A stretch of 64,000 bases of DNA from Thalia democratica (lineage: Eukaryota), in the NCBI GenBank assembly GCA_965202585.1, contig OZ241826.1, forward strand, positions 41,230,001 through 41,294,000, written 5' to 3'. Shown one piece after another: positions 1 to 64,000 of this stretch. Both the position numbers and the translations under genes were made by a program. Every line of letters starts with the position of its first letter. Position 1 is the first letter of the stretch. Below the pieces are notes generated by a model, which ran no database searches, was not told where the DNA came from, and saw nothing but the letters and a program-made list of their open reading frames with translations.

Positions 1-29
1 GTAAATACAAGGAGAACATTTACAAAGAC

Positions 30-3000
30 ATGCGGTCGATACTAGACCCGTTCAGCGACTTTGATAACTTCAACTCTAAAAAGTGCTCGGCCCTAGGGAA
101 AAGTATTCGGACTGAAAAAAGCTGTAAAATCGTAAAAGAGCAAAAACAGCAGGAGGACGAGTTTGCTGTGAGGAAAATGTACGCGGAGGTTTTCAAGCCT
201 GACGAGCCTGTTTCTATGCTGCGGAAAGCAAACTGCAACGACAGGCTTGCTAAACAAAAAGCGAACAGGGCAAGCTGTGACAGCGATGCGCTCAATTGCA
301 CTGACAAATATGTAAAGGTTAAAGGCTTCGATAGCTTTCTGTGCGGAGAAAACAACATGCACAAAGCAGACGTTGAAAAGAAATGCAAAAAAAGCAGTTT
401 TGATAACAGAAAAACTGCTTGCACTTCTAGATTTGTTCCCAAAGAAACTTCTAAGCTTCTGCAAAGCTGCACCGCTCCAAACGAAGACGAGTTCGATCAG
501 ATGCTGAGAAAAATGGAAGACTGCGTGAACCAGTTAAGCTGCAGGATCGGCAGCAACGAGCCCAAGGCGAAGGCAAAAGGCAAGATATTAGAAGCGATGA
601 AGGACGTGATACGAAAGGCGAATCAGGTAAAAGAGATGCAAAGAAGGTGCGAAGAGAGCAGTGAAAGTTCGGTGTCTCAAGAAGAATGTTCGAAATGCAA
701 AAAGGGCAGCTGTAGCAAGATGGATCACTTGAACAGTTTGCTGAAGGAAGCCATGCAGGTTGCCGATTCGGAGGAAAACGTGGACGAGGAGAGGTGGAGG
801 AAAGTCAGGAAGAATCTGAGGGAAAATAGGAGAGATATCGAAAAAAAGTATGAAAAGAGAAAAAACAGGCAGGACTGTGAAGAAGAAAACAAGCCTGACT
901 TCAAAGAACTGTACCAATTAGTAATGAAGCAAAAACGAGGTAATATTAAAAGTTACGAGAGCAAAGAAGTTGTAACTAAAAAGAGTGTGACAAGCATCGG
1001 TGCCCTTTCAATCAAGAGTGAAACGAGTGTCACAATCAAGAAAAAGTTTATAAAAACTGGTGCCAAGCCGAAGGTACAATCGTGTCTGAAAGAAGAAGAA
1101 CCAGATTATAAGGCATTGTATGAGAGTTTAAAAAAGCAAATTGATAACCAAAACGGAGCTTGCGTGAGCCGTGGAGTGGTGGAAGAGTCCAGCTCTTCTT
1201 CCGATTCAAGTTTTAAATCAAACTGTGAGTTATGTTCTAATTTAGTTTCTGAACCATTATCTAAAATAAACTCTCAGTCATGTTCCAAATTAAGCTCTGA
1301 ATCAAGTACTAAGTTAAGTTCTCGGTCACGTTCCGAGTTAAGTTCTGAATCTACCGCCGATACAACTTCTGAAAGTACTGTTTCTGAAAAAAGTTTCGAG
1401 TCTACTAAACAAACTTCTACTAGTCAAAAAAATAACTTTTTACTTTGTAATCAGAATGATAAAAATAACCCAAAAGTTGAGAAGACTAATTGTGATTTAA
1501 AAATTTCGAACAACAGTTTTATGAGTGGTAATCAAGTTTCTTGTGACCAAAGTGAAAGCTGCAAAACTCAGCAAATAAATAGTAAAAACTGCAAAGTTAA
1601 CACTGATACTTTTCAGGTAAATAATGAAACAACTGCAAAAATAAATGAACAAAAGCCTTGTAACCAGAAGGTTTCTAAACAAACTCCAAGTAAGAATATT
1701 TCAACTTGTAAACCGATTTCAAAAGAAACTCCTTCAAAGAAAGTTTCATCTTCTCAGCCGAAATGTAAACAAACTTCTTATAATAAATTTTCACCTTCTG
1801 AGCAAACTTCTAAAGAAAGTCTATCAAAGAAAGTTTCTTCTAATCAACAGGTTTCTAAACAAGCTCCTAGTAAGGATATTTGTGCTTGTCAGTCAATTTC
1901 CAGGCTAGTTTCTTGTGAAAAAATGTCTCCTTGTAAGCATGGTTGTAGGCAATTATCTTGTAAAAAAGTTTCACCTTGTCAGAAAACGCGTCCATGTGAA
2001 ACACAAGAAGAGACGTTCTTTAACGTACTTTATTCAAATTTAAAAGCTCTGTTAGAAGATTTATGTTTGGATGAAAATGCAAGCTGCGAGACTTGCGAAG
2101 TTGTCAACGAATGCTGCAGAACTGACAATGATTGTTTTCCGGTTAAAAGTGTAACGTGTGTGAAGTCAACACATACAATTTGCTCCGAAGAAAAAGCAAA
2201 CTGCTGTGTTGCTCCAGTCGAAAGCTGTAAAAGCCGAGAAATTGTAGTCAAATGCAGCAGAGTTTGCGTTGAGTCAATTTCCAGCGATAGTGTTTTCAAT
2301 GTAGCTGAATGCTTAAAAAAGACTTGCGCTATCAGCAAAGTTCAACCTTGTGATCAAAAAGGTAAGCACCAGTCATGTGTGAAAAAAAGCAACTGTGAAA
2401 TTGATATTGCTTGCAAACCTTGCAAAAGTAAAGATGTGTCTTCTGCATGTGTTCAGAATGACAAGATTGCGAGTTGCATAGAGAAAACAAACTGCAGTAT
2501 AATTACTACTTGCAAAAGTAAAGATGCATCTGCCTGCGATCAAAATCATGTTTGCGAAACTCGTCAAAATTCTGAAAAATGTTCTGAAAAAGATAACACT
2601 TCGACGAGCAGTGAAACGACTGTCAGGAGAAAGCTGAACAGCAGAAAGAAAAACAAGATACTGCAGGCGTGGAAGCAAAACTACGAGCGGAGGCCTTGTT
2701 CTGAGAGCACGCAGTCTGACCTGCTCACTGAAAAGAAACCTCGTCGGCAGGTCTGCAAACCCTGTGAGTTACGAACATCAAGGACAGCACTCGTTCGACG
2801 GAAGCAAAAACCTTGCACTGAAGATAAACTCTCAGCCTTTAATGTCATCTATACAAACGTTAAAGGATGCGCAAGTCGAGCTAAAAGCTGTAAAAGCCGT
2901 GGAATGGTCGTTAAAAAAAGCAGTGCGAGATGCCATCAAAAGTCAGAAGTTGCCGTTTGCAAGATTGGGAGCAAACGAGTTTGCGCAAAACCGCAAGTTT

Positions 3001-3470
3001 TGACCTGCCAAACAGTACAAGAAAGTAGCTGCAGCCAAAAAAGTTGTGAATCAAAAACCAGTTTGTGCGAGATAATACCAGAAGAAGACTGTTGCAGCCA
3101 AACAAGATGCGACGTAACATGCGATGACGCCAACGAAGGTTATTATGACGTGTTGGGCAAGGTGTCCGGCTTCATAGGCATGTGGTCGGTGTGGTGCGGC
3201 AGGCTGAACGATTTTGTCGGCGTGAAACGTTCCTGCGAGGAACAACTCGAACGTTCCTGCGAGGAAAAATTTGGCAGCAACCGCCAGTCCTATTCCGAGT
3301 TATCGGTTTTCCGCATCCACAAATCTCACCGTCCGAACTTGCAGCGAAAGTCATCGGAGAGCGTGGATGATTTTTTGCGCTCGGTGGAAAAGGACTTGGA
3401 GATGAAGCAGAACCGGCTGGTTGAAATGCTCGTGAAGGAAAATCGTAGAAAAAAAGGATTATTAAAATAA
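30..3470 (+). CDS. Large intronless Lys/Ser/Cys/Glu-rich low-complexity protein (>=1146 aa), function unknown; probably 5'-truncated by the window edge
   Basis: 3.4-kb stop-free frame in a very AT-rich background, with clearly higher GC (sampled 60-nt lines at 48-60% near both ends). The frame is also open from position 3 to the ATG (KYKENIYKD-M), so the true start may lie upstream. Contains internal repeated motifs and heptad-like helical segments. AATAAA at 3466-3471 and 3560-3565. Confidence 0.85.
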   Translation: MRSILDPFSDFDNFNSKKCSALGKSIRTEKSCKIVKEQKQQEDEFAVRKMYAEVFKPDEPVSMLRKANCNDRLAKQKANRASCDSDALNCTDKYVKVKGFDSFLCGENNMHKADVEKKCKKSSFDNRKTACTSRFVPKETSKLLQSCTAPNEDEFDQMLRKMEDCVNQLSCRIGSNEPKAKAKGKILEAMKDVIRKANQVKEMQRRCEESSESSVSQEECSKCKKGSCSKMDHLNSLLKEAMQVADSEENVDEERWRKVRKNLRENRRDIEKKYEKRKNRQDCEEENKPDFKELYQLVMKQKRGNIKSYESKEVVTKKSVTSIGALSIKSETSVTIKKKFIKTGAKPKVQSCLKEEEPDYKALYESLKKQIDNQNGACVSRGVVEESSSSSDSSFKSNCELCSNLVSEPLSKINSQSCSKLSSESSTKLSSRSRSELSSESTADTTSESTVSEKSFESTKQTSTSQKNNFLLCNQNDKNNPKVEKTNCDLKISNNSFMSGNQVSCDQSESCKTQQINSKNCKVNTDTFQVNNETTAKINEQKPCNQKVSKQTPSKNISTCKPISKETPSKKVSSSQPKCKQTSYNKFSPSEQTSKESLSKKVSSNQQVSKQAPSKDICACQSISRLVSCEKMSPCKHGCRQLSCKKVSPCQKTRPCETQEETFFNVLYSNLKALLEDLCLDENASCETCEVVNECCRTDNDCFPVKSVTCVKSTHTICSEEKANCCVAPVESCKSREIVVKCSRVCVESISSDSVFNVAECLKKTCAISKVQPCDQKGKHQSCVKKSNCEIDIACKPCKSKDVSSACVQNDKIASCIEKTNCSIITTCKSKDASACDQNHVCETRQNSEKCSEKDNTSTSSETTVRRKLNSRKKNKILQAWKQNYERRPCSESTQSDLLTEKKPRRQVCKPCELRTSRTALVRRKQKPCTEDKLSAFNVIYTNVKGCASRAKSCKSRGMVVKKSSARCHQKSEVAVCKIGSKRVCAKPQVLTCQTVQESSCSQKSCESKTSLCEIIPEEDCCSQTRCDVTCDDANEGYYDVLGKVSGFIGMWSVWCGRLNDFVGVKRSCEEQLERSCEEKFGSNRQSYSELSVFRIHKSHRPNLQRKSSESVDDFLRSVEKDLEMKQNRLVEMLVKENRRKKGLLK
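1665..1979 (+). repeat. Seven tandem 45-bp (15-aa) degenerate coding repeats
   Basis: QKVSKQTPSKNISTC / KPISKETPSKKVSSS / QPKCKQTSYNKFSPS / EQTSKESLSKKVSSN / QQVSKQAPSKDICAC / QSISRLVSCEKMSPC / KHGCRQLSCKKVSPC, read directly from the ORF. Confidence 0.85.
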
Positions 3471-6400
3471 AACGTAATCTTGTTGATTTAAAGAGTAGTT
3501 TTTATGGTTGAAAAAAGGTGCTTAATCAGTTTTGGTCGGAAAAAAAAAAGTTTCAATGAAATAAATTAACTTAGAAATTTAAAAAAACTTTAAAAAATGT
3601 ACTATGTATAAAATATGAAAAGTAATTGTTACTATCAAAGTCTTTTGTATCAAAGTCTTTTTTAATTATTTTAGTTTAGTTGAAATTACACATTACTGAT
3701 AAAAATTGTTTTAATGTAAAAAAATGCTGTTTGTCAGCTAAGATAAATAACCAGTATTTATTTCGGCCATCATCAAAAAAAATTGAGATGCTTCGCGCCT
3801 TCAACAACGATTAATGAGCTTCACCACACGACCATCAACAACAACGTCCGAGACAACGAAAGCTAGGTTTCATACATATCAAAAAGATTAAAAACATATT
3901 ATATCTGAATCAGCGCTTTTTTTTCAATCTTCATCAATATAAGTTTTGCTTTAAAACAATAACAAACTCTAGTAACAATTTGCTTTGTTCTTAATACAAT
4001 TTTTTTTGATTAAAATATATACCTTAACTTATCTTCAGCTTTGAATACAAAAATTTACTTGTAGATGTAATCAAGAAAAATATATATTGCGATTACTTTT
4101 TACTTTTCATAATGAAATACGTGTTACTAATAAGTTAAAAGTGCACTGCTAACTCGTTTTCAGTAAAAATTTTGTCAAAATTAAAAAATAAGTGGTTCGG
4201 TACTACAAGCTTTAATGAAAAAAGTTACAGTAAAAAACGTATTGCACTTGGCATAAGTATACTTTTATATAAGCTTTTCATTTACTGGAAAGTCAAGAAA
4301 GCTTTGCAAAGAAAATTAAGTTACCCGTTTGCAAGCTTTCTACGACAATTTAATCGCCTAGCAACGAAATGATTGCTGCTATTCGATACTTATAATCAAT
4401 TTATTTTCGTATACTAAATTTTCGCAATGTTGAACCGGTTTGTTTACATGTTAATTTGGTGTTGCTGCAATTAAATAATAAATATATCGATTAGTAAATA
4501 AAAGTTCATGGTTTTTTGGTAAAAATTTATGAACTTTTATGCTAAACGGTTTTTTTTTGCAATTTATATATTTGATAAATGATGGATTTCTAAATATCTA
4601 CTTGGGCTACGTTTCATAAAATCGCAGCAAGATAAATGAGTGGCTAAAAGTAAACATTAAAAAAAAATTTTGTAAACGAATTGTCACATTTTATTTAGTA
4701 ACTTCTTAAAAACTGAGCTACACTTTAGTTTTCAAAAAAAACTTTATGTTTTAAATTTATTGTTTTATGAAAAAAAATACTAAAATATGTTCTTAAAACT
4801 AAATAACATTATATGTCTGTTTAAAACACAACAAGCATATAAGTCAAACACTACAATGTAACAAACATTTTAGTAACACCACTACAATGTAACAATAACA
4901 AATAACATAAAGTTTTTTTTAGCTTCACGAAAATAAGTTGTAAACCACTGTAGTTTATTTAAACTTTTAACTTTAAAAGTAAGTGCCAGTTATTAAAATT
5001 TAGTAGTTTTAGTATTTTATTGCTATGGACTTATTTCATAAAAGTAAATTGAATATATTTTATATACAGTATTTTATATTTTTACAGTTTTTGCACAACA
5101 GCAAAGCTTTTGAAATAAAATTTACTAGCAATAATATAAAATAGAGTAACTCATACTAGTTGTTACTTTATATGTTGTAGTTTCAAAAGATAATTTTTTT
5201 TCTTTGTGAACTAATATAAAACATAAAAAGATTCTCAACTATTTATTTTAACAAACAAAAATAATTATTTTAAACTACTGTATTAGTATTCGCTTTATGT
5301 TAAGCAGTCTGACCGAAGTTATATTTAACTATTATAAATTTTTATTATTTTTATTTTTATCATTTTATTAAAGTAAGCTAAGGTATAGTAACAGGTTTGT
5401 TATTTGTCTGTATAAAAACTTTAAGTGCCCATAAAAATTCATTTAAATATCACAAACAATTTATTAATCGGTAAATAAAATTGCTTAGCAGTGTAAAATA
5501 TCTGTAAATTAAATAAAGTTTAAATACATGTAATGTATAATAGAAATAAATAAAATAATATAAAAGTTTTAGCTAAAACAGTTTTGATTAACTCAAAACT
5601 AACTTCATGCTTGTTTAAGATATAAAGTAGTAAGACTTTTTATATTTTGAAACTGTAAAAACTTTAAGAAAAAAAAAAACCAAATAAAGTAAGTAAAATC
5701 ATGAACATTCTTAAAAATATTTTAATTTCTTTGTATTGATATTTTTCAAAAATTTATTTTAAAGTTTTATCACATTTTGAATTTCATCTTCTGTATAACC
5801 GCTTGTTCGTAAATATTTTCTGTACTTCACTGAATTGCTCTTAGTGGTGAAAAATTTATTTGTTTAAAAATTGTTTTATATGAAAATATTTATACACTTT
5901 AAAAATAGATAAAATAAACATTTCTTACTTGTTAACAAACTAGTTAAATTTTAATAGATAAATTGTCTATAAAAAAAAAGTATCTTTTAAATTTATATAG
6001 TTTATGAAAAAGTATACTTTCTCATGTAAAAAAATGCTAGTTTTTTTTTTATTCCGTTGTGGCTTTGATAAAAACTTTTGTTTTTAATAGCTTCAAAAAA
6101 TAAATGCAACGACAATTCGGTGGGTTTTGTTAAAACCTACGCTTAACATAAGTAAATTTAAACAGACGTAGTTGTTTTTTATATTTTAGCTATGCTAAAA
6201 TATATTGTTTATTAAAAAGAAATATTTTGTAACAAGTCTAACTAGTTATTAAATAGAGTTTGATAAACCACACAAAAAAAAAACAACGCTCAAAATATTT
6301 GATTCTAGGACCTGGTGCACGAAGAACTTTTCGGTTATCCAGCCGTTCACTAATTGGGCACCTTTTAACGTGTTCTACAGGACAATTGTCTTTAAAGTTT

Positions 6401-7690
6401 GTGTGAGTAAAATTCAAATGTACCTACTTTAGTTCAAACTAATTATATAAGGTATGCTAGAGTCATGTGGTCTATATATTTAAACACAAATCTTATCAAA
6501 ATTCTTAAAAGACATTAAAATTGTACACAGTAATCTTTAAATGTTTTCAATTTTTAATTTCTATATCGTTAACTACGTTTTAAATTTTTATAGTAAATGA
6601 ATTTAAGCAAAAGTAGTAGAGTAAATAAACAAAAAAAAATGCCTTTTCAAGACACATATCTTATGTTAGATACAAACTTTTACCATCATAAAGTTTAAAT
6701 TAATAACAGTTTTTGCAGACCCTCGCGTTGAAAATATACGATAAAAATTAGCTGATTGAATACACGATGCTTCGCCGAGGAAAGTAATCGATTTGGCTAA
6801 CGCGATTTTGTTTGTGTACGCGCATGATGATAAAAAAAACTGCGCATAATGTATTCTACAATTCACATAAATGATAAGTTACAGTTTTTAGTAATATTCA
6901 TCTTGTCGAATTTTAAAAGCCTTATCAGAATGTTTTTAGAGCTATACTTAACTTAAAATACTGTTATAAAAACTAAAAAATAGTTTTAACGTGTTTTTTT
7001 AACTAAAATGATTTGGTGTTGGTAACTTTTAATATCTACGCAAGTTTCTTTTATTGAAACTTAGAATAGCTTTTAAAATATACTTAATTATCAAATCTCA
7101 ATAAAATTAATAGAAATTTTTTTTGTTATAGAATAAAAACATACGGTTTAATTCTTGCTAAGTGTAGTTTAGTTATTTTAAAAATCTACTTTTTTAGACA
7201 AGTGTTGTTTTATAATAAGTCAACAAAATAAATCGTAAAACATATTTTAACAGTACCTTTGTTTAAGTAGTATATGTTCTTAATAAAACATGTTTATGCT
7301 AGTACAGAGTCGTTTAAAGAAAATAAGATACATTTTTAAGGTCTAGCTCTGATTTTATATCTCTAATTTTCTTCAAATATACACAATTTGTAAACATTTT
7401 CTAGTTTTATTTTGACTACATAGGCACACAAAATAACAATTTATATATAAAATATCTTAAGTAGATCTAAAAGTATTTTTTTTATATGTAATAACAAAAA
7501 ATAATATTTTTTTAGTTATTTAAAACAATAAAACTTATGAAACAAAAAAGTTTAAGCAAATCTACTGATATTTTTTTGATAAAAAAGTTTAAGCAAACTA
7601 AAAAAGCTTCACGATTATTTGTGAGTTTATTAACAATTTTATTTTTGTTTATCGTTTGATTTTTGTATAAAAATAAAAAAAGCATTTTTT
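3449..7690 (+). repeat. Segmental duplication unit A1 (about 4.25 kb)
   Basis: Starts with aaaaaaaggattattaaaataaaacgtaatct, repeated at 7703-7734. Colinear matches continue through the unit (e.g. 3760-3900 vs 7990-8130; 4290-4700 vs 8520-8900; 5820 vs 10040; 7575 vs 11985). End point is approximate. Confidence 0.85.
6288..6383 (+). repeat. Dispersed ~70-100 bp GC-richer element, copy 1
   Basis: gctcaaaatatttg...ggacctggtgcacgaagaac...cggttatc...caggac, shared with other copies in the window. Confidence 0.7.
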
Positions 7691-7700
7691 ACTGGTAACT

Positions 7701-10700
7701 AAAAAAAAAGGATTATTAAAATAAAACGTAATCTTTTTGAGTTAAAGAGTAGTTTAATCAGTTTTAGTCGAAAAAAAAAAGTTCCAATAAAATAAGTTAG
7801 CTTAGAAGTTTGAAAAAACTTTAAAAAATCTACTACGTGTAAAATATAAAAAAATAGTTGCTACTATCAAAGTCTTTTGTTTCAAAGTCTTTTTTAATTA
7901 TTTTAGTTTAGTTGAAATTACACATTACTAAAAATAATTTTTTTAATGTAAAAAAATGCTGTTTGTCAGCTAAGATAAATAACCAGTAATTATTTCGGCC
8001 ATCATCAAAAAGAATTGAGATACTTCGCGCCTTCAACAACGATTAATGAGCTTCACCACACGACCATCAACAACAACGTCCGAGACAACGAAAGCTAGGT
8101 TTCATACATATCAAAAAAATTAAAATCATATTATATCCGCAAAGGCGCTTTTTTTTCAATCTTCATTGTTATAAGTTTTGCGAAAAAACAATAACAAACT
8201 CTAGCAACAATTGGCTATGTTCTTAATACAATTTTTTTGATTAAAATATAGACTTTAACTTATCTTCAGCTTTGAATACAAAAAATTACTTGTAGATGTA
8301 ATCAAGAAAAATATATATTGCGATTATACTTTGTATTTTTTTGTAATAAAAAATGTTAAACGTAAACTTTTAACTCGTTGTCAATTAAGTTTTTTGGATA
8401 ATTGAACAACAAGTGGTGCGGTAATAAACGCTTTAATAAAAAAAAGTAATGGTTAAAAACGTTTTGCAGTTGGCACAAGTATACTTTTATATAAGCTTTT
8501 TATTCACTGGAATGTCAAGATAGCTTTGCAAAGAAAATTAAGTTACCCGTTTGCAAGCTTTCTACAACAATTTAATTGCCTAGTAACAAAATGATTGCTG
8601 CTATTCGATATTTATAATCGGTTTATTTTCGTATACTAAATTTTCGCAATGTTGAACCGGTTTGTTTACATGTTAATTTGGTGTTGCTTCAATTAAATAA
8701 TAAATATATCGATTAGTAAATAAAAATTCATGGTTTTTTGGTAAAATTTTATGAACTTTTATGCTAAACGGTTTTTTTTTGCAATTTATATATTTGATAA
8801 ATGATGGATTTCTAAATATCTATTTAAGCTACGTTTCATAAAATCGCAGCAAGATAAATGAGTGGTTAAAAGTAAACATTTTTAAAAATTTTGTAAAAAA
8901 AGTCCTATTTCATTTGACTAATTTCTTAACAACTTTTAACAACAAACTTACATTTTCTTTTTCAACAAAAAACTTTATGTTTAAAGTTTGTTGTTAAATG
9001 AAAAAAAACACAAAACTACTTAAACAAGTTCCTAAAACTAAATAGTATTATGAATGTGTTTAAAACACAACAACCATATAAGTCAAACATTACAATGTAG
9101 ATTTTCAAAAGCATCAACATTTTTTTAGCTTCACGAAAATAAGTTGTAAACCACTGTAGTTAATTTAGACTTTTAACTTTAAAAGTAAGTGCTACTTATT
9201 AAACTTTAATAGTTTTAGTTTTTGTTAACATGAACTTATTACATACAAATAAATTAAATGTATTTTATTTATAACTTTTTTTGTTTTGTTTTTATTTTAC
9301 AGTTTTTGCACAACAGCAAAACTTTTAAGATAAAATTTACGAGGAATAATATAAAATAGAGTAACTCATACTAGTTATAAATGTTGTAGTTTCAAAACAT
9401 AATTTTTGCTTTTAAAATAATATAAACCATAACAAAATATTCAACTATTAACTGTAACAAACCAAAATAATTGCTTTAAACTACTGTGTTAGTATTAGTT
9501 TTATGTTAAGCAGTCTGACTTAAGTTTTTATTAAACTAAATTAAATTTTCTTTTATTATTTTATTTATCACGTTTTTAAAGTAAGCTAAGGTATAGTTAC
9601 AGGTTTGTTATTTCTCTTTATAGAAACCTTTAAGTGCCCATAAAAATTCATTCAAACAATCTTATTAATTGGTAAATAAAAATGTCTAGCAGTGTGAAAC
9701 ATCTGTAAACTAAATAAAGTTTAAATACATGTAATGTATAAACAAATAAGGATATGCTGTTGAAATAGAGTTTTCATGGAAATATAGAAACTTTAGCTAA
9801 ACTTGTTTTGATAAACTCAAAACTAACTTCATGCTTTTTTAAGATGAAAGAGTAGTTCATTAAGAAACTCTAAAAACTTTAAGAAAAAAATCACCAAAGA
9901 AAATAAATAAAATTATGAACATTCTTAAAAATATTTTAATTTCTTTGTATTGATATTTTTTAAAAAATGTATTTTAAAATTTTACCACATTTTGAATTTC
10001 ATCTTCTGCATAACCACTTGTTCGTAAATATTTTTTGTTTTTCATTGAACTGCTCTTAGTGGTGAAAAATTTGTTTGTTTGAAAATTATTTTATAAGGAA
10101 ATATTTATACACTCTAAATAATAGATATAAGAAACATCGATTACTTGTTAATAAACTAGTTAACTTTGAGTAGACAAATTGTCTATAAAACAAATAGTAT
10201 TTTTAAATTTTTGTAGCTTATGAAAAGTTTGTACTTTTTCTTAAAAAAAATACCAGTTTTTTTTTTATTCCATAGTAACTTTACCAAAAACTTTTTATTT
10301 TAAAAGCATAAAAAATCAATGCAAAGACAATTCGGTAGACTTTGTTAAAAAATTAAATAGAAAATTTTCTAAATATATTTAAGATATACTAAAATATATT
10401 GTTGGTTAAAAAAAAAAACATCTTTTTGTAACAAAAATATGTAATTAGTTCATGATTTAAAGTTTATTGAACATCTTTGTCTACTAAAAAAAAACACAAA
10501 TCCAAAAAAGTTTCAAAATTTTCTACTTTTGTATGAAAAAAAAACTAGTTTATTTCTTAAACCGTAGAAACTTTTATAAAAACTTTAATTATTAGTATAT
10601 GCTTATGCTAATTGATGCTTACAAAGTTTGGTAGACTTTATTTAAATATTCAGTTTATTAACAAGCAAGTTTAATAAGGGTTGTACTTTAGTTTTATGAA

Positions 10701-12130
10701 CACTAAAATATATTATTTACTGAAATAAAAAACCAGTTTTGGTAAATAAAAAAAACTAAATATAAGTCTTATTTGTGCTAAAGTTTTTCACGAGTCTAAA
10801 TGCTTATATATCTACTTGAACATTTTTCGTTATTTGTTGTTAATTATGTAAAACATACTCCCTTGTGCAGGAATTATGAAGTCAATAGACGTTGAAAAGT
10901 TCTACCAGTATTCCAAGCAAGACAAAAAAATTATACATTTCAAGGTTTCTGATTATTTAAGCTCTTTAAATTTTCTTTCATTCTTTTTTAAAATAAAAAG
11001 GTTTATACCTGTTAAGGATAATCTATTTAAGGTGATATGAATTATGTCAGATAAATTTTTTTTACCATTGTGAAACATAATTTAATTAAATTTTTATAGA
11101 CAACTGTGCTAAAATTATACGAAAAAATCAACTGTTTGAATTCAGCATTTCGCCGAGGTCAGTAACCGTTTTCGCGGTTTTCTTTGTGACAGGCTTGCTA
11201 ATAAGAAGAAAAACTGGTTCTACGCTAAATTTACCTGTATGATATGTTACAGTTTCTAGTAAAACATATCTTACCGGTTTCTAAAAGCTGTAGGTAATAA
11301 ATTGTTAAGTAAGTTCTACTTAACTTATTATATTTTTTTTAGACTGAAAAAAATAAAAAAAAGTTTATTAAAAAGTTTGAGTGTTTGTAATTTTCAATTT
11401 ATTTGCTTTTTTATTAAAATAACGCTTGAAGCTGTTTTAAATTTAAACTTTATCAAAAGATATATTAAAAAGTCTATATTTTTAATATAAAAAAATTGTT
11501 TGATTCTGTGATCCAGCTGTAATTTGTTTTTGAAGAAAAACCTTTTCCAAATTTTTGAAATTAGTTAAGTTAAGTCGGAGTTCATAAAAAAATCTAAAAA
11601 CAATTAAACATTATTATTATTCTAAATAGTATCTTTAAATAAAACATCTTTATACAAAACTAATTCAAAGTTATATTTGAAATTTTTTTTTCTAAGGTTT
11701 GGTTTTGACTTTATGCCTTTAGATTTTCTTAAGCAAGTATAATATATACACAAATTTAATATAAATTTAGACCTATTAGTTACAATAAACACCTAGTTTT
11801 TATATGAATATCACATATGACATATTTAATTTATAAATCATAAAACGGGTTGATTGTTAAATACTTATGAAAAAACTGCCTACAACCTTTATATTGTTTA
11901 AAACAATAAATATTATTGAACTAAACGCCAAAAAAATTATTTGAAGTAAACTTACCGCTTTTTACTCAGTACATAAGTTCAGGCAAACTAAAAAGCTTCA
12001 CGATTGTTTGTGAGTTTGTAAACAAAAAAAACTGTTTATTTATCGGATGTTTAATCAGGATTATGTGTTTGTGATAAAATAAACTAACATGGATTTGAGA
12101 AATTAAATCGTATTTTGACGTTCGGCTTTT
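7701..12130 (+). repeat. Segmental duplication unit A2 (tandem copy of A1)
   Basis: Colinear with A1. Its 3' half is also colinear with 17340-19130. Confidence 0.85.
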
Positions 12131-14609
12131 TACAAAAACAAATGAAGCAGTTCATAAAGGTAAAGTTTGAAAATAGTAACTATTTAAGATGCTTATGTCA
12201 ACATTAATTTTTTTCTGTAACAACAGCGAAAGCAACTTTTTATTTGCAAGTAAAATAAATAGATCAGTTATCATTTCAGGTTGAATTTACACTTTTGTTT
12301 TCTTATTTTTTCAGAAAATATATCTTCAAAGTAATTTAATTCAAACATTCGTAATCAAATTTTAGTTAGTTAAGTCGTTGCTTCAATATAAATCTTACAT
12401 AAAGTTAAGCACTCTTTAAATTATTACAAAAGTAACTTGCAAGTAATTTTATGTCAGGCAATAAAAAACTAAGTATTAAGATTAGAAAAAAAACTTACGT
12501 ATTTAATAAATTTTGTAAAATAAACTTAAAACTATAGTTTTTACTTTTAAAAGTTTTTAGCTATATAAAATATAAATATTTACTGTTGTAAAACAATAAA
12601 TAAAAGATAAAGAAAATTAAAATACACAAACTTAAATAAATCTAAAATGAAGTTTTATTTAAATTTTATATGAGGAAAAAAATAAAACAAGTTCTAAGGT
12701 TTTATAACGTTTTATTAACAGCATTTTTTAAAAGTTTTGTTCACAGTAAAATGTTTAAATCAGAAAAAGTTGTGTTGCCAAAAAAAAAAGGCAAAAATTA
12801 AATTTTGATTAACTATTTTGTTTTCGTAAAAAAAAATTAGTATAATTTAAAAATTTTAGTTAACCAATTGACAACCAGTGGAGTTTGTTGTGAACCTTAG
12901 AGTATTTAAAATATTTTTATTGCTAAATTAACGAATGTTATATACATACTTAAACAGGATCAAACTATTTACATGTTTACATATTTCTTAGTTGTTCTAT
13001 ATTTTGGTATAAAGTTATAATATCTTATTATTCATTAACATGTTCAAATATCAAGCTAATATAATATTAAGTTCAAATAATTCTAAAATGTTTATAAAAC
13101 AATGTAAAAAGTTAGATACATTATAAAGTATTTAATATTTTGAGTTCAGCTAACTTTACTAAATATAAAAATATCAATAAAATTACTATTATAAAAAACT
13201 TATAGTAACCGCCATCTTTAACTATAGTTATAAGTAAATTTGTTTTTGCGTGTGTAAGAGACTTATATGTATTTTGTTTTACTTATATACATTTTAAGTA
13301 TTGAATTTTTTTACTAACTTTTAAGTATAGTAAATTTTTTGTGGTTTTTTTTTAAAGTAAATTGTTTTTAGTAGTTCAAAAAGCTAAGTTTAATTTTGAA
13401 AAACTTGTTTGTTTAGACCTCAATTGTAGACAGATTAAACATCACTTATTATATGTTATTTTGACTGTTTATTATTTCTTTTTATTTAAATTTTCTGTTT
13501 TTACTATTGTAGAAAAAAGTACGGAGTTTAGAAATATAACATCACAGTTGCCCTAAACGTTACAAAGACTATAACTATTACATTATAGTTTTCCGCAAAT
13601 AAGAATAGTATACAAAAATCAACGGTAAAAAAAAGCACGAAAAATGAAAAAATTAAAAAAGAAAAACTGCAAAAAAAAGGAACTAATGATAAACCCGTGC
13701 CAAAGTTCATCCAGTTTATTAGTAACCCTTCGTACAAAAGTAACAAAATGCTAAAGTTTCAATCTGCTTAAAAGTGTACCTTCCGACATTTACTCATCTG
13801 TCGCGCAATTGCAACTGCTTGCTGTAGCGGTACGTAAGTATAAACTACAATGAAGCATCTCGTCACTCAAGTTCAATATGCTCCCTGCTGATTTTTTTTT
13901 TTGACATAAATGTTCAAAGTACTTAAAGCACAAAAATAAAAAACAAAAAAATCGACCGTGCCTGTTCAATCGTTGATATTTATTAAATTTAAAAAATTAA
14001 CCTTTGATGCAACTCTATAAAAAACTCAGCTTTTTTATAATTTTCTTTAGTTTATTTATGTATCTCCTAAATGCGAAGAATGATCATTTTTCTACAACTT
14101 TCAACTTCTTGCGACAAGTAATAACAAAGTTATATTTTTTTAAACATTTTTTTATAAAAACTTAATTAAATGCTTAACAATCTTTCTGACAATCTCCAAA
14201 TCAAAATTTAAAAAAAAGATTTGACTTATCGCAAAAAAAAAGTCTTAATGTACTCTAAAACATAAATTTTTTGGTGAAAACAACGGTTAGGCCTACTATC
14301 ATGCCAACTACTTCGCGTACTAACTGACCAACTCTATGGCCTACTATTTGGATGTTATAGACTGTAATACATTAGTAGACTGTATTTCAAATGTTTTTAT
14401 TTTTCTGGATTAAATTTATTACAATTTGAACGCATAAAAGATATAAAACAATTGAATTTAAACAAATAAAGTTATGTTTAGTAATGAAGAAAGAGAAATT
14501 AAAAATTTGTGATAAAACTAAATATTTTTTCCAAAAACAAAAATTAAAAAAAAAGGACTTGCATTAACTAAATAACAACTGTTTCTTATGATTTCACTGC
14601 CTATAATGA

Positions 14610-14732
14610 CCTCAGGACCAACAGTAAGCCGAAAAAGTTTTGCGAAAAAAAATCTAGGCATCTGTAACTAAACAAGAGGACGTTTTGAAAGAGATGTTTG
14701 TCAAGGAGTTCACAACTATCACATCAATGTAA
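14610..14732 (+). pseudogene. Frameshifted, start-less paralog of the small ORF at 16345-16551
   Basis: Reads RTNSKPKKFCEKNL/(frameshift)ASVTKQEDVLKEMFVKEFTTITSM*, versus MTNRKAKDVCIQKGQILASVTKQEDVLKKIFVTLFETIIS. ATG has become AGG and there is a net 8-nt deletion. Confidence 0.55.
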
Positions 14733-15378
14733 CACAATGAAGTTTATAACTATCACATCACAGTAACATTATAAAGTCTACAACTATCACATCACATTAA
14801 CATTATAAAGTCTACAACTATCACATCACATTAACATTATAAAGTCTACAACTATCACATCACAGTAACATTATGAATTCTACAACTATCAAATCACAGT
14901 AACATTATGAAGTCTACAACTATTACATCACAGTAACATTATGAAGTCTACAACTATCACATCACATTAACATTATAAAGTCTACAACTATCACATCACA
15001 GTAACATTATGAATTCTACAACTATCAAATCACAGTAACATTATGAAGTCTACAACTATTACATCACAGTAACATTATGAAGTCTACAACTATCACATCA
15101 CAGTAACATTATGAAGTCTACAAAGTCACATCACAGTAACATTACGAAGTCTACAACTATCACATCACAGTAACATTATGAATAAATATAATTATCACTA
15201 ACAGTATCATTATAAAGTCTACAACTGTCAGATCACAGTAACATTACGAGGTCTACAACTATAACATCACAGTAAATTTATGTAGTTTACAAATATCACA
15301 TCACAGTAATATTATAAAATGTATAACTATCACATAACAATAACATTATGAAGTCTACAACTATCACATCACGGTAAC
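14715..15378 (+). repeat. 34-bp minisatellite, about 19-20 units
   Basis: Consensus CTATCACATCACAGTAACATTATGAAGTCTACAA, head-to-tail without spacers. Followed by one inverted degenerate unit at about 15380-15415. Confidence 0.95.
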
Positions 15379-16259
15379 AGACTTCATAATAGTGCAGATA
15401 ACTGTGATGTATCATTTAGAGATTTTATTCTAATTTAAGAAATCAACCATTAAAAACTAATGTTACAAACTAATGTTAAACTGTTATGATTTGAGCTCTA
15501 CAATATAAGAAATAATACAGTTGTAAGAAATTATCGTACTGGTTAAGTTGTTATAACTTTCGAATTACAATAAACATGAATTAATTAATGTATATTACTA
15601 TATAATAGTTACAATTTGACAAAAAAAAACTGATTAAATGGTAATAATTTTTTTTTTTATCATTTAACATAAAAGCTCTCATTTTAATTAGTAGTATTTC
15701 AAAAATAATCAAAACTCTAATTTTTATTATGCTGTATAGATAGCTTAACAACTATATGTATGATCAAAACACAAAGCTTAAAATATTTCAAAATATACAT
15801 AAGCCAACTTTAAGGCCAATTACTTTACCAACTAGTTGATTAACTACGCCCTGTAACTTAAGAAAAAACTCAGCCGAAGAAAACCACACAATTGATTAAG
15901 TTGTTCAGACCTTAGACTTACTATCAACATCTATCACTACTTAATAACAACAACTTAACTAATGATCTCAATGAACTCGGCTCATAATTGCCAAAATACA
16001 CGTCCTATACGTTTCCTCCATTATATAATGTATTTTATAAAACGAGCATTTTACTTATAAACGAATATAGTCAGACTAGTTGAATGTTCTTACTCGCGGT
16101 TTGATGAATTTATTAATAAAATTGTAACTGTTTTATAGTGGTATACGTTTAACAGCTCATTACTGTTGCAATTAGAAAGTTTGAACAACATAACCAGTAC
16201 GCTACGTTTTTTATAACTAAATTAACTCTTATTGTATATAGAGCTATATAAAAAAACTA

Positions 16260-16900
16260 ATTTTAACTATCACATCACAGTTGTCAGCAACAGTACAAAG
16301 TCTAAAAATGTTATTTGATCGTTGTAGACTACGTAATGTTGCCGTTAAAGTGTTAGTTGTGGAATCCGTAATGTTGCATATAACTTTGATGTTATAATTG
16401 AAGTCTTTGTAAAGATACTGTGATATAACTGTGATATGATAGTTTCAAACAGCGTAACAAATATCTTTTTCAATACATCCTCTTGTTTGGTAACTGAGGC
16501 CAGGATTTGACCTTTTTGTATGCAAACATCTTTCGCCTTTCTGTTGGTCATGAAGTCGTTTTAAGCAGTGAAAACACAAGAAGAAGTTGTTATTTAATTA
16601 ATGCTAGTCATTGATAATAGAATTTTGTTTTTGAAACAAAAAATGTTTTAACACAGTTTTTAAAGTTTGTTTCTCAATTACTAAGCATAATTTTTTATAT
16701 TTAGATACAGTTGTTTTATGCCTTATTTTGCATTAAAACTTTAATATTTTTTGTACAGAAAAAATAAAACATTTAGAAATATGGTCGAATGATATAATAC
16801 AGTGTATAGTAATTAAACAGTAAGCCAAGTAATTGGCTAGTTGTAAGCGAAGCAGTTGGCATGGTAATAGGCCTAACAGTTATTTTCACACAAAAAAAAA
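16260..16900 (-). repeat. Right arm of the inverted duplication; carries only 2-3 degenerate minisatellite-like units
   Basis: Reverse-complement match to 14270-14760. It also ends in an opposite-orientation unit (aactatcacatcacagt at about 16265). Confidence 0.8.
16345..16551 (-). CDS. Small 68-aa ORF or exon with a purifying-selection signature, product unknown
   Basis: True ATG at 16549-16551. Against its inverted paralog, 15 aligned codons (16456-16500 vs 14658-14702) differ at 9 sites; 8 are third positions and 7 are synonymous. Confidence 0.5.
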   Translation of the reverse strand: MTNRKAKDVCIQKGQILASVTKQEDVLKKIFVTLFETIISQLYHSIFTKTSIITSKLYATLRIPQLTL

Positions 16901-16916
16901 ACTAAATGCTCTAGAC

Positions 16917-17095
16917 CGGTGGTCTTCAAGCTTTTCAAAACCTGTGCACCCTAAATTGCAAAATTAAAATTCTGTGTACCCCAATGTGCGAATATCTAGT
17001 TTAAGTTAAAATAAATTTACCGTTATATCTAGTACAGGGTTCCCTAACTTTTTTTCAAAAGGCCCCCATTATACAAGGTTAAGCTATGGCCCCTC
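16917..17095 (+). mobile_element. Two hAT (Charlie-like) MITE 5'-end fragments
   Basis: CGGTGGTCTTCAAGCTTTT...GTGCACCC/GTGTACCCC at 16917 and CAGGGTTCCCTAACTTTTT...GGCCCCC at 17035 resemble hAT termini. Matching right TIRs were not found. Confidence 0.4.
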
Positions 17096-17339
17096 GAACA
17101 AGACTTTTCAAAAAACTATCATAAAAACTGCAGAAGACCTAAGACTCATTTTTGCTTGTTTTAGTCAGTATTAACCAAAATTTTTGTTCATAAAAGTTTA
17201 AAACAAAATTATTTAGAAATATAATTTTTATGTAAAATACTAATAGAAATATTTCTTACTTTTATTATCATGTTTTTAAAGAATGTAAGTTAAAACGTTT
17301 TTTATATATTGTCATGGACTCTGTACTATTGTATAACTA

Positions 17340-19130
17340 TTTGTCTGAAACTATTTTTCACTTCCTTGAACTGATCTTAGTGGCGAAACTTTTATTTTCT
17401 ATAGAATGTTTTTTAATTTCAACTGTCTATAAACTTATAATATAATGAAAAGTAATAGCAACATTGCTTACTTGTTAATAAACTAGTAAACTTTGATTAG
17501 ACAAAATGTCTAATAAAAAAAATCATAAGTTCAAGGAAGTTTCAAAACTTTCTAATTTTGTATGAAAAGTAAAATACTAGTTTATTTCTTAAACTGTTAA
17601 TGCTTTAATAAAAAAATTAATTATTAATAGTTTATACAAACTGATTCAAATAAAGCTTGGGACATTTTGTTTGAATATTCAGCTTATATACAAGCAAAAT
17701 AAACGAGAGTAGTACTCTAGTTTTATGAACACTAAATTTTATTGTTTGTTGAAACTAAAAAAACTTTTAGTACAAAATATATATAAGTCTTGTTTGTGCT
17801 AAAGTTTTCCGCGAGTCAAAATGCGCATATATCTACTTGAACTTTTTTTCATTATTTGTTATTAACTATATAAAATGTACTCCATTCTGCACAAATTATG
17901 AAGTAAAAAGATGTTAAAAAGTTCTATCCGTGTTCCCAGCTAGAAAATAAGAATATACATCTCAAGGTTTCTGGTTATTTAAAGTCTATAAATTTATTTA
18001 CAATGTTTTTAGTAAAAAAAAACATTTAGACCTGTTTATAAAAATCCATTTAAAGTGATATAATTTATGTCAGATGCAACTTTTTACCGTCATAAAACAT
18101 AATTTAATGCAATGGTTGCAGACTAGTGTGCTGAAAACATACGATAAAATTCAACTGATTGAATACAAAGTGTTTTGCCGGGGTCAGTAACCGATTTTTG
18201 CGGTTTTCTTTCTGAACGGGCATGCTAATAAAAAAAAACGGGTTCTACGCTAAATTTAATTAAATGATAAATCGCAATTTTTAGTAATCTTTATCTTACC
18301 GGTTTTTAAAAGCTGTAGAAAATAAATCATTTTGTAGTTTGTTCTTAACTTTTTATAATTTTCTTAAAACTAAAAAATCTCATGTTACCACTAAAATGTT
18401 TGGATGCTGATAATTTTGAAATTATTCCCTAGTTTATTAGAATGAAGCTTAAATCTGTTTTTTAATTAAACTCTATCAAAAAACTTTTAATAGGTATATA
18501 ATTTTTTATTTTTAGCAATAAAAAACGTTTAATTTTTGTCCGCTGTAATTTTTTTAAATTCACTCAAACTTTAAAATTTGTAAAATTAAGTCTTAGTTGA
18601 TAAAATAAAACTAAAAAAAATACACATAATTTTTTGTCTAAATAGTATATATAAATAAAAATTTAAATAAATAGTTTTACACAACTATTTCAAAGTTATA
18701 AAAAAAAATTATTATTTATTACCACGGTTTGGTTCAGACTCAAAACCCTGATTTCAAACAATCAAACCTTCATTTTTACTCAAGAAACTATAACATATAA
18801 ACATTTATAGTTTAAAGTTAGAATTAATAGTTAAACTAAATATTAGGTTTATATACAAATATCGCATCTAAAACTGTTAACGGTTTGATCGTAAAGTACC
18901 AATGAAAAAACTGCTTACAAACTTTACCGCTTTTTATTCAGTAAATAAGTTCAAGCAAACTAAAAAGCTTCACGATGGTTCGTGAGTTTATAAACAAAAA
19001 AGTTGAAAAGTTGTTTATTTATAGGAAGCTTAACCAGGATTATGTGTTTGTGATAAAATAAACTAACAAAGATTTATAAAATTAAAATACTGTTTGACGT
19101 TTGGCTTTAATGTAAAGTTTTTAGCTAAAT
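17340..19130 (+). repeat. Third, partial copy (A3) of the duplicated unit
   Basis: Colinear with about 10010-12130 (e.g. 17520-17600 vs 10500-10570; 17870-18000 vs 10850-10970; 18920-19130 vs 11950-12130). Confidence 0.8.
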
Positions 19131-21011
19131 GCTGTTTTATTTGTTTTAAAATAATTACTACTAAATGAAAATCCGGGTTGCATGTTAAAAGAGATATAAA
19201 TTATACTTATTTATTTTTTTTTTAATTCTGCAAGTTAACGAAAACTTAAAACTGCTTGTAGCCTTTTTCAATGTTCTGTGTGCCCTTACATTGTCTCCAC
19301 TTAATTAAACAGTAAAAATGTTAGAAACTTTGAAAATTATACTGTTGAAAAAATTAAACATTATTTTTCATTTAAGTTATTGCATTTTTGTTAGTTAGTT
19401 TTTTTACAAGGTTTTGATAATATAGAAATGTTGCAATTAATTCATTAAAAGCCAAGGGAAATAGTTATGAGTAATAAACATTATAAGTACATAGTTGTCA
19501 TAAATTAACTTTTATTTCAATATTATTCTTTGTTTCGATTATAGCTATTCGTTTTTCTTAGTTATTATTTACCAGTTCAAAATTCATGCTCATAAAATTT
19601 TTAGTTCTTTTATAAAGAGTTATTTTTCGAAAATCTTTGTAAAATAAGGTAAAAAGTTTTTTATATTTTAAACTCAGCTACCTTTAAAAGAAATCAAAAT
19701 ATTATAAACAAAACTGTTACTGAGAAAACTTTTAGTTATCAGGTAAGTTTTGCATAATTATGAGCATCGAATTATTTCACGTGTTTAAACAAACTTTGAT
19801 GTTTTTATTTTACTCATGAATCATTTTTACTATTGATCTACCGGATCAACATAACTAGAATCTAGCCGAACTTTCCGTATTCAGTAGAAAGCTAACTTAA
19901 AGCTTGAAGTACTTAAAGCTTGAAGATAAATTAATCTATTGGAATTTAAAACTTAAGAAACTTTGTTAAGTTTTTTTTTTATGTCGAAACGGATTTGAAA
20001 ATAGCAGCTTGGACAAATCAAATGTTTAAAAACAGCAAATTGAAGCACTCTAAATTGATCATTTAAATAAATACAAGTTATTTTTTACACATAGATTAAT
20101 AATGATAATAAAAAATATTTTATATAAAACATTGAATTGAGTGGCAATCTCTAGAACAAAGACCTCTAGAACAGACCACTATGAATTGATTACGATAGTA
20201 AACTATTTATAATAAAACTTATTGTTTTAAAACTGTTAAGGTTGAAGCTAAGCTTGTACTACATGTTCAGCTATTATTAACTAATGGTTTTATGTATTGA
20301 TATCTTAACTATGAAAAAAACTGATTCAAATTTATCATAAGTAGTTTCAAATACCATTTACATATATAATTATGAATAGAAAATGTATACTAGTATGCAT
20401 GTTTAATCACAACTTATATTTTTAACTAATTTTTAGTTTTTAAACTGAAAGGATTTAATTATATCTTATTTATTAATTAGTTATATCTTATTAAAAGCAT
20501 AAACTTTACAGTACTTAGCTTCATATTTTCATTTTTAAAAGTAAAATTCAGTTATTGTAAAAATCACTTCTTTAAAGCTCTTGAAAATTTTTTTACAATG
20601 TTTCATTTAACTATTCAAATGTAATATTGTTTTTACTGTTCAAGTTGAATTATTAAATTACCTTTTTAGCACAAAATACTTATAAAACTATTTCTGTAAA
20701 AATATTTCATCTTATTACATTTTACCTTCTTTAAAGAAGTTGTAATTATATTTCAAGTATTCACTCGTTTGTTATTAGTGTTGTATATCTTCTTTTAAAA
20801 GTTAATTTAAAGTTACATATATTTTTTAGTTTTTATGTTACTAAAAAAGATTCATAGTACATTATTAAACACAAAATTCTGTTAATTTTTGTTTAGTTTT
20901 TTTTTCTTTCATTTTTTTTTTGTTTAACTGATTGTTTTGTTACGAAAGATTTAAATACCTAAATGATAAAAAAAAACTATATGTAATAGCTCGTAAGAAA
21001 CTTTATAAGCA

Positions 21012-21079
21012 TGTGGTGTACGACTTGATAACCGAAAGGCTCCTTTGTACACCAGGTCCTTAGACCAAACTTTTTGAGC
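21012..21079 (-). repeat. Dispersed element, copy 2 (part of a ~300-bp block 20800-21110 shared with 43230-43530 and 53715-54010)
   Basis: Reverse complement gctcaaaaagtttggtctaaggacctggtgtacaaaggagcctttcggttatcaagtcgtacacca. Contains a perfect 8-bp stem TGGTGTAC/GTACACCA. Confidence 0.75.
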
Positions 21080-22835
21080 TGTTATTTTATCGTTCAATAA
21101 ACAATAATGATATCTAACTATAAGTTAGACCTCGATTGTCAAATTACATATTTCTTAAATTTAGAAGAATCATTACTATAATTAAAATAAAATCTATGTA
21201 AAAAAGTATTAATTTACAATTAAAACACTAAGCGAATATTTTCAACTACTGTTTTTACAAAATATTTTTTATAATATATTTAAAAAAAGTGTTGTGCTGC
21301 ATTTTATTATTATTTTTTAGTTAAAAAAGAAAATAAGTAGCACTAACCAACCTACTGTCAAGCAATAAATCAGTTTTTGAATGTTTTTGTATACTTTAAT
21401 ATTCGTATTTGTGTAACATATAAACTTATTTGAACCTAAAATCTATCACTCTTTCAAAACGTTTTTGTTTGCATTTTATGATAAATAATTATTCTTCATT
21501 TCAAAAGTATCCGTAAAGCTATGTTTCAAAAAAATTAAGTTTTCAGTTGCTTTTGGTGCTTACATGACAGTTAAAATTCGGAAAGTTCAAATTCTCTATG
21601 AGATACTTAAGATACTATATCTCAAAAAGTATTAAGGTTATTAATATCTACAAGCCATTTTCATTGGTTTGTAAAGTTTCCAAAATACTTGAGATAATAC
21701 TAAAAAAGAATTTGATTTCAGAATTTGAATTTAAATTGTCCAAATTTGAATAGTTGTGCACCCGTTTTGTTTTGATAATATATTTTTATGGTTTAAACAG
21801 TTTATATTATGTTTTGTTTTAAACAAACACTTTAGACGGATAAAACATAACCTATTATAGCTATATGTTGTATTTAGTTTAAAAATTATTGTTTACTGTA
21901 ACATATTTATATATTCTAGTTTTATAAAAATTCATGTTTTTATTTTTGTAAGGTATTATAAACAAGTGTTATTGATACAATATATATATTTTTCTTCTCT
22001 AATAAACTTTGCAGTTAGCATTGAGTGAACTAAAACTTAAAGTTTGTATTTGCATAAAACATAGTAAATGAAAATTTGTTAACTACTTTTAGCCACCTAA
22101 TTATGTACAAAAGATTTTTCACAATGTTAATAGTATATTAAACTACAGTTAATAACAATGATAAACATGTGATTTTTTCTCCTTTCAACAATTTATTTGA
22201 ATATTCAAAAACTTATAAGCGTATTATTTTTGTCTTTTATCTGAAAAATGAATGTATTAAAAAAAAGTTTTTTCAGTTTTATTGTTTTAAATTTTTACAT
22301 GTATTTAAAAAGAAATATTCAAGTCGTTTAATAAATGTATGTATACATATGATAAAAATTGTTTTATATGCAACAATAATGATTTTTGGATCAAGCAACT
22401 AAAACACAGTATGTGTAAATCTACTTACTTGTGAGTAAAGTTAGTAATTATATAATGAACACTACATTTATTGTTTGTGTTGTCTTAAAAAGTTAAGCTT
22501 AATAATTTTAAGCATTGATAATTTTTAGAGCTTTAAAGAACTATTTGATAATAACTAGTTATTTAACATGTTTTAGAACTTTACCAAACTACTTATTTAT
22601 AATGATACTAATGTTAGTCGATTTTATTTCAATATTAAACAAAACATATGAAATTACGTACTTTTATAATAATGCTAACAATGAATTTAATTTAAAACAA
22701 AACTTGAAGAAGGTGTTTTGTTAATAAGGTTTTAAATAAATTTTATTTCATTTCATATTCTTAAGATTTAAAGCTATAAACTTTAAGCTTATTACTCAAG
22801 TTCTATAATAGTATTTATATTTATACTTAAATATA

Positions 22836-23508
22836 CAGTAGACTACCGTTTAAGTACGCACTTTTTTTGGTACGCACCCCGCCTTAAGTACGCACTTATC
22901 AAATTTCTAAAATTATTTTTCTAAAATTTCTAATTTTTTTTATTCAAAAATTTTCAGAATATCTGCAAAAGAAAGGCTAATTTTAATGTGACGTAACATA
23001 AAACTAGTTAACCACAAAAACTAGTTACAAATTTTATAAAGTCAAAATAAACATATAAAAAGAAACAACAACAACAAAAAACTAAAGTAAAAAAAAATAA
23101 TGAGCATCTTATCATTGTGCACTTATACTATAAATGTTTCTACTGATATAAACTTTCTTACAAAAACAGTCCTGAAACGTTTTCCTTTCAAATAAAAAAA
23201 TCAAACACTTTTTAGGTAATAAAAAAATTATAATAAATGTATTTATTAATTATGTAGAAACTTTTAATGAAAAAATAAATCATTTTAAAATCTATTAAAA
23301 AATTTTGCAGATTAGAATTATGTATTAAATGTTATTTAAAATACAAAGAATTGTTTTTTTGGCTTAATTATTTGGTGGCTAGTTGTGAGAAAGAAAACAA
23401 ACAACTAAATTTCATACTATACTATGCTTTCAAAAAGTACGCACTATCCGTGCTAAGTACGCACTTTTTGGTCGGGTTCAATTTGCGTACTTAAGCGGTA
23501 GTCTACTG
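22836..23508. mobile_element. Tc1/mariner-superfamily (pogo/Tigger-like) MITE, 673 bp
   Basis: 25-bp TIRs CAGTAGACTACCG(T/C)TTAAGTACGCA with 1 mismatch. TA on both flanks (22834-35, 23509-10). Repeated subterminal (A/G)(A/G)GTACGCAC motifs. No ORF. Confidence 0.9.
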
Positions 23509-24157
23509 TAGTTTAGCCAGCATTAAATTTAAAGTCAAGGGAAACTTATACAAACGTGCTGGTATTGAAATTGTTTTGACTCTAGCTTAATAATACTTAC
23601 AAGTTATTATAAAAGTGTCAAAACTAGTTTAAAATTGCAGATCGATAATAAAAAGGAACTAGTTTTAGCTTGTTTTAAACTTTCATTATTTTTAAACTTT
23701 ATATACTTGATGTGTCTATTTTTTGTACAATTTTTCATTTTATTGTTTAATCTAAAGTTTAATTTTACATAAAGTTAAGTTCTTATAGGTGATTTTAAGC
23801 CATAGTAAAGTAATAAATTTTTCTTTAAGTTATATAATATAACTATAGGGTAGTAGCAAATTCAAATTGTTAGATAAAGATGAGTTTCACTTAGCATAAA
23901 CACCAACGCTTGTATGGCACATACATTGTGTGGTTGCTCAATGATTATAAGCAACAAAATATAGTTCAAAATAGATAAACATTAGCTTTCCATTTAAACA
24001 TCGACTACAGTTTTTATAACATTGTGTAACTCTAACAATAAAAATTATAAAAAATGATAAAAATTAACCTTTATTCTAATAAAGGTAAGCAATAATTACG
24101 TCACTAAAGTTTTCAAAAAACCGAACAAAAATATTTTTGTTTGATTTAACAAAATTC

Positions 24158-24696
24158 ATGGACAAGCGTATTTCACTTTTCATCAGTTGTGGATTGGAAA
24201 AGCAGATTGAGTCTTTTTGATTTGATAACTTGCTCGTGCCTTGTCAAGTGAAGAACGGGGACAAAGCTGATTTAGCAGAAACTCCTTACCAGGCGTCTCT
24301 GAAAGTGGCGGAGTTTCAACAAGCGGTAAATCTGGACGGCGAGGCCGGTTGGGGCAGATATGCAACTCACGAGCCTGAGCGTAATTGCGGCGGGTAAATA
24401 CCGAACAGCCGGTGGATTATGATGGCTGTTTGGTATGATATTTAGAAGGTTACCGTTACAAAGCAGTGACCGCAGGAACTGTGTATAACGAAGAGGACGA
24501 AAACTATCCGACCCGCAGGACCGTCCTTTTTAAAAGCCATTACACGCACGAAACCTTCTACAGGGACCCTTTCTGCTGTTCTTGGCCGCAGCAGGACATA
24601 GAGCTGGTGCTCCTCGAAATCAAGCTGTACGACCAGGCTGGGGCGTCGCGTGGGGTGTTGCACTGCCGAAAATGCACCACATTAGAATTTTGTTAG
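24158..24696 (+). pseudogene. GC-rich island with an interrupted reading frame: decayed gene, or a small 2-3 exon gene of unknown product
   Basis: ATG at 24158 reads MDKRISLFISCGLEKQIESF*FDNLLVPCQVKNGDKADLAETPYQASLKVAEFQQAVNLDGEAGWGRYATHEPE. A 65-nt GT-AG intron (24381-24445) would join it in frame to GYRYKAVTAGTVYNEEDENYPTRRTVLFKSHYTHETFYRDPFCCSWPQQDIELVLLEIKLYDQAGASRGVLHCRKCTTLEFC*. Sampled GC is about 55%. Confidence 0.5.
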
Positions 24697-24829
24697 AAAA
24701 AACTAAGTATCTATAACGTTTTAGTTATTTTTTAGAACAAAATCTTTTATGAAACTCCAATTTAGAAAACGGCCATTTTGCTCACTACAAACTTCTAGCT
24801 GACTGCCGCAACTGAACTCAAAAAGCAAA

Positions 24830-25110
24830 ATTTCTTCACCAATCACCGCAAAATCAATATCTTGCGGTAAGTAAGCTAAGTTGAAAAATCGCTTAAACAG
24901 TACAGGTTTAAGTATCATTCCACAAGCGACTGTAAACAAAAAATAAAAACAAAGCTAAGCAGAGCAGAGGCAACTCGAGCAGGGAAAACTTGAGTAGTAG
25001 AAACTAAAGCACCGGCAACTCGGATTTTATTATTCTGCACTACCTAAGAAAAACACCACGCGACTTCGACCAGCCAATCCGAAACATATGGCCCGCTGTA
25101 CTTTTTTAGT
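24830..25110 (+). promoter_or_regulatory. CpG-rich segment with CCAAT boxes and a consensus splice donor
   Basis: CCAAT at 24839-24843 and 25074-25078 (AGCCAATC). GCG|GTAAGT donor at 24867. Confidence 0.3.
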
Positions 25111-25415
25111 TAACCAGCATCTTACGTGTAAAGCTAAATATAAAAAAGTTAACCATTGCTTTAAGTTAGTTAATAAATGTTATTAAAAATAAACGTACTT
25201 TGCGAATAACTAAAAATGTGCACTCTGAAAACAACTAAATCAAATAGCTAATTATGTACTATATTTTTGTTCATTTCGTTTAAAGTAGTTTACATATACA
25301 TACTATCTTGGAAAATTGCAATAATTTTTTTAGACTTCGCAAAGAAATTTGTAACTTTATGTAACTTTAGCTTTGAACAAATTTGGGAAAATAGTTCTAT
25401 CAAAAAACAGCTTGT

Positions 25416-25432
25416 GTCACTTCCGACAATAC
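25416..25432 (+). promoter_or_regulatory. Conserved upstream motif GTCAYTTCCGAC(A/G)ATA, copy before receptor 1
   Basis: Same motif at 36051, 47784 and 57288, one upstream of each receptor gene. Contains an ETS-like ACTTCCG core. Confidence 0.5.
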
Positions 25433-26672
25433 AATTTACAATTTAAGCAAGAAATTTATTATATACTTTACAAAATAAAGCCTACATTTTCTATGTTAAG
25501 AAGATAAAAGCAGGTTTTAAGTAATTTTAGCTAGATATTTTTAAATTGATTTAGTGGATGTTTTCGTTAAAAACAATAAACGAGTGCATAAAAATATAAG
25601 TTCTTAGTGGAAGCTACACTAAAAGAGAACTGGTTATTTATAGTTATTTAATTTTAAATTTAAATGATTGAGTTTAACAGCTACAAATATATTTTTATAG
25701 TTTTAGTCAAATAATGAAATATTTTATGAGTTTTTAAAGCTTGTACTTTAAATAAAACAAAACTTTACTAAAACATTAAACTTATTAAAAAATAAACTGT
25801 AGTTGTTTTTTCGTTATACTTTAAAGAGTTATTTATTGTACATATTGTGCAGTATCGAATAAATTAAAAATAATTTAGCAATACTTTTTTTATTACTCTT
25901 ACACGTAAAAATATTTTTTATTTTTAAAAACTTTCTTCTAACATTTGCGTATATTTTACTAAATATGATAGTTTATAAAAAGTAAAATTAGTTAAACAAT
26001 TTAAATTAAAGTAAAAATATTTATATAAATTGTTTACTTTGTGAAAGCCATTCTATGAATAACTTATTAGACTTCAAGTTATTAAAAATTTAAATAAGAT
26101 TTAATTAGAATTAGACTATATAGCAATTATAAAAAAATACTTGCGTGCTTTCACACTAGTTAGTAAATTTATAAAAATAAAAAATGACATCAAAAATTAG
26201 AAACAGTTTAATAAGCTTAAAGCTCAAATAAATAAGTAAATAAAAGTTAATAGTTTTTTATTTGATAAAAATAAAATACAAAACGTTTCAAAGAGTATAA
26301 ATACTGTAAAACTTAAAAAATTTGCATTTTTATTACTTACATAAATGATCATATAAATAATTTTAAATAAACATTTAAACTCTAACTATCCTGTTTTGTA
26401 AAATAATTCGACGATAACAAAACATAATATAGTTCTGATTTTAAAACTAAATACGTTTGGTGCTTAAATTAGTGGTCAGGCTAAGCAATCAATTAATGAT
26501 GACAAAATTAATTAATAAATCTAGAATGTAATACTTGGAATTATAGGATGATAAACATTTTTTATTAGTATTAGTGTATATTATATACTTATGTCAATTA
26601 TGAAATGTTTTGTTTTTCGAGAAACAAAATTGTTTTTCAGAAACCTATTTAATTTAAGGTCTTTCATTAGGA

Positions 26673-29600
26673 ATGTTCCTAAATTCGACAGAAGCTTCGC
26701 TTGAAGAAATTTCACTAAACATTGTTGGAGGTGGTGTGAGAAACATTGAAATAGTCCAGTATGATGACCCAACGCAGTTGGAAGGAACGTACCGTTTCAC
26801 ACAAACAGTGGAAAGAGTGTTAGATAACGGAGAAGAGATTTTTGTGAGCGAAACTGTTTGGCTTGGAAACGAACGTCTCCGTAGTATTGAAAGGCACCCT
26901 CCGGAAAATCCCCGCCTTCCATTCTGTCAAAACGACGACCATGAGTCGGAAGTTCGAACAATTAAAAAATTTTGCAGACCAGTGGTCTTTTGTAGCTATG
27001 AAGCTTATGAAAAATGTGCAAACAAGTCTTTTTCAGCTTGTGATAGCTGCAGGTTTGACTTAGTTTAGAAAATATTACAAGTTTGTTTTCGAACGGCTAT
27101 AAGGTTTATTTAAAATAAATATTAGAAAATTAAAACTAATGATGTTAACAGCAAAGGAGTTTTTTCTTTCACATTGTTTATCATACTATTACTTGGGCTG
27201 TTGATTGTTACAGGAAATTTGTCATACCTATTTTATTTATTGAAGAAAAAGAAATGCTTTTCCACGTTTTCACTACTTCAAAGTTTTTCTATTTGTGCAG
27301 ATGTTTTGACTGGTAGTACTTTACTGTTATTCATTTTTAAGTCAAAATAAACAAGTAATGTTTTTTTTTTCAGGTTTATTCGTTTTTGCTGTATTTCTTC
27401 CTAACTTTACTTCTACGTATTACGGAACTGCGACGCAATTGTTTGAATACGTCATGTTACAACGAAACAGTAGCAGTGCTAATTTTCAAGGAATATTGTT
27501 TATATTTGTTTTTCTGGCAAATTTCTATTTGTTGAAAACGATTAGCGTATTAAAATTGGTTTCAATTTGCTTTCCTTGGGTGAATATATCGAAGAAAAGG
27601 ATTTTAATACTAGCACTGGCAACTTTGATGTTTTCCTTGGCTATTCCGATCTTATTTTGTAAGTTCCTTTCAACTAAGTGGTTTTCGCTGTTCTTAATGC
27701 TGATAAAAAGTTTCACAATATACGTTTAATAATGATACAGCAAAAATATAATTAAGATAAAGTTACTTTAATCTAATTGTTCTCGAAGTACAGGTAAAAA
27801 GTTATTAAATAAACAAAGATATATAAAAATAAACTGCCGGTTTTTTTTTAATTTCGAAGGAACTTTAATTGCAAATAATAAAATTTATATTAATCTATTG
27901 TGTTGCACAGAAACAACTACTTTGTTCATATTTTTTGCATATCTTTCATATACTTTAAGATAAAAAATAATTTAGTTTATTCTTTTTAAATGTATGAATA
28001 GTTGTATACTGTATAATGATTACTGTTAGTCAGTTTATAACGCGTTTAAAACAATATCGAGCTTTTGTTATACATTACACAACCTATAATACTACAAAAC
28101 AGAAAACTTAATCAAAATAAAAAAGTTTAACTACTTTGTACAAAATTTATCTATTATGGTATTTGATTACAAACTTGTAAACAAACTTTTGCTTTTCTAA
28201 CGTGACTAGCAAATTAGAATGAATGTATAGTATAGCTTTTGACAGCGAAAGTTTACACAGAAACAACAAAAAAAAATTTAAAGTAGTTTTATATATGTAA
28301 GTAAAACTATTCATCGTTAATCAAGAAAAAATTTGTGAAATACTTTGTTAAATTTGTGTAAACACTAATTATAACTTCGATAAGAGAAAAACTAAATACA
28401 ATAACAAGTTTTTAATGCTATATTTGTAAAATAAAAATAAAAATTATTTTTACAGTAAATTTTCCAAAGGACATTCAATTTTCTTATCAATACGACTATT
28501 TCATTTTCTTTATTGAAATCCTACCGAATTCAATTGTTGTTAAAACTTCCATTTTTCTTCTACTTTTTATCGTTATAATTCCTTACGTTATTATGGTTAG
28601 TTTTATTAAATATTTTAACTTTAATATTTATCAAAGTAATCAAAAAAAAAAAAAAAATTACAAGCTTCGAATCAATAACTTACTTAACTTTTTACAATGC
28701 TAAGATTAAAACAAACAAAGTAATAATTACATAATTCCTGTAAAGTTTTATAGTTTGTAAAACAATAGTATAGCCTAACTTTATAAAATAATTTTTATAA
28801 TAATTTTAGTTTACAAATTGAGCTTAAATAATCTTTTTAAAACTTTAAAGTAGTATGTTTAAAATATTAAAGTTCTCCAAACATAAGAACATTCACGAAT
28901 TTAAGTATGTAAGTAAGTAAATTGTTAAGTATTTATATTTTATAACAAAAAAAAATGTTCAAGATACAAGTTTTGAGAAACTTTATACTAAATAAAGCTA
29001 TACTTGTTTTTAGGTTTTAGAAAACGTATACACTAATTTAACAAACATACTTTGTTATAGGCTTTTATAAACATTTGTACCATAAATAAAAACAAAATAA
29101 AAGCTGTCTAAAATTAAGTATTTTGAAATTATCATTTTAAATACTGGATTTTACGGTTTTTGAGACCAATTTAATTTAGAGTAAACTATAGTTTTTTTAT
29201 GTTTATCTAAGCAGTTTGCTTTTATTTTACTCAATTCGTAGGTACTTGCTACAATCGCATTGTACATAGTTATAAGGAACAAGTTCAAACAGTCCCGAAA
29301 ATTAACAAAACAAAGTAACAAAATAAATGCTATGGAAAGAAAAGTCGCAGTGAAAATATCACTAATGGTCTTGGCGTTCACTGTAACCACATGTTAGTCT
29401 TTGTTTGTTTATATACAAAGAGTATCTACAGATTTGATATTTTATAAATTTACAGTGCCTTTCATGATTTCTGTAATAGTTGAGAACAACAAAAAGAGTT
29501 GTGTAACTAAAACAAACCATTTGTTTAGAACTTTCTACTTGTTTTTTGCTAGAAGGTTAGTTTATAGTTTTAATTTTTTTGTTTGAATAAACATTAACAC

Positions 29601-29909
29601 CTACTTTTAAACTGAAACTTAAAAAGTATAAAAAGTTTAATTCAACTTTGGTAAATTTAAAAATATTTAAAATATTTTTTGTTAAAAAAAAATCATTTAG
29701 CTTTTTGTTTACTAAAAATTGTCGAAGTAATGTTTTAAACACTAAAAAAAACTTATGAGTTTTAAACAAATAACATGTTTGAGATTAAAAAATCTATATT
29801 GTATATTACATGTTTTATTGTTTACAGCCTTATGAATGCAGTAATATACATTGCAACCGACTCGAAATACAGGAAAACCATCAGAAAAGCACTAAAAAAA
29901 TGTTTTTAA
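26673..29909 (+). CDS. Atypical rhodopsin-like (class A) 7TM receptor, paralog 1, 432 aa, 7 exons
   Basis: Exons 26673-27052, 27152-27312, 27374-27658, 28456-28595, 29242-29392, 29456-29555, 29828-29909; all GT-AG, phases 2,1,1,0,1,2, total 1299 nt. Motifs: TM1 LLIVTGN, TM2 SICADVLTG, TM3 TISVLKLVSICFP, TM4 FSLAIP, TM5 IIPY, TM6 ERKVAVKISLMVLAFTVTTLP, TM7 LMNAVIY, helix 8 DSKYRK. Confidence 0.9.
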
Positions 29910-32216
29910 CTTAAAGTTAATTAATATCTACTTGTAACATTTGTGAAAGTGGTTTTGTATAAATTTTAAGTTTATACTTAGTTATATTTATAGAAGCTTG
30001 GTAATAAGTAAAACTCTAATTTAAAAGAGTATGTAAAATTTGTATCATCTGTCATAAAAGTTTGAAGAAAAAAAAATATTTAAATGTTTATGATTGTAAA
30101 GTAGAACTACGCTATAGTTAATTTAACTTTATGTTTAAAAGGTTTTATCGTTTACCTGTATTAAGCATTTACACATGAGATTTATAAAAGCTATACCTTA
30201 ATAATGTTTGAAATAAAAAAATATCCTTTTTGCTTGTATTTAAGGTTTTGTTCATTGACGTTTAAACAAAAAGAGAGTACTAATTTGCTGACTTTATTTT
30301 TGTTTTTAAGTTAAGGAGTCAGTTTTTTAAAACCTTTTAGTACATTGGTATAACTTTACTTCGTTATCAATGAAAAAAGAAAGTCTCTTTTTCTTACAAT
30401 ATCTTTACTATATTAAACAATACCCCTATACAAAATAGTTATTAAATCTAAATATATTTTTTGATGTACTGAATTACTTAAACTTAGTTAATTTTTTATG
30501 ATTGGAAATCAGTTTAAAACAAGCAACAATAAATTAAACTTTTAATCTGTTTAACAAACTAAACAAAAACAAAAATTGTAAAATAATTAAAAAGTCTTGA
30601 TTTGTTGGTAGTACATTAAAGACTTGTAATAAAATATTTTCAACTATTTGTTTTTACTTTTTTAAAATTACAGCATGTTTTCTTGTTTTGATGTTTTATT
30701 TAAACTTAAACTGTTAAATATATCACAAAATAAAAATTTTAAAGAATAATTTTGGAAAAAAAATATGCTAAAATTTAAATTAATTACTTTTGACACAAAA
30801 CTTACAAGCAGTAAATAACTTGCCGTTCTCTATATAAAAGTCTGTAGGATATATTTTTATGTGAAGAATACTTATATGCAAATACACTGTTGCATCAGTT
30901 AAACTATACACTACAAATTATTCAATTTTCTTGCAACAGTTTCACTGTTTTAATAGCTTTTCGAGTCGATATATAACTAAATTTTTAGACTTTATTTTAT
31001 CTATTTTTAAATGATGATAATTTAGGTAGAATATAAATAAATAAGTTAAAGTTAGCTAAGACGTTTACTAAAACTAAACGTAAACATATCAGTAAACAAT
31101 GATAATACTAAGATTACAGTAGTGGAAAAAACGGCATAACAAACTGGTTGAATTCTTTAAAAATCCTTAAACCTTGTTTGTAGAATTCAATACAGCTACT
31201 TTTAACCAAAGTATAATTAAAAGCACAGTTAAGAATTTTAGTTTACAAAAAGTTTTAGACAGACTTATAATAAAGATAAAAATTCAATACTACCTAAATG
31301 TTAATCATAATTTCTTTATAAAAACTTAAATTTTAATAAATTTAATCAAAAACTATTCTTTTAAACTTAAACTTTTAAAATCAAAAAACTAAAATTTAAA
31401 ACAAGTATTTATTGTTAATTCGTTTGTTCTAGCTTTATAAAAAGTTTATAACCTTTAAATATAACTTTTTTTAAGCTTATCAAAGTAATGTAGGTCAAAA
31501 TTTTATGGAAGATATTGTTTTTTTCAATTTTTCGTGAATTTTTGATTTTTCCTGTACCCTTTCGAAGCATCGTTAGTCACGGGTTAAAGCACATTAAAGC
31601 ACGGGTCAGCAGCCTATTAATTCCATTAAAAAAAAATCTAATCCTGTAGTGTGAAAAGACTTCGAATAAGTAATCGTGTTTACGCTACTTACTTTGTTTA
31701 AATTCTGGAAAAAATTGAAGCATAGACTGTTGCCGTTAGTGCGACTATAAAAAAAAGACGGTAGTTTACGTAGTTTAATTGTATATATTTTGTTTTTAAT
31801 AAGACGATTAATTAAAATGTTATCAAAGACGTTTGCAACAACTGTAGCAAAAGATAAAGCATTTAAAAACAAACACAAAATTTATAAGTTAAATCAAATT
31901 AAATATACTATACATTAGTGTGAAGTTTATATTTTTGTCGCTTCCCATAATAACAATTTTCAGTTTTTAGTACGTACAGACTTTTTATTGTGAAATAAAT
32001 CTTTTATACTATTTTATTTTTAAATGTCAGAAAACTTCAGATAGCTACAATCAGCTTTAAGTGAATAATAAAGTATACATGTGATAGATCGAAAAGGTTT
32101 GTTTTATCATTTCAAATTAAAATAAGTATTTTATTATTGCTAAATAATGTTCAAAAAGTATAAGTAAGAGTCAATGTTTGTTTTTAAGTAAAAAAGTAGA
32201 GCAAAAAATAAACTAT

Positions 32217-32700
32217 AAAGTATTAAAAATATGGCAGCAAAAGATCACCAATGAGGAAGTATTGAGACGTACTGGTCTTACCACTATGTACTTTACCCTC
32301 AATCAGCGCAGGCTTCGCTGGCTCGGTCATATCCTGAGAATGAATACTGAGCGGATCCCAAAGTTTCTATTGTATGGCGAGTTGGTCGTTGGCAAACGAA
32401 ACCGAGGACGTCCAAAATTACGTTTTAAGGATGTATGCAAGCGCGACCTAAAAAGCTTGAACATTGGAACTGATGATTGGGAGTTGCTTGCAAATGACCG
32501 TGCCAAATGGAGATCAACTATACACAAAAGACTGCAAGAAAGAGAACTGGAATATTTTAGAAAAACGAAGAAGAAGATGAAGAAATAAGAAGCAGAATGA
32601 ATTTAATTGTTTTTTTTTTAAACATGTAATTTTTTTTTTTTTCTTCTCTGTGCACAACACGCATAGCCGATCTCGGCTGATAGCGGGCCTTATTATTATA
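32217..32700 (+). mobile_element. RTE-clade LINE, 5'-truncated 3' fragment
   Basis: WQQKITNEEVLRRTG...RRLRWLGHILRM...RIPK.LLYGEL..GKR.RGRPKLRFKDVCKRDLK is the typical RTE/BovB-like ORF C-terminus. Stop at 32588, then a GC hairpin (AGCCGA..TCGGCT) and a (TAT)n tail. Possible TSD tattaaaaa. Confidence 0.88.
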
Positions 32701-35149
32701 TTAAAAAAATATAACTTTTAAACAAAAATGAACAAGTAGGAGTGTTATAGTTTTTTTAACGTCAAATAATGAAAAGTCTAATAATACTGCCATTTTTAAT
32801 AAATTTACAACGTTACTTTGTCACAGTTTAGTCAAAGAAAAGTGTTAACAAACGAAGGGTTTTAAGTATTTACTATATCAAAAAAAAACTAGATTTTATT
32901 TTATAAAGTTCTCAGTTTTAACAACATTATATAAATATTCACGTAACTTTAATACTTTAACAATGTAAATAAAGTATCTATCTTCATTTAGATTTTCTCG
33001 TAGAAACTTTTTCTTTCTTAGATTGACAGACTTGAACATAAGTATTTAGTTTATCAGAGTACTAAACTTTATACTGATATTTTTCATGACTCAAATATTT
33101 AATCGAGGTTTATAAGTCGACTTAAGAGATATTTAACTAAAACATTAAAATAATGTAAAAGTAGGTTGCAATAGGGATATCATTTTAATATTTTTGCAGA
33201 ATAAATTGATTTTTATTTTAACAACAGTTTTCAAAGAACAGATTGATTGGGTTTTAACAGCGTCGTTCCAGTCTATATTGCTGCAGCTATATTTAAGCAA
33301 TTTAAAAAACTGCGGCCCACGAGAAAGTTTTTCTGGAACAATTAACTCGACTTATAAAAAAATACTGATACCTAATTGTTACTATTAGTAAAAAAAATTA
33401 GTAAGTCAGTAGTTCTTTTGTGTATATACTACTATTTTGTAGTAAGTCTTAAAAAAATATAAAAACTATTAACCAAATTGACTAAAAGTACTTTTAAGTC
33501 ATAAAATTAAAAGTAACTTTGTTTGTTCATATTAGTTTTCTTATAGAAATGACGTTAAAGTAGGCATTTTTTTCTACTAACATCAGTAATCTTAATTATA
33601 TACTTCTTCGTTTTTTGTTTTTTTCCGTGGTCTATCTTTTTATAGTTCAACCTGCAATAGGTATAGGTATAACTGGTATAGGTGTAGGTTATATATATTT
33701 ATTTATAGTAATGTAACTCGAAAAACTAAAGTAGATTAAATTATACTTTTTTGAATTTTTTAGTTTTCTTAAACATTTCATTTAACCACATGTATATTTT
33801 AACTTTCGCAATTCTATCTGTCTTTGAATTTAAGAAGAAAGTTGATAGGCCTATGTTTACTATTCTAAACTAGATATTTTCACCATTAAAGTACTATTTA
33901 TATTGTATGTTATGTAATTCTAAGTAAATTTTCATATTCTTTCTGTTTTTTTTTACTGATTGTGTTATTACTGTGTTTTTTTTGTTTTTCTAAAAGTATT
34001 AGATTTTAATAATCAAAAATAATTTTATTTTATGTTGTATTTAAAATAGCTAAAATTAATATTTGATTTTTAGCTCAATGATCGGAAGGATTTTTCATAA
34101 ACAAAAATTTTAGAAAAACTAACTACTTTATACTTTCCTTTTGTGTGAAGAGTATATACGTATTTTTGTAAATACAATATTTATTTGGAAGCATAAAATT
34201 TAAGATAAAAATATAGTGTAATTAAAAAAAAATAATTTATAACTCTACTAACTGCTCTAAAGCATTTCTTTAAAAACTTAAGAATTTCTAATTTTCGTTT
34301 GTATATACTAATTTACTAAAAAACCAAGTTAAAGCCAAATTCACGTTTTCAAGCAAGTTATATAAATTTTGTTTAATTAAAATCTGAGTTTGTTTGGCTA
34401 AGTCAGTCTTGTTTTTATTTATTAAAAATTAAAGATAAAAGTAAAATTTAAGATTAAATTAGCTTGTTTTGGTTTTGTTCATGCAAAACTCTACTATTTT
34501 ATGAAAATAAACATTATAATGAATATGTAAACAGGCTGTACCTCATGATGTCTTATATTGTATTCTAGTTTTTTATAATTTTGTTTAACATTGCATATTA
34601 GTAAGAAAGCAATTATTAATTTTAATTTTTTAACTTTTTAATTAGTCTGCTATTTTAAATAATTGTTTTACTGTGGAGTACTGCTTTAAACATGCCGTCT
34701 TCTATTGGAAAAATAGTAATTTGGGGATAAAAACGTTTTTTTTTAGACTCAAGTAGTTTAACTAGAAGCGGCAAAAGTGATAAAGCGCTGCTTTAATTCG
34801 GGCCGTACTTTAGCTGTACAACACTGAATTAAAATAACTCTATTTCAAAGCTAAGAAATTCAGTTTTACAACAGTTTGAAATTTATTTTGATAGCTTAAA
34901 AGATAAAAAAAATAATGTAGTCATGAAGTTGTACAAAAACAACAGCCAAAGTACAATTGACCGTCGTTAATTTTCGTGCAATTCTTTTTCTTCAAATCTT
35001 TATTTTGATATTTGAAACAATGTAATAATGGAGCAGCAAGTTAAAAATAAACTAATTTTTAATATATGAAACCTTTTGAATTGCTTAAGTTAAGGCTGAG
35101 TGAAACTCAGTACCGTGTCAATTAAAAAATAGTTTTCAAAAAATACTGA

Positions 35150-35460
35150 ATGAACCATCAAAAAAGAAGCGATAAAATCAGAACGTTTAAGCGAGAAAAA
35201 AGACGCAGGTCACGCGAGTCAGTGAAGCTAGCAAGCGTAGCAACAGGAGCAGGCCAAGTAGCAGCTTTTGAAATTTGAAGTAAGCCAGCTAGGAGGTGGA
35301 GATAAAAAGTTAGCGGTACGAGCTTGCAGGCGCGTGCGTAGCGAAGCAACCAAATCAGGAAGCTACGCTAGCGGGTGAAACTAAAAGCGAGGCAACAAGC
35401 GCAGTTTACTAAAAACGAGCAAAGAGTTAACAAGACGAAACGCTCACAGCTCAAAGCACA
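35150..35460 (+). other. Unexplained purine-skewed, GC-richer island, possibly decayed coding sequence
   Basis: A/G-rich plus strand with many CpG and CAG/TAG triplets. One frame reads as K/R/S/Q-rich peptide interrupted by TAG/TGA stops. Confidence 0.3.
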
Positions 35461-37007
35461 AGTTTTAAGTTATGTTTTTTTAATGAGTACTTCTTTTTTG
35501 TATCATCTAAAATAATTTACCACGCGTCGCTACTGTATAATAATATAAAGCAGGTTTTTCAAAATTAGTTTAAATATTAATCTCCCACTTAGTAAAAATT
35601 CAAAAAAAAATCACCGTATATTAAATACCGTTCTTTATTAGTTGATTACTCATTTACATTTTAACCCCTTATTAGTAATTGCCTACTACTGAAAGCAAAA
35701 ATTTCCCAAAAGGGTCGTATTGACAACTTTGAAAAACCGTTCTGTAGAAAACAGGACTTTGTAAACTTACTGTATATTTATATTTGCATCAATCTTTTTA
35801 AATAAGTGATCATAATTTTATCCATAAAATAGTTATGTTACTTAAGCAAGAAAGTTACCTACAAAGAAATATACGGTTTCAATAATTCAAAGTATAGAAA
35901 AAGTCTGTTGCTTAGTTAACTGAACATCTTTAAACATACTAAATTATTATTGCTAGTTACCAAAAGATTATTTTAAATTTTTTATATAACACTAAACAAA
36001 TTTGGTATTTTAAATTCAAATATGCATTTAAATGTTAAGTGTTCATTTTTGTCATTTCCGACGATAGAACTTATTTAGTTTTTGGTGCATGGTAGTTAGT
36101 CATTGTAAATCATTTCTTTAGAGTAATTTTAGTTTCAGTTTAGAAGTAGTTTATAGTAACTTTTAATTATACTTTTAAGTATATTTCGCTATATTCCTTG
36201 TTTGATCGAACAGTTGTGTTTACTAGCTAAAAGTTTCGAAAATGATTTAAGTATCATTAAGCAACGTAGAAATAAAACGCGGTAGTAATTAATGGATTAC
36301 TAAAGTAAAATAAATTAAAGCTCGGTGTAGAGCAGTGATTCTCAATTAGTTTTACTCTTCACCATAACCAAAGTATTTATTACATTTGGTATACTTGCTT
36401 ATAGTGTGAGCGTTATGATAAATCATAAATATTTTAAACTTTTTAGAAACTGATAAAATAACTAAAGTTTATATTAATTTTTTAGTTAATTTTGACAACT
36501 ATTTGTATAAAATTTAAGAAAAAATTTCAGTGCACAGAAAAAATACTGAAGCAAAATGTATTGCACACTTAGTAAATCACTATAAAAAACTTTTTTTCAT
36601 CTAGTTTTTGAGCATAGTTTAAGATATTAAAGCAACGTTTTTTAAAGTGCAACGAAGAAACAAAACTTAAACAAAACTAATAAAAACAAAATAAATTAGT
36701 GACAAAAAAATAACCAGACAGCTATAGTCTTGTATAAAAATTTAATGTGTATATATTTATCTATTTTCTTATTTGAGTTATTTTACGAAAAAAAGAAATA
36801 TTACAGTTTAGTTATAACAAGCTTTTATGAAGAATTTTACTAACTAAGTTCATACTTTGTTTTTTACAAACAATTTAGCTGATTATTAACAATTATTATT
36901 TTTAGTAAGTTGTCCGTTTTCAACTTTGCATATGAACGTGTTTTGTTTTTCGAAGTTGTCAGATAAATTTTTATCATTTTCAGTTACTTGGAACTCTTTT
37001 ACTAGAA

Positions 37008-40000
37008 ATGAGTCCTTATTTCACTGAAACTTCATTTGCCTATGCCACACCTGCAGTTTTGGTAGCAAAAGGTGGTGTTGAAAACAAAAATGTAGAACCT
37101 TGGGAAGAAAAAACAGATTTTTACGAAAAATATCCAATACGTCTTGGACAATTTTTTCAAAATTTTCTACCAGTAGCACCTGCAGATTTTATTGCTAAAA
37201 TTGAAACAAATGTAACAGAAGTACTTCGCAACAACTCTACTAATGCAACTTCTAATGAGATAAAAGTTGAAAATAACACTACTTTGAAAACTTTCACCAG
37301 CGTCAACAACGTTTATCAAGAATCGCAAAACACTCTAGGTTTTAAATTGTGCCGACCAGTAGTTTTTTGTGATTATGAAGCTTACGAAAACTGTTGGAAC
37401 AAATCTTTTTCAACTTGTGAAAACTGCAGGTAAAAATATATTTATTTTTAATTTTCAGAGTAGGTTTACTTAGTAAGATTGTAGCTTTGACAGAGGATCG
37501 TCAGCTACGTTAATTATTATTTTTTTCTTTTTGTTTATCAATCTATTTTAATTCTATCTCTGTATAGAAATTTTTTTTTTAATTCAATTTAAACTGGTCT
37601 TACCAACAGCAAAGGAGTATTTTCTTTTACATTGTTTATTATCTTACTACTTGGGGTGTTGATTGTTGTTGGAAATATGTCATACCTATTTTATCTGATG
37701 AAGAAAAAGAAAAACTTTTCGACGTTTTCTCTACTTCAGAGTTTTTCCACATGTGCTGATACTTTGACTGGTAATATTAAGTATCTTAAAAATAATCGAA
37801 TTTAACCTATACTAATAATAAGTACTTTTTGCAGGACTATTCATATTCGGTGTCTTTCTCCCTAACTTTACTTCCACGTATAATGAAACTGCGTTGCAAT
37901 TGTATAAATACTTTCAAGAACAACAAAAAAGTAGTAGTGCTTACTTTCAAGGAATATTGTTTATCTTCATTTTTCTGACTAATTTTTATTTATTGAAACT
38001 GATAAGTGTGGTAAAATTGGTAAATATTTATTTCGAATGGACAAACATATCAAAGAAAGCGATTATAATCCTAGCTTTAGCGACTTCAAGTTTTTCCTTG
38101 GCAATACCTATCTTATTCTGTTAGTCATTAGCAATTTAATTTCTTAGTAAACAAAAAAGAACGCACTTGACACTGTTTGTTATTTATATTTTGATTAAAA
38201 ATTTAATGGAACTTTTTTAATTGTAGTATACTCAGAACAACTTATTCTTAAACTATCGTAACTTTATAGTACAAGTGTATAACAATTTAGTGTATTTTAG
38301 TAGCAAGTAAAATTATAGACATTAAACTTTGAATATATTTGTTTTATTATTAAATTTCAATTTATCTAGTAAAAAAACAGTACTTTTGAAAAATTAAAAT
38401 TGCTAGCAGACATAGTTATCTAAAGTTAATTAGTATAAAGTTTGTTTTATGATACTTTTTGCAGATATCTAGTTAAGCAGTGTTAAAAGCATAGTTAAAT
38501 TTAAACTCAATTTCGTAAGTAGCTGCTGTAGACGCAATTAACTTAATAATTAGTAAGTACAATACAAAACTTAATATCTTGGGAACGGGTCACTTTTGCA
38601 CGAGCGTCACTTTTGCACGAAGGGTCACTTTTGCACGAGGGGACACTTTTGCACGGCGACTCTTTTGCACGAGCGACACTTTAGCACGAAGGGACACTTT
38701 TGCACGGCGTCACTTTTGCACGCAGGGTCACTTTTGCACGAGGGGACACTTTTGCACGGCGACTCTTTTGCACGAGCGTCACTTTAGCACGAAGGGACAC
38801 TTTTGCACGGCGTCACTTTTGCACGGAGGGTCACTTTTGCACGAAGGACACTTTTGCACGGCGTCACTTTTGCACGGTCGTCACTTTTGCATGGCGACAT
38901 TTTTACACGTCAAAACTTTTGCACGACGTTACATTTGCATGACGACATTTTTGCAAAGCGTCACTTTCGCACGGCGTTATAATTTCACGGGTATACTTAT
39001 GAACTGTAAAATTTTAAATAATCAGTCAATTTTGAACGGAACTTCACTTTTGCACGCTTCTTATTTTTTTTTCTCAAATAAAAATATGAATAGATTTTTT
39101 TTTGTCAATTTAAATAATATTCGCTTTTAAACGCAAGTTGTTTTGAATCAATAAAATGTTGTAGTGTTTTAATGAAATTTTAATGTAAAGTTTTTATGAA
39201 ACTATTGTTGCAAAAATTTATTTTACAAACTAAGTTTCGGTCTAATACCTCGTCAGTGCTTAAATAAATTTCTTAAATAAAAGTTTTTATGTTAAGTTTT
39301 ACGGACAACAATATAATTACGTACCACAATTCATTTATTCATATTTATAATCTTAATCAAAATAAACTGGAGAATAACAAACAATTTTGAATAATTTAAA
39401 TAAAAATTATCTGAATCTCGTTAAATTTTAAAGAGAAAGATAACCTTAATTTAGTAAGACTTTGAAACACGAATCTTGAGTATTATTTTTTAATAATATT
39501 CTCTTGATGTTAAAATTAGCAATATATAGTTGTTAAACAAATGGTTAAAATTTATTTCAATTTTAAACGATTGTTAAAATAAAACAAAAGATTTAGTTAA
39601 TTTTTGAATTGTAAAGGTATTTCAGATTTTACTTGACGTTTATTTTTCAGTCTATTTTTAAATTTAGCGTGAGAATATAAAGAGCAATAAAATGATTTGA
39701 ACTTGGATTATTTCAGCATTATAACTTTGCATGATCATGATAAGCCAAAGAGAAAGTAACATTTGGAAGTTTGAACTTATGTTAAAAGAAAATATACAAT
39801 ATTAGTCTTCAACTGCTGCAACATTTCAATAATAAGGCTTGGCAGAATTTTTTTTTTATCGGTCAGTTGAAATATGGAACAAACTTACAAATGAATTAGT
39901 TTCTTGCAAAAATTTTAAAGAATTTCGATTGAAGTTAAAATCTTTTTATCAAAATTATATTTGTGTTAATAAAATTAACAAGTAATTTTTATCAACCGTT

Positions 40001-42643
40001 GATTTAATTTTAAGATTAAGCTTAGTTTATAATTCAATTTATTATATTAGCAGCACCTTTACTCTAATAATAATGAGTCCTTATTCAATGTATTTAATGA
40101 TTACTCATCTAGCCAGTCTATTTTTAATGTCCTTGGAGCGTTAGGTTTTTATTTTTGTTGTTAATCAATGCGTTTAAATATTTGACGTTCATCGTTCTAC
40201 ATCAAAGCGTAAATAAGTATAAGTTTGTGCTTAACATTTTGCTTTTTATGTTAACCTATAAGTTTTATATCAAACTATGTTTTAATCTTTGTTTTAATAA
40301 ATAAACTTCTTGTATTAATTTTATTTTTTTATTATGTTTCTTTCAGTTTAAGTGGTCTAGGTTTTGATGCCTAAATCCATCATATGGATAATAAACTTGT
40401 AACTGTGTAGTAAAATATATAATATGACATAGTTGTTGACTAATATATTAAAGTTCAAAATAAACTAGAACAACTTACTTACACTAAAAGTATTTTTTAT
40501 CCTAGTTTCTAAATTAATTATTTTTTTTTGTCCCTGGTTTGAATTTTTTATAAATGATTAAAATTTATTTTTCCTTAGTTTGTTTCTAACATTAACTTTT
40601 ACTGTTTAAGATTTTAAATCTTTCATTTTTTGCCTTTAATATAGGTATGTTAAAAATTTGGTACTAGCTAAAGAACTTTTTACCAAAATTAAAAATTAAT
40701 GTTCCGTGCGAAAAAATCATTGTGCCAAAATGTCGCTAGGCAAAATCTTCATCGTAAAAATGTGACATTGTGCAAAAGTACCGTTGTGCAACAATGCTGC
40801 CGTAACAAATGTCGCCGTGCAGAAGTGTCTCCTAGTGCGAAAATAACGCCGTGCAAAATGACCCTGCGTGCAAAAGTGACGCCGTGCAAAAGTGTCTCTT
40901 CGTGCAAAAGTGACCCTCCGTGCAAAAGAGTCGCCGTGCAAAAGTGTCCCCTCGTGCAAAAGTGACCCTACGTGCAAAAGTGACGCCGTGCAAAAGTGTC
41001 CCCTCGTGCAAAAGTGACCCTGCGTGCAAAAGAGTCGCCGTGCAAAAGTGTCCCCTCGTGCAAAAGTGACCCTACGTGCAAAAGTGACGCCGTGCAAAAG
41101 TGTCCCCTCGTGCAAAAGTAACCCTGCGTGCAAAAGTGACGCCGTGCAAAAGTGTCCCTTCGTGCTAAAGTGACGCTCGTGCAAAAGAGTCGCCGTGCAA
41201 AAGTGTCCCCTCGTGCAAAAGTGACCCTTCGTGCAAAAGTGACAGTCGTGCAAAAGTGTCCCTTCGTTCAAAAGTGACGCTCGTGCAAAAGTGACACCCA
41301 CCCTAATATCTTAGTTAACATTAAGGAATAAAAATATAAACTTTACAGCATTATTTCCATATTCCATTCAGTTTTCCTATCAATTTGACATTTTTATATT
41401 CTGGATAGAAGTTTTACCAATTTCCAAAGTGAAAAACATTTATTTAATTATTCTATTTTTAACTGTCATAATTCCTTATATGATTATGGTTAGTTTGTAA
41501 AAACTACTACCTTCTCTACAACATATACTTTTATTTTTATAAACTATCTTTTTAGTTTTTTAACTCTACTAACTCTTAATTTTTCATTTTAACTTCAAAA
41601 TTTAAATAAACAAAAAAAATATCAGCGTAATGAATAATTATTTAATTAAAAATAAAAATAAAGCTTATATTTAGTTTAAAGTTTTAGTAAATATTTGATT
41701 AGGCACAAAAGGCTATTTACTTTTAAAACAGAGTTTTTAAAAATAAATGTGCTACAAAACTATTCAGTAAGTGTGAATTCATTCTTTAAATTTTATTCAG
41801 ATAAACAAATATATAAGTACAACAAACTCCTATGAAAATTTTATTGTCTATTTAGTTGTGTACTAAAGTAGATCAATGTTTTTTTTAATTATTAATCTAA
41901 GGTGTTTGCAACAATTGGAGTCTACCTAGTTGTAAGGCAAAAATTCAAAAGTTCACGAAAACTGACAAAGCAAACTAAATTAATAAATGCTATGGAAAGA
42001 AAAGTTGCATTAAAAATATCATTAATGGTTGTTGCTTTTTCTGTAACTACACGTTAGTCTTTAATTGTCTGTCTGTAACAGTGTATACTCTGAAATGTGT
42101 TTTAATTTACAGTACCTTTCATGATATCTGTAATAGTTGAACACAACAAAGGTGGATGCATAACAAAAACGAACCACGTGTTTGTGACGTTTTACTTGTT
42201 TTTCGCCAGAAGGTTGGTTTGCATTTTTCTTTCGATTAGTATTTTGTGTTTAGTTCTCATATATATTAAATACTTAACTTTAGTATAAAACAGTATTTTA
42301 TTTTAGAATACTAGTTGAATAATTTCAAAAAATTTAATTGAATTATGAATAATGTTATTAAGGTTTTTACAAATATATGAAGCAAATAGATATTTTGTTT
42401 ATTATATAATATTATTTAACAGTTTATTCGACAAATAGTTTTTAAATACTTGGCATACTTAATGTAGAATATTTTAGTAAAGTATCGGTTTGTTAAACCC
42501 AATGCTTTCTACGTGATATGCAGTTTTTTATTTTAATATATGTAGTTATTTTATTCAGCCTCATGAATGCAGTAATATACATTGCAACAGACTCGAAGTA
42601 CAGGAAGTTCATAAAGAAGTCATTCAGATATTTATTCAACTAA
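37008..42643 (+). CDS. Atypical rhodopsin-like 7TM receptor, paralog 2, 447 aa, 7 exons
   Basis: Exons 37008-37429, 37610-37770, 37835-38119, 41349-41488, 41902-42052, 42113-42212, 42559-42643; 1344 nt, no internal stops. Same phases and internal exon lengths (161, 285, 140, 151, 100) as paralog 1. Confidence 0.9.
38581..38995 (+). repeat. Left modular TIR: tandem G(T/A)C(A/T)CTTTTGCACG-n units
   Basis: About 24 units of 16-18 bp, degenerating inward. Confidence 0.9.
39690..40305 (+). mobile_element. CR1/L2-type LINE 3' fragment carried inside the foldback element
   Basis: FFFYRSVEIWNKLTNELVSCKNFKEFRLKLKS (about 39848-39945) matches the FF..R.V..WN.L...VV......F+..L C-terminal motif of CR1/L2 RT proteins. 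The upstream part has stops. An AATAAATAAA tail-like end lies at about 40300. Confidence 0.6.
40700..41303 (-). repeat. Right modular TIR (inverted relative to the left arm)
   Basis: Tandem CGTGCAAAAG(T/A)G(A/T)C units; longer array than the left arm. Confidence 0.9.
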
Positions 42644-43433
42644 CTTTGTAACTTAACGCTTTACAAAATAAACAACATTTTCCAACAAACTCAACAAAAT
42701 CTTTTTAGTTTGTATCAAATTGTTTCAATTTATGCAAGATATGTATTAGAAAAAAATGCAGATCAAAAGTATACTTTTTTTAATATGTCTTAAATAGCAA
42801 ATATCTGCATAATTAACTTTTGAAACTTAAAATGTTAAAATAAAGAGAAATTAAAAACTATTAGAACAAAAAAAATCATTCCTATTTTGTAGTATTGAAG
42901 TAGACTCAAATATATTGTATAAAACAGATATAGTATAAACCAGGCATAGAAAGTGTTAATCTAATTAAATACAATATATAATAACTATCAACTTAGTTAA
43001 AACAGAAATAGAAACATCATTTAAGTATTCACATAAAATATGTTTTTAACTAAAGTAGCTTGAAGTAGATTTTAATCATTAACTATTCATCAGCTACTTA
43101 ATTTTATTCCTAATTGTTGTTTATATTTGATTTTTTTTTTCATTAGATTTTAGAAAAGTTTCTAGTATTTGACTTTTTGAAATATATAGTAGGTTATAGT
43201 TATGTTGTTTTTTATTAAATATGTTTTATATAAAAGTTAAGTTAAATTTATATATATTTTTTAGTTCAAATGTTACTAAATAAGATTCTTAGTACATTAT
43301 TAAACACAAAATTCAGTTAATTTTCGTTTAGTTTTATTTTCTTTCGTTTAACAATCGTTTTTTTACTAAAAATTTAAATACCTAAATGATAAAAAATAAT
43401 ATGTGTAATAGCTCGTAAGAAACTTTATAAGCA

Positions 43434-43501
43434 TGTGGTGTACGACTTGATAACCGAAAGGTTCCTTTATTCACCAGGTCCTTAGACCAAACTTTTTGAG
43501 C
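43434..43501 (-). repeat. Dispersed element, copy 3 (duplicated at 53910-53977)
   Basis: Near-identical to the copy at 21012-21079. Confidence 0.75.
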
Positions 43502-44814
43502 GCTTTTTTATCGTTCAATAAACAATTATTTATCAAAATAACAAATAAATTTATTATTCATAATAGGTATAAATATTATGAGACTTTTAGATACAATTAG
43601 GATTTTTTATAATTTGAGTAACTTTAAAAGTTTCAAAAAAAAAAACAATTAAACATTTTTAATAATTTTTTTTTGTCAGAATTCTATTTTCTAATGTTTT
43701 ACTTAACCTTAATTTATTGTTCTCTTAATAGGCTTATCCTTAAAATTAATTAGTATTTGTTTAATTTTTGTTTTATGTTAATTGTTTTTTTTTTTTTTTG
43801 AAAAGAGTTTGTAATAATTGTCCAATTAAGTTTAATTTGGATTGTAGCATAAAATATTATTAATGCCTTTGAAAATATATTATAGACTAAGGTTGATTAT
43901 ATATGTTATAATGTTGTTCCTATGTTTAATATTAATAATACATATGTTTTAAAATTTTTATTTATAAGTTATACAATTATATGTTTTTTTTTTGTGTTTA
44001 CTATTCAAATGGCCTTGTTTTTAATGCTTAGAATAGAAATTCATAATAAGTTAAAATAATTATAATTTTAATACCTATAAAAAATTTTTTTTTGATATAA
44101 GAAGAAAAAAATAAATAAAAAAGATTATTTTATAAAAGAATGTTCTTAAACTAAATTTAAATTAATAATCTCGATAAACAAGCTTAAGTTCTTCCTAACA
44201 AAAATTACAAGTTGGTTAAAACAAAAAAGTTATAAATTAAAAAAAAAACAATGTGTGATATTAATTGAATTAAACGTTAAGATTTGTTGTATAAGAAAAA
44301 ATAAATCGACCTTTTAATTATTCATATAAATTATCATTAATTAATACTTCTTATAATTTAGTTATGGTAAAACGATATGATGCATGAAAATGCCTCTCGG
44401 TTAGCGAATCACACAACGTTTATTTACTATAAATGTGTTTATTTTTTATAGTATTTTAGCTATAAATAAGTAGAGTATACAAATATTGTTAATTTTTCTA
44501 AATAAATAAGTTTTTGTGTTTTTTTATTATCGTTTATAATATTTGTAAATTACGTTATGTAAGCTTAGCTTAAAATATTTAATACATGAAAACATGTTTT
44601 TTAGTCGCTCGTTTTATGAAAACTGATTTTTTTTGTTCCAATTGAATACTTTACGATCATGAAATTTAAAGTATATAATTAATGAAGAAAACTATAAACT
44701 TTAATTAAAAATGACAAAAAACTGTCAAACAATAACAGAAACTAATAGTTTTTTCATACATTGCTAAATTGCTAACAATATATAATTAAAAAAAAATCTA
44801 CTATAATATTAAAA

Positions 44815-44952
44815 ATCACAGTTTACGTAGTTGTAAGGACAAAGTTTAAAGATTCGTTAAAACTCACAAAACAAATTATTATAATTAACGCCGTAAAAAG
44901 AAAAGTTGCAATAAAAATGTCATTAGTAGTTGTGGCTTACTATGTGATTAGT
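44815..44952 (+). pseudogene. Orphan relic of receptor exon 5 (TM5 end-ICL3-TM6)
   Basis: ITVYVVVRTKFKDSLKLTKQIIIINAVKRKVAIKMSLVVVAYYVIS aligns to IGVYLVVRQKFKSSRKLTKQTKLINAMERKVALKISLMVVAFSVTT. Confidence 0.75.
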
Positions 44953-45621
44953 GTTAAAAAAAATAAATATATTATAAAACTATAAAAACATCCAGTATCG
45001 GTTTTTTAGTTTGCAGATTTTTTTATACAAATAAATTGTAGTAGTAGCCTAGTATACCTACTATAAATGATTATAAAAGACAAACTGAATTATATCTTAT
45101 TAAAAGCTCTAAAACAAAATTGTGCTTAATGTTTTAACTTTAACTATCTATTTTCGTTTACAACGGTTTAACTCTCTATTAGTTTTTATTTAAATATATG
45201 CTGTAGTTGTAAATTATACTTAACAAAAAAAGTCGTACTTAATAGACCTTTTTACTAAATAAAATTAAGAGTTATAAAAATTTTATTTGTTAAAAAGTAT
45301 TATTAATGCAGATACTAAAAACTATTTTTTATGGAAAATTTATTTTATACAGTAAACAATCATAGCCTTTTTTTCTATCTACCGCCCAAACTGCCTTAAA
45401 AAACTTATAAAAACCTAACACGTATCTAAAACTAAAAACTGGAGAAAACTATTTTTTTACAAAGTGTGTTAGAGAATTAACTTAGCTGTACATTTATTAC
45501 ACTTATTTAAACCATCGTTTGTAGAAAATATAAATTATAATAAAATATTGTACTTTATGGTTCAAAGTAACATTTTAAAAATGTATCTAACATTTAAAGC
45601 ATTTAAAGCACATGTAAAACA

Positions 45622-45768
45622 TGTGCAACAATCACAGTTTACGTAGTTGTAAGGACAAAGTTTAAAGATTCCTTAAAACTCACAAAACAAATTATTATAA
45701 TTAACGCCGTAAAAAGAAAAGTTGCAATAAAAATGTCATTAATAGTTGTGGTTTACTATGTGACTAAT
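45622..45768 (+). pseudogene. Orphan relic of receptor exon 5, most complete copy
   Basis: CATITVYVVVRTKFKDSLKLTKQIIIINAVKRKVAIKMSLIVVVYYVTN, stop-free, followed by the family's GTTAGT donor. No acceptor and no neighbouring exons were found. Confidence 0.78.
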
Positions 45769-47229
45769 GTTAGTATTTATTTGCTTGTATAAAATAAAAC
45801 AGCTTATAAAACTCTAAAAACATTCAGTATATTTTTTTACAGCTTGCAGAGATTTTTAACAAATAAATTGTAGTAGTAGCTTAGTATACTTACTATAAAT
45901 AATTATAAAGGAAAAACTGAATTATACATAATTGAAAGCTCTAAAACAAAATTGTGCTTAATATTTTAACTTTTAACTATCTACTTTCGTTTACAACGGT
46001 TTAACTATCTATTAGTAAAATGTAATAGTAAAATTTAAATATAAGCTGAAGTTGTAAATTACAATTACCAAAAAAAAAATGTACTTATAGATCTTTTTAC
46101 TAAGTAAAATTAGCAGTTATGTAAATTTTATTTGTTAGCAGAGTGTTATTAGTGCAGGTACTAAAAACTATTTTTTAGACAAAAGTTAATTTGTACAGTA
46201 AATAATCGTAGCCTTTTTTTTTTTTCTATCTACCGCCCAAACTGCCTTAAAAAACTTATAAAAACCTAGCACGTATCTAAAACTAAAAACTGGAGAAAAC
46301 TATTTTTATACACAGTTTGTTAAGGAATGTACTGAGCTGTACATTTATTACACTTCCTTAAACCATCGTTACTAGAGAAAATAAATTATAATAAAATATT
46401 GTACCTTATGGTTCAAAGTGACATTTTAAAAATGTATCTAACATTTAAAGCAGTTAGAAAGAAAATATTATTATCAATGTTTAAAACGTATTTATTACAT
46501 TTGTTCAAAAAGTCAAATAAAAATAAAAGCAATTCTAAAATAAAATTTTGTAATTCTACTAACTTTCATGAAGTTTTTACAACAAAAATACCTTCAGATG
46601 TGTTTTTTTTTTTTCTTACAAATATTTATTTTTCAAAAAATCAAATTAGAAATTAATAAACTTACAACCCTAAACAAGCTAATATGAAAAATAAAAAATT
46701 CAAACTGCAATAAAGTTTACTGAACTTGATTTTGTTATTATAAAACTTTATTATTTTAACATAGAGACAGTTTAAGCGTTATAGTAAATTAACGAACAAG
46801 TTGTACCTCATGACATTTTAAATACTAGCTACATTTTTTTTTGCTTGCATTTTACTTTTACAACGCATATCGGTAGGAAGGGGTTTTAACAGAATCATAT
46901 AATTTCTTAAAGTAGTTGTAACTTATATTATTTGCTTGATTCAAATTAAAATGAAAAGTGGATATTGTTACAAACATGCGACGACTAGTATTGAGGGGAC
47001 GAACTAAAATAATTTTACCAAGTTTAGATTTCTCAAGTATAAGTTAGCCAAGTTAAGTTTTAAATAAATTTTTCGAATAATTTTTCGTTTTAATCAATGA
47101 AAAATATCGTACAATTCGAATTATTTTGCGGAATTTATTACAAACAAATTTAAGTTTTTAATATAAACACATAATGTTTTTTTTACTTATTGTTTTAGTA
47201 ATTTGTAGTTAAGTGAACGAAAAAAGTAC

Positions 47230-47326
47230 GCTCAAAATATTTGGTCGTACGACCTGGTGCACGAAGAACCTTACGGTTATCGAGACGCATATCTTGTTGG
47301 ATACCTTTAAATGTTTTGTCCAGGAC
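47230..47326 (+). repeat. Dispersed element, copy 4 (duplicated at 56748-56832)
   Basis: gctcaaaatatttggtcgtacgacctggtgcacgaagaaccttacggttatcgagacgca...caggac. Confidence 0.75.
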
Positions 47327-47633
47327 TTTTGAAGGTCTACAAAAGAAAATACTTAAAAAAATAAAGTAAAATAATTTAATTAATGACGAATATTGTAAAC
47401 TTATAACGTTTATAACAGTTGTCATTTGTATTTATTATCCATAAAGTTATGTTACTTAAGCGAAACAAATAAATATTGGCAAATAAATATACGGTTTAAG
47501 TAAATGTAGAGTATTTTAAATTTTGAAAATATATAGATTGAATTTTGTTTAATTTTGTAAATAAAATGCACTTATTACTTATGGCACATACTAAGTCTAT
47601 AATATTATAGTTTTTTCAACAACAACAATAGAT

Positions 47634-47713
47634 GCTCAAAGTATTTGGAGTACAAAGAACCTTTTGATTATCGAGTCGCACACCACAGATACCTTAAACG
47701 TCTTTTCCAGGAC
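47634..47713 (+). repeat. Dispersed element, copy 5 (duplicated at 57145-57224)
   Basis: Same consensus, with a 13-nt internal deletion between two TGG trinucleotides. Confidence 0.7.
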
Positions 47714-50240
47714 ATATTACAAAAATTAAGCTTTTTTGAGTTTTATTTAACAGATATATTTAAGTTAATGTGAAGTTTTTTTTGTCACTTCCGACGATAC
47801 AAATTCTGCAAACTTTTATATTTTTAATTTAGTGCGTCTAAGTTGTTGGTTTTCAAAAATATGTCTAAAAAAAGTTTAGTTTATTAAATGTTGTAGAAGT
47901 TTAGAATTAGTTCTATAATAGCTTTTATTGTACTTTTAAGTATATCATGCCATAATATTTGTTAGATCGATGGGTTTTTTTATCAACTCAGAATAACGAA
48001 AGGTTTTTCATTATTAAAAATATTAGAAGGACACAGTGCAAACACAATCTGAGCTTAAAGTATGTTATAGTGCTGTAAATATCTTAGAGTTAAAAGTGAA
48101 TTTAATAAGCCAATAGGAATTTTTTAGTTTTATTTAAAATCGATATTATAAGAAAACATTAATATTGGCGTTTTAAATTAGTTACATAGAAAAGATTAAC
48201 AGTGTAATTGTAAGTAAGTGCTAACAGAAAAAAACTTATAAGCACAAAACCTATTTTCAATAACTTTTTTACTTAAATAAAAATAATCTACTTCTCTATT
48301 AAAAACCTAGTTTATTGAGCTTAAACGTTGTTTGAAAAACCAATTCTAAGATTGTTGATTGTTTATGCGAACTATCAAAATCAAATACTTCAGCAATACA
48401 TTGTTGAGAAATTTGTTGTTTATGCATTCTGTTATTACTAAAATGTGTTTATAAGAAATTGTTTTGTTGGTTTTTTTATTTTTGTTTTGTTTTTTAATTA
48501 TAACTATGAAGTAGTTTTTTTTTCAACAATAAAAACACTTTAAACTTTCTCGTGACTTAAAAAAAATATTTTTTCAATTTTTCCATCGAGAAAGTCAAAT
48601 GTACAGGTGTTGGTAGTTTGTCCTTAATAACATGTAATCGTGAGATGACAAAACAAACAATTAATCGACATCTATTGCGTAAAAGAACAATCTCGGCACT
48701 AATGAACATTTTTAAGGTTATTTGTTTTTGCACTTTGTTTAACTTTGTCTTAAGTCAGTATCTCATGTTGTTTAGAATTTGTAGTAATGTATTGGAACAT
48801 ATCAAGGCAGCATATAAATGTTATCTATGTTTGAGTTAGACAAACGCTAGTTTTTTGTTTTCAGAATAGTTATAAACTAACATCTTATAATAATTTTAGA
48901 TTAGACTAATAGGTTTGCTATTTAATGTTTTAATGACTAATTTTGTTTTATTTTTCGTCCCTAAAAAGCTATTAATTAATGTTAATAAAAAGCTGTTTAC
49001 AGAATAAAATTGAAAAAATTCATGAAAAACAATTCTTAAGCAGCATTTTTTTGACATTTTTGAATCATGTTTAAAAACTGTTGAGTCGTTTTATTACAAT
49101 TTACTTGTGAAGGCTTAAAAAGAAAATAATTTTAAATTTATGTTTTCAGTATGTTTCTTTATTTTTAAAAGAAGTTTTAGATTTTTCACTTGAACAACTA
49201 AAGTTAGTTGAGAGATTATGTTAGAATACGTTTCAGTAAATTTTTGTAAACAACTAAACTCTGCCGAATGTTTTTCTTTGGTATTGTAATTGTTAAGCTT
49301 GCTTAAATTTTTGTACATTTCTAAAAAAAATAGCAATAGATAATAATATTGTTACTTCTGAGTTTTCAGAGTAAGATTCAAAACAGTTTAAAGTTAAAAT
49401 TTATTTAATTCCTTTAAATTTAGTACAAAAATCGGTATCTTGTTTTAAATTTTTTAAGTAAAATATTTTGTTACATAAATATATTAAAAAAAAAATATTT
49501 ATGCGTCTTGGTATATTTTATACTTTAAGTATTCGTACGTTCGAATTTTATTAAATAACATTTAAAGACTTTATATTTACAACGGCCAAGTTAAAGAATT
49601 TTTTTAATGAGAAAAAACTTAAATTTAATATTTTCTATAAGTTATTTGAATAAGTTTTGCTTCAAATTATAATTATTTTAGACGTTTCAGAAACTGATAA
49701 AATAACTTAAGTTTAAACTTAATTTTAGTTCATTTTGACAGTTATTTGTACAATATTAAAAAAATTCAGTGCACAGAAATAATACCGAAGCAAAATATAT
49801 TGCACACTTAATAAATCACTATAAAAAAACATTTTTCTGTTAGTTTTTAAGTATAGTATAAAATATTAAACCAACTTGAGTGCAACGAAGAAATAAAACT
49901 TAATAAAAACTAATACAAACAAAATAAGTAAATAAGGAAAAAAAAAATCGGACAGCTAGAGTCTTTCTATAAAAATTTAAAGCTTAAAAATTTATCTATT
50001 ATGTTATTTGAAAATAAATTGCGAAAATAAATATTACAGTTTAGTTTTAAAAGTTTTCATGAAAAATTTTACTATCTAAGTACTTTGTTTTTTACAAACA
50101 ATTTAGCTGATTACTAACAAATCAACTATTATTTTTAGTAAGTTGTCCGTTTTCAGCTTCGCATATGAACATATTTTGTTTTTTTAAGTTTTCAGATAAA
50201 TTTTAACAACTTCAGTTACTTGAAAACTCTTTTATCAGAA

Positions 50241-53123
50241 ATGAGTCCTTATTCCACTGAAACTTCATTTGCCACACCTGCAATTTTAGTAGCAAAAGGT
50301 GGTGTTGAAAACGTAGAACCTTGGGGAGAAAAGACATATTTAAATATAAAACAACCAACAAATCCTGAATTATTTTTTCAAAACTCTGTACCATTCGCAC
50401 CTGCGGATTTTATTGCTAAAATTAAAATAAATGTAACAGAAGTACTTCGCAACAACTCTACTAATGCAACTTCTAATGAGATAAAAGTTGAAAACTTTCA
50501 CCAGCGTCAACAACGTTTATCAGGAATCGCAAAACACTCTAGGTTTTAAATTGTGCCGACCAGTAGTTTTTTGTGATTATGAAGCTTACGAAAATTGTTG
50601 GAACGAATCTTTTTCAACTTGTGAAAACTGCAGGTAAAAATATATTTATTTTTAATTTTCAGAGTAGGTTTACTTAGTAAGATTGTAGCTTTGATAGAGG
50701 ATCGTCAGCTACGTTATTTATTTATTTTTCTTTTTGTTTATCAATCTATTTTAATTCTATCTCTGTTTCAATTTTTTTTCAAATTTAATTTAAACTGGTC
50801 TTACCAACAGCAAAGGAGTATTTTCTTTCACATTGTTTATTATCTTATTACTCGGGGTGTTGAATGTTGTTGGAAATATGTCATACCTAATTTATCTGAT
50901 GAAGAAAAAGAAAAACTTTTCGACGTTTTCTCTACTTCAGAGTTTTTCCGCATGTGCAGATACTTTGACTGGTAATATTAAGTATCTTAAAAATAATCGA
51001 ATTTAACCTATACTAATAATAAGTACTTTTTGCAGGACTATTCATATTCGGTGTCTTTCTCCCTAACTTTACTTCCACGTATAATGAAACTGCGTTGCAA
51101 TTGTATAAACACTTTCAAGAACAACAAAAAAGTAGTAGTGCTTACTTTCAAGGAATATTGTTTATCTTTATTTTTCTGACTAATTTTTATTTATTGAAAC
51201 TAATAAGTGTGGTAAAATTGGTAAATATTTATTTCGAATGGACAAACATATCAAAGAAAGCGATTATAATCCTAGCTTTAGCGACTTCAAGTTTTTCCTT
51301 GGCAATACCTATCTTATTTTGTTAGTGGTTAGCAATTTAATTTCTTAGTAAACAAAAAACAACGTACTTGACACTGTTTGTTATTTATATTTTGATTAAA
51401 AATTTAATGGAACTTTTTTAATTGTAGTATACTCAGAACAATTCATTCTTAAACTAACGTAACTTTATAGTACAAGTGTACAACAATTTAGTGTATTTTA
51501 GTAGCAAGTAAAATTGTAGACATTAAATTTTGAATATATTTGTTTTATTATTAAATTTCAATTTATCTAGTAAAAAAACAGTACTTTTAAAAAATTAAAA
51601 TTGCTAGCAGATATAGTTATCTAAAGTAAATTTGTATAAAGTTTGTTTTATGATACTTTTTGGAGATATCTAGTTAAGCAGTGTTAAAAGCATAGTTAAA
51701 TTTAAACTCAATTCTGAAGTAGCTGCTGTAGACGCAATTAACTTAATAATTAGTAAGTACAATACAAAATTTAACATCTTAGTTAACATAAAGGAATAAA
51801 AATATAAACTTTACAGCATTCTTTCCACATTCCATTCAGTTTACATATCAATTTGACATTTTCATATTCTGGATAGAAGTTTTACCAAATTCCCAAGTGA
51901 AAAACATTTATTTCATTATTCTATTTTTAACTGTCATAATTCCTTATATGATTATGGTTAGTTTGTAAAAACTACTACCTTCTCTACAACATATACTTTT
52001 ATTTTTATAAACTATCTTTTTAGTTTTTTAACTCTACTAACTTTAAATTTTTCATTTTAACTTCAAAATTTAAATGAACAAAAAACTATCAGCTTAATGA
52101 ATAATTATTTAATTGAAAAAAAAAAAACTTATATTTAGTTTAAAGTTTTAGTAAAAATTTGATTAGGCTCAAAAGGCTATTTACTTTTAAAACAGAGTTT
52201 TTTAAAATAAATGTGTTACAAAACTATTCAGTAAGTGTGAAAAATTTCTTTAAAATTCATTCTTTAAATTTTATTCAGATAAAAAAGTATATTAAGTACA
52301 ACAAACTCCTATGAAAATTTATTGTCTATTTAGTTGTGTACTGAAGTAGATCAATGTTTTTTTAATTATTAATCTAAGGTATTGGCAACTATTGGAGTCT
52401 ACTTAGTTGTAAGGCACAAATTCAAAAGTTCACAAAAACTGACAAAGCAAACTAAATTAATAAATGCTATGGAAAGAAAAGTTGCATTAAAAATATCATT
52501 AATGGTTGTTGCTTTTTCTGTAACTACACGTTAGTCTTTAATGGTCTGTCTGTAACAGTGTATACTCTGAAATGTGTTTTAATTTACAGTACCTTTCATG
52601 ATTTCAGTAATAGTTGAACACAACAAAGGTGGATGCATAACAAAAACAAACCACGTGTTTGTGACGTTTTACTTATTTTTCGCCAGAAGGTTGGTTTGCA
52701 CTTTTTCTTTCGATTAGTATTTTGTGTTTTTAGTTCTCATATATATTAAATGCTTAACTTTAGTATAAAACAGTATTTTATTTTAGAATACTAGTTGAAT
52801 AATTTCAAAAAAATTAATTTAATTATAAATAATGTTATTAAGGTATTTACAAATATATGAAGCAAATAGATATTTTGTTTATTATATAATATTATTTAAC
52901 AGTTTATTCGACAAATAGTTTTAAAAAACTTGGCATATTTAATATAGAATATTTTAGTAAAATATCAGTTTGTTAAACCCAATGCTTTCTACGTGATATG
53001 CAGTTTTTTATTTTAATATATGTAATTATTTTTTTCAGCCTCATGAATGCAGTAATATACATTGCAACAGACTCGAAGTACAGGAAGTTCATAAGAAAGT
53101 TTTTCAGATATTTATTCAACTAA
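50241..53123 (+). pseudogene. 7TM receptor paralog 3, frameshifted in exon 1
   Basis: Exons 50241-50633, 50811-50971, 51036-51320, 51817-51956, 52379-52529, 52590-52689, 53039-53123. Exon 1 is 393 nt (phase 0 instead of 2) because of a 17-nt deletion at 50494/50495; premature TAA at 50547-50549. Exons 2-7 and all splice sites are intact. Confidence 0.85.
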
Positions 53124-55320
53124 ATTTGTAACTTGACGCATTACAAAATAAACAACATTTTCAAACAAACTCAACAAAATTTTTTTAGTTTGTATCAACT
53201 TGTTTCAATTTATGCAAGATATGTATTAGAAAAAAATGCAGATCAAAAGTATACTTTTTTTCGTATGTCTTGAATAGCAAATATCTGCAAAACTAACTTT
53301 TGAAACTTAAAATATTAAAGTAAAGAGAAATTAAAACTATTAGAACAAAAAAAATCATTTCAATTTTGTAGTATTAAAGTAGACTCAAATATATTGTATA
53401 AAACAGATATAGTATAAATCAGGCATAGAAAGTGTTAATCTAATTAAATACAATATATACTAACTATCAACTTAGTTAAAACAGAAATAGAAACATCAAT
53501 TAAGTATACACATAAGTTATGTTTTTAACTAAAGTAGCTTGTGAACGATTTCAATCATTAACTATTCATCAGCTACTTTATTTTATTCCAAGTTGTTGTT
53601 TAAATTTGATTTTTTTTTCATTAGATTTTAGAAAAGTTTCTAGTATTTGACTTTTTAAAATATATAGTAGGTTATAGTTATGTTGTTTTTTATTAAATAT
53701 GTTTTAAATAAAAGTTAAGTTAAAGTTATATATATATTTTAGTTCAAATGTTACTAAATAAGATTCTTAGTACATCATTAAAAACAAAATTCAGTTAATT
53801 TTCGTTTAGTTTTATTTTCTTCGTTTAACAATTGTTTTTTTACTAAAAATTTAAATATTTTAATGATAAAAAAACTATGTGTAACAGCTCGTAAGAAACT
53901 TTATAAGCATGTGGTGTACGACTCGATAACCAAAAGGTTCCTTTACTCACCAGGTCCTACGACCAAACTTTTTGAGCGCTTTTTTATCGTTCAATAAACA
54001 ATTATTTATCAAAATAACAAATAAATTTATTATTCATAATAGGTATAAATATTATGAGACTTTTAGATACAAGTAGGATTTTTTATAATTGAGTAACTTT
54101 AAAAGTTTCAAAAAAAAAAACAATTAAACATTTTTAATAAGTTTTTTTTGTCAAAATTCTATTTTTTAATGTTTTACTTAATCTTAATTTATTGTTCTCT
54201 TAATAGGCTTTTCCTTAAAATTAATTAGTATTTGTTTATTTTTTGCTTTATGTTAATTGTTTTTTTTTTGAAAAGAGTTTGTAATAGTTGTCCAATTAAG
54301 TTTAATTTGGATTTTAGCATAAAATTTTATTAATGCCTTTGAAAATATATTATAGACTAAGGCTGATTATATATGTTATAACGTTGTTCCTATGTTTAAA
54401 TGTTTATAATACATATGTTTTAAAGTTTTTAGTTATAAATTATACAATTATATGTTATTTTTTTGTGTTTACTAATCAAATGGCCTTGTTTTTAATGCTT
54501 AGAATAGAAATTCATAACAAGTTAAAATAATTATAGTTATAATACCTATAACAAAAATTTTTTTTTGATATAAGAAGAAAAAAATAATAAAAAAGATTAT
54601 TTTATAAAAGAATGTTCCTAAACTAAATGTAAATTAATAATCTAGATAAACAAGCTTAAGTTCTTCCTAACAAAAATTACAAGTTGGTTAAAACAAAAAA
54701 GTTGTAAATTAAAAAAAAACAATGTGTGATATTAATTGAATTAAACGTTAAGATTTGTTGTATAAGTAAAAATAAATCGACCTTTTAATTATTCATATAA
54801 ATTATCATTAATTAATACTTTATATAATTTAGTTATGGTAAAACGATATGATGCATGAAAATGCCTTTCGGTTAGCGAACCACACAACGTTTATTTACTA
54901 TAAATTTGTTTATTTTTTATAGTATTTTAGCTATAAATAAGAAGAGCATACAAATATTGTTAATTTTTTCTAAATAGATAAGTTTTTGTGTTTTAATAGT
55001 AATAATAATATTTATAATATTTTGATGACAATATTAATAAATAATAATAATATTTGTAAATTATGTTAAGTAAGCTTAACTTAAAATATTAAATACATGA
55101 AAACATGTTTTTTAGTCGCTCGTTTTATGAAAACTGTTTTTTTTTCCAATTGAATACTTTACGATCATGAAATTTAAAGTATATAATTAATGAAGAAAAC
55201 TATAAACTTTATTTAAAAATGACATAAAACTGTCAAACAATAACAGAAACTAATAGTTTTCTCATACATTGCTAAATTGCTAACAATATATAATTAAGAA
55301 AATCTACTATAATATTAAAA

Positions 55321-55458
55321 ATCACAGTTTACGTAGTTGTAAGGACAAAGTTTAAAGATTCGTTAAAACTCATAAAACAAAGTATTATAATTAACGCCGT
55401 AAAAAGAAAAGTGGCAATAAAAATGTCATTAGTAGTTGTGGCTAACCATGTGATTAGT
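55321..55458 (+). pseudogene. Orphan relic of receptor exon 5 in unit B2
   Basis: ITVYVVVRTKFKDSLKLIKQSIIINAVKRKVAIKMSLVVVANHVIS. Confidence 0.72.
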
Positions 55459-58400
55459 GTCAAAAAAAATAAATATATTATAAAACTATAAAAACATCCG
55501 GTATCGATTTTTTATTTTTCAGATTTTTTTTATACTAATAAATTGTAGTAGTAGCCTAATATACCTACTATAAATGATTATAAAAGACAAACTGAATTAT
55601 ATCTGATTGAAAGCTCTAAAACTAAATTATGCTTAATATTTTAATTTAACTTTTAATTATATATTTTCGTTTACAACGGTTTAACTATCTATTAGTTTGC
55701 ATTTAAATATGTTCTGAAATTGTAAATTATACTGAATAAAAATAAATCGTACGTAATAGATCTTTTTACTAAATAAAATTAGGAGTTATAAAAACTTTAT
55801 TGGTTAGGAAAGTATTAATAGTGCAGATACTAAAAACTATTTTTTAGACAAAAGTTTTTTTTTATATAAAAACCTATTACGTATGAAAACTAAATAATAG
55901 AGAAAACTAACTACTATTACACAGTGTGTTAGGGTATGTACTTAGCTGTACATTTATTACATCGTTTGTAGAGAAATTAATGTATAATAAAAGTTTGTAC
56001 CTTTATGGTTCAAAGAAATATTTTAAAAATTTATCTAACATTTAAAGCTGTTAGAAAGAAAATTTTATTATCAATGTTTAATACGTATTTATTACATTTG
56101 TTCAAACAGACAATTAAAATCAAATTAAAAATCAATAAACTACCACGATAAACAAGCTAATATAAAAAAGAAAAAATTCAAACTGCAATAACGTTTACAT
56201 AGTTTGATTTTGTTTTAGTTTTGTTATTGTAAGACTTTATTATTTAACATAAAGACAGTTTAAGCTTTAAAGTAAATTAATGAACAAATTGTACCTCATG
56301 ACAATTTAAATACTAGCTACATTTTTTTTGCTAGCATTTTACTTTTACAACGCATATCGGTAGGAAGGGGTTTTAGTAGATTCATATAATTTCTTTAAGT
56401 AGTTGTAACTTATATTATTTGGCTAGTTCAAATTAAAATAAAAAGTGGTAGCTTCGAAAATTGTTACAAACATGCGTAAAACTTTAGATTTAGTATTGAG
56501 GGGACGAATAGAATAATTTTACCTAGTTTATATTTTTTTTAATTATAAGTTAACCGAGTAAAGTTTTAAATAATAATTTTAAATATTTTTCGCTTTAATT
56601 AATAAAAAATATCGTACACACTACATATTAAATTATTATGCGGATTTTCTCTCAAACAAATTTAAGTTTTTAATAAAAACACATAATGTTTTTTTTTTAC
56701 TTATTGTTTTACTAGGATGTAGTTAAGTTAACGTTACGCTCAAGTACGCTCAAAATATTCGGTCGCACGAAGAATCTTACGGTTTTCGAGACGCACATCT
56801 TGTTTGGTACCTTTAAATGTTTTGTTCAGGACTTTTGTAGGTCTACAAAAGAAAATGCTTAGAAAAATAAAGTGAAAGAATTAAATTTATGACGAATATT
56901 GTAAACTTTTAACGATTATAAAAATTGTCATTTTTATTTATTCTCCATAAAGTTATAGTACTTAAGCGAAAAAATTAATTATTGGCAAATAAATATATGG
57001 TTTAATTACATGTAGGGTATTTTTAAATTTTCAAAATAAATGGACTAAATTTTGTTAATTTTTTTAAATAAAATGTACTTTTTACTTATAGCACATATTC
57101 ATCTAGTTTCTAATATTATAGCTTGTTCAACAACAACAATAGATGCTCAAATTATTTGGTGCACAAAGAACCTTTTGATTATCGAGTCGCACACCACAAA
57201 TACCTTAAACGTCTTTTCCAGGACATACAAAAAAATAAAACTTTATATTTAACAGATATATATATAAATTAATGTGAAGTTTTTTTTGTCACTTCCGACG
57301 ATACAATTTCTGCAGACTTTTATTTTTTAAATTTAGTTCGTAAAAGCTGTTAGTTTTTAAAAAGATGCCTAAAAATAGATTAGTTTATTAAATGTTTTTG
57401 AGGTTTAGAAATAGTTTTTTAATAGATTTTATTGTATTTTTAAGTATATCATGCCATAATCTTTGTTTGATCGATGGGTTTTATTAACAACTCAGAATAA
57501 CCGAAGATTTTTCATTATTAACTATGAATATTAAAAATTATTAGAACGACATTGTGCAAAGAAAATTTGAGCTTAGAGTACGTTACAGTGCTGTAATTAT
57601 CTTAGAGTTAAAAGTGAATAAAATAGGCCAATAAGATTTTTTTAGTTTTCTTAAAAACCGATATCATAAGAAAACATTAATGTCGTCGTTTTAAATAAGT
57701 TCACAAAAAAATTACCAGTTTAGTTTTAAGTAAGTGCTAACAGAAAAATCTTATAAGCACAAAACCTTTTTTAATAACTTTTCAACAACTTTTTTACTTT
57801 AATAAAAAGAATCACTTCACTTATAAAACGCTAGTTTATTGAGCTTAAAAGTTGTTTGAAAAACCAATTCTAAGATTGTTGGTTGTTTATGCAAGCTATC
57901 AAAATTAAATACTTTAGCAATACATTGTAAAGAAATTTGTTTTTTAATGCATTTTGTTGATCCCCAAATATTTTTCGAATAAATTGTTTAGTTGTTTTGT
58001 TTTGTTTTTAAATTATAACTATCAAGTATTTTTTATTCAACTATAAAAATATTTTCTTCTTGCCTGTGAATTAAAACTTATTTGTTTTTAAAGTTTTCAT
58101 CGAGAAAATCACATGTACGTACAGGTATTAGTAGTTTGTCCTTAATAACATGTAGTCGTGAGATGACAAAACTAACGGTTAATCGACATTTATCGCGTAA
58201 AAAAAAATTAACAATCTCGTCACTAACAAACATTTTTTAAGGTTATTTTTTTTTGCACTTTGTTCGACCTTGTCTTAAGTTTGTTTCCCATTTTGTTAAA
58301 AACTTGTAAAAACGTATAAGTATATATCAACGCAGCAAATAACTGTTATCAGTGTTTTAGATAGACAAACGCTAGGTTTTTGGTTTCTGAATAGTTACAA

Positions 58401-59383
58401 ACTAATATCTTATAATAATTTTATATTAGACTACTAGGTTTGCTATTTAATTTTTAATAACTGCTTTTGTTTTTTTTTTTAATAGTTTTCAAGTAATTAG
58501 TTTATAATTTATTAGGTAAAATTAAGATAATTTTTTTTATCGAAATGGCAAATAAATAAAGCTTTTACACAGTATAATTGTAAAAAACCCTGGCAAAAAG
58601 TTCTTAAGCAGCAGTTTTTTGAATTTTTTTAATCATCTTTAAAAAGCTGTTTAGTCGTTTTACTACAATTTACTTGTGAAGGCTTTAAAAGAAAACAAAG
58701 TGTTTTTAAAGTAATATTTTCAATTGAATTCTATATTTTAAAAAGAAGCTTTAGATTTTTCACTTGAATGATTAAAGATAGTTGAGAGATTATGTTAGAC
58801 AACGCTTCAGTAAATTTTTGTAAACATTTATACTCTGCCGAATGTTTTTCTTTGGTATTGTAATTGTTAAGCTTGCTTAGATTTTTCTATAATTAAAAAA
58901 AAAAAGCATTACATAATATGAATGTTATTTCTGAGTTTTTAGAGCATGATTCAAAACATTTCAAAGTTAAAATTTATTTAATTTCTATAAATTTTGTACA
59001 AAAATGTATATCTTGGTAAACATTTCTTTGAGTAAAGTTTTTTGTTGTACAAAAATAGTTTTAAAAAACATTAATATACGTCTTGGTTTACTTTATACTT
59101 TAAGTATTCGTACTTTAGTAATTTATCAAATAGCATTTTATAACTTATACTTACGAGGGTATTTTTAAGTACTTTTTAATGAAAAAAGTCTTAAATTTTA
59201 GTTTTTCTATGAGATTTTTCAATAAGTCTTGCTTTAACCCGAACTGCTAAAATTAATTAATTTTTAATCAAATTCTAAATTAAGTTGTAATTTACTAAGC
59301 TTGCGATTAAACAAACAATCGAGAAATGTAGTTTTTTTTTAGATTTAACCTAATTTCTTCACTCAAATTCAAACTATACCGGT

Positions 59384-61687
59384 ATGACAAAAATATTTCC
59401 GAGAAATTTTACAGAAAAAGATTTTCAAAACAAAAGAAACGAAATTGTTGGTAAACCAGAAAAGGCGGGTGTATACTACGTTAGAAATTTCTATCAAGTT
59501 TCACAAAATAAATCGGATTACAATTTGTGCAGACCGATAGTTTTCTGTGAATATGAAGCTTATGAAAAGTGCGCAAACAAATCTTTTTCAACTTGTGAAA
59601 GCTGCAGGTGGTATTAAATAGTTTGAAGTAACAAAATGTGTAAAATTTAATTTTAATAAGAAAATCAAACTTTAAATATAATTGTCTGAGACTATAACTT
59701 GAAGAAAATAAAATTTGCTTTTAATTACCTTCATAGATCATTTTAAAATTTTTGAATTTAAAAATTTAAAGTTAAATAGTTAAACATTGTTACCTACAGC
59801 AAGGGAACATTTGCATTTACGTTATTTATCATACTGTTACTTGGAACATTGATTGTAGTAGGAAACGTGTCATACTTGCTCTACTTGCTCAAGAAAAAGA
59901 AACACTTTTCGCCTTTTTCACTGCTTCAGTGTTTCTCCACATCTGCGGATATTTTGACAGGTAATGTTTTATACAAAGTTTTCAATTTTTTTTTACGTAA
60001 ACAAACTTTAAATAACAGGTTTTTTTATATTCACCGTATTTGTTCCTAGCTTCATCATTACTTATAATGGAACTGGGTCGGAATTGTTAAGTTTTGTCAA
60101 AAATCAACAACAAAGCAACAGTGCTAAACTTCGAGGAATGCTGTTTGTTTTTGTCTTTCTGGCAAACTTTTATTTGTTGAAATTGATCAGTGTGGTAAAG
60201 TTGCTCACAATTCGCTTTGAGTGGATAAATATGTCAAAGAAAAGAGTTGTAGTACTGGCTTTGGCAACTTTGGCATTTTCCTTGGCTATACCGGTCTTGT
60301 TTTGTAAGTTATAATCGTAAGTTTTCTAAAAATTGTTCTTTTTTTTTCAAAAGTTACAAACTTATAGTTAAACCATGGTACAACAGTCAGACTAAATTAA
60401 AAGACTTTATTTGTTTATTTTTCTTCTTAAGATTTGAGTATATACTCTTGTTTTTATTTGACAGTATAATTTGTGTTTCTCTACAGTACTTTTTCCAAAT
60501 TCAATTCGATTTTCATATCAATACGACTTTTTTATTTTCTGGTTTGAAATTCTACCGAATTCAAATGTTGAAGTTATTTCTCTTATGGTTTCAATTTTCA
60601 TAGTGATGATTCCCTACGTAATAATGGTTAGAGCTTTAACACTTCTTTTTATTAAAAAACTTATTTATTTAAAATTTATAAACAATCTCCTTTAACATTT
60701 CTTTATTTTTACCAACTTATTTCTATAAAAAAAAAAACAGCTATATTCCAAAATACTAAGTAAAATATATGTCAAGCACGTTTTAGCTGAAAATTTTAAC
60801 CAGCGCTACCTACACGGTATCATATAATAAACTTTAAAGACATGTTGATAATGTTTAGTTCTTTAGGTTTTGAAAAATGTTTTGGCCTCTGGTTGTTTCT
60901 AAATAACTTGTTGTATTTACTTATTTTTACTCAATATGCAGGTATTTGCCACAATTGGAGTTTACGCAGTTGTTCGGCACAAGTTCAAAAACTCTAGAAA
61001 ACTTTCAAACCAAGTAAATATAATAAACAAAATGGAAAAAAGAATCGCAATCAAAATATCTTTACTGGTTGTAGCGTTTTCAGTAACTACATGTTAGTTT
61101 ATTTATTGCTCGACATAACACACTTTATATTATATTTTTATATAACAGTGCCATTTGTGATCACTGTACTAGTTGAAAACAGCAAGGAAAGTTGTGACAC
61201 AAGAGCAAACCATATGTTTGTGACGTTCTACATATTTTTCTCTAGAAGGTCGGTTTACTGTATTTAATTTTTTTTTAATCCAACGTAAATTAAATTAAGT
61301 ATTAAGACTTGTGCTAACTGTACAAGCATCACAACAAAAAGTTGTTGTGTTTTACATTATTTAAACTTAAGTTTTCGATTATGGCAATGCTTATTTCAAA
61401 TAAAAATTAAGTAATTCTTAACTACAAAAATTTCAACAACTATAAGCTGAAAAATACTAAGTAAAAGTAGTTGTAAAACTAACTTTAGAATGATTTTTTA
61501 ATATAAGTTAAACTTTCTAAAGTTTGTTCAAATCATGTCAAAATTAACGCTTAAAATAACCATTAATTTTAATTACAGCCTTGTGAATGCTGGAATATAC
61601 ATTGCAACTGACTGGAAGTACAGAAAGTCCATCCAAAAAAGTTTAAAGAAATTGTTTATTTTAAACCATCAACTATTTAACGTTTAA
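59384..61687 (+). CDS. Atypical rhodopsin-like 7TM receptor, paralog 4, 389 aa, 7 exons
   Basis: Exons 59384-59607, 59800-59960, 60019-60303, 60487-60626, 60942-61092, 61149-61248, 61579-61687; 1170 nt, same phases. An in-frame stop upstream of the ATG supports this start. TM7 reads LVNAGIY. Confidence 0.9.
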
Positions 61688-63228
61688 GATTTTATTCATT
61701 TCAACGTGTTTCAATAAACAAATTTAGAATGTGTTTGTACTAAACTTAACTTAAGCTTTTAACATCTTAAGATTAAAATAAAGTTTGTATGTCCAATCTT
61801 CAAGTTTTAAATCTACAAATTAAAGTTGTTTATTGAAATTAGGCTTATGGGAGTTAAAAACGTAAAGTTGCATTTGACTAATAAAACTAAGCCAGTAAAT
61901 TTTGTATCAAACGCAAATAATGATCTATCTTTTATTTTTTGAAGCATTGGAGTTCTAGGTTTTTCATAGAAACATTTGTTTGATATATCAGAGAAACGGC
62001 TTGTAAACATTTTAAGTTTTAGACTTGTCTTTAAAAGCTATAAGTGCTACTATTATAGTTTTTTATAATATGGTAATAAATCTTTTCATAAAATGCAATG
62101 TGATTTTTAGTATTATTAAATTTTTAAATATCTATATATCATAATGCAACAGGTTTTATGTATCCCTCTTTAAATATAAAATTTTGAAGTTGTAAGATAA
62201 CGCTTTTCTTTGTAACTTAAATTAAACATCTTAAACTTACATGAACAAAATTATTTTTTATTGCGGATTTTTTATTCTCATATAAACAAACCTAACAATT
62301 GCATTAAAAATTACTGTTTTTAAAAACATTGAACGGTTTTCAAGATACAGTATATTTTAACTACATGAAAATAAAAACAAATATTATTTAAATTTGCCTT
62401 TTAAGTGCGATATTTCTCTTTCACCTCAGCATTCGAAAACAAAAACACACTCAATGAAACGCAGCTAGCAATTTCCGGCATAAAAAACATGAAGAAACTT
62501 TTATTTAATGTAATCACAAACATTTTGTGAAATGTTTGAAAACTAAACAATTACGAATTTTATTTTAGGTGTTCTTTATTATATTACTACGGTATAAATG
62601 TTTTGTAGTATAATCGTATGTATACAACTATAACTCTGATATTTTTATTTTTCTGCTTCAAAACGCAATAAACTTTCTAACCATAGTTTGATAAAAAGCG
62701 TGCCGACTAAACAAAACTAAAGGTAATTAAGCGACAGATTAAAGAGTTTGTCTACATTCAACGCTTTTAAAATAGAAGTAAGCAAGACATAAGTAATTAA
62801 CAAAGGAGTCATGATGCTAAAAAATATCGTGACAGTTTATAAGTGGATTAAAAAGTAACGTTTAGCGCTAAACTTAGCGAAATTGCAGCAGGGTGCTATA
62901 AATAAGTTTTCGAGCGATTAGTATATAAGCTGAACTTTTCAAAGTTGTATCAGAAGTTGTACGATGAAAAGTACAACAAGTAGAAAATAAGCTTTTCAAA
63001 AAACTTAAACAGTCGGCAGTAATAACTATAATAAAAAACTTTACTAAAAACCATAGTTTTTTCATATTTAAACTAATTGTTTTAGAAACAAAAGAGGCGT
63101 TTTTGATACTGAGCTTTTCAAACTTAAACGTTTAAGTACTTCAAAGGTTTTAAACGTCAAACAGATAGTATACATTATGTTTTGCAGAGGTTACTTTTAA
63201 TTAACTATTTACAAAGGTATCTGTAGCG

Positions 63229-63792
63229 ATGAAGTTCACTCTAATTTTAAGTGTTATACTTGTAGCTTATTTTCCATTTTCGTATGGTGAGTTAAGTTAT
63301 TTTTCTAACATAGCAAAATGTGCTTTTGTAAGGTTGAATATAAGGTTTGATTCACAGAAAAAATCAAAACGCTTAAATTTTAAACTTTACTTAGATAACA
63401 TTTTACAGTAGAATTTTTTATTTCTTGTGTTTTTTATTTAAAACTTCAAAATCTACATGCCGAAAGTTGTGAAATGTTTAGGGCTCCACTGTTGGAAGTG
63501 CGAAAACGCTCGCAGCGACGTTGATTGCAAGTTGAAAGGAAGATTAGTGAGGTGTCGTTCTAACGAGGTTAAACAATTGATTAAGGCGTTTTTCACCAAA
63601 GTATTTTGATAAGTTTCATCAAACCAACTCTATAAACGAAACTTAATAAAATCAAAAATATGAAAATATTATATTAAAAACTGCCATTTGCAGGAAAGTT
63701 GTTTCACTGAGACTAGGTTGTACCCGGATGGCAGGAAGTCGATAACCAGAAGATGCAAACAGGATTTGGCTTGCTTCAATAATGAAATACAG
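63229..63792 (+). CDS. Secreted Cys-rich protein with a Ly6/uPAR (three-finger)-like N-terminal domain; first three exons, continues past the window
   Basis: Exons 63229-63286 (signal peptide MKFTLILSVILVAYFPFSY-G, phase-1 GTGAGT donor), 63482-63567 (LHCWKCENARSDVDCKLKGRLVRCRSNE) and 63694-63792 (ESCFTETRLYPDGRKSITRRCKQDLACFNNEIQ). The LxCxxC start and Cys spacing fit the LU fold. Confidence 0.8.
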
Positions 63793-64000
63793 GTTGAATA
63801 TAAATATGCGTCTTATACATGCATAAGTAAAATGATCTTTGTGATTGATATTTAGATACATAAAAATACTTACGATTGCCGTTTTTTAAATTTTTTAAAG
63901 GCAAAAATAAACAGTTAGATATACAGTTTAAATGATGTGTCAAATTGTGCTCTTAGCTACGATTACTTTTTTTTGCAAACCAATATTATAAGCAGCATAT

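What the first reader, a model, noticed from the sequence alone, without database searches (positions are those of the whole stretch)
26673..61687. Hidden tandem family of four atypical 7TM receptors: constant TM core, variable ectodomain
The ORF track shows only fragments. Manual splicing gives four 7-exon genes with identical internal exon lengths (161/285/140/151/100) and intron phases (seen). The TM core carries class A GPCR landmarks (GN in TM1, AD in TM2, P in TM5 and TM6, N..IY plus helix 8; established knowledge). All copies add a shared 5-Cys cap, lack several canonical motifs and have strongly divergent N-termini. The cluster shows birth-and-death: a recent ~10-kb duplication, one pseudogene and orphan exon relics. 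Inference: a lineage-specific recognition repertoire (chemosensory, immune or allorecognition) that may be undescribed.
Basis: partly seen in the sequence, partly recalled or inferred. Interest (0 to 1): 0.85.

Follow-up and report, generated by a model that had tools for sequence, protein, structure and literature searches.

The report
Tandem divergent GPCR-like genes, pelagic tunicate
Four neighbouring, spliced genes (three intact, one probably broken) of a very AT-rich marine planktonic animal, probably a salp, encode a previously unannotated and very divergent branch of rhodopsin-type seven-helix receptors with a constant membrane core, a five-cysteine cap and a variable outer tail; this is a lineage-specific receptor expansion of a familiar kind, and its function is unknown.

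Summary
On the + strand lie four 7-exon genes. Their internal exons are 161/285/140/151/100 nt in every copy, all with AG..GT borders and open frames. Marine metatranscriptome contigs join all six predicted junctions of gene 4 exactly.

Genes 1, 2 and 4 encode 432, 447 and 389 aa. Gene 3 has a 17-nt deletion in exon 1 and is probably a pseudogene. A ~9.6-kb unit (gene 2 to gene 3) is duplicated at ~90% identity, and three orphan exon-5 relics exist.

The 306-aa core aligns without gaps and is under purifying selection (omega 0.15-0.25). The N-terminus is variable, apart from a C-x5-C-x7-C-x7-C-x2-C cap.

Assignment to class A GPCRs is probable but not proven. Topology and motif spacing fit, but every database match is below threshold. 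The full-length spliced proteins could not be given to Pfam or AlphaFold.

Protein libraries of 5.8 and 1.8 billion sequences hold no annotated relative, only a few ocean-metagenome fragments.

The chemosensory, immune or allorecognition reading is untested. Earlier notes on this thing all come from this same window; the scan has not reported it on other DNA.

The parts
26673..29909 (+). Gene 1, intact, 432 aa. Exons 26673-27052, 27152-27312, 27374-27658, 28456-28595, 29242-29392, 29456-29555, 29828-29909.
   Evidence: All borders are GT..AG. The frame is open from ATG to TAA.
37008..42643 (+). Gene 2, intact, 447 aa. Exons 37008-37429, 37610-37770, 37835-38119, 41349-41488, 41902-42052, 42113-42212, 42559-42643. 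Intron 3 is enlarged to 3229 nt by an insertion.
50241..53123 (+). Gene 3, probable pseudogene. Exon 1 (50241-50633) is frameshifted by a 17-nt deletion relative to gene 2. Exons 2-7 are intact: 50811-50971, 51036-51320, 51817-51956, 52379-52529, 52590-52689, 53039-53123.
   Evidence: Of 12 polarisable core amino-acid differences from gene 2, 9 are derived in gene 3.
59384..61687 (+). Gene 4, intact, 389 aa. Exons 59384-59607, 59800-59960, 60019-60303, 60487-60626, 60942-61092, 61149-61248, 61579-61687.
   Evidence: All six junctions are joined in RNA contigs of runs X6 and X7.
26973..27050 (+). Five-cysteine juxtamembrane cap of gene 1 (C-x5-C-x7-C-x7-C-x2-C). The same cap lies at 37350-37427 (gene 2), 50554-50631 (gene 3) and 59528-59605 (gene 4).
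   Evidence: Also present in metagenome relative L001:260-340.
44803..44958 (+). Orphan exon-5-like relic 1.
   Evidence: tblastn, E about 1e-10. Aligned.
45625..45774 (+). Orphan exon-5-like relic 2. It is a local 0.8-kb tandem copy of relic 1.
55309..55464 (+). Orphan exon-5-like relic 3, the counterpart of relics 1 and 2 in the second duplication unit.
36420..49664 (.). First copy of the tandem segmental duplication: gene 2, relics and spacer.
   Evidence: Self-blastn blocks 36420-38580, 41304-45600 and 46637-49665 match the second copy at 90.3, 91.2 and 81.3%.
49664..59237 (.). Second copy of the tandem segmental duplication (gene 3, relic and spacer), about 9.6 kb.
38580..41304 (.). A 2.7-kb insertion in intron 3 of gene 2, absent from gene 3. 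It is bounded by inverted minisatellite arrays of 51-52-nt period.

Best explanation
The locus is a small tandem cluster of a lineage-restricted, highly divergent subfamily of rhodopsin-type (class A-like) seven-helix receptors. The host is a very AT-rich marine planktonic animal, probably a salp.

Shown:
- The four genes share one 7-exon structure.
- Gene 4, or a ~95% identical relative in the sea, is transcribed and spliced exactly as predicted.
- The membrane core is conserved under purifying selection.
- The N-terminal tail varies in length and sequence.
- The cluster grows and decays by segmental duplication, frameshift and exon loss.

Inferred:
- Each protein sits in the plasma membrane with the N-terminus outside.
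- The five cap cysteines plus the single conserved ECL3 cysteine form three disulfides. One of them staples the cap to ECL3 and takes the place of the missing TM3-ECL2 disulfide.
- Ligand specificity lies mainly in the variable N-terminal tail, ECL1, the top of TM5 and ECL3. This points to a peptide, protein or surface-bound ligand rather than a small molecule held in a variable helical pocket.
- The signal passes to a G protein or arrestin through a modified switch set: K instead of R at 3.50 with P seven residues on, F6.44/P6.50, and N7.49/Y7.53.
For: Gene structure: one search gives four hits per exon length with no false hits. Searches give complete models.

Transcription: one search shows contigs from two metatranscriptome runs joining 59607|59800, 59960|60019, 60303|60487, 60626|60942, 61092|61149 and 61248|61579, all GT..AG. 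Their coding differences are 20 synonymous to 12 non-synonymous.

Constraint: core dN/dS is 0.15-0.25 at dS 0.9-1.4 between genes 1, 2 and 4.

Topology:
- Six strong hydrophobic segments plus a weaker TM7.
- K+R counts of 4, 2-4, 6 and 6 on the predicted inside loops and tail, against 1, 1 and 1 on the outside loops.
- N-glycosylation sequons and the Cys cap on the outside.

Class A register:
- GN in TM1 lies 28 residues before AD in TM2.
- The V-K-L triplet is followed by P at +7 in gene 1 and in P0002, P0003 and P0005.
- P0003 and P0005 carry R at that site.
- P0005 carries W ten residues before the TM4 proline.

Database leads, all pointing to the same clan:
- Exon 2 matches 7TM_GPCR_Srsx positions 5-38, E 0.0036.
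- P0005 was found with the exon 3 profile at E 3.5e-4 in 1.8 billion proteins and matches 7tm_1 positions 61-120 at E 6.4e-5.
- The only solved structures hit by the TM1-TM4 profile are GPR52 chains, colinear, E 0.42.
- Atlas features for P0002 score 0.95 to 7tm_1 clusters, ten of ten in one clan, with structural TM-scores of 0.61-0.65 to opsin-type and olfactory receptors.
- Exon 5 scores 0.85 to Srw/7tm_1 clusters.

Where the core varies: only 32% of ECL1, 41% of TM5 and 43% of ECL3 positions are invariant, against 64-83% in TM1-4, TM6 and TM7.
Against: - No match reaches a curated or significant threshold.
- P0002 (TM1-TM4 of a relative, 191 aa) gives no 7tm_1 hit at all.
- Exon 3 alone is not recognised by the Atlas.
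- Profiles of exons 2, 4 and 5 find no GPCR in the PDB.
- The AlphaFold model of P0002 is poor (pLDDT 64.6, pTM 0.45) and Foldseek finds nothing at E below 0.78.
- Several class A signatures are absent: DRY is V-K-L, W4.50 is L, CWxP is T-T-L-P, NPxxY is N-A-x-I-Y, there is no Tyr eight residues after the TM5 proline, and there is no TM3-ECL2 disulfide. G-protein coupling is therefore uncertain.
- Similarity to nematode Srw/Srsx families may partly reflect shared AT-rich, Phe/Ile/Leu/Lys-rich composition.
- RNA support comes from environmental contigs 3-10% different from the window and covers gene 4 only.
Confidence: 0.72

Rival explanations
1. The proteins have the GPCR fold but no longer signal through G proteins. 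They would act as atypical or scavenger receptors, adhesion or recognition molecules, or constitutively active or self-occluded receptors. In the last case the conserved aromatic ECL2 and the cap plug the pocket, and the variable tail only modulates activity.
For: All four copies replace D/E-R-Y, the TM6 toggle Trp and the TM7 Pro. ECL2 is unusually conserved for an outer loop (60% invariant) and very aromatic. The only solved-structure hit is GPR52, a receptor known from the literature to be activated by its own ECL2; that knowledge comes from memory and was not tested here.
Against: A positive charge is kept at 3.50. More distant family members keep Arg. N7.49, Y7.53, D2.50 and a basic helix 8 are retained and constrained. 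Many working class A receptors lack one or more of these motifs.
Confidence: 0.15
2. The family is an independent 7TM family that only mimics class A landmarks by chance and composition. It would belong to another superfamily, for example cAMP-receptor-like, TPRA1-like or an unknown one.
For: All sequence matches are below threshold. The Atlas structure list for P0002 also holds a class B2 adhesion receptor cluster (TM 0.65) and TPRA1 (TM 0.52). Foldseek on the AF2 model finds nothing.
Against: Independent pieces (exon 2, exon 5, P0002, P0005) all point to the same clan and in the right register. Spacings agree with class A numbering: N1.50 to D2.50, 3.50 to the ICL2 proline, W4.50 to P4.60 in P0005, F6.44 to P6.50, and N7.49 to Y7.53.
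Confidence: 0.08
3. The cluster is a decaying remnant without present function: transcribed pseudogenes.
For: One copy is frameshifted, three exon relics lie nearby, and a mobile-element-like insertion sits in an intron.
Against: Three copies have complete open frames across seven exons with intact splice sites. Core omega is 0.15-0.25 at saturated dS. Variants among expressed environmental relatives are mostly synonymous. Splicing is precise.
Confidence: 0.03

Closest known systems
Ciona 'Other Rhodopsins' and 'Unclassified Rhodopsins' (Kamesh et al. 2008, PMC2396169)
   Same: They are rhodopsin-family receptors of a tunicate with no reliable orthologue in other phyla. That paper interprets them as lineage-specific or fast-evolving genes of unknown function.
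   Different: No Ciona protein was recovered by the exon 3 profile at E up to 0.001 in a 1.8-billion-protein library, so no orthology is shown.
GPR52 (class A orphan; PDB 8hmp, 9ijr, 6li3)
   Same: It is the only solved structure hit by the TM1-TM4 profile. It aligns colinearly from the TM1 G-N through the end of TM3 to TM4.
   Different: The E-value of 0.42 is not significant. GPR52 has D-R-Y, and no cap or variable ectodomain was compared. This is a register check, not a relationship.
Nematode serpentine chemoreceptor families Srsx and Srw (Pfam clan GPCR_A)
   Same: They give the best Pfam hit for exon 2 (Srsx, E 0.0036) and the best Atlas feature hits for exon 5 and P0002. They are tandemly duplicating, intron-containing, AT-rich-coded class A-like receptors.
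   Different: The hits are below Pfam's threshold, and composition bias is a likely contributor. Nematode families number tens to hundreds of genes and lack the Cys cap. Here variation sits in the ectodomain.
Chemokine-type class A receptors (N-terminus to ECL3 disulfide); from established knowledge, not tested here
   Same: There is an odd cysteine count in the N-terminal segment plus one conserved ECL3 cysteine. The N-terminal tail is the likely first ligand contact.
   Different: Chemokine receptors keep the TM3-ECL2 disulfide, DRY, CWxP and NPxxY, and are mostly single-exon. No sequence similarity was detected.
Lipid and melanocortin receptors of the MECA cluster (S1P, LPA, cannabinoid, MC); from established knowledge, not tested here
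   Same: They are class A receptors that lack the canonical TM3-ECL2 disulfide. In S1P1, LPA1 and CB1 a structured N-terminal cap lies over the pocket.
   Different: No sequence match was found. Their caps are helical and not five-cysteine knots, and their N-termini are not hypervariable between paralogues.

Membership tests
Rhodopsin-type (class A) GPCR, Pfam clan GPCR_A / PF00001 7tm_1 | Seven membrane helices with the N-terminus outside and the C-terminus inside | tested here: met
   A hydropathy scan finds six strong segments plus a weaker TM7. Positive charges cluster on ICL1, ICL2, ICL3 and the tail. Sequons and the Cys cap are on the outside. This is prediction only.
Rhodopsin-type (class A) GPCR, Pfam clan GPCR_A / PF00001 7tm_1 | Significant match of the protein to a clan profile (Pfam gathering score) | tested here: inconclusive
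   Only separate exons and fragments could be scanned. Exon 2 matches Srsx at 17.2 bits against a 24.1 cut-off. P0005 matches 7tm_1 at 23 bits against 30.5. P0002 gives no hit. The full-length spliced proteins were not scanned because they have no reference.
Rhodopsin-type (class A) GPCR, Pfam clan GPCR_A / PF00001 7tm_1 | Signature residues at canonical spacing: N1.50, D2.50, basic 3.50 with ICL2 Pro at +7, P4.60, P5.50, F6.44/P6.50, N7.49/Y7.53 | tested here: met
   Read from the gapless alignment and from fragments P0002, P0003 and P0005. N to D is 28 residues, the same as in rhodopsin and the beta-2 adrenoceptor (those numbers are from memory).
Rhodopsin-type (class A) GPCR, Pfam clan GPCR_A / PF00001 7tm_1 | Full microswitch motifs: D/E-R-Y, W4.50, C-W-x-P, N-P-x-x-Y, Y5.58 | tested here: not met
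   They read V-K-L, L, T-T-L-P, N-A-x-I-Y and T in all four copies. These motifs are typical of the family but are not required for membership.
Rhodopsin-type (class A) GPCR, Pfam clan GPCR_A / PF00001 7tm_1 | Conserved disulfide between the top of TM3 and ECL2 | tested here: not met
   There is no cysteine in ECL1, the start of TM3 or ECL2 in any copy or in L001. Some class A groups also lack this disulfide.
Rhodopsin-type (class A) GPCR, Pfam clan GPCR_A / PF00001 7tm_1 | GPCR fold in a structure model | tested here: inconclusive
   The Atlas model of P0002 (pTM 0.53) matches 7tm_1 clusters at TM 0.61-0.65. My AF2 model of P0002 is poor, and Foldseek finds nothing significant. No full-length model was possible.
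Rhodopsin-type (class A) GPCR, Pfam clan GPCR_A / PF00001 7tm_1 | Coupling to heterotrimeric G proteins | not testable with these tools
   This needs a cell-based assay.
Chemosensory receptor repertoire (as in vertebrate OR or nematode Sr families) | Large family, with variation concentrated in the helical ligand pocket and expression in sensory cells | tested here: inconclusive
   There are only three intact genes here plus a few metagenome fragments. Variation is in the N-terminus, ECL1, upper TM5 and ECL3. Genome-wide copy number and expression site were not testable.

The most novel reading that the evidence does not exclude
These genes are members of a thaliacean- or tunicate-specific receptor family that fills the gap left by the loss of all vertebrate-type, insect-type and nematode-type chemoreceptors in tunicates (PMC7776563). 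They would act as chemosensory or self/non-self recognition receptors, with specificity carried by a fast-evolving ectodomain held on a disulfide-stapled cap.
Probability: 0.15. Interest if true: 0.75.

Novelty: new variant of a known kind. Interest (0 to 1): 0.42.

Why it matters
Tunicates, the closest relatives of vertebrates, lack orthologues of OR, TAAR, V1R and V2R genes and of insect and nematode chemoreceptors. Which receptors they use to sense chemicals is an open question (PMC7776563).

An expressed, constrained, tandemly duplicating receptor family that standard profiles miss is a concrete candidate to test. It also shows that ORF-based and profile-based annotation will overlook such genes in AT-rich, intron-rich genomes.

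Structurally, a class A-like core that swaps the canonical TM3-ECL2 disulfide for a five-cysteine cap plus an ECL3 cysteine would be an unusual way of building the extracellular lid.

Against this, lineage-specific orphan rhodopsin-type expansions are common in invertebrates. This cluster is small, and nothing yet ties it to any function.

Tried and rejected
- **Pfam on each exon of gene 4 and on three exon 1 peptides.** Only a sub-threshold Srsx hit for exon 2; no domain in the ectodomains.
- **Pfam on metagenome fragments P0001-P0005.** Only P0005 touches 7tm_1, below threshold.
- **Exhaustive HMMER with the exon 3 profile against 1.84 billion representatives.** Five hits, all short ORF fragments. 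One (P0004) is a repeat artefact. No full-length or annotated protein was found.
- **Word-indexed searches with P0002, P0005 and the exon 3 profile against 5.8 billion clusters.** Each found only itself or P0001. A 'length ladder' to reach full-length GPCRs therefore failed.
- **JGI metagenome scan with the exon 3 profile.** No relative found.
- **PDB profile searches with exons 2, 4 and 5.** Nothing meaningful.
- **Atlas search with exon 3 alone.** Not recognised.
- **AF2 on P0002 with a 12-row alignment.** Low confidence, and Foldseek against the PDB was not significant.
- **Rfam on the whole window.** Nothing.
- The full-length spliced proteins exist only in my scratch files and have no reference. 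I did not type them into Pfam, PDB, Atlas or AlphaFold calls, so those steps were not done.
- **Rejected reading: chance ORFs or a dead array.** Rejected on splicing, constraint and intact frames.
- **Rejected reading: insect-type 7TM channel topology.** Rejected on the positive-inside pattern.


Full report
**Setting**

The window is very AT-rich: 20-31% G+C over most of its length and 22-31% across the locus. It contains no N. Contigs that carry close or distant relatives of the genes all come from ocean plankton metagenomes, including Tara Oceans assemblies. The RNA runs that hold exon 3 are marine metatranscriptomes. Earlier notes of this scan on other windows of the same genome call it a pelagic tunicate, most likely the salp Thalia democratica. 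I did not test that. It is consistent with what I saw, and I use it only as context.

**Observation**

I built gene 4 by hand from the sequence. I then scanned both strands of the whole window for AG-[L]-GT stretches of 161, 285, 140, 151 and 100 nt that are open in the required phase and resemble gene 4. The scan returned exactly four hits for each exon, all on the + strand and in the same order, with no spurious hit.

- Exon 1 donors and last-exon acceptors were found the same way.
- The stops were fixed at 29909, 42643, 53123 and 61687.
- Genes 1, 2 and 4 give open frames of 432, 447 and 389 aa.
- Intron lengths differ freely (56 to 3229 nt), while exon lengths and phases are fixed.
- tblastn of the three proteins against the window finds no further copy before 26.6 kb or after 61.7 kb. 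It does find three isolated exon-5-like pieces at 44803-44958, 45625-45774 and 55309-55464.

**Transcription**

Contigs of two marine metatranscriptome runs (X6, X7) lie on gene 4 exons only. They join all six predicted junctions at the predicted bases: 59607|59800, 59960|60019, 60303|60487, 60626|60942, 61092|61149 and 61248|61579, each skipping a GT..AG intron. Several have long sides (87-156 nt). The DNA run X1 covers exons and introns alike.

The RNA contigs differ from the window by about 3-10%, so they come from a related population, species or paralogue. Of the 32 listed coding differences, 20 are synonymous and 12 are not. That is the pattern of a constrained gene. Genes 1-3 were not checked with reads, because only one call was allowed.

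**Evolution of the cluster**

The core, from the exon 1/2 junction to helix 8, aligns over 306 residues without a gap.

| Comparison | Core amino-acid identity | dS | dN/dS |
|---|---|---|---|
| Among genes 1, 2 and 4 | 66-74% | 0.9-1.4 | 0.15-0.25 |
| Gene 2 vs gene 3 | 95% | 0.095 | 0.23 |

Self-comparison shows one tandem segmental duplication, 36420-49664 against 49664-59237, in three blocks of 90.3, 91.2 and 81.3% identity. The first copy carries two extras:
- a 2.7-kb insertion in intron 3 of gene 2 (38580-41304), bounded by inverted arrays of a 51-52-nt repeat;
- a 0.8-kb local duplication that doubled the exon 5 relic.

Gene 3 exon 1 differs from gene 2 by deletions of 6, 6 and 17 nt. 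Its 393 nt are in the wrong phase, and both frames contain stops. Of 12 core amino-acid differences between genes 2 and 3 that can be polarised with genes 1 and 4, nine are derived in gene 3. One is an Ile-to-Asn change beside the TM1 G-N. Gene 3 is therefore probably a young pseudogene, subject to confirmation of the deletion by reads.

In exon 1, genes 2 and 3 differ almost only by non-synonymous changes, clustered at residues 37-56. This confirms the 'hypervariable patch' noted earlier. It cannot distinguish positive selection from decay of gene 3 or a micro-conversion.

**The protein**

The N-terminus starts with a short conserved stretch holding an N-x-T sequon and has no evident signal peptide. 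A variable stretch of 47, 99 or 113 residues follows. It ends in an invariant-pattern cap, C-x5-C-x7-C-x7-C-x2-C, only a few residues before TM1.

A relative that is only about 38% identical, on metagenome contig L001, has the same cap, the same exon layout and the same ECL3 cysteine. The family is therefore older and wider than this cluster.

Hydropathy gives six strong segments and a weaker seventh. Lys and Arg cluster on the predicted inner loops and tail (4, 2-4, 6, 6) against 1, 1 and 1 outside. This indicates the N-terminus is outside.

No cysteine exists in ECL1, the start of TM3 or ECL2, so the canonical class A disulfide is absent. The five cap cysteines plus the single conserved ECL3 cysteine make an even six. 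I infer three disulfides, one linking the cap to ECL3. This is not shown.

Within the core, the least conserved parts are ECL1 (32% invariant among genes 1, 2 and 4), upper TM5 (41%) and ECL3 (43%). TM1 is 83% invariant, and the aromatic ECL2 is 60%. Variation therefore lies on the outer face and above all in the tail. This suggests a large or surface-bound ligand rather than a small molecule in a variable helical pocket.

**Is it a class A GPCR?**

*Evidence in favour: the register of landmarks.*
- G-N in TM1 lies 28 residues before A-D in TM2.
- V-K-L sits at the end of TM3, with a Pro at +7 in gene 1 and in fragments P0002, P0003 and P0005.
- Pro is present in TM4 and TM5.
- F-x5-P is present in TM6, and N-A-x-I-Y in TM7.
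- An aromatic residue lies seven positions later in a basic helix 8.
- The distant fragments P0003 and P0005 have Arg where the window genes have Lys.
- P0005 has Trp ten residues before the TM4 proline, that is W4.50 and P4.60.

*Evidence in favour: database matches that converge on one clan, none significant.*
- Exon 2 matches Srsx, E 0.0036, in register.
- P0005 was recovered by the exon 3 profile at E 3.5e-4 in 1.84 billion proteins and matches 7tm_1 positions 61-120 at E 6.4e-5.
- GPR52 is the only solved structure hit by a TM1-TM4 profile, colinear, E 0.42.
- Atlas features for P0002 score 0.95 to 7tm_1 clusters, with structural TM-scores of 0.61-0.65 to opsin-type and olfactory receptors.
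- Exon 5 scores 0.85 to Srw/7tm_1 clusters.

*Evidence against.*
- P0002 gets no 7tm_1 hit.
- Exon 3 alone is unrecognised by the Atlas.
- Short-exon PDB searches are empty.
- My AF2 model of P0002 is poor, and Foldseek finds nothing.

The spliced full-length proteins have no reference and were not typed in, so the decisive HMM and fold tests remain to be done. I put the class A-like fold at about 0.85 and the whole explanation at 0.72.

**Novelty and comparison**

No annotated relative was found:
- five fragments in 1.84 billion representatives;
- only self or P0001 in 5.8 billion clusters;
- nothing in JGI metagenomes.

This partly reflects the absence of salp proteomes from these libraries. 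Lineage-specific rhodopsin-type receptors without orthologues are a recognised category in tunicates: Ciona has 23 'Other Rhodopsins' among 116 rhodopsin-family members (PMC2396169).

Tunicates lack OR, TAAR, V1R and V2R orthologues and insect or nematode chemoreceptor homologues, and their chemoreceptors are unknown. In salps the oral lips and ciliated funnel are the suspected chemosensory sites (PMC7776563). That makes this family a reasonable candidate. But three intact genes, no expression site and no ligand make the chemosensory, immune or allorecognition reading a hypothesis only.

**Verdict**

This is a real, expressed, constrained and previously unannotated divergent class A-like receptor family in a small birth-and-death cluster. 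It is a new variant of a known kind and of moderate interest.

Noticed in passing
window 30-3470 (+): A single uninterrupted 1146-aa ORF, rich in Ser, Cys, Lys and Glu, sits in a stretch of higher G+C (0.39 against about 0.25 elsewhere). It has no Pfam domain. It may be a single-exon gene for a low-complexity Cys-rich protein.
   Followed up: partly
window 38580-41304: A 2.7-kb insertion is specific to intron 3 of gene 2. It is bounded by inverted arrays of a 51-52-nt (17-nt sub-unit) tandem repeat at 38587-38977 and 40850-41295. Its architecture resembles a foldback element.
   Followed up: partly
window 32178-32588 (+): A 136-aa ORF between genes 1 and 2 looks like the C-terminal tail of a non-LTR retrotransposon ORF2. 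Pfam gives no hit.
   Followed up: partly
window 3446-6235 vs 7700-10434; 14712-15379: Upstream of the receptor cluster there is a 2.8-kb direct duplication at 82.6% identity and a tandem array with a period of about 68 nt.
   Followed up: no
window 20796-21108, 43231-43529, 53709-54005: A roughly 310-nt interspersed repeat (84-88% identity) is present upstream of the cluster and once in each duplication unit.
   Followed up: no
L001:137-2624 (ENA ERZ27291330 contig k119_242290): An ocean-metagenome contig (26% G+C) carries a ~38% identical family member with the same Cys cap and exon layout. Its intron 2 is 54 nt, in frame and stop-free, so exons 2 and 3 were called as one 191-aa ORF (P0002). 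No exon 5 was detected between its exons 4 and 6.
   Followed up: partly
window 37116-37175 vs 50337-50396: Genes 2 and 3 are about 93% identical in exon 1, except for a roughly 20-codon patch where nearly every codon differs, often at several bases. This looks more like a clustered replacement (micro-conversion or template switch) than independent point changes.
   Followed up: partly

What the first reader, a model, noticed from the sequence alone, without database searches (positions are those of the whole stretch)
26973..27050. Conserved 5-Cys juxtamembrane cap (C-x5-C-x7-C-x7-C-x2-C) may replace the canonical GPCR disulfide
All four paralogs end exon 1 with CRP[VI]VFCxYEAYExCxN[KE]SFSxC[DE]xC directly before TM1, although the sequence upstream is barely alignable (seen). 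None has the class A Cys at the top of TM3 or a Cys in ECL2, but all keep one Cys in ECL3 (KSCV/GGCI/ESCD). Five cap Cys plus one ECL3 Cys could form three disulfides, tethering the cap over the pocket as in the N-terminus/ECL3 bond of chemokine receptors (inference). I do not recognise the motif as a named domain.
Basis: partly seen in the sequence, partly recalled or inferred. Interest (0 to 1): 0.7.

Follow-up and report, generated by a model that had tools for sequence, protein, structure and literature searches.

The report
Cysteine-knot lid on tunicate orphan receptors
Four neighbouring receptor genes of a probable open-ocean tunicate end their first exon with a conserved five-cysteine module just outside the membrane; comparison with sea-squirt relatives suggests how its cysteines pair, including one bond to the receptor's last outer loop, in a family that lacks the usual GPCR disulfide.

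Summary
C-x5-C-x7-C-x7-C-x2-C occurs four times in the window, always as the last 26 codons of exon 1 of a 7-exon class A-like 7TM gene. It sits 7 residues before TM1.

None of the genes has a Cys at the top of TM3 or in ECL2. Each has one Cys in ECL3. One copy (g3) has a 17-bp frameshifting deletion upstream of the motif.

The motif is not private to these four genes. The genome has 8 such loci, and the same module precedes TM1 in ascidian receptors from Ciona and Phallusia. One of them is ci0100154142, filed under 'Other Rhodopsins' in 2008.

Pfam, NCBIfam and PDB profile searches match no known domain. The LGR hinge and LDLa are not matched.

The main new evidence comes from 19 sequences:
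- The first cap Cys and the ECL3 Cys are present together or absent together, with two independent joint absences.
- Cap Cys 3 and 4 are absent together in a third clade.
- This implies the pairs C1-ECL3, C2-C5 and C3-C4.

AlphaFold2 models the cap with pLDDT 85-96, but no coordinates were available to measure distances.

'Replaces the canonical disulfide' is unproven, because 4-Cys members have no tether at all.

The parts
26973..27050 (+). g1 cap: 26 codons, CRPVVFCSYEAYEKCANKSFSACDSC (C1-C5). This is the finding itself.
26673..29909 (+). g1 gene, 7 exons, 432 aa: 26673-27052, 27152-27312, 27374-27658, 28456-28595, 29242-29392, 29456-29555, 29828-29909.
   Evidence: All junctions are AG/GT and the frame is open.
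29500..29502 (+). g1 ECL3 Cys codon (KSCV), the inferred partner of cap C1.
26925..26927 (+). g1-specific sixth N-terminal Cys (PFCQND), 16 residues before C1. It breaks the even Cys count in g1 only.
37350..37427 (+). g2 cap: CRPVVFCDYEAYENCWNKSFSTCENC.
37008..42643 (+). g2 gene, 447 aa: exons 37008-37429, 37610-37770, 37835-38119, 41349-41488, 41902-42052, 42113-42212, 42559-42643. ECL3 Cys codon at 42157-42159.
50554..50631 (+). g3 cap, which differs from g2's by one residue (NES in place of NKS).
50241..53123 (+). g3 gene. Exon 1 is frameshifted by a 17-bp deletion relative to g2. Exons 2-7 are intact: 50811-50971, 51036-51320, 51817-51956, 52379-52529, 52590-52689, 53039-53123. ECL3 Cys codon at 52634-52636.
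59528..59605 (+). g4 cap: CRPIVFCEYEAYEKCANKSFSTCESC.
59384..61687 (+). g4 gene, 389 aa: exons 59384-59607, 59800-59960, 60019-60303, 60487-60626, 60942-61092, 61149-61248, 61579-61687. ECL3 Cys codon at 61193-61195.

Best explanation
The 78 bases encode an extracellular, juxtamembrane cysteine-knotted mini-domain, the 'cap'. It ends exon 1 of a divergent rhodopsin-class 7TM receptor.

The receptor belongs to a small family. I found it only in tunicates: 8 loci in this genome, Ciona and Phallusia genes, and marine plankton contigs. The whole family lacks the canonical TM3-ECL2 disulfide.

Inferred mechanism:
- Four cysteines (C2-x7-C3-x7-C4-x2-C5) form two internal disulfides, C2-C5 and C3-C4.
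- These fold a short helix-plus-loop hairpin directly onto the top of TM1. The C3-C4 loop usually carries an N-glycan sequon.
- The fifth cysteine, C1, lies six residues upstream. It bonds the single Cys of ECL3, stapling the N-terminus to the TM6-TM7 loop beside TM1, as the N-terminus/ECL3 bond does in chemokine and angiotensin receptors.
- The cap thereby gives a rigid lid and anchor for the hypervariable ectodomain upstream.

Shown here: the motif, its position, its conservation, the absence of the canonical cysteines, and the pattern of joint presence and absence.
Inferred: that all the cysteines are oxidised, the pairing map, and the lid function.
For: Motif and gene models.

Family:
- A cap-profile search of the own genome finds exactly 8 loci plus 2 haplotig copies.
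- An exon-3 profile against 1.84 billion representative proteins gives only 13 hits. One is named, P0012 from Phallusia.
- Follow-up searches added four Ciona proteins carrying C-x5-C-x7-C-x7-C-x2-C before TM1.

Co-variation (alignment, census):
- Fifteen sequences have C1-C5 plus an ECL3 Cys.
- Four sequences in two separate clades lack both C1 and the ECL3 Cys. The clades are P0012 inside the ascidian clade (support 100/99) and the g8/P0006/P0016 clade (100/100).
- The three chromosome-8 paralogs lack C3 and C4 together but keep C1, C2, C5 and the ECL3 Cys.
- C1-ECL3, C2-C5, C3-C4 is the only map under which every variant keeps only whole pairs.
- Rough branch-length-weighted odds of these coincidences are 0.016 for C1/ECL3, 0.083 for C3/C4 and 0.0013 jointly.

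A prediction that was met: P0005 has an ECL3 Cys but a truncated N-terminus, so its contig should carry a 5-Cys cap upstream. It does.

Purifying selection: g5 against a related-species contig differs at 1 of 78 cap bases, a synonymous change. Introns differ by about 9-10% and exon 3 by 7%.

Structure:
- AlphaFold2 gives cap pLDDT 89-96 in Ciona P0018 and 85-90 in the 4-Cys P0016.
- Both models have a short helix after C2. DSSP marks isolated bridge residues at C2 and C5 in P0018.

Class A identity: 7tm_1 scores 2e-18 to 2.8e-7 on homologs, and Foldseek hits are all class A receptors.
Against: - No direct evidence of any disulfide. The structure tool returns no coordinates, so Cys-Cys distances could not be measured.
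- There are only two independent C1/ECL3 joint changes. The formal sign test on independent pairs gives p = 0.5.
- g1 has an extra N-terminal Cys and g6 an extra ECL1 Cys. These break the even count.
Start codons and possible upstream signal-peptide exons are unverified, and g6 and g7 have no clear ATG in exon 1.
- The 4-Cys members show that the tether is not essential.
- The exon models for the loci outside the window were joined piecewise.
Confidence: 0.6

Rival explanations
2. C1 and the ECL3 Cys are not bonded to each other. They are free, form intermolecular bonds (receptor dimers or covalent ligand capture), or are otherwise independent, and their joint absence is coincidence.
For: There are only two independent joint changes, and the sign test is not significant. 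g1 and g6 carry odd extra cysteines, so unpaired extracellular Cys are tolerated.
Against: - The association is perfect in 19 of 19 sequences across ascidians and this genome.
- The rough chance of co-location is about 0.016.
- The prediction for P0005 was met.
- TM1 and ECL3 are neighbours in the class A fold (established knowledge).
Confidence: 0.12
3. The motif is a degenerate piece of a known ectodomain module, such as the Cys boxes of an LGR/relaxin-receptor hinge, an LRR C-terminal cap or an LDLa repeat. NCBI's automatic name 'relaxin receptor 2' for the Ciona and Phallusia homologs hints at this.
For: - Automatic names given by the sources.
- Ciona has many LGR-like and LDLa-bearing receptors (PMC2396169).
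Against: - Pfam finds no Ldl_recept_a, LRR, LRRCT or GnHR_trans match on any N-terminus at E up to 10.
All GPCR matches start at TM1, and no LGR or relaxin receptor is among the best 60.
- Kamesh et al. filed ci0100154142 (= P0018) under 'Other Rhodopsins', with best human hit GPR50, and not in the LGR-like cluster.
Confidence: 0.05
4. The four core cysteines bind a metal (a zinc-knuckle-like site) rather than forming disulfides.
For: The C-x2-C element and the four invariant Cys resemble metal-binding spacings.
Against: - The module is extracellular: it directly precedes TM1 of a class A receptor and has N-glycan sequons inside it.
- The chromosome-8 clade lost exactly two of the four Cys and keeps the other two. 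That fits pairs, not a tetrahedral site.
Confidence: 0.03

Closest known systems
N-terminus/ECL3 disulfide of chemokine receptors (for example CXCR4) and the angiotensin AT1 receptor
   Same: One Cys in the N-terminus near TM1 and one Cys in ECL3, which closes the N-terminus onto the TM7 side of the pocket. Modelling work treats such N-terminus-ECL3 bonds as a recurring class A feature (PMC7652349).
   Different: Those receptors also keep the canonical TM3-ECL2 disulfide and have a single N-terminal Cys in a flexible tail. Here the canonical bond is absent, and the tethering Cys is part of a compact module with two further internal disulfides.
Class A receptors that lack the TM3-ECL2 disulfide and cap the pocket with the N-terminus: S1P1, LPA1, cannabinoid and melanocortin receptors
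   Same: The canonical bond is lost (S1P1 and LPA1: PMC7652349). The N-terminus folds over the extracellular face (own knowledge of the solved structures).
   Different: No shared cap motif. Their extra disulfides lie within ECL2 or ECL3, or link the N-terminus to ECL2. Sequence and fold searches show no special closeness: Foldseek best hits are the apelin, A2A and orexin receptors.
Ciona intestinalis ci0100154142 (XP_002125310), an 'Other Rhodopsins' orphan of Kamesh et al. 2008
   Same: It is P0018, a true homolog with the identical Cys spacing and an aligned ECL3 Cys.
   Different: It is only about 25-35% identical to the window's genes. The paper's six mentions of cysteine that I saw concern LDL-A repeats, so it does not appear to describe the cap.
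Hinge Cys boxes of LGR / glycoprotein-hormone / relaxin receptors
   Same: Cysteine-rich juxtamembrane segment directly before TM1 of a class A receptor.
   Different: No sequence match. No LRR or LDLa upstream. LGRs keep the canonical disulfide.

Membership tests
Rhodopsin-class (class A) GPCR, Pfam PF00001 7tm_1 | Match to the 7tm_1 profile above the gathering score | tested here: met
   Homologs: P0012 67.2 bits, P0019 64.3, P0018 54.8, P0006 30.7, against a cutoff of 30.5. The window's single exons are too short to score. They align along their whole length with these homologs.
Rhodopsin-class (class A) GPCR, Pfam PF00001 7tm_1 | Seven-helix class A fold | tested here: met
   AlphaFold2 models of P0018 (pTM 0.77) and P0016 (pTM 0.76). 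Foldseek finds 500 or more class A hits at probability 1.00.
Rhodopsin-class (class A) GPCR, Pfam PF00001 7tm_1 | Canonical disulfide between Cys 3.25 (top of TM3) and ECL2 | tested here: not met
   No Cys in ECL1/top of TM3 or in ECL2 in 18 of 19 family members. g6 has one ECL1 Cys.
Rhodopsin-class (class A) GPCR, Pfam PF00001 7tm_1 | Microswitch motifs: N1.50, D2.50, D/ERY, CWxP, NPxxY | tested here: inconclusive
   Read from the g1 model. G-N in TM1, D in TM2, P in TM5 and P in TM6 are present. DRY is replaced by L-K-L, CWxP by T-T-L-P and NPxxY by N-A-V-I-Y.
LGR / relaxin-receptor hinge, LRR cap or LDLa module | Profile match of the N-terminal region to Ldl_recept_a, LRR/LRRCT or GnHR_trans, or to solved LGR/RXFP chains | tested here: not met
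   No Pfam family on any N-terminus at E up to 10. PDB profile searches leave the cap columns unmatched.
Receptors with an N-terminus-ECL3 disulfide (chemokine / AT1 type) | One conserved Cys in the N-terminus and one in ECL3 | tested here: met
   C1 and the ECL3 Cys are present in 15 sequences and absent together in 4.
Receptors with an N-terminus-ECL3 disulfide (chemokine / AT1 type) | The two cysteines are actually bonded, or at least close in space | not testable with these tools
   Structure prediction returns no coordinates. Complex prediction gave no answer.
Urochordate-only neuropeptide receptor clades (Ci-LF-R, Ci-YFV-R; Shiraishi et al. 2019) | Sequence membership in the clade of KH.C4.122, KH.C2.1037, KH.C1.745 and the others | not tested
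   The receptor sequences (Dataset S3) are not held. There is only a circumstantial likeness: tunicate-restricted, and weak similarity to cannabinoid, adenosine and amine receptors.

The most novel reading that the evidence does not exclude
The cap is more than a structural staple. It would be a disulfide-locked plug whose invariant aromatic face (F-C-x-[YW]-x-[AV]-[YW]) sits in the receptor vestibule as a built-in gate or tethered ligand. The hypervariable ectodomain upstream would sense the signal and move it. The family could then be the receptors of tunicate-specific neuropeptides (LF or YFV type), with a previously undescribed activation module.
Probability: 0.1. Interest if true: 0.75.

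Novelty: new variant of a known kind. Interest (0 to 1): 0.45.

Why it matters
Extracellular disulfides shape the ligand entrance of GPCRs, and almost all class A receptors share one bond, TM3-ECL2.

This is a whole receptor family in tunicates, the closest invertebrate relatives of vertebrates, that has dropped that bond. It carries a compact, conserved cysteine module at the foot of the N-terminus instead.

Natural loss-of-pair variants give a testable disulfide map without any biochemistry. The Ciona member is cloned (cDNA AK113479 is listed in PMC2396169), so the map can be checked directly.

If the family turns out to be the receptors for tunicate-specific neuropeptides, the cap would be part of a new peptide-recognition architecture. 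Otherwise it is a tidy but lineage-restricted structural variant.

Tried and rejected
- **Complex prediction**, Ciona cap (residues 62-97) against its 7TM body (98-410): 'no answer', score 0.02. This is not evidence either way.
- **Cnidarian origin.** My first guess, from the AT-rich sequence, was a cnidarian. I dropped it because the only named homologs are ascidian and earlier notes call the genome a pelagic tunicate.
- **'Relaxin receptor 2' names.** Rejected as automatic, best-hit naming.
- **ESM Atlas look-alikes of the cap:** all scores below 0.9 and nothing informative.
- **PDB profile hits** to glycogen phosphorylase and cellobiose phosphorylase: E 0.05-0.2, cytosolic enzymes, so chance.
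- **The search for homologous proteins** is limited by query length and shared words, so it added only a few sequences.
- **Contigs of P0007 and P0011:** too short to hold a cap or ECL3.
- **L012, L036 and L038:** not cap-bearing family members.
- **Supplement of PMC6475428** with the LF/YFV receptor sequences: not held.

Full report
**1. What is at the coordinates**

Bases 26973-27050 translate to CRPVVFCSYEAYEKCANKSFSACDSC. A six-frame scan for C-x5-C-x7-C-x7-C-x2-C finds four matches and no others. All are on the + strand, at 26973, 37350, 50554 and 59528.

I built gene models by homology between the copies and by AG/GT rules. g1 has seven exons and encodes 432 aa:
- Exon 1 ends two bases after the last Cys codon.
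- The intron is phase 2.
- Exon 2 continues S-K-G-V-F-S-F and then TM1 with G-N.

The later exons carry:
- D in TM2;
- a long ECL1 with L-P-N;
- TM3 ending in L-K-L where DRY is expected;
- a Cys-free ECL2;
- I-P-Y in TM5;
- T-T-L-P in TM6;
- ECL3 with a single Cys;
- N-A-V-I-Y in TM7.

g2 and g4 have the same structure. g2's intron 3 holds a 2.7-kb insertion. g3 is a recent copy of g2 whose exon 1 has a 17-bp deletion, so the reading frame from its start codon stops before the motif.

**2. Is it a known domain?**

No.
- Pfam and NCBIfam find nothing on the exon-1 products at E up to 10.
- They find nothing on the N-termini of the Ciona homologs either.
- Profiles of the cap alone (A3, A6) against all PDB sequences give only chance hits to cytosolic phosphorylases.
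- A profile of the cap plus TM1-TM2 (A7) matches many class A receptors, but every match starts at TM1. No LGR or relaxin receptor is among the best 60.
- The ESM Atlas gave nothing above noise.

**3. How wide is the family?**

Within this genome (802 Mb), a cap search finds the four window genes and four more cap loci. Two lie on contig 2, one on contig 7 and one on contig 5. Contig C953 holds haplotig copies. Nothing else is found. An exon-3 profile also finds three paralogs on contig 8 with the same exon structure.

Outside the genome, the same exon-3 profile scored against 1.84 billion representative proteins gives only 13 hits. These are exon-sized fragments from marine assemblies and these longer proteins:
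- P0006 (445 aa) from a marine JGI assembly; its near-copies P0015 and P0016 turned up in follow-up look-ups;
- P0005, partial, from a JGI sample;
- P0012 from the ascidian Phallusia mammillata.

Follow-up searches added Ciona savignyi P0017 and Ciona intestinalis P0018-P0020.

P0018 is ci0100154142 of Kamesh et al. 2008. There it is listed under 'Other Rhodopsins', with best human hit GPR50 at 1e-06 and with EST and cDNA support (PMC2396169).

Earlier notes of this scan call the genome a pelagic tunicate. My results fit that: only ascidian named homologs, plus TARA and marine contigs. My first guess of a cnidarian was wrong.

The homologs pass 7tm_1. Foldseek places the AlphaFold2 model among ordinary class A receptors, without a close subfamily.

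**4. The cysteine pattern across the family**

This is the main result. In a MAFFT alignment of 19 sequences, the cap and the ECL3 Cys align in register from Ciona to this genome. The invariant positions are F-C2, C3, C4 and C5. The census gives three classes.

| Class | Members | Cap Cys | ECL3 Cys |
|---|---|---|---|
| a | g1-g7, P0005, P0017-P0020 | C1-C5 | present |
| b | g8 with its orthologs P0006/P0016; P0012 | C2-C5 (no C1) | absent |
| c | three contig-8 paralogs | C1, C2, C5 (no C3, C4) | present |

In class c the C2-C5 spacing is 17-19 residues, against 18 in the other classes.

None of the 19 has a Cys in ECL2. Only g6 has one in ECL1.

On a maximum-likelihood tree built without the cap and ECL3 columns, class b arises twice. 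P0012 sits inside the ascidian clade (support 100/99), and the g8 clade has support 100/100. Class c arises once (100/99).

The only pairing under which every natural variant keeps whole pairs is C1-ECL3, C2-C5, C3-C4.

One prediction was made before looking. P0005 has an ECL3 Cys but a truncated N-terminus, so a 5-Cys cap should lie upstream on its contig. It does: CTLQIFCKSSVYISCNHTSLISCQEC, followed by an intron at the same place.

How strong is this?
- The formal independent-pairs sign test has only two pairs, so p = 0.5.
- A rough branch-length-weighted estimate of the coincidences gives 0.016 for C1/ECL3, 0.083 for C3/C4 and 0.0013 jointly.
- The evidence is suggestive and internally consistent, but it is not proof.

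**5. Selection and fold**
- g5 and a contig from a related sample are 90.6% identical over 2.7 kb.
- The 78 cap bases differ at one synonymous site (1.3%). Introns differ by about 9-10%, the rest of exon 1 by 6.3% and exon 3 by 7.0%.
- A sequon N-x-[ST] two residues after C3 is kept in most members of both tunicate groups (read). This fits an exposed extracellular loop.
- AlphaFold2 with a shallow family alignment models the cap confidently. In P0018, residues 71-100 have pLDDT 89-96. In the 4-Cys P0016, residues 91-110 have pLDDT 85-90.
- Both models have a short helix after C2. In P0018, isolated bridge residues fall at C2 and C5, and ECL2 forms a beta-hairpin.
A split-chain complex test gave no answer.

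**6. Interpretation**

The best reading is a disulfide-knotted juxtamembrane lid. Two internal bonds fold it, and in most members a third bond staples it to ECL3 next to TM1.

It probably stabilises the extracellular face of a family that has no TM3-ECL2 bond. It probably also holds the very variable ectodomain in a fixed position.

'Replacement' of the canonical bond is not established. The 4-Cys members lack both the canonical bond and the tether.

Exceptions to the even count are g1's extra Cys at 26925-26927 and g6's ECL1 Cys.

Function and ligand are unknown. One lead is that Shiraishi et al. 2019 describe urochordate-only receptor clades for the Ciona LF and YFV peptides, with weak similarity to cannabinoid, adenosine and adrenergic receptors (PMC6475428). 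I could not test whether this family is one of them.

**7. Novelty**

The kind is known: class A receptors with an N-terminus/ECL3 bond, and class A receptors without the canonical bond (PMC7652349).

The module, its conservation across tunicates and the inferred three-bond map were not described in the papers I could search. The Ciona member was simply left unclassified. I rate it a new variant of a known kind, of moderate interest.

**Limits**
- The 5' ends are unverified.
- Non-window gene models were joined exon by exon.
- Taxon sampling is small.

Noticed in passing
window 50241-50633: Exon 1 of g3 has a 17-bp deletion and two 6-bp deletions relative to g2. The frame from the start codon ends at 50547-50549, before the cap. 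Exons 2-7 are intact, so g3 is probably a young pseudogene, or is spliced differently.
   Followed up: partly
window 38587-41295: Intron 3 of g2 holds a ~2.7-kb insertion. It is bounded by inverted ~400-bp arrays of a ~52-bp subrepeat, with arms up to 188 nt that are 96% complementary. It looks like a DNA transposon with subterminal repeat arrays.
   Followed up: partly
window 30-3470 (+): An uninterrupted 1146-codon ORF in the GC-richer left end of the window. It is rich in Cys, Ser and Lys with repeated short motifs, and has no Pfam match.
   Followed up: no
window 32178-32588 (+): A 136-aa ORF that resembles the C-terminal tail of a LINE-type reverse transcriptase, judged by eye. It has no Pfam hit at E 0.01.
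   Followed up: no
L002 and L005 (contig C953 of the same genome): An unplaced contig repeats g1 (cap 100% identical) and a g2/g3-like gene. That gene has its own cap variant (CEYEAYENCWNESFSTCESC) and a 1-nt insertion just after the start codon. It is probably an alternative haplotype.
   Followed up: partly
L033, L034, L035 (contig 8 of the same genome): A sister subfamily with the same exon structure has a 3-Cys N-terminus (C-x6-C-x17-19-C, then the intron) plus the ECL3 Cys.
   Followed up: yes
L015:1-795 (marine JGI contig carrying P0005): In this relative the cap is preceded by a long Ser/Thr/Pro-rich, mucin-like repeat region. Only the intron after the cap is present.
   Followed up: no
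window 27052/27152, and the same point in all family loci: The phase-2 intron directly after the last cap Cys is kept in every genomic family member examined: g1-g8, the contig-8 genes and P0005's contig. The cap is always the end of its exon.
   Followed up: partly
window 27012-27020, and the equivalent places in the other copies: An N-glycosylation sequon two residues after C3 (NKS, NES, NIS; NTT, NVT, NHT in the ascidian and plankton relatives) is conserved in most members.
   Followed up: partly
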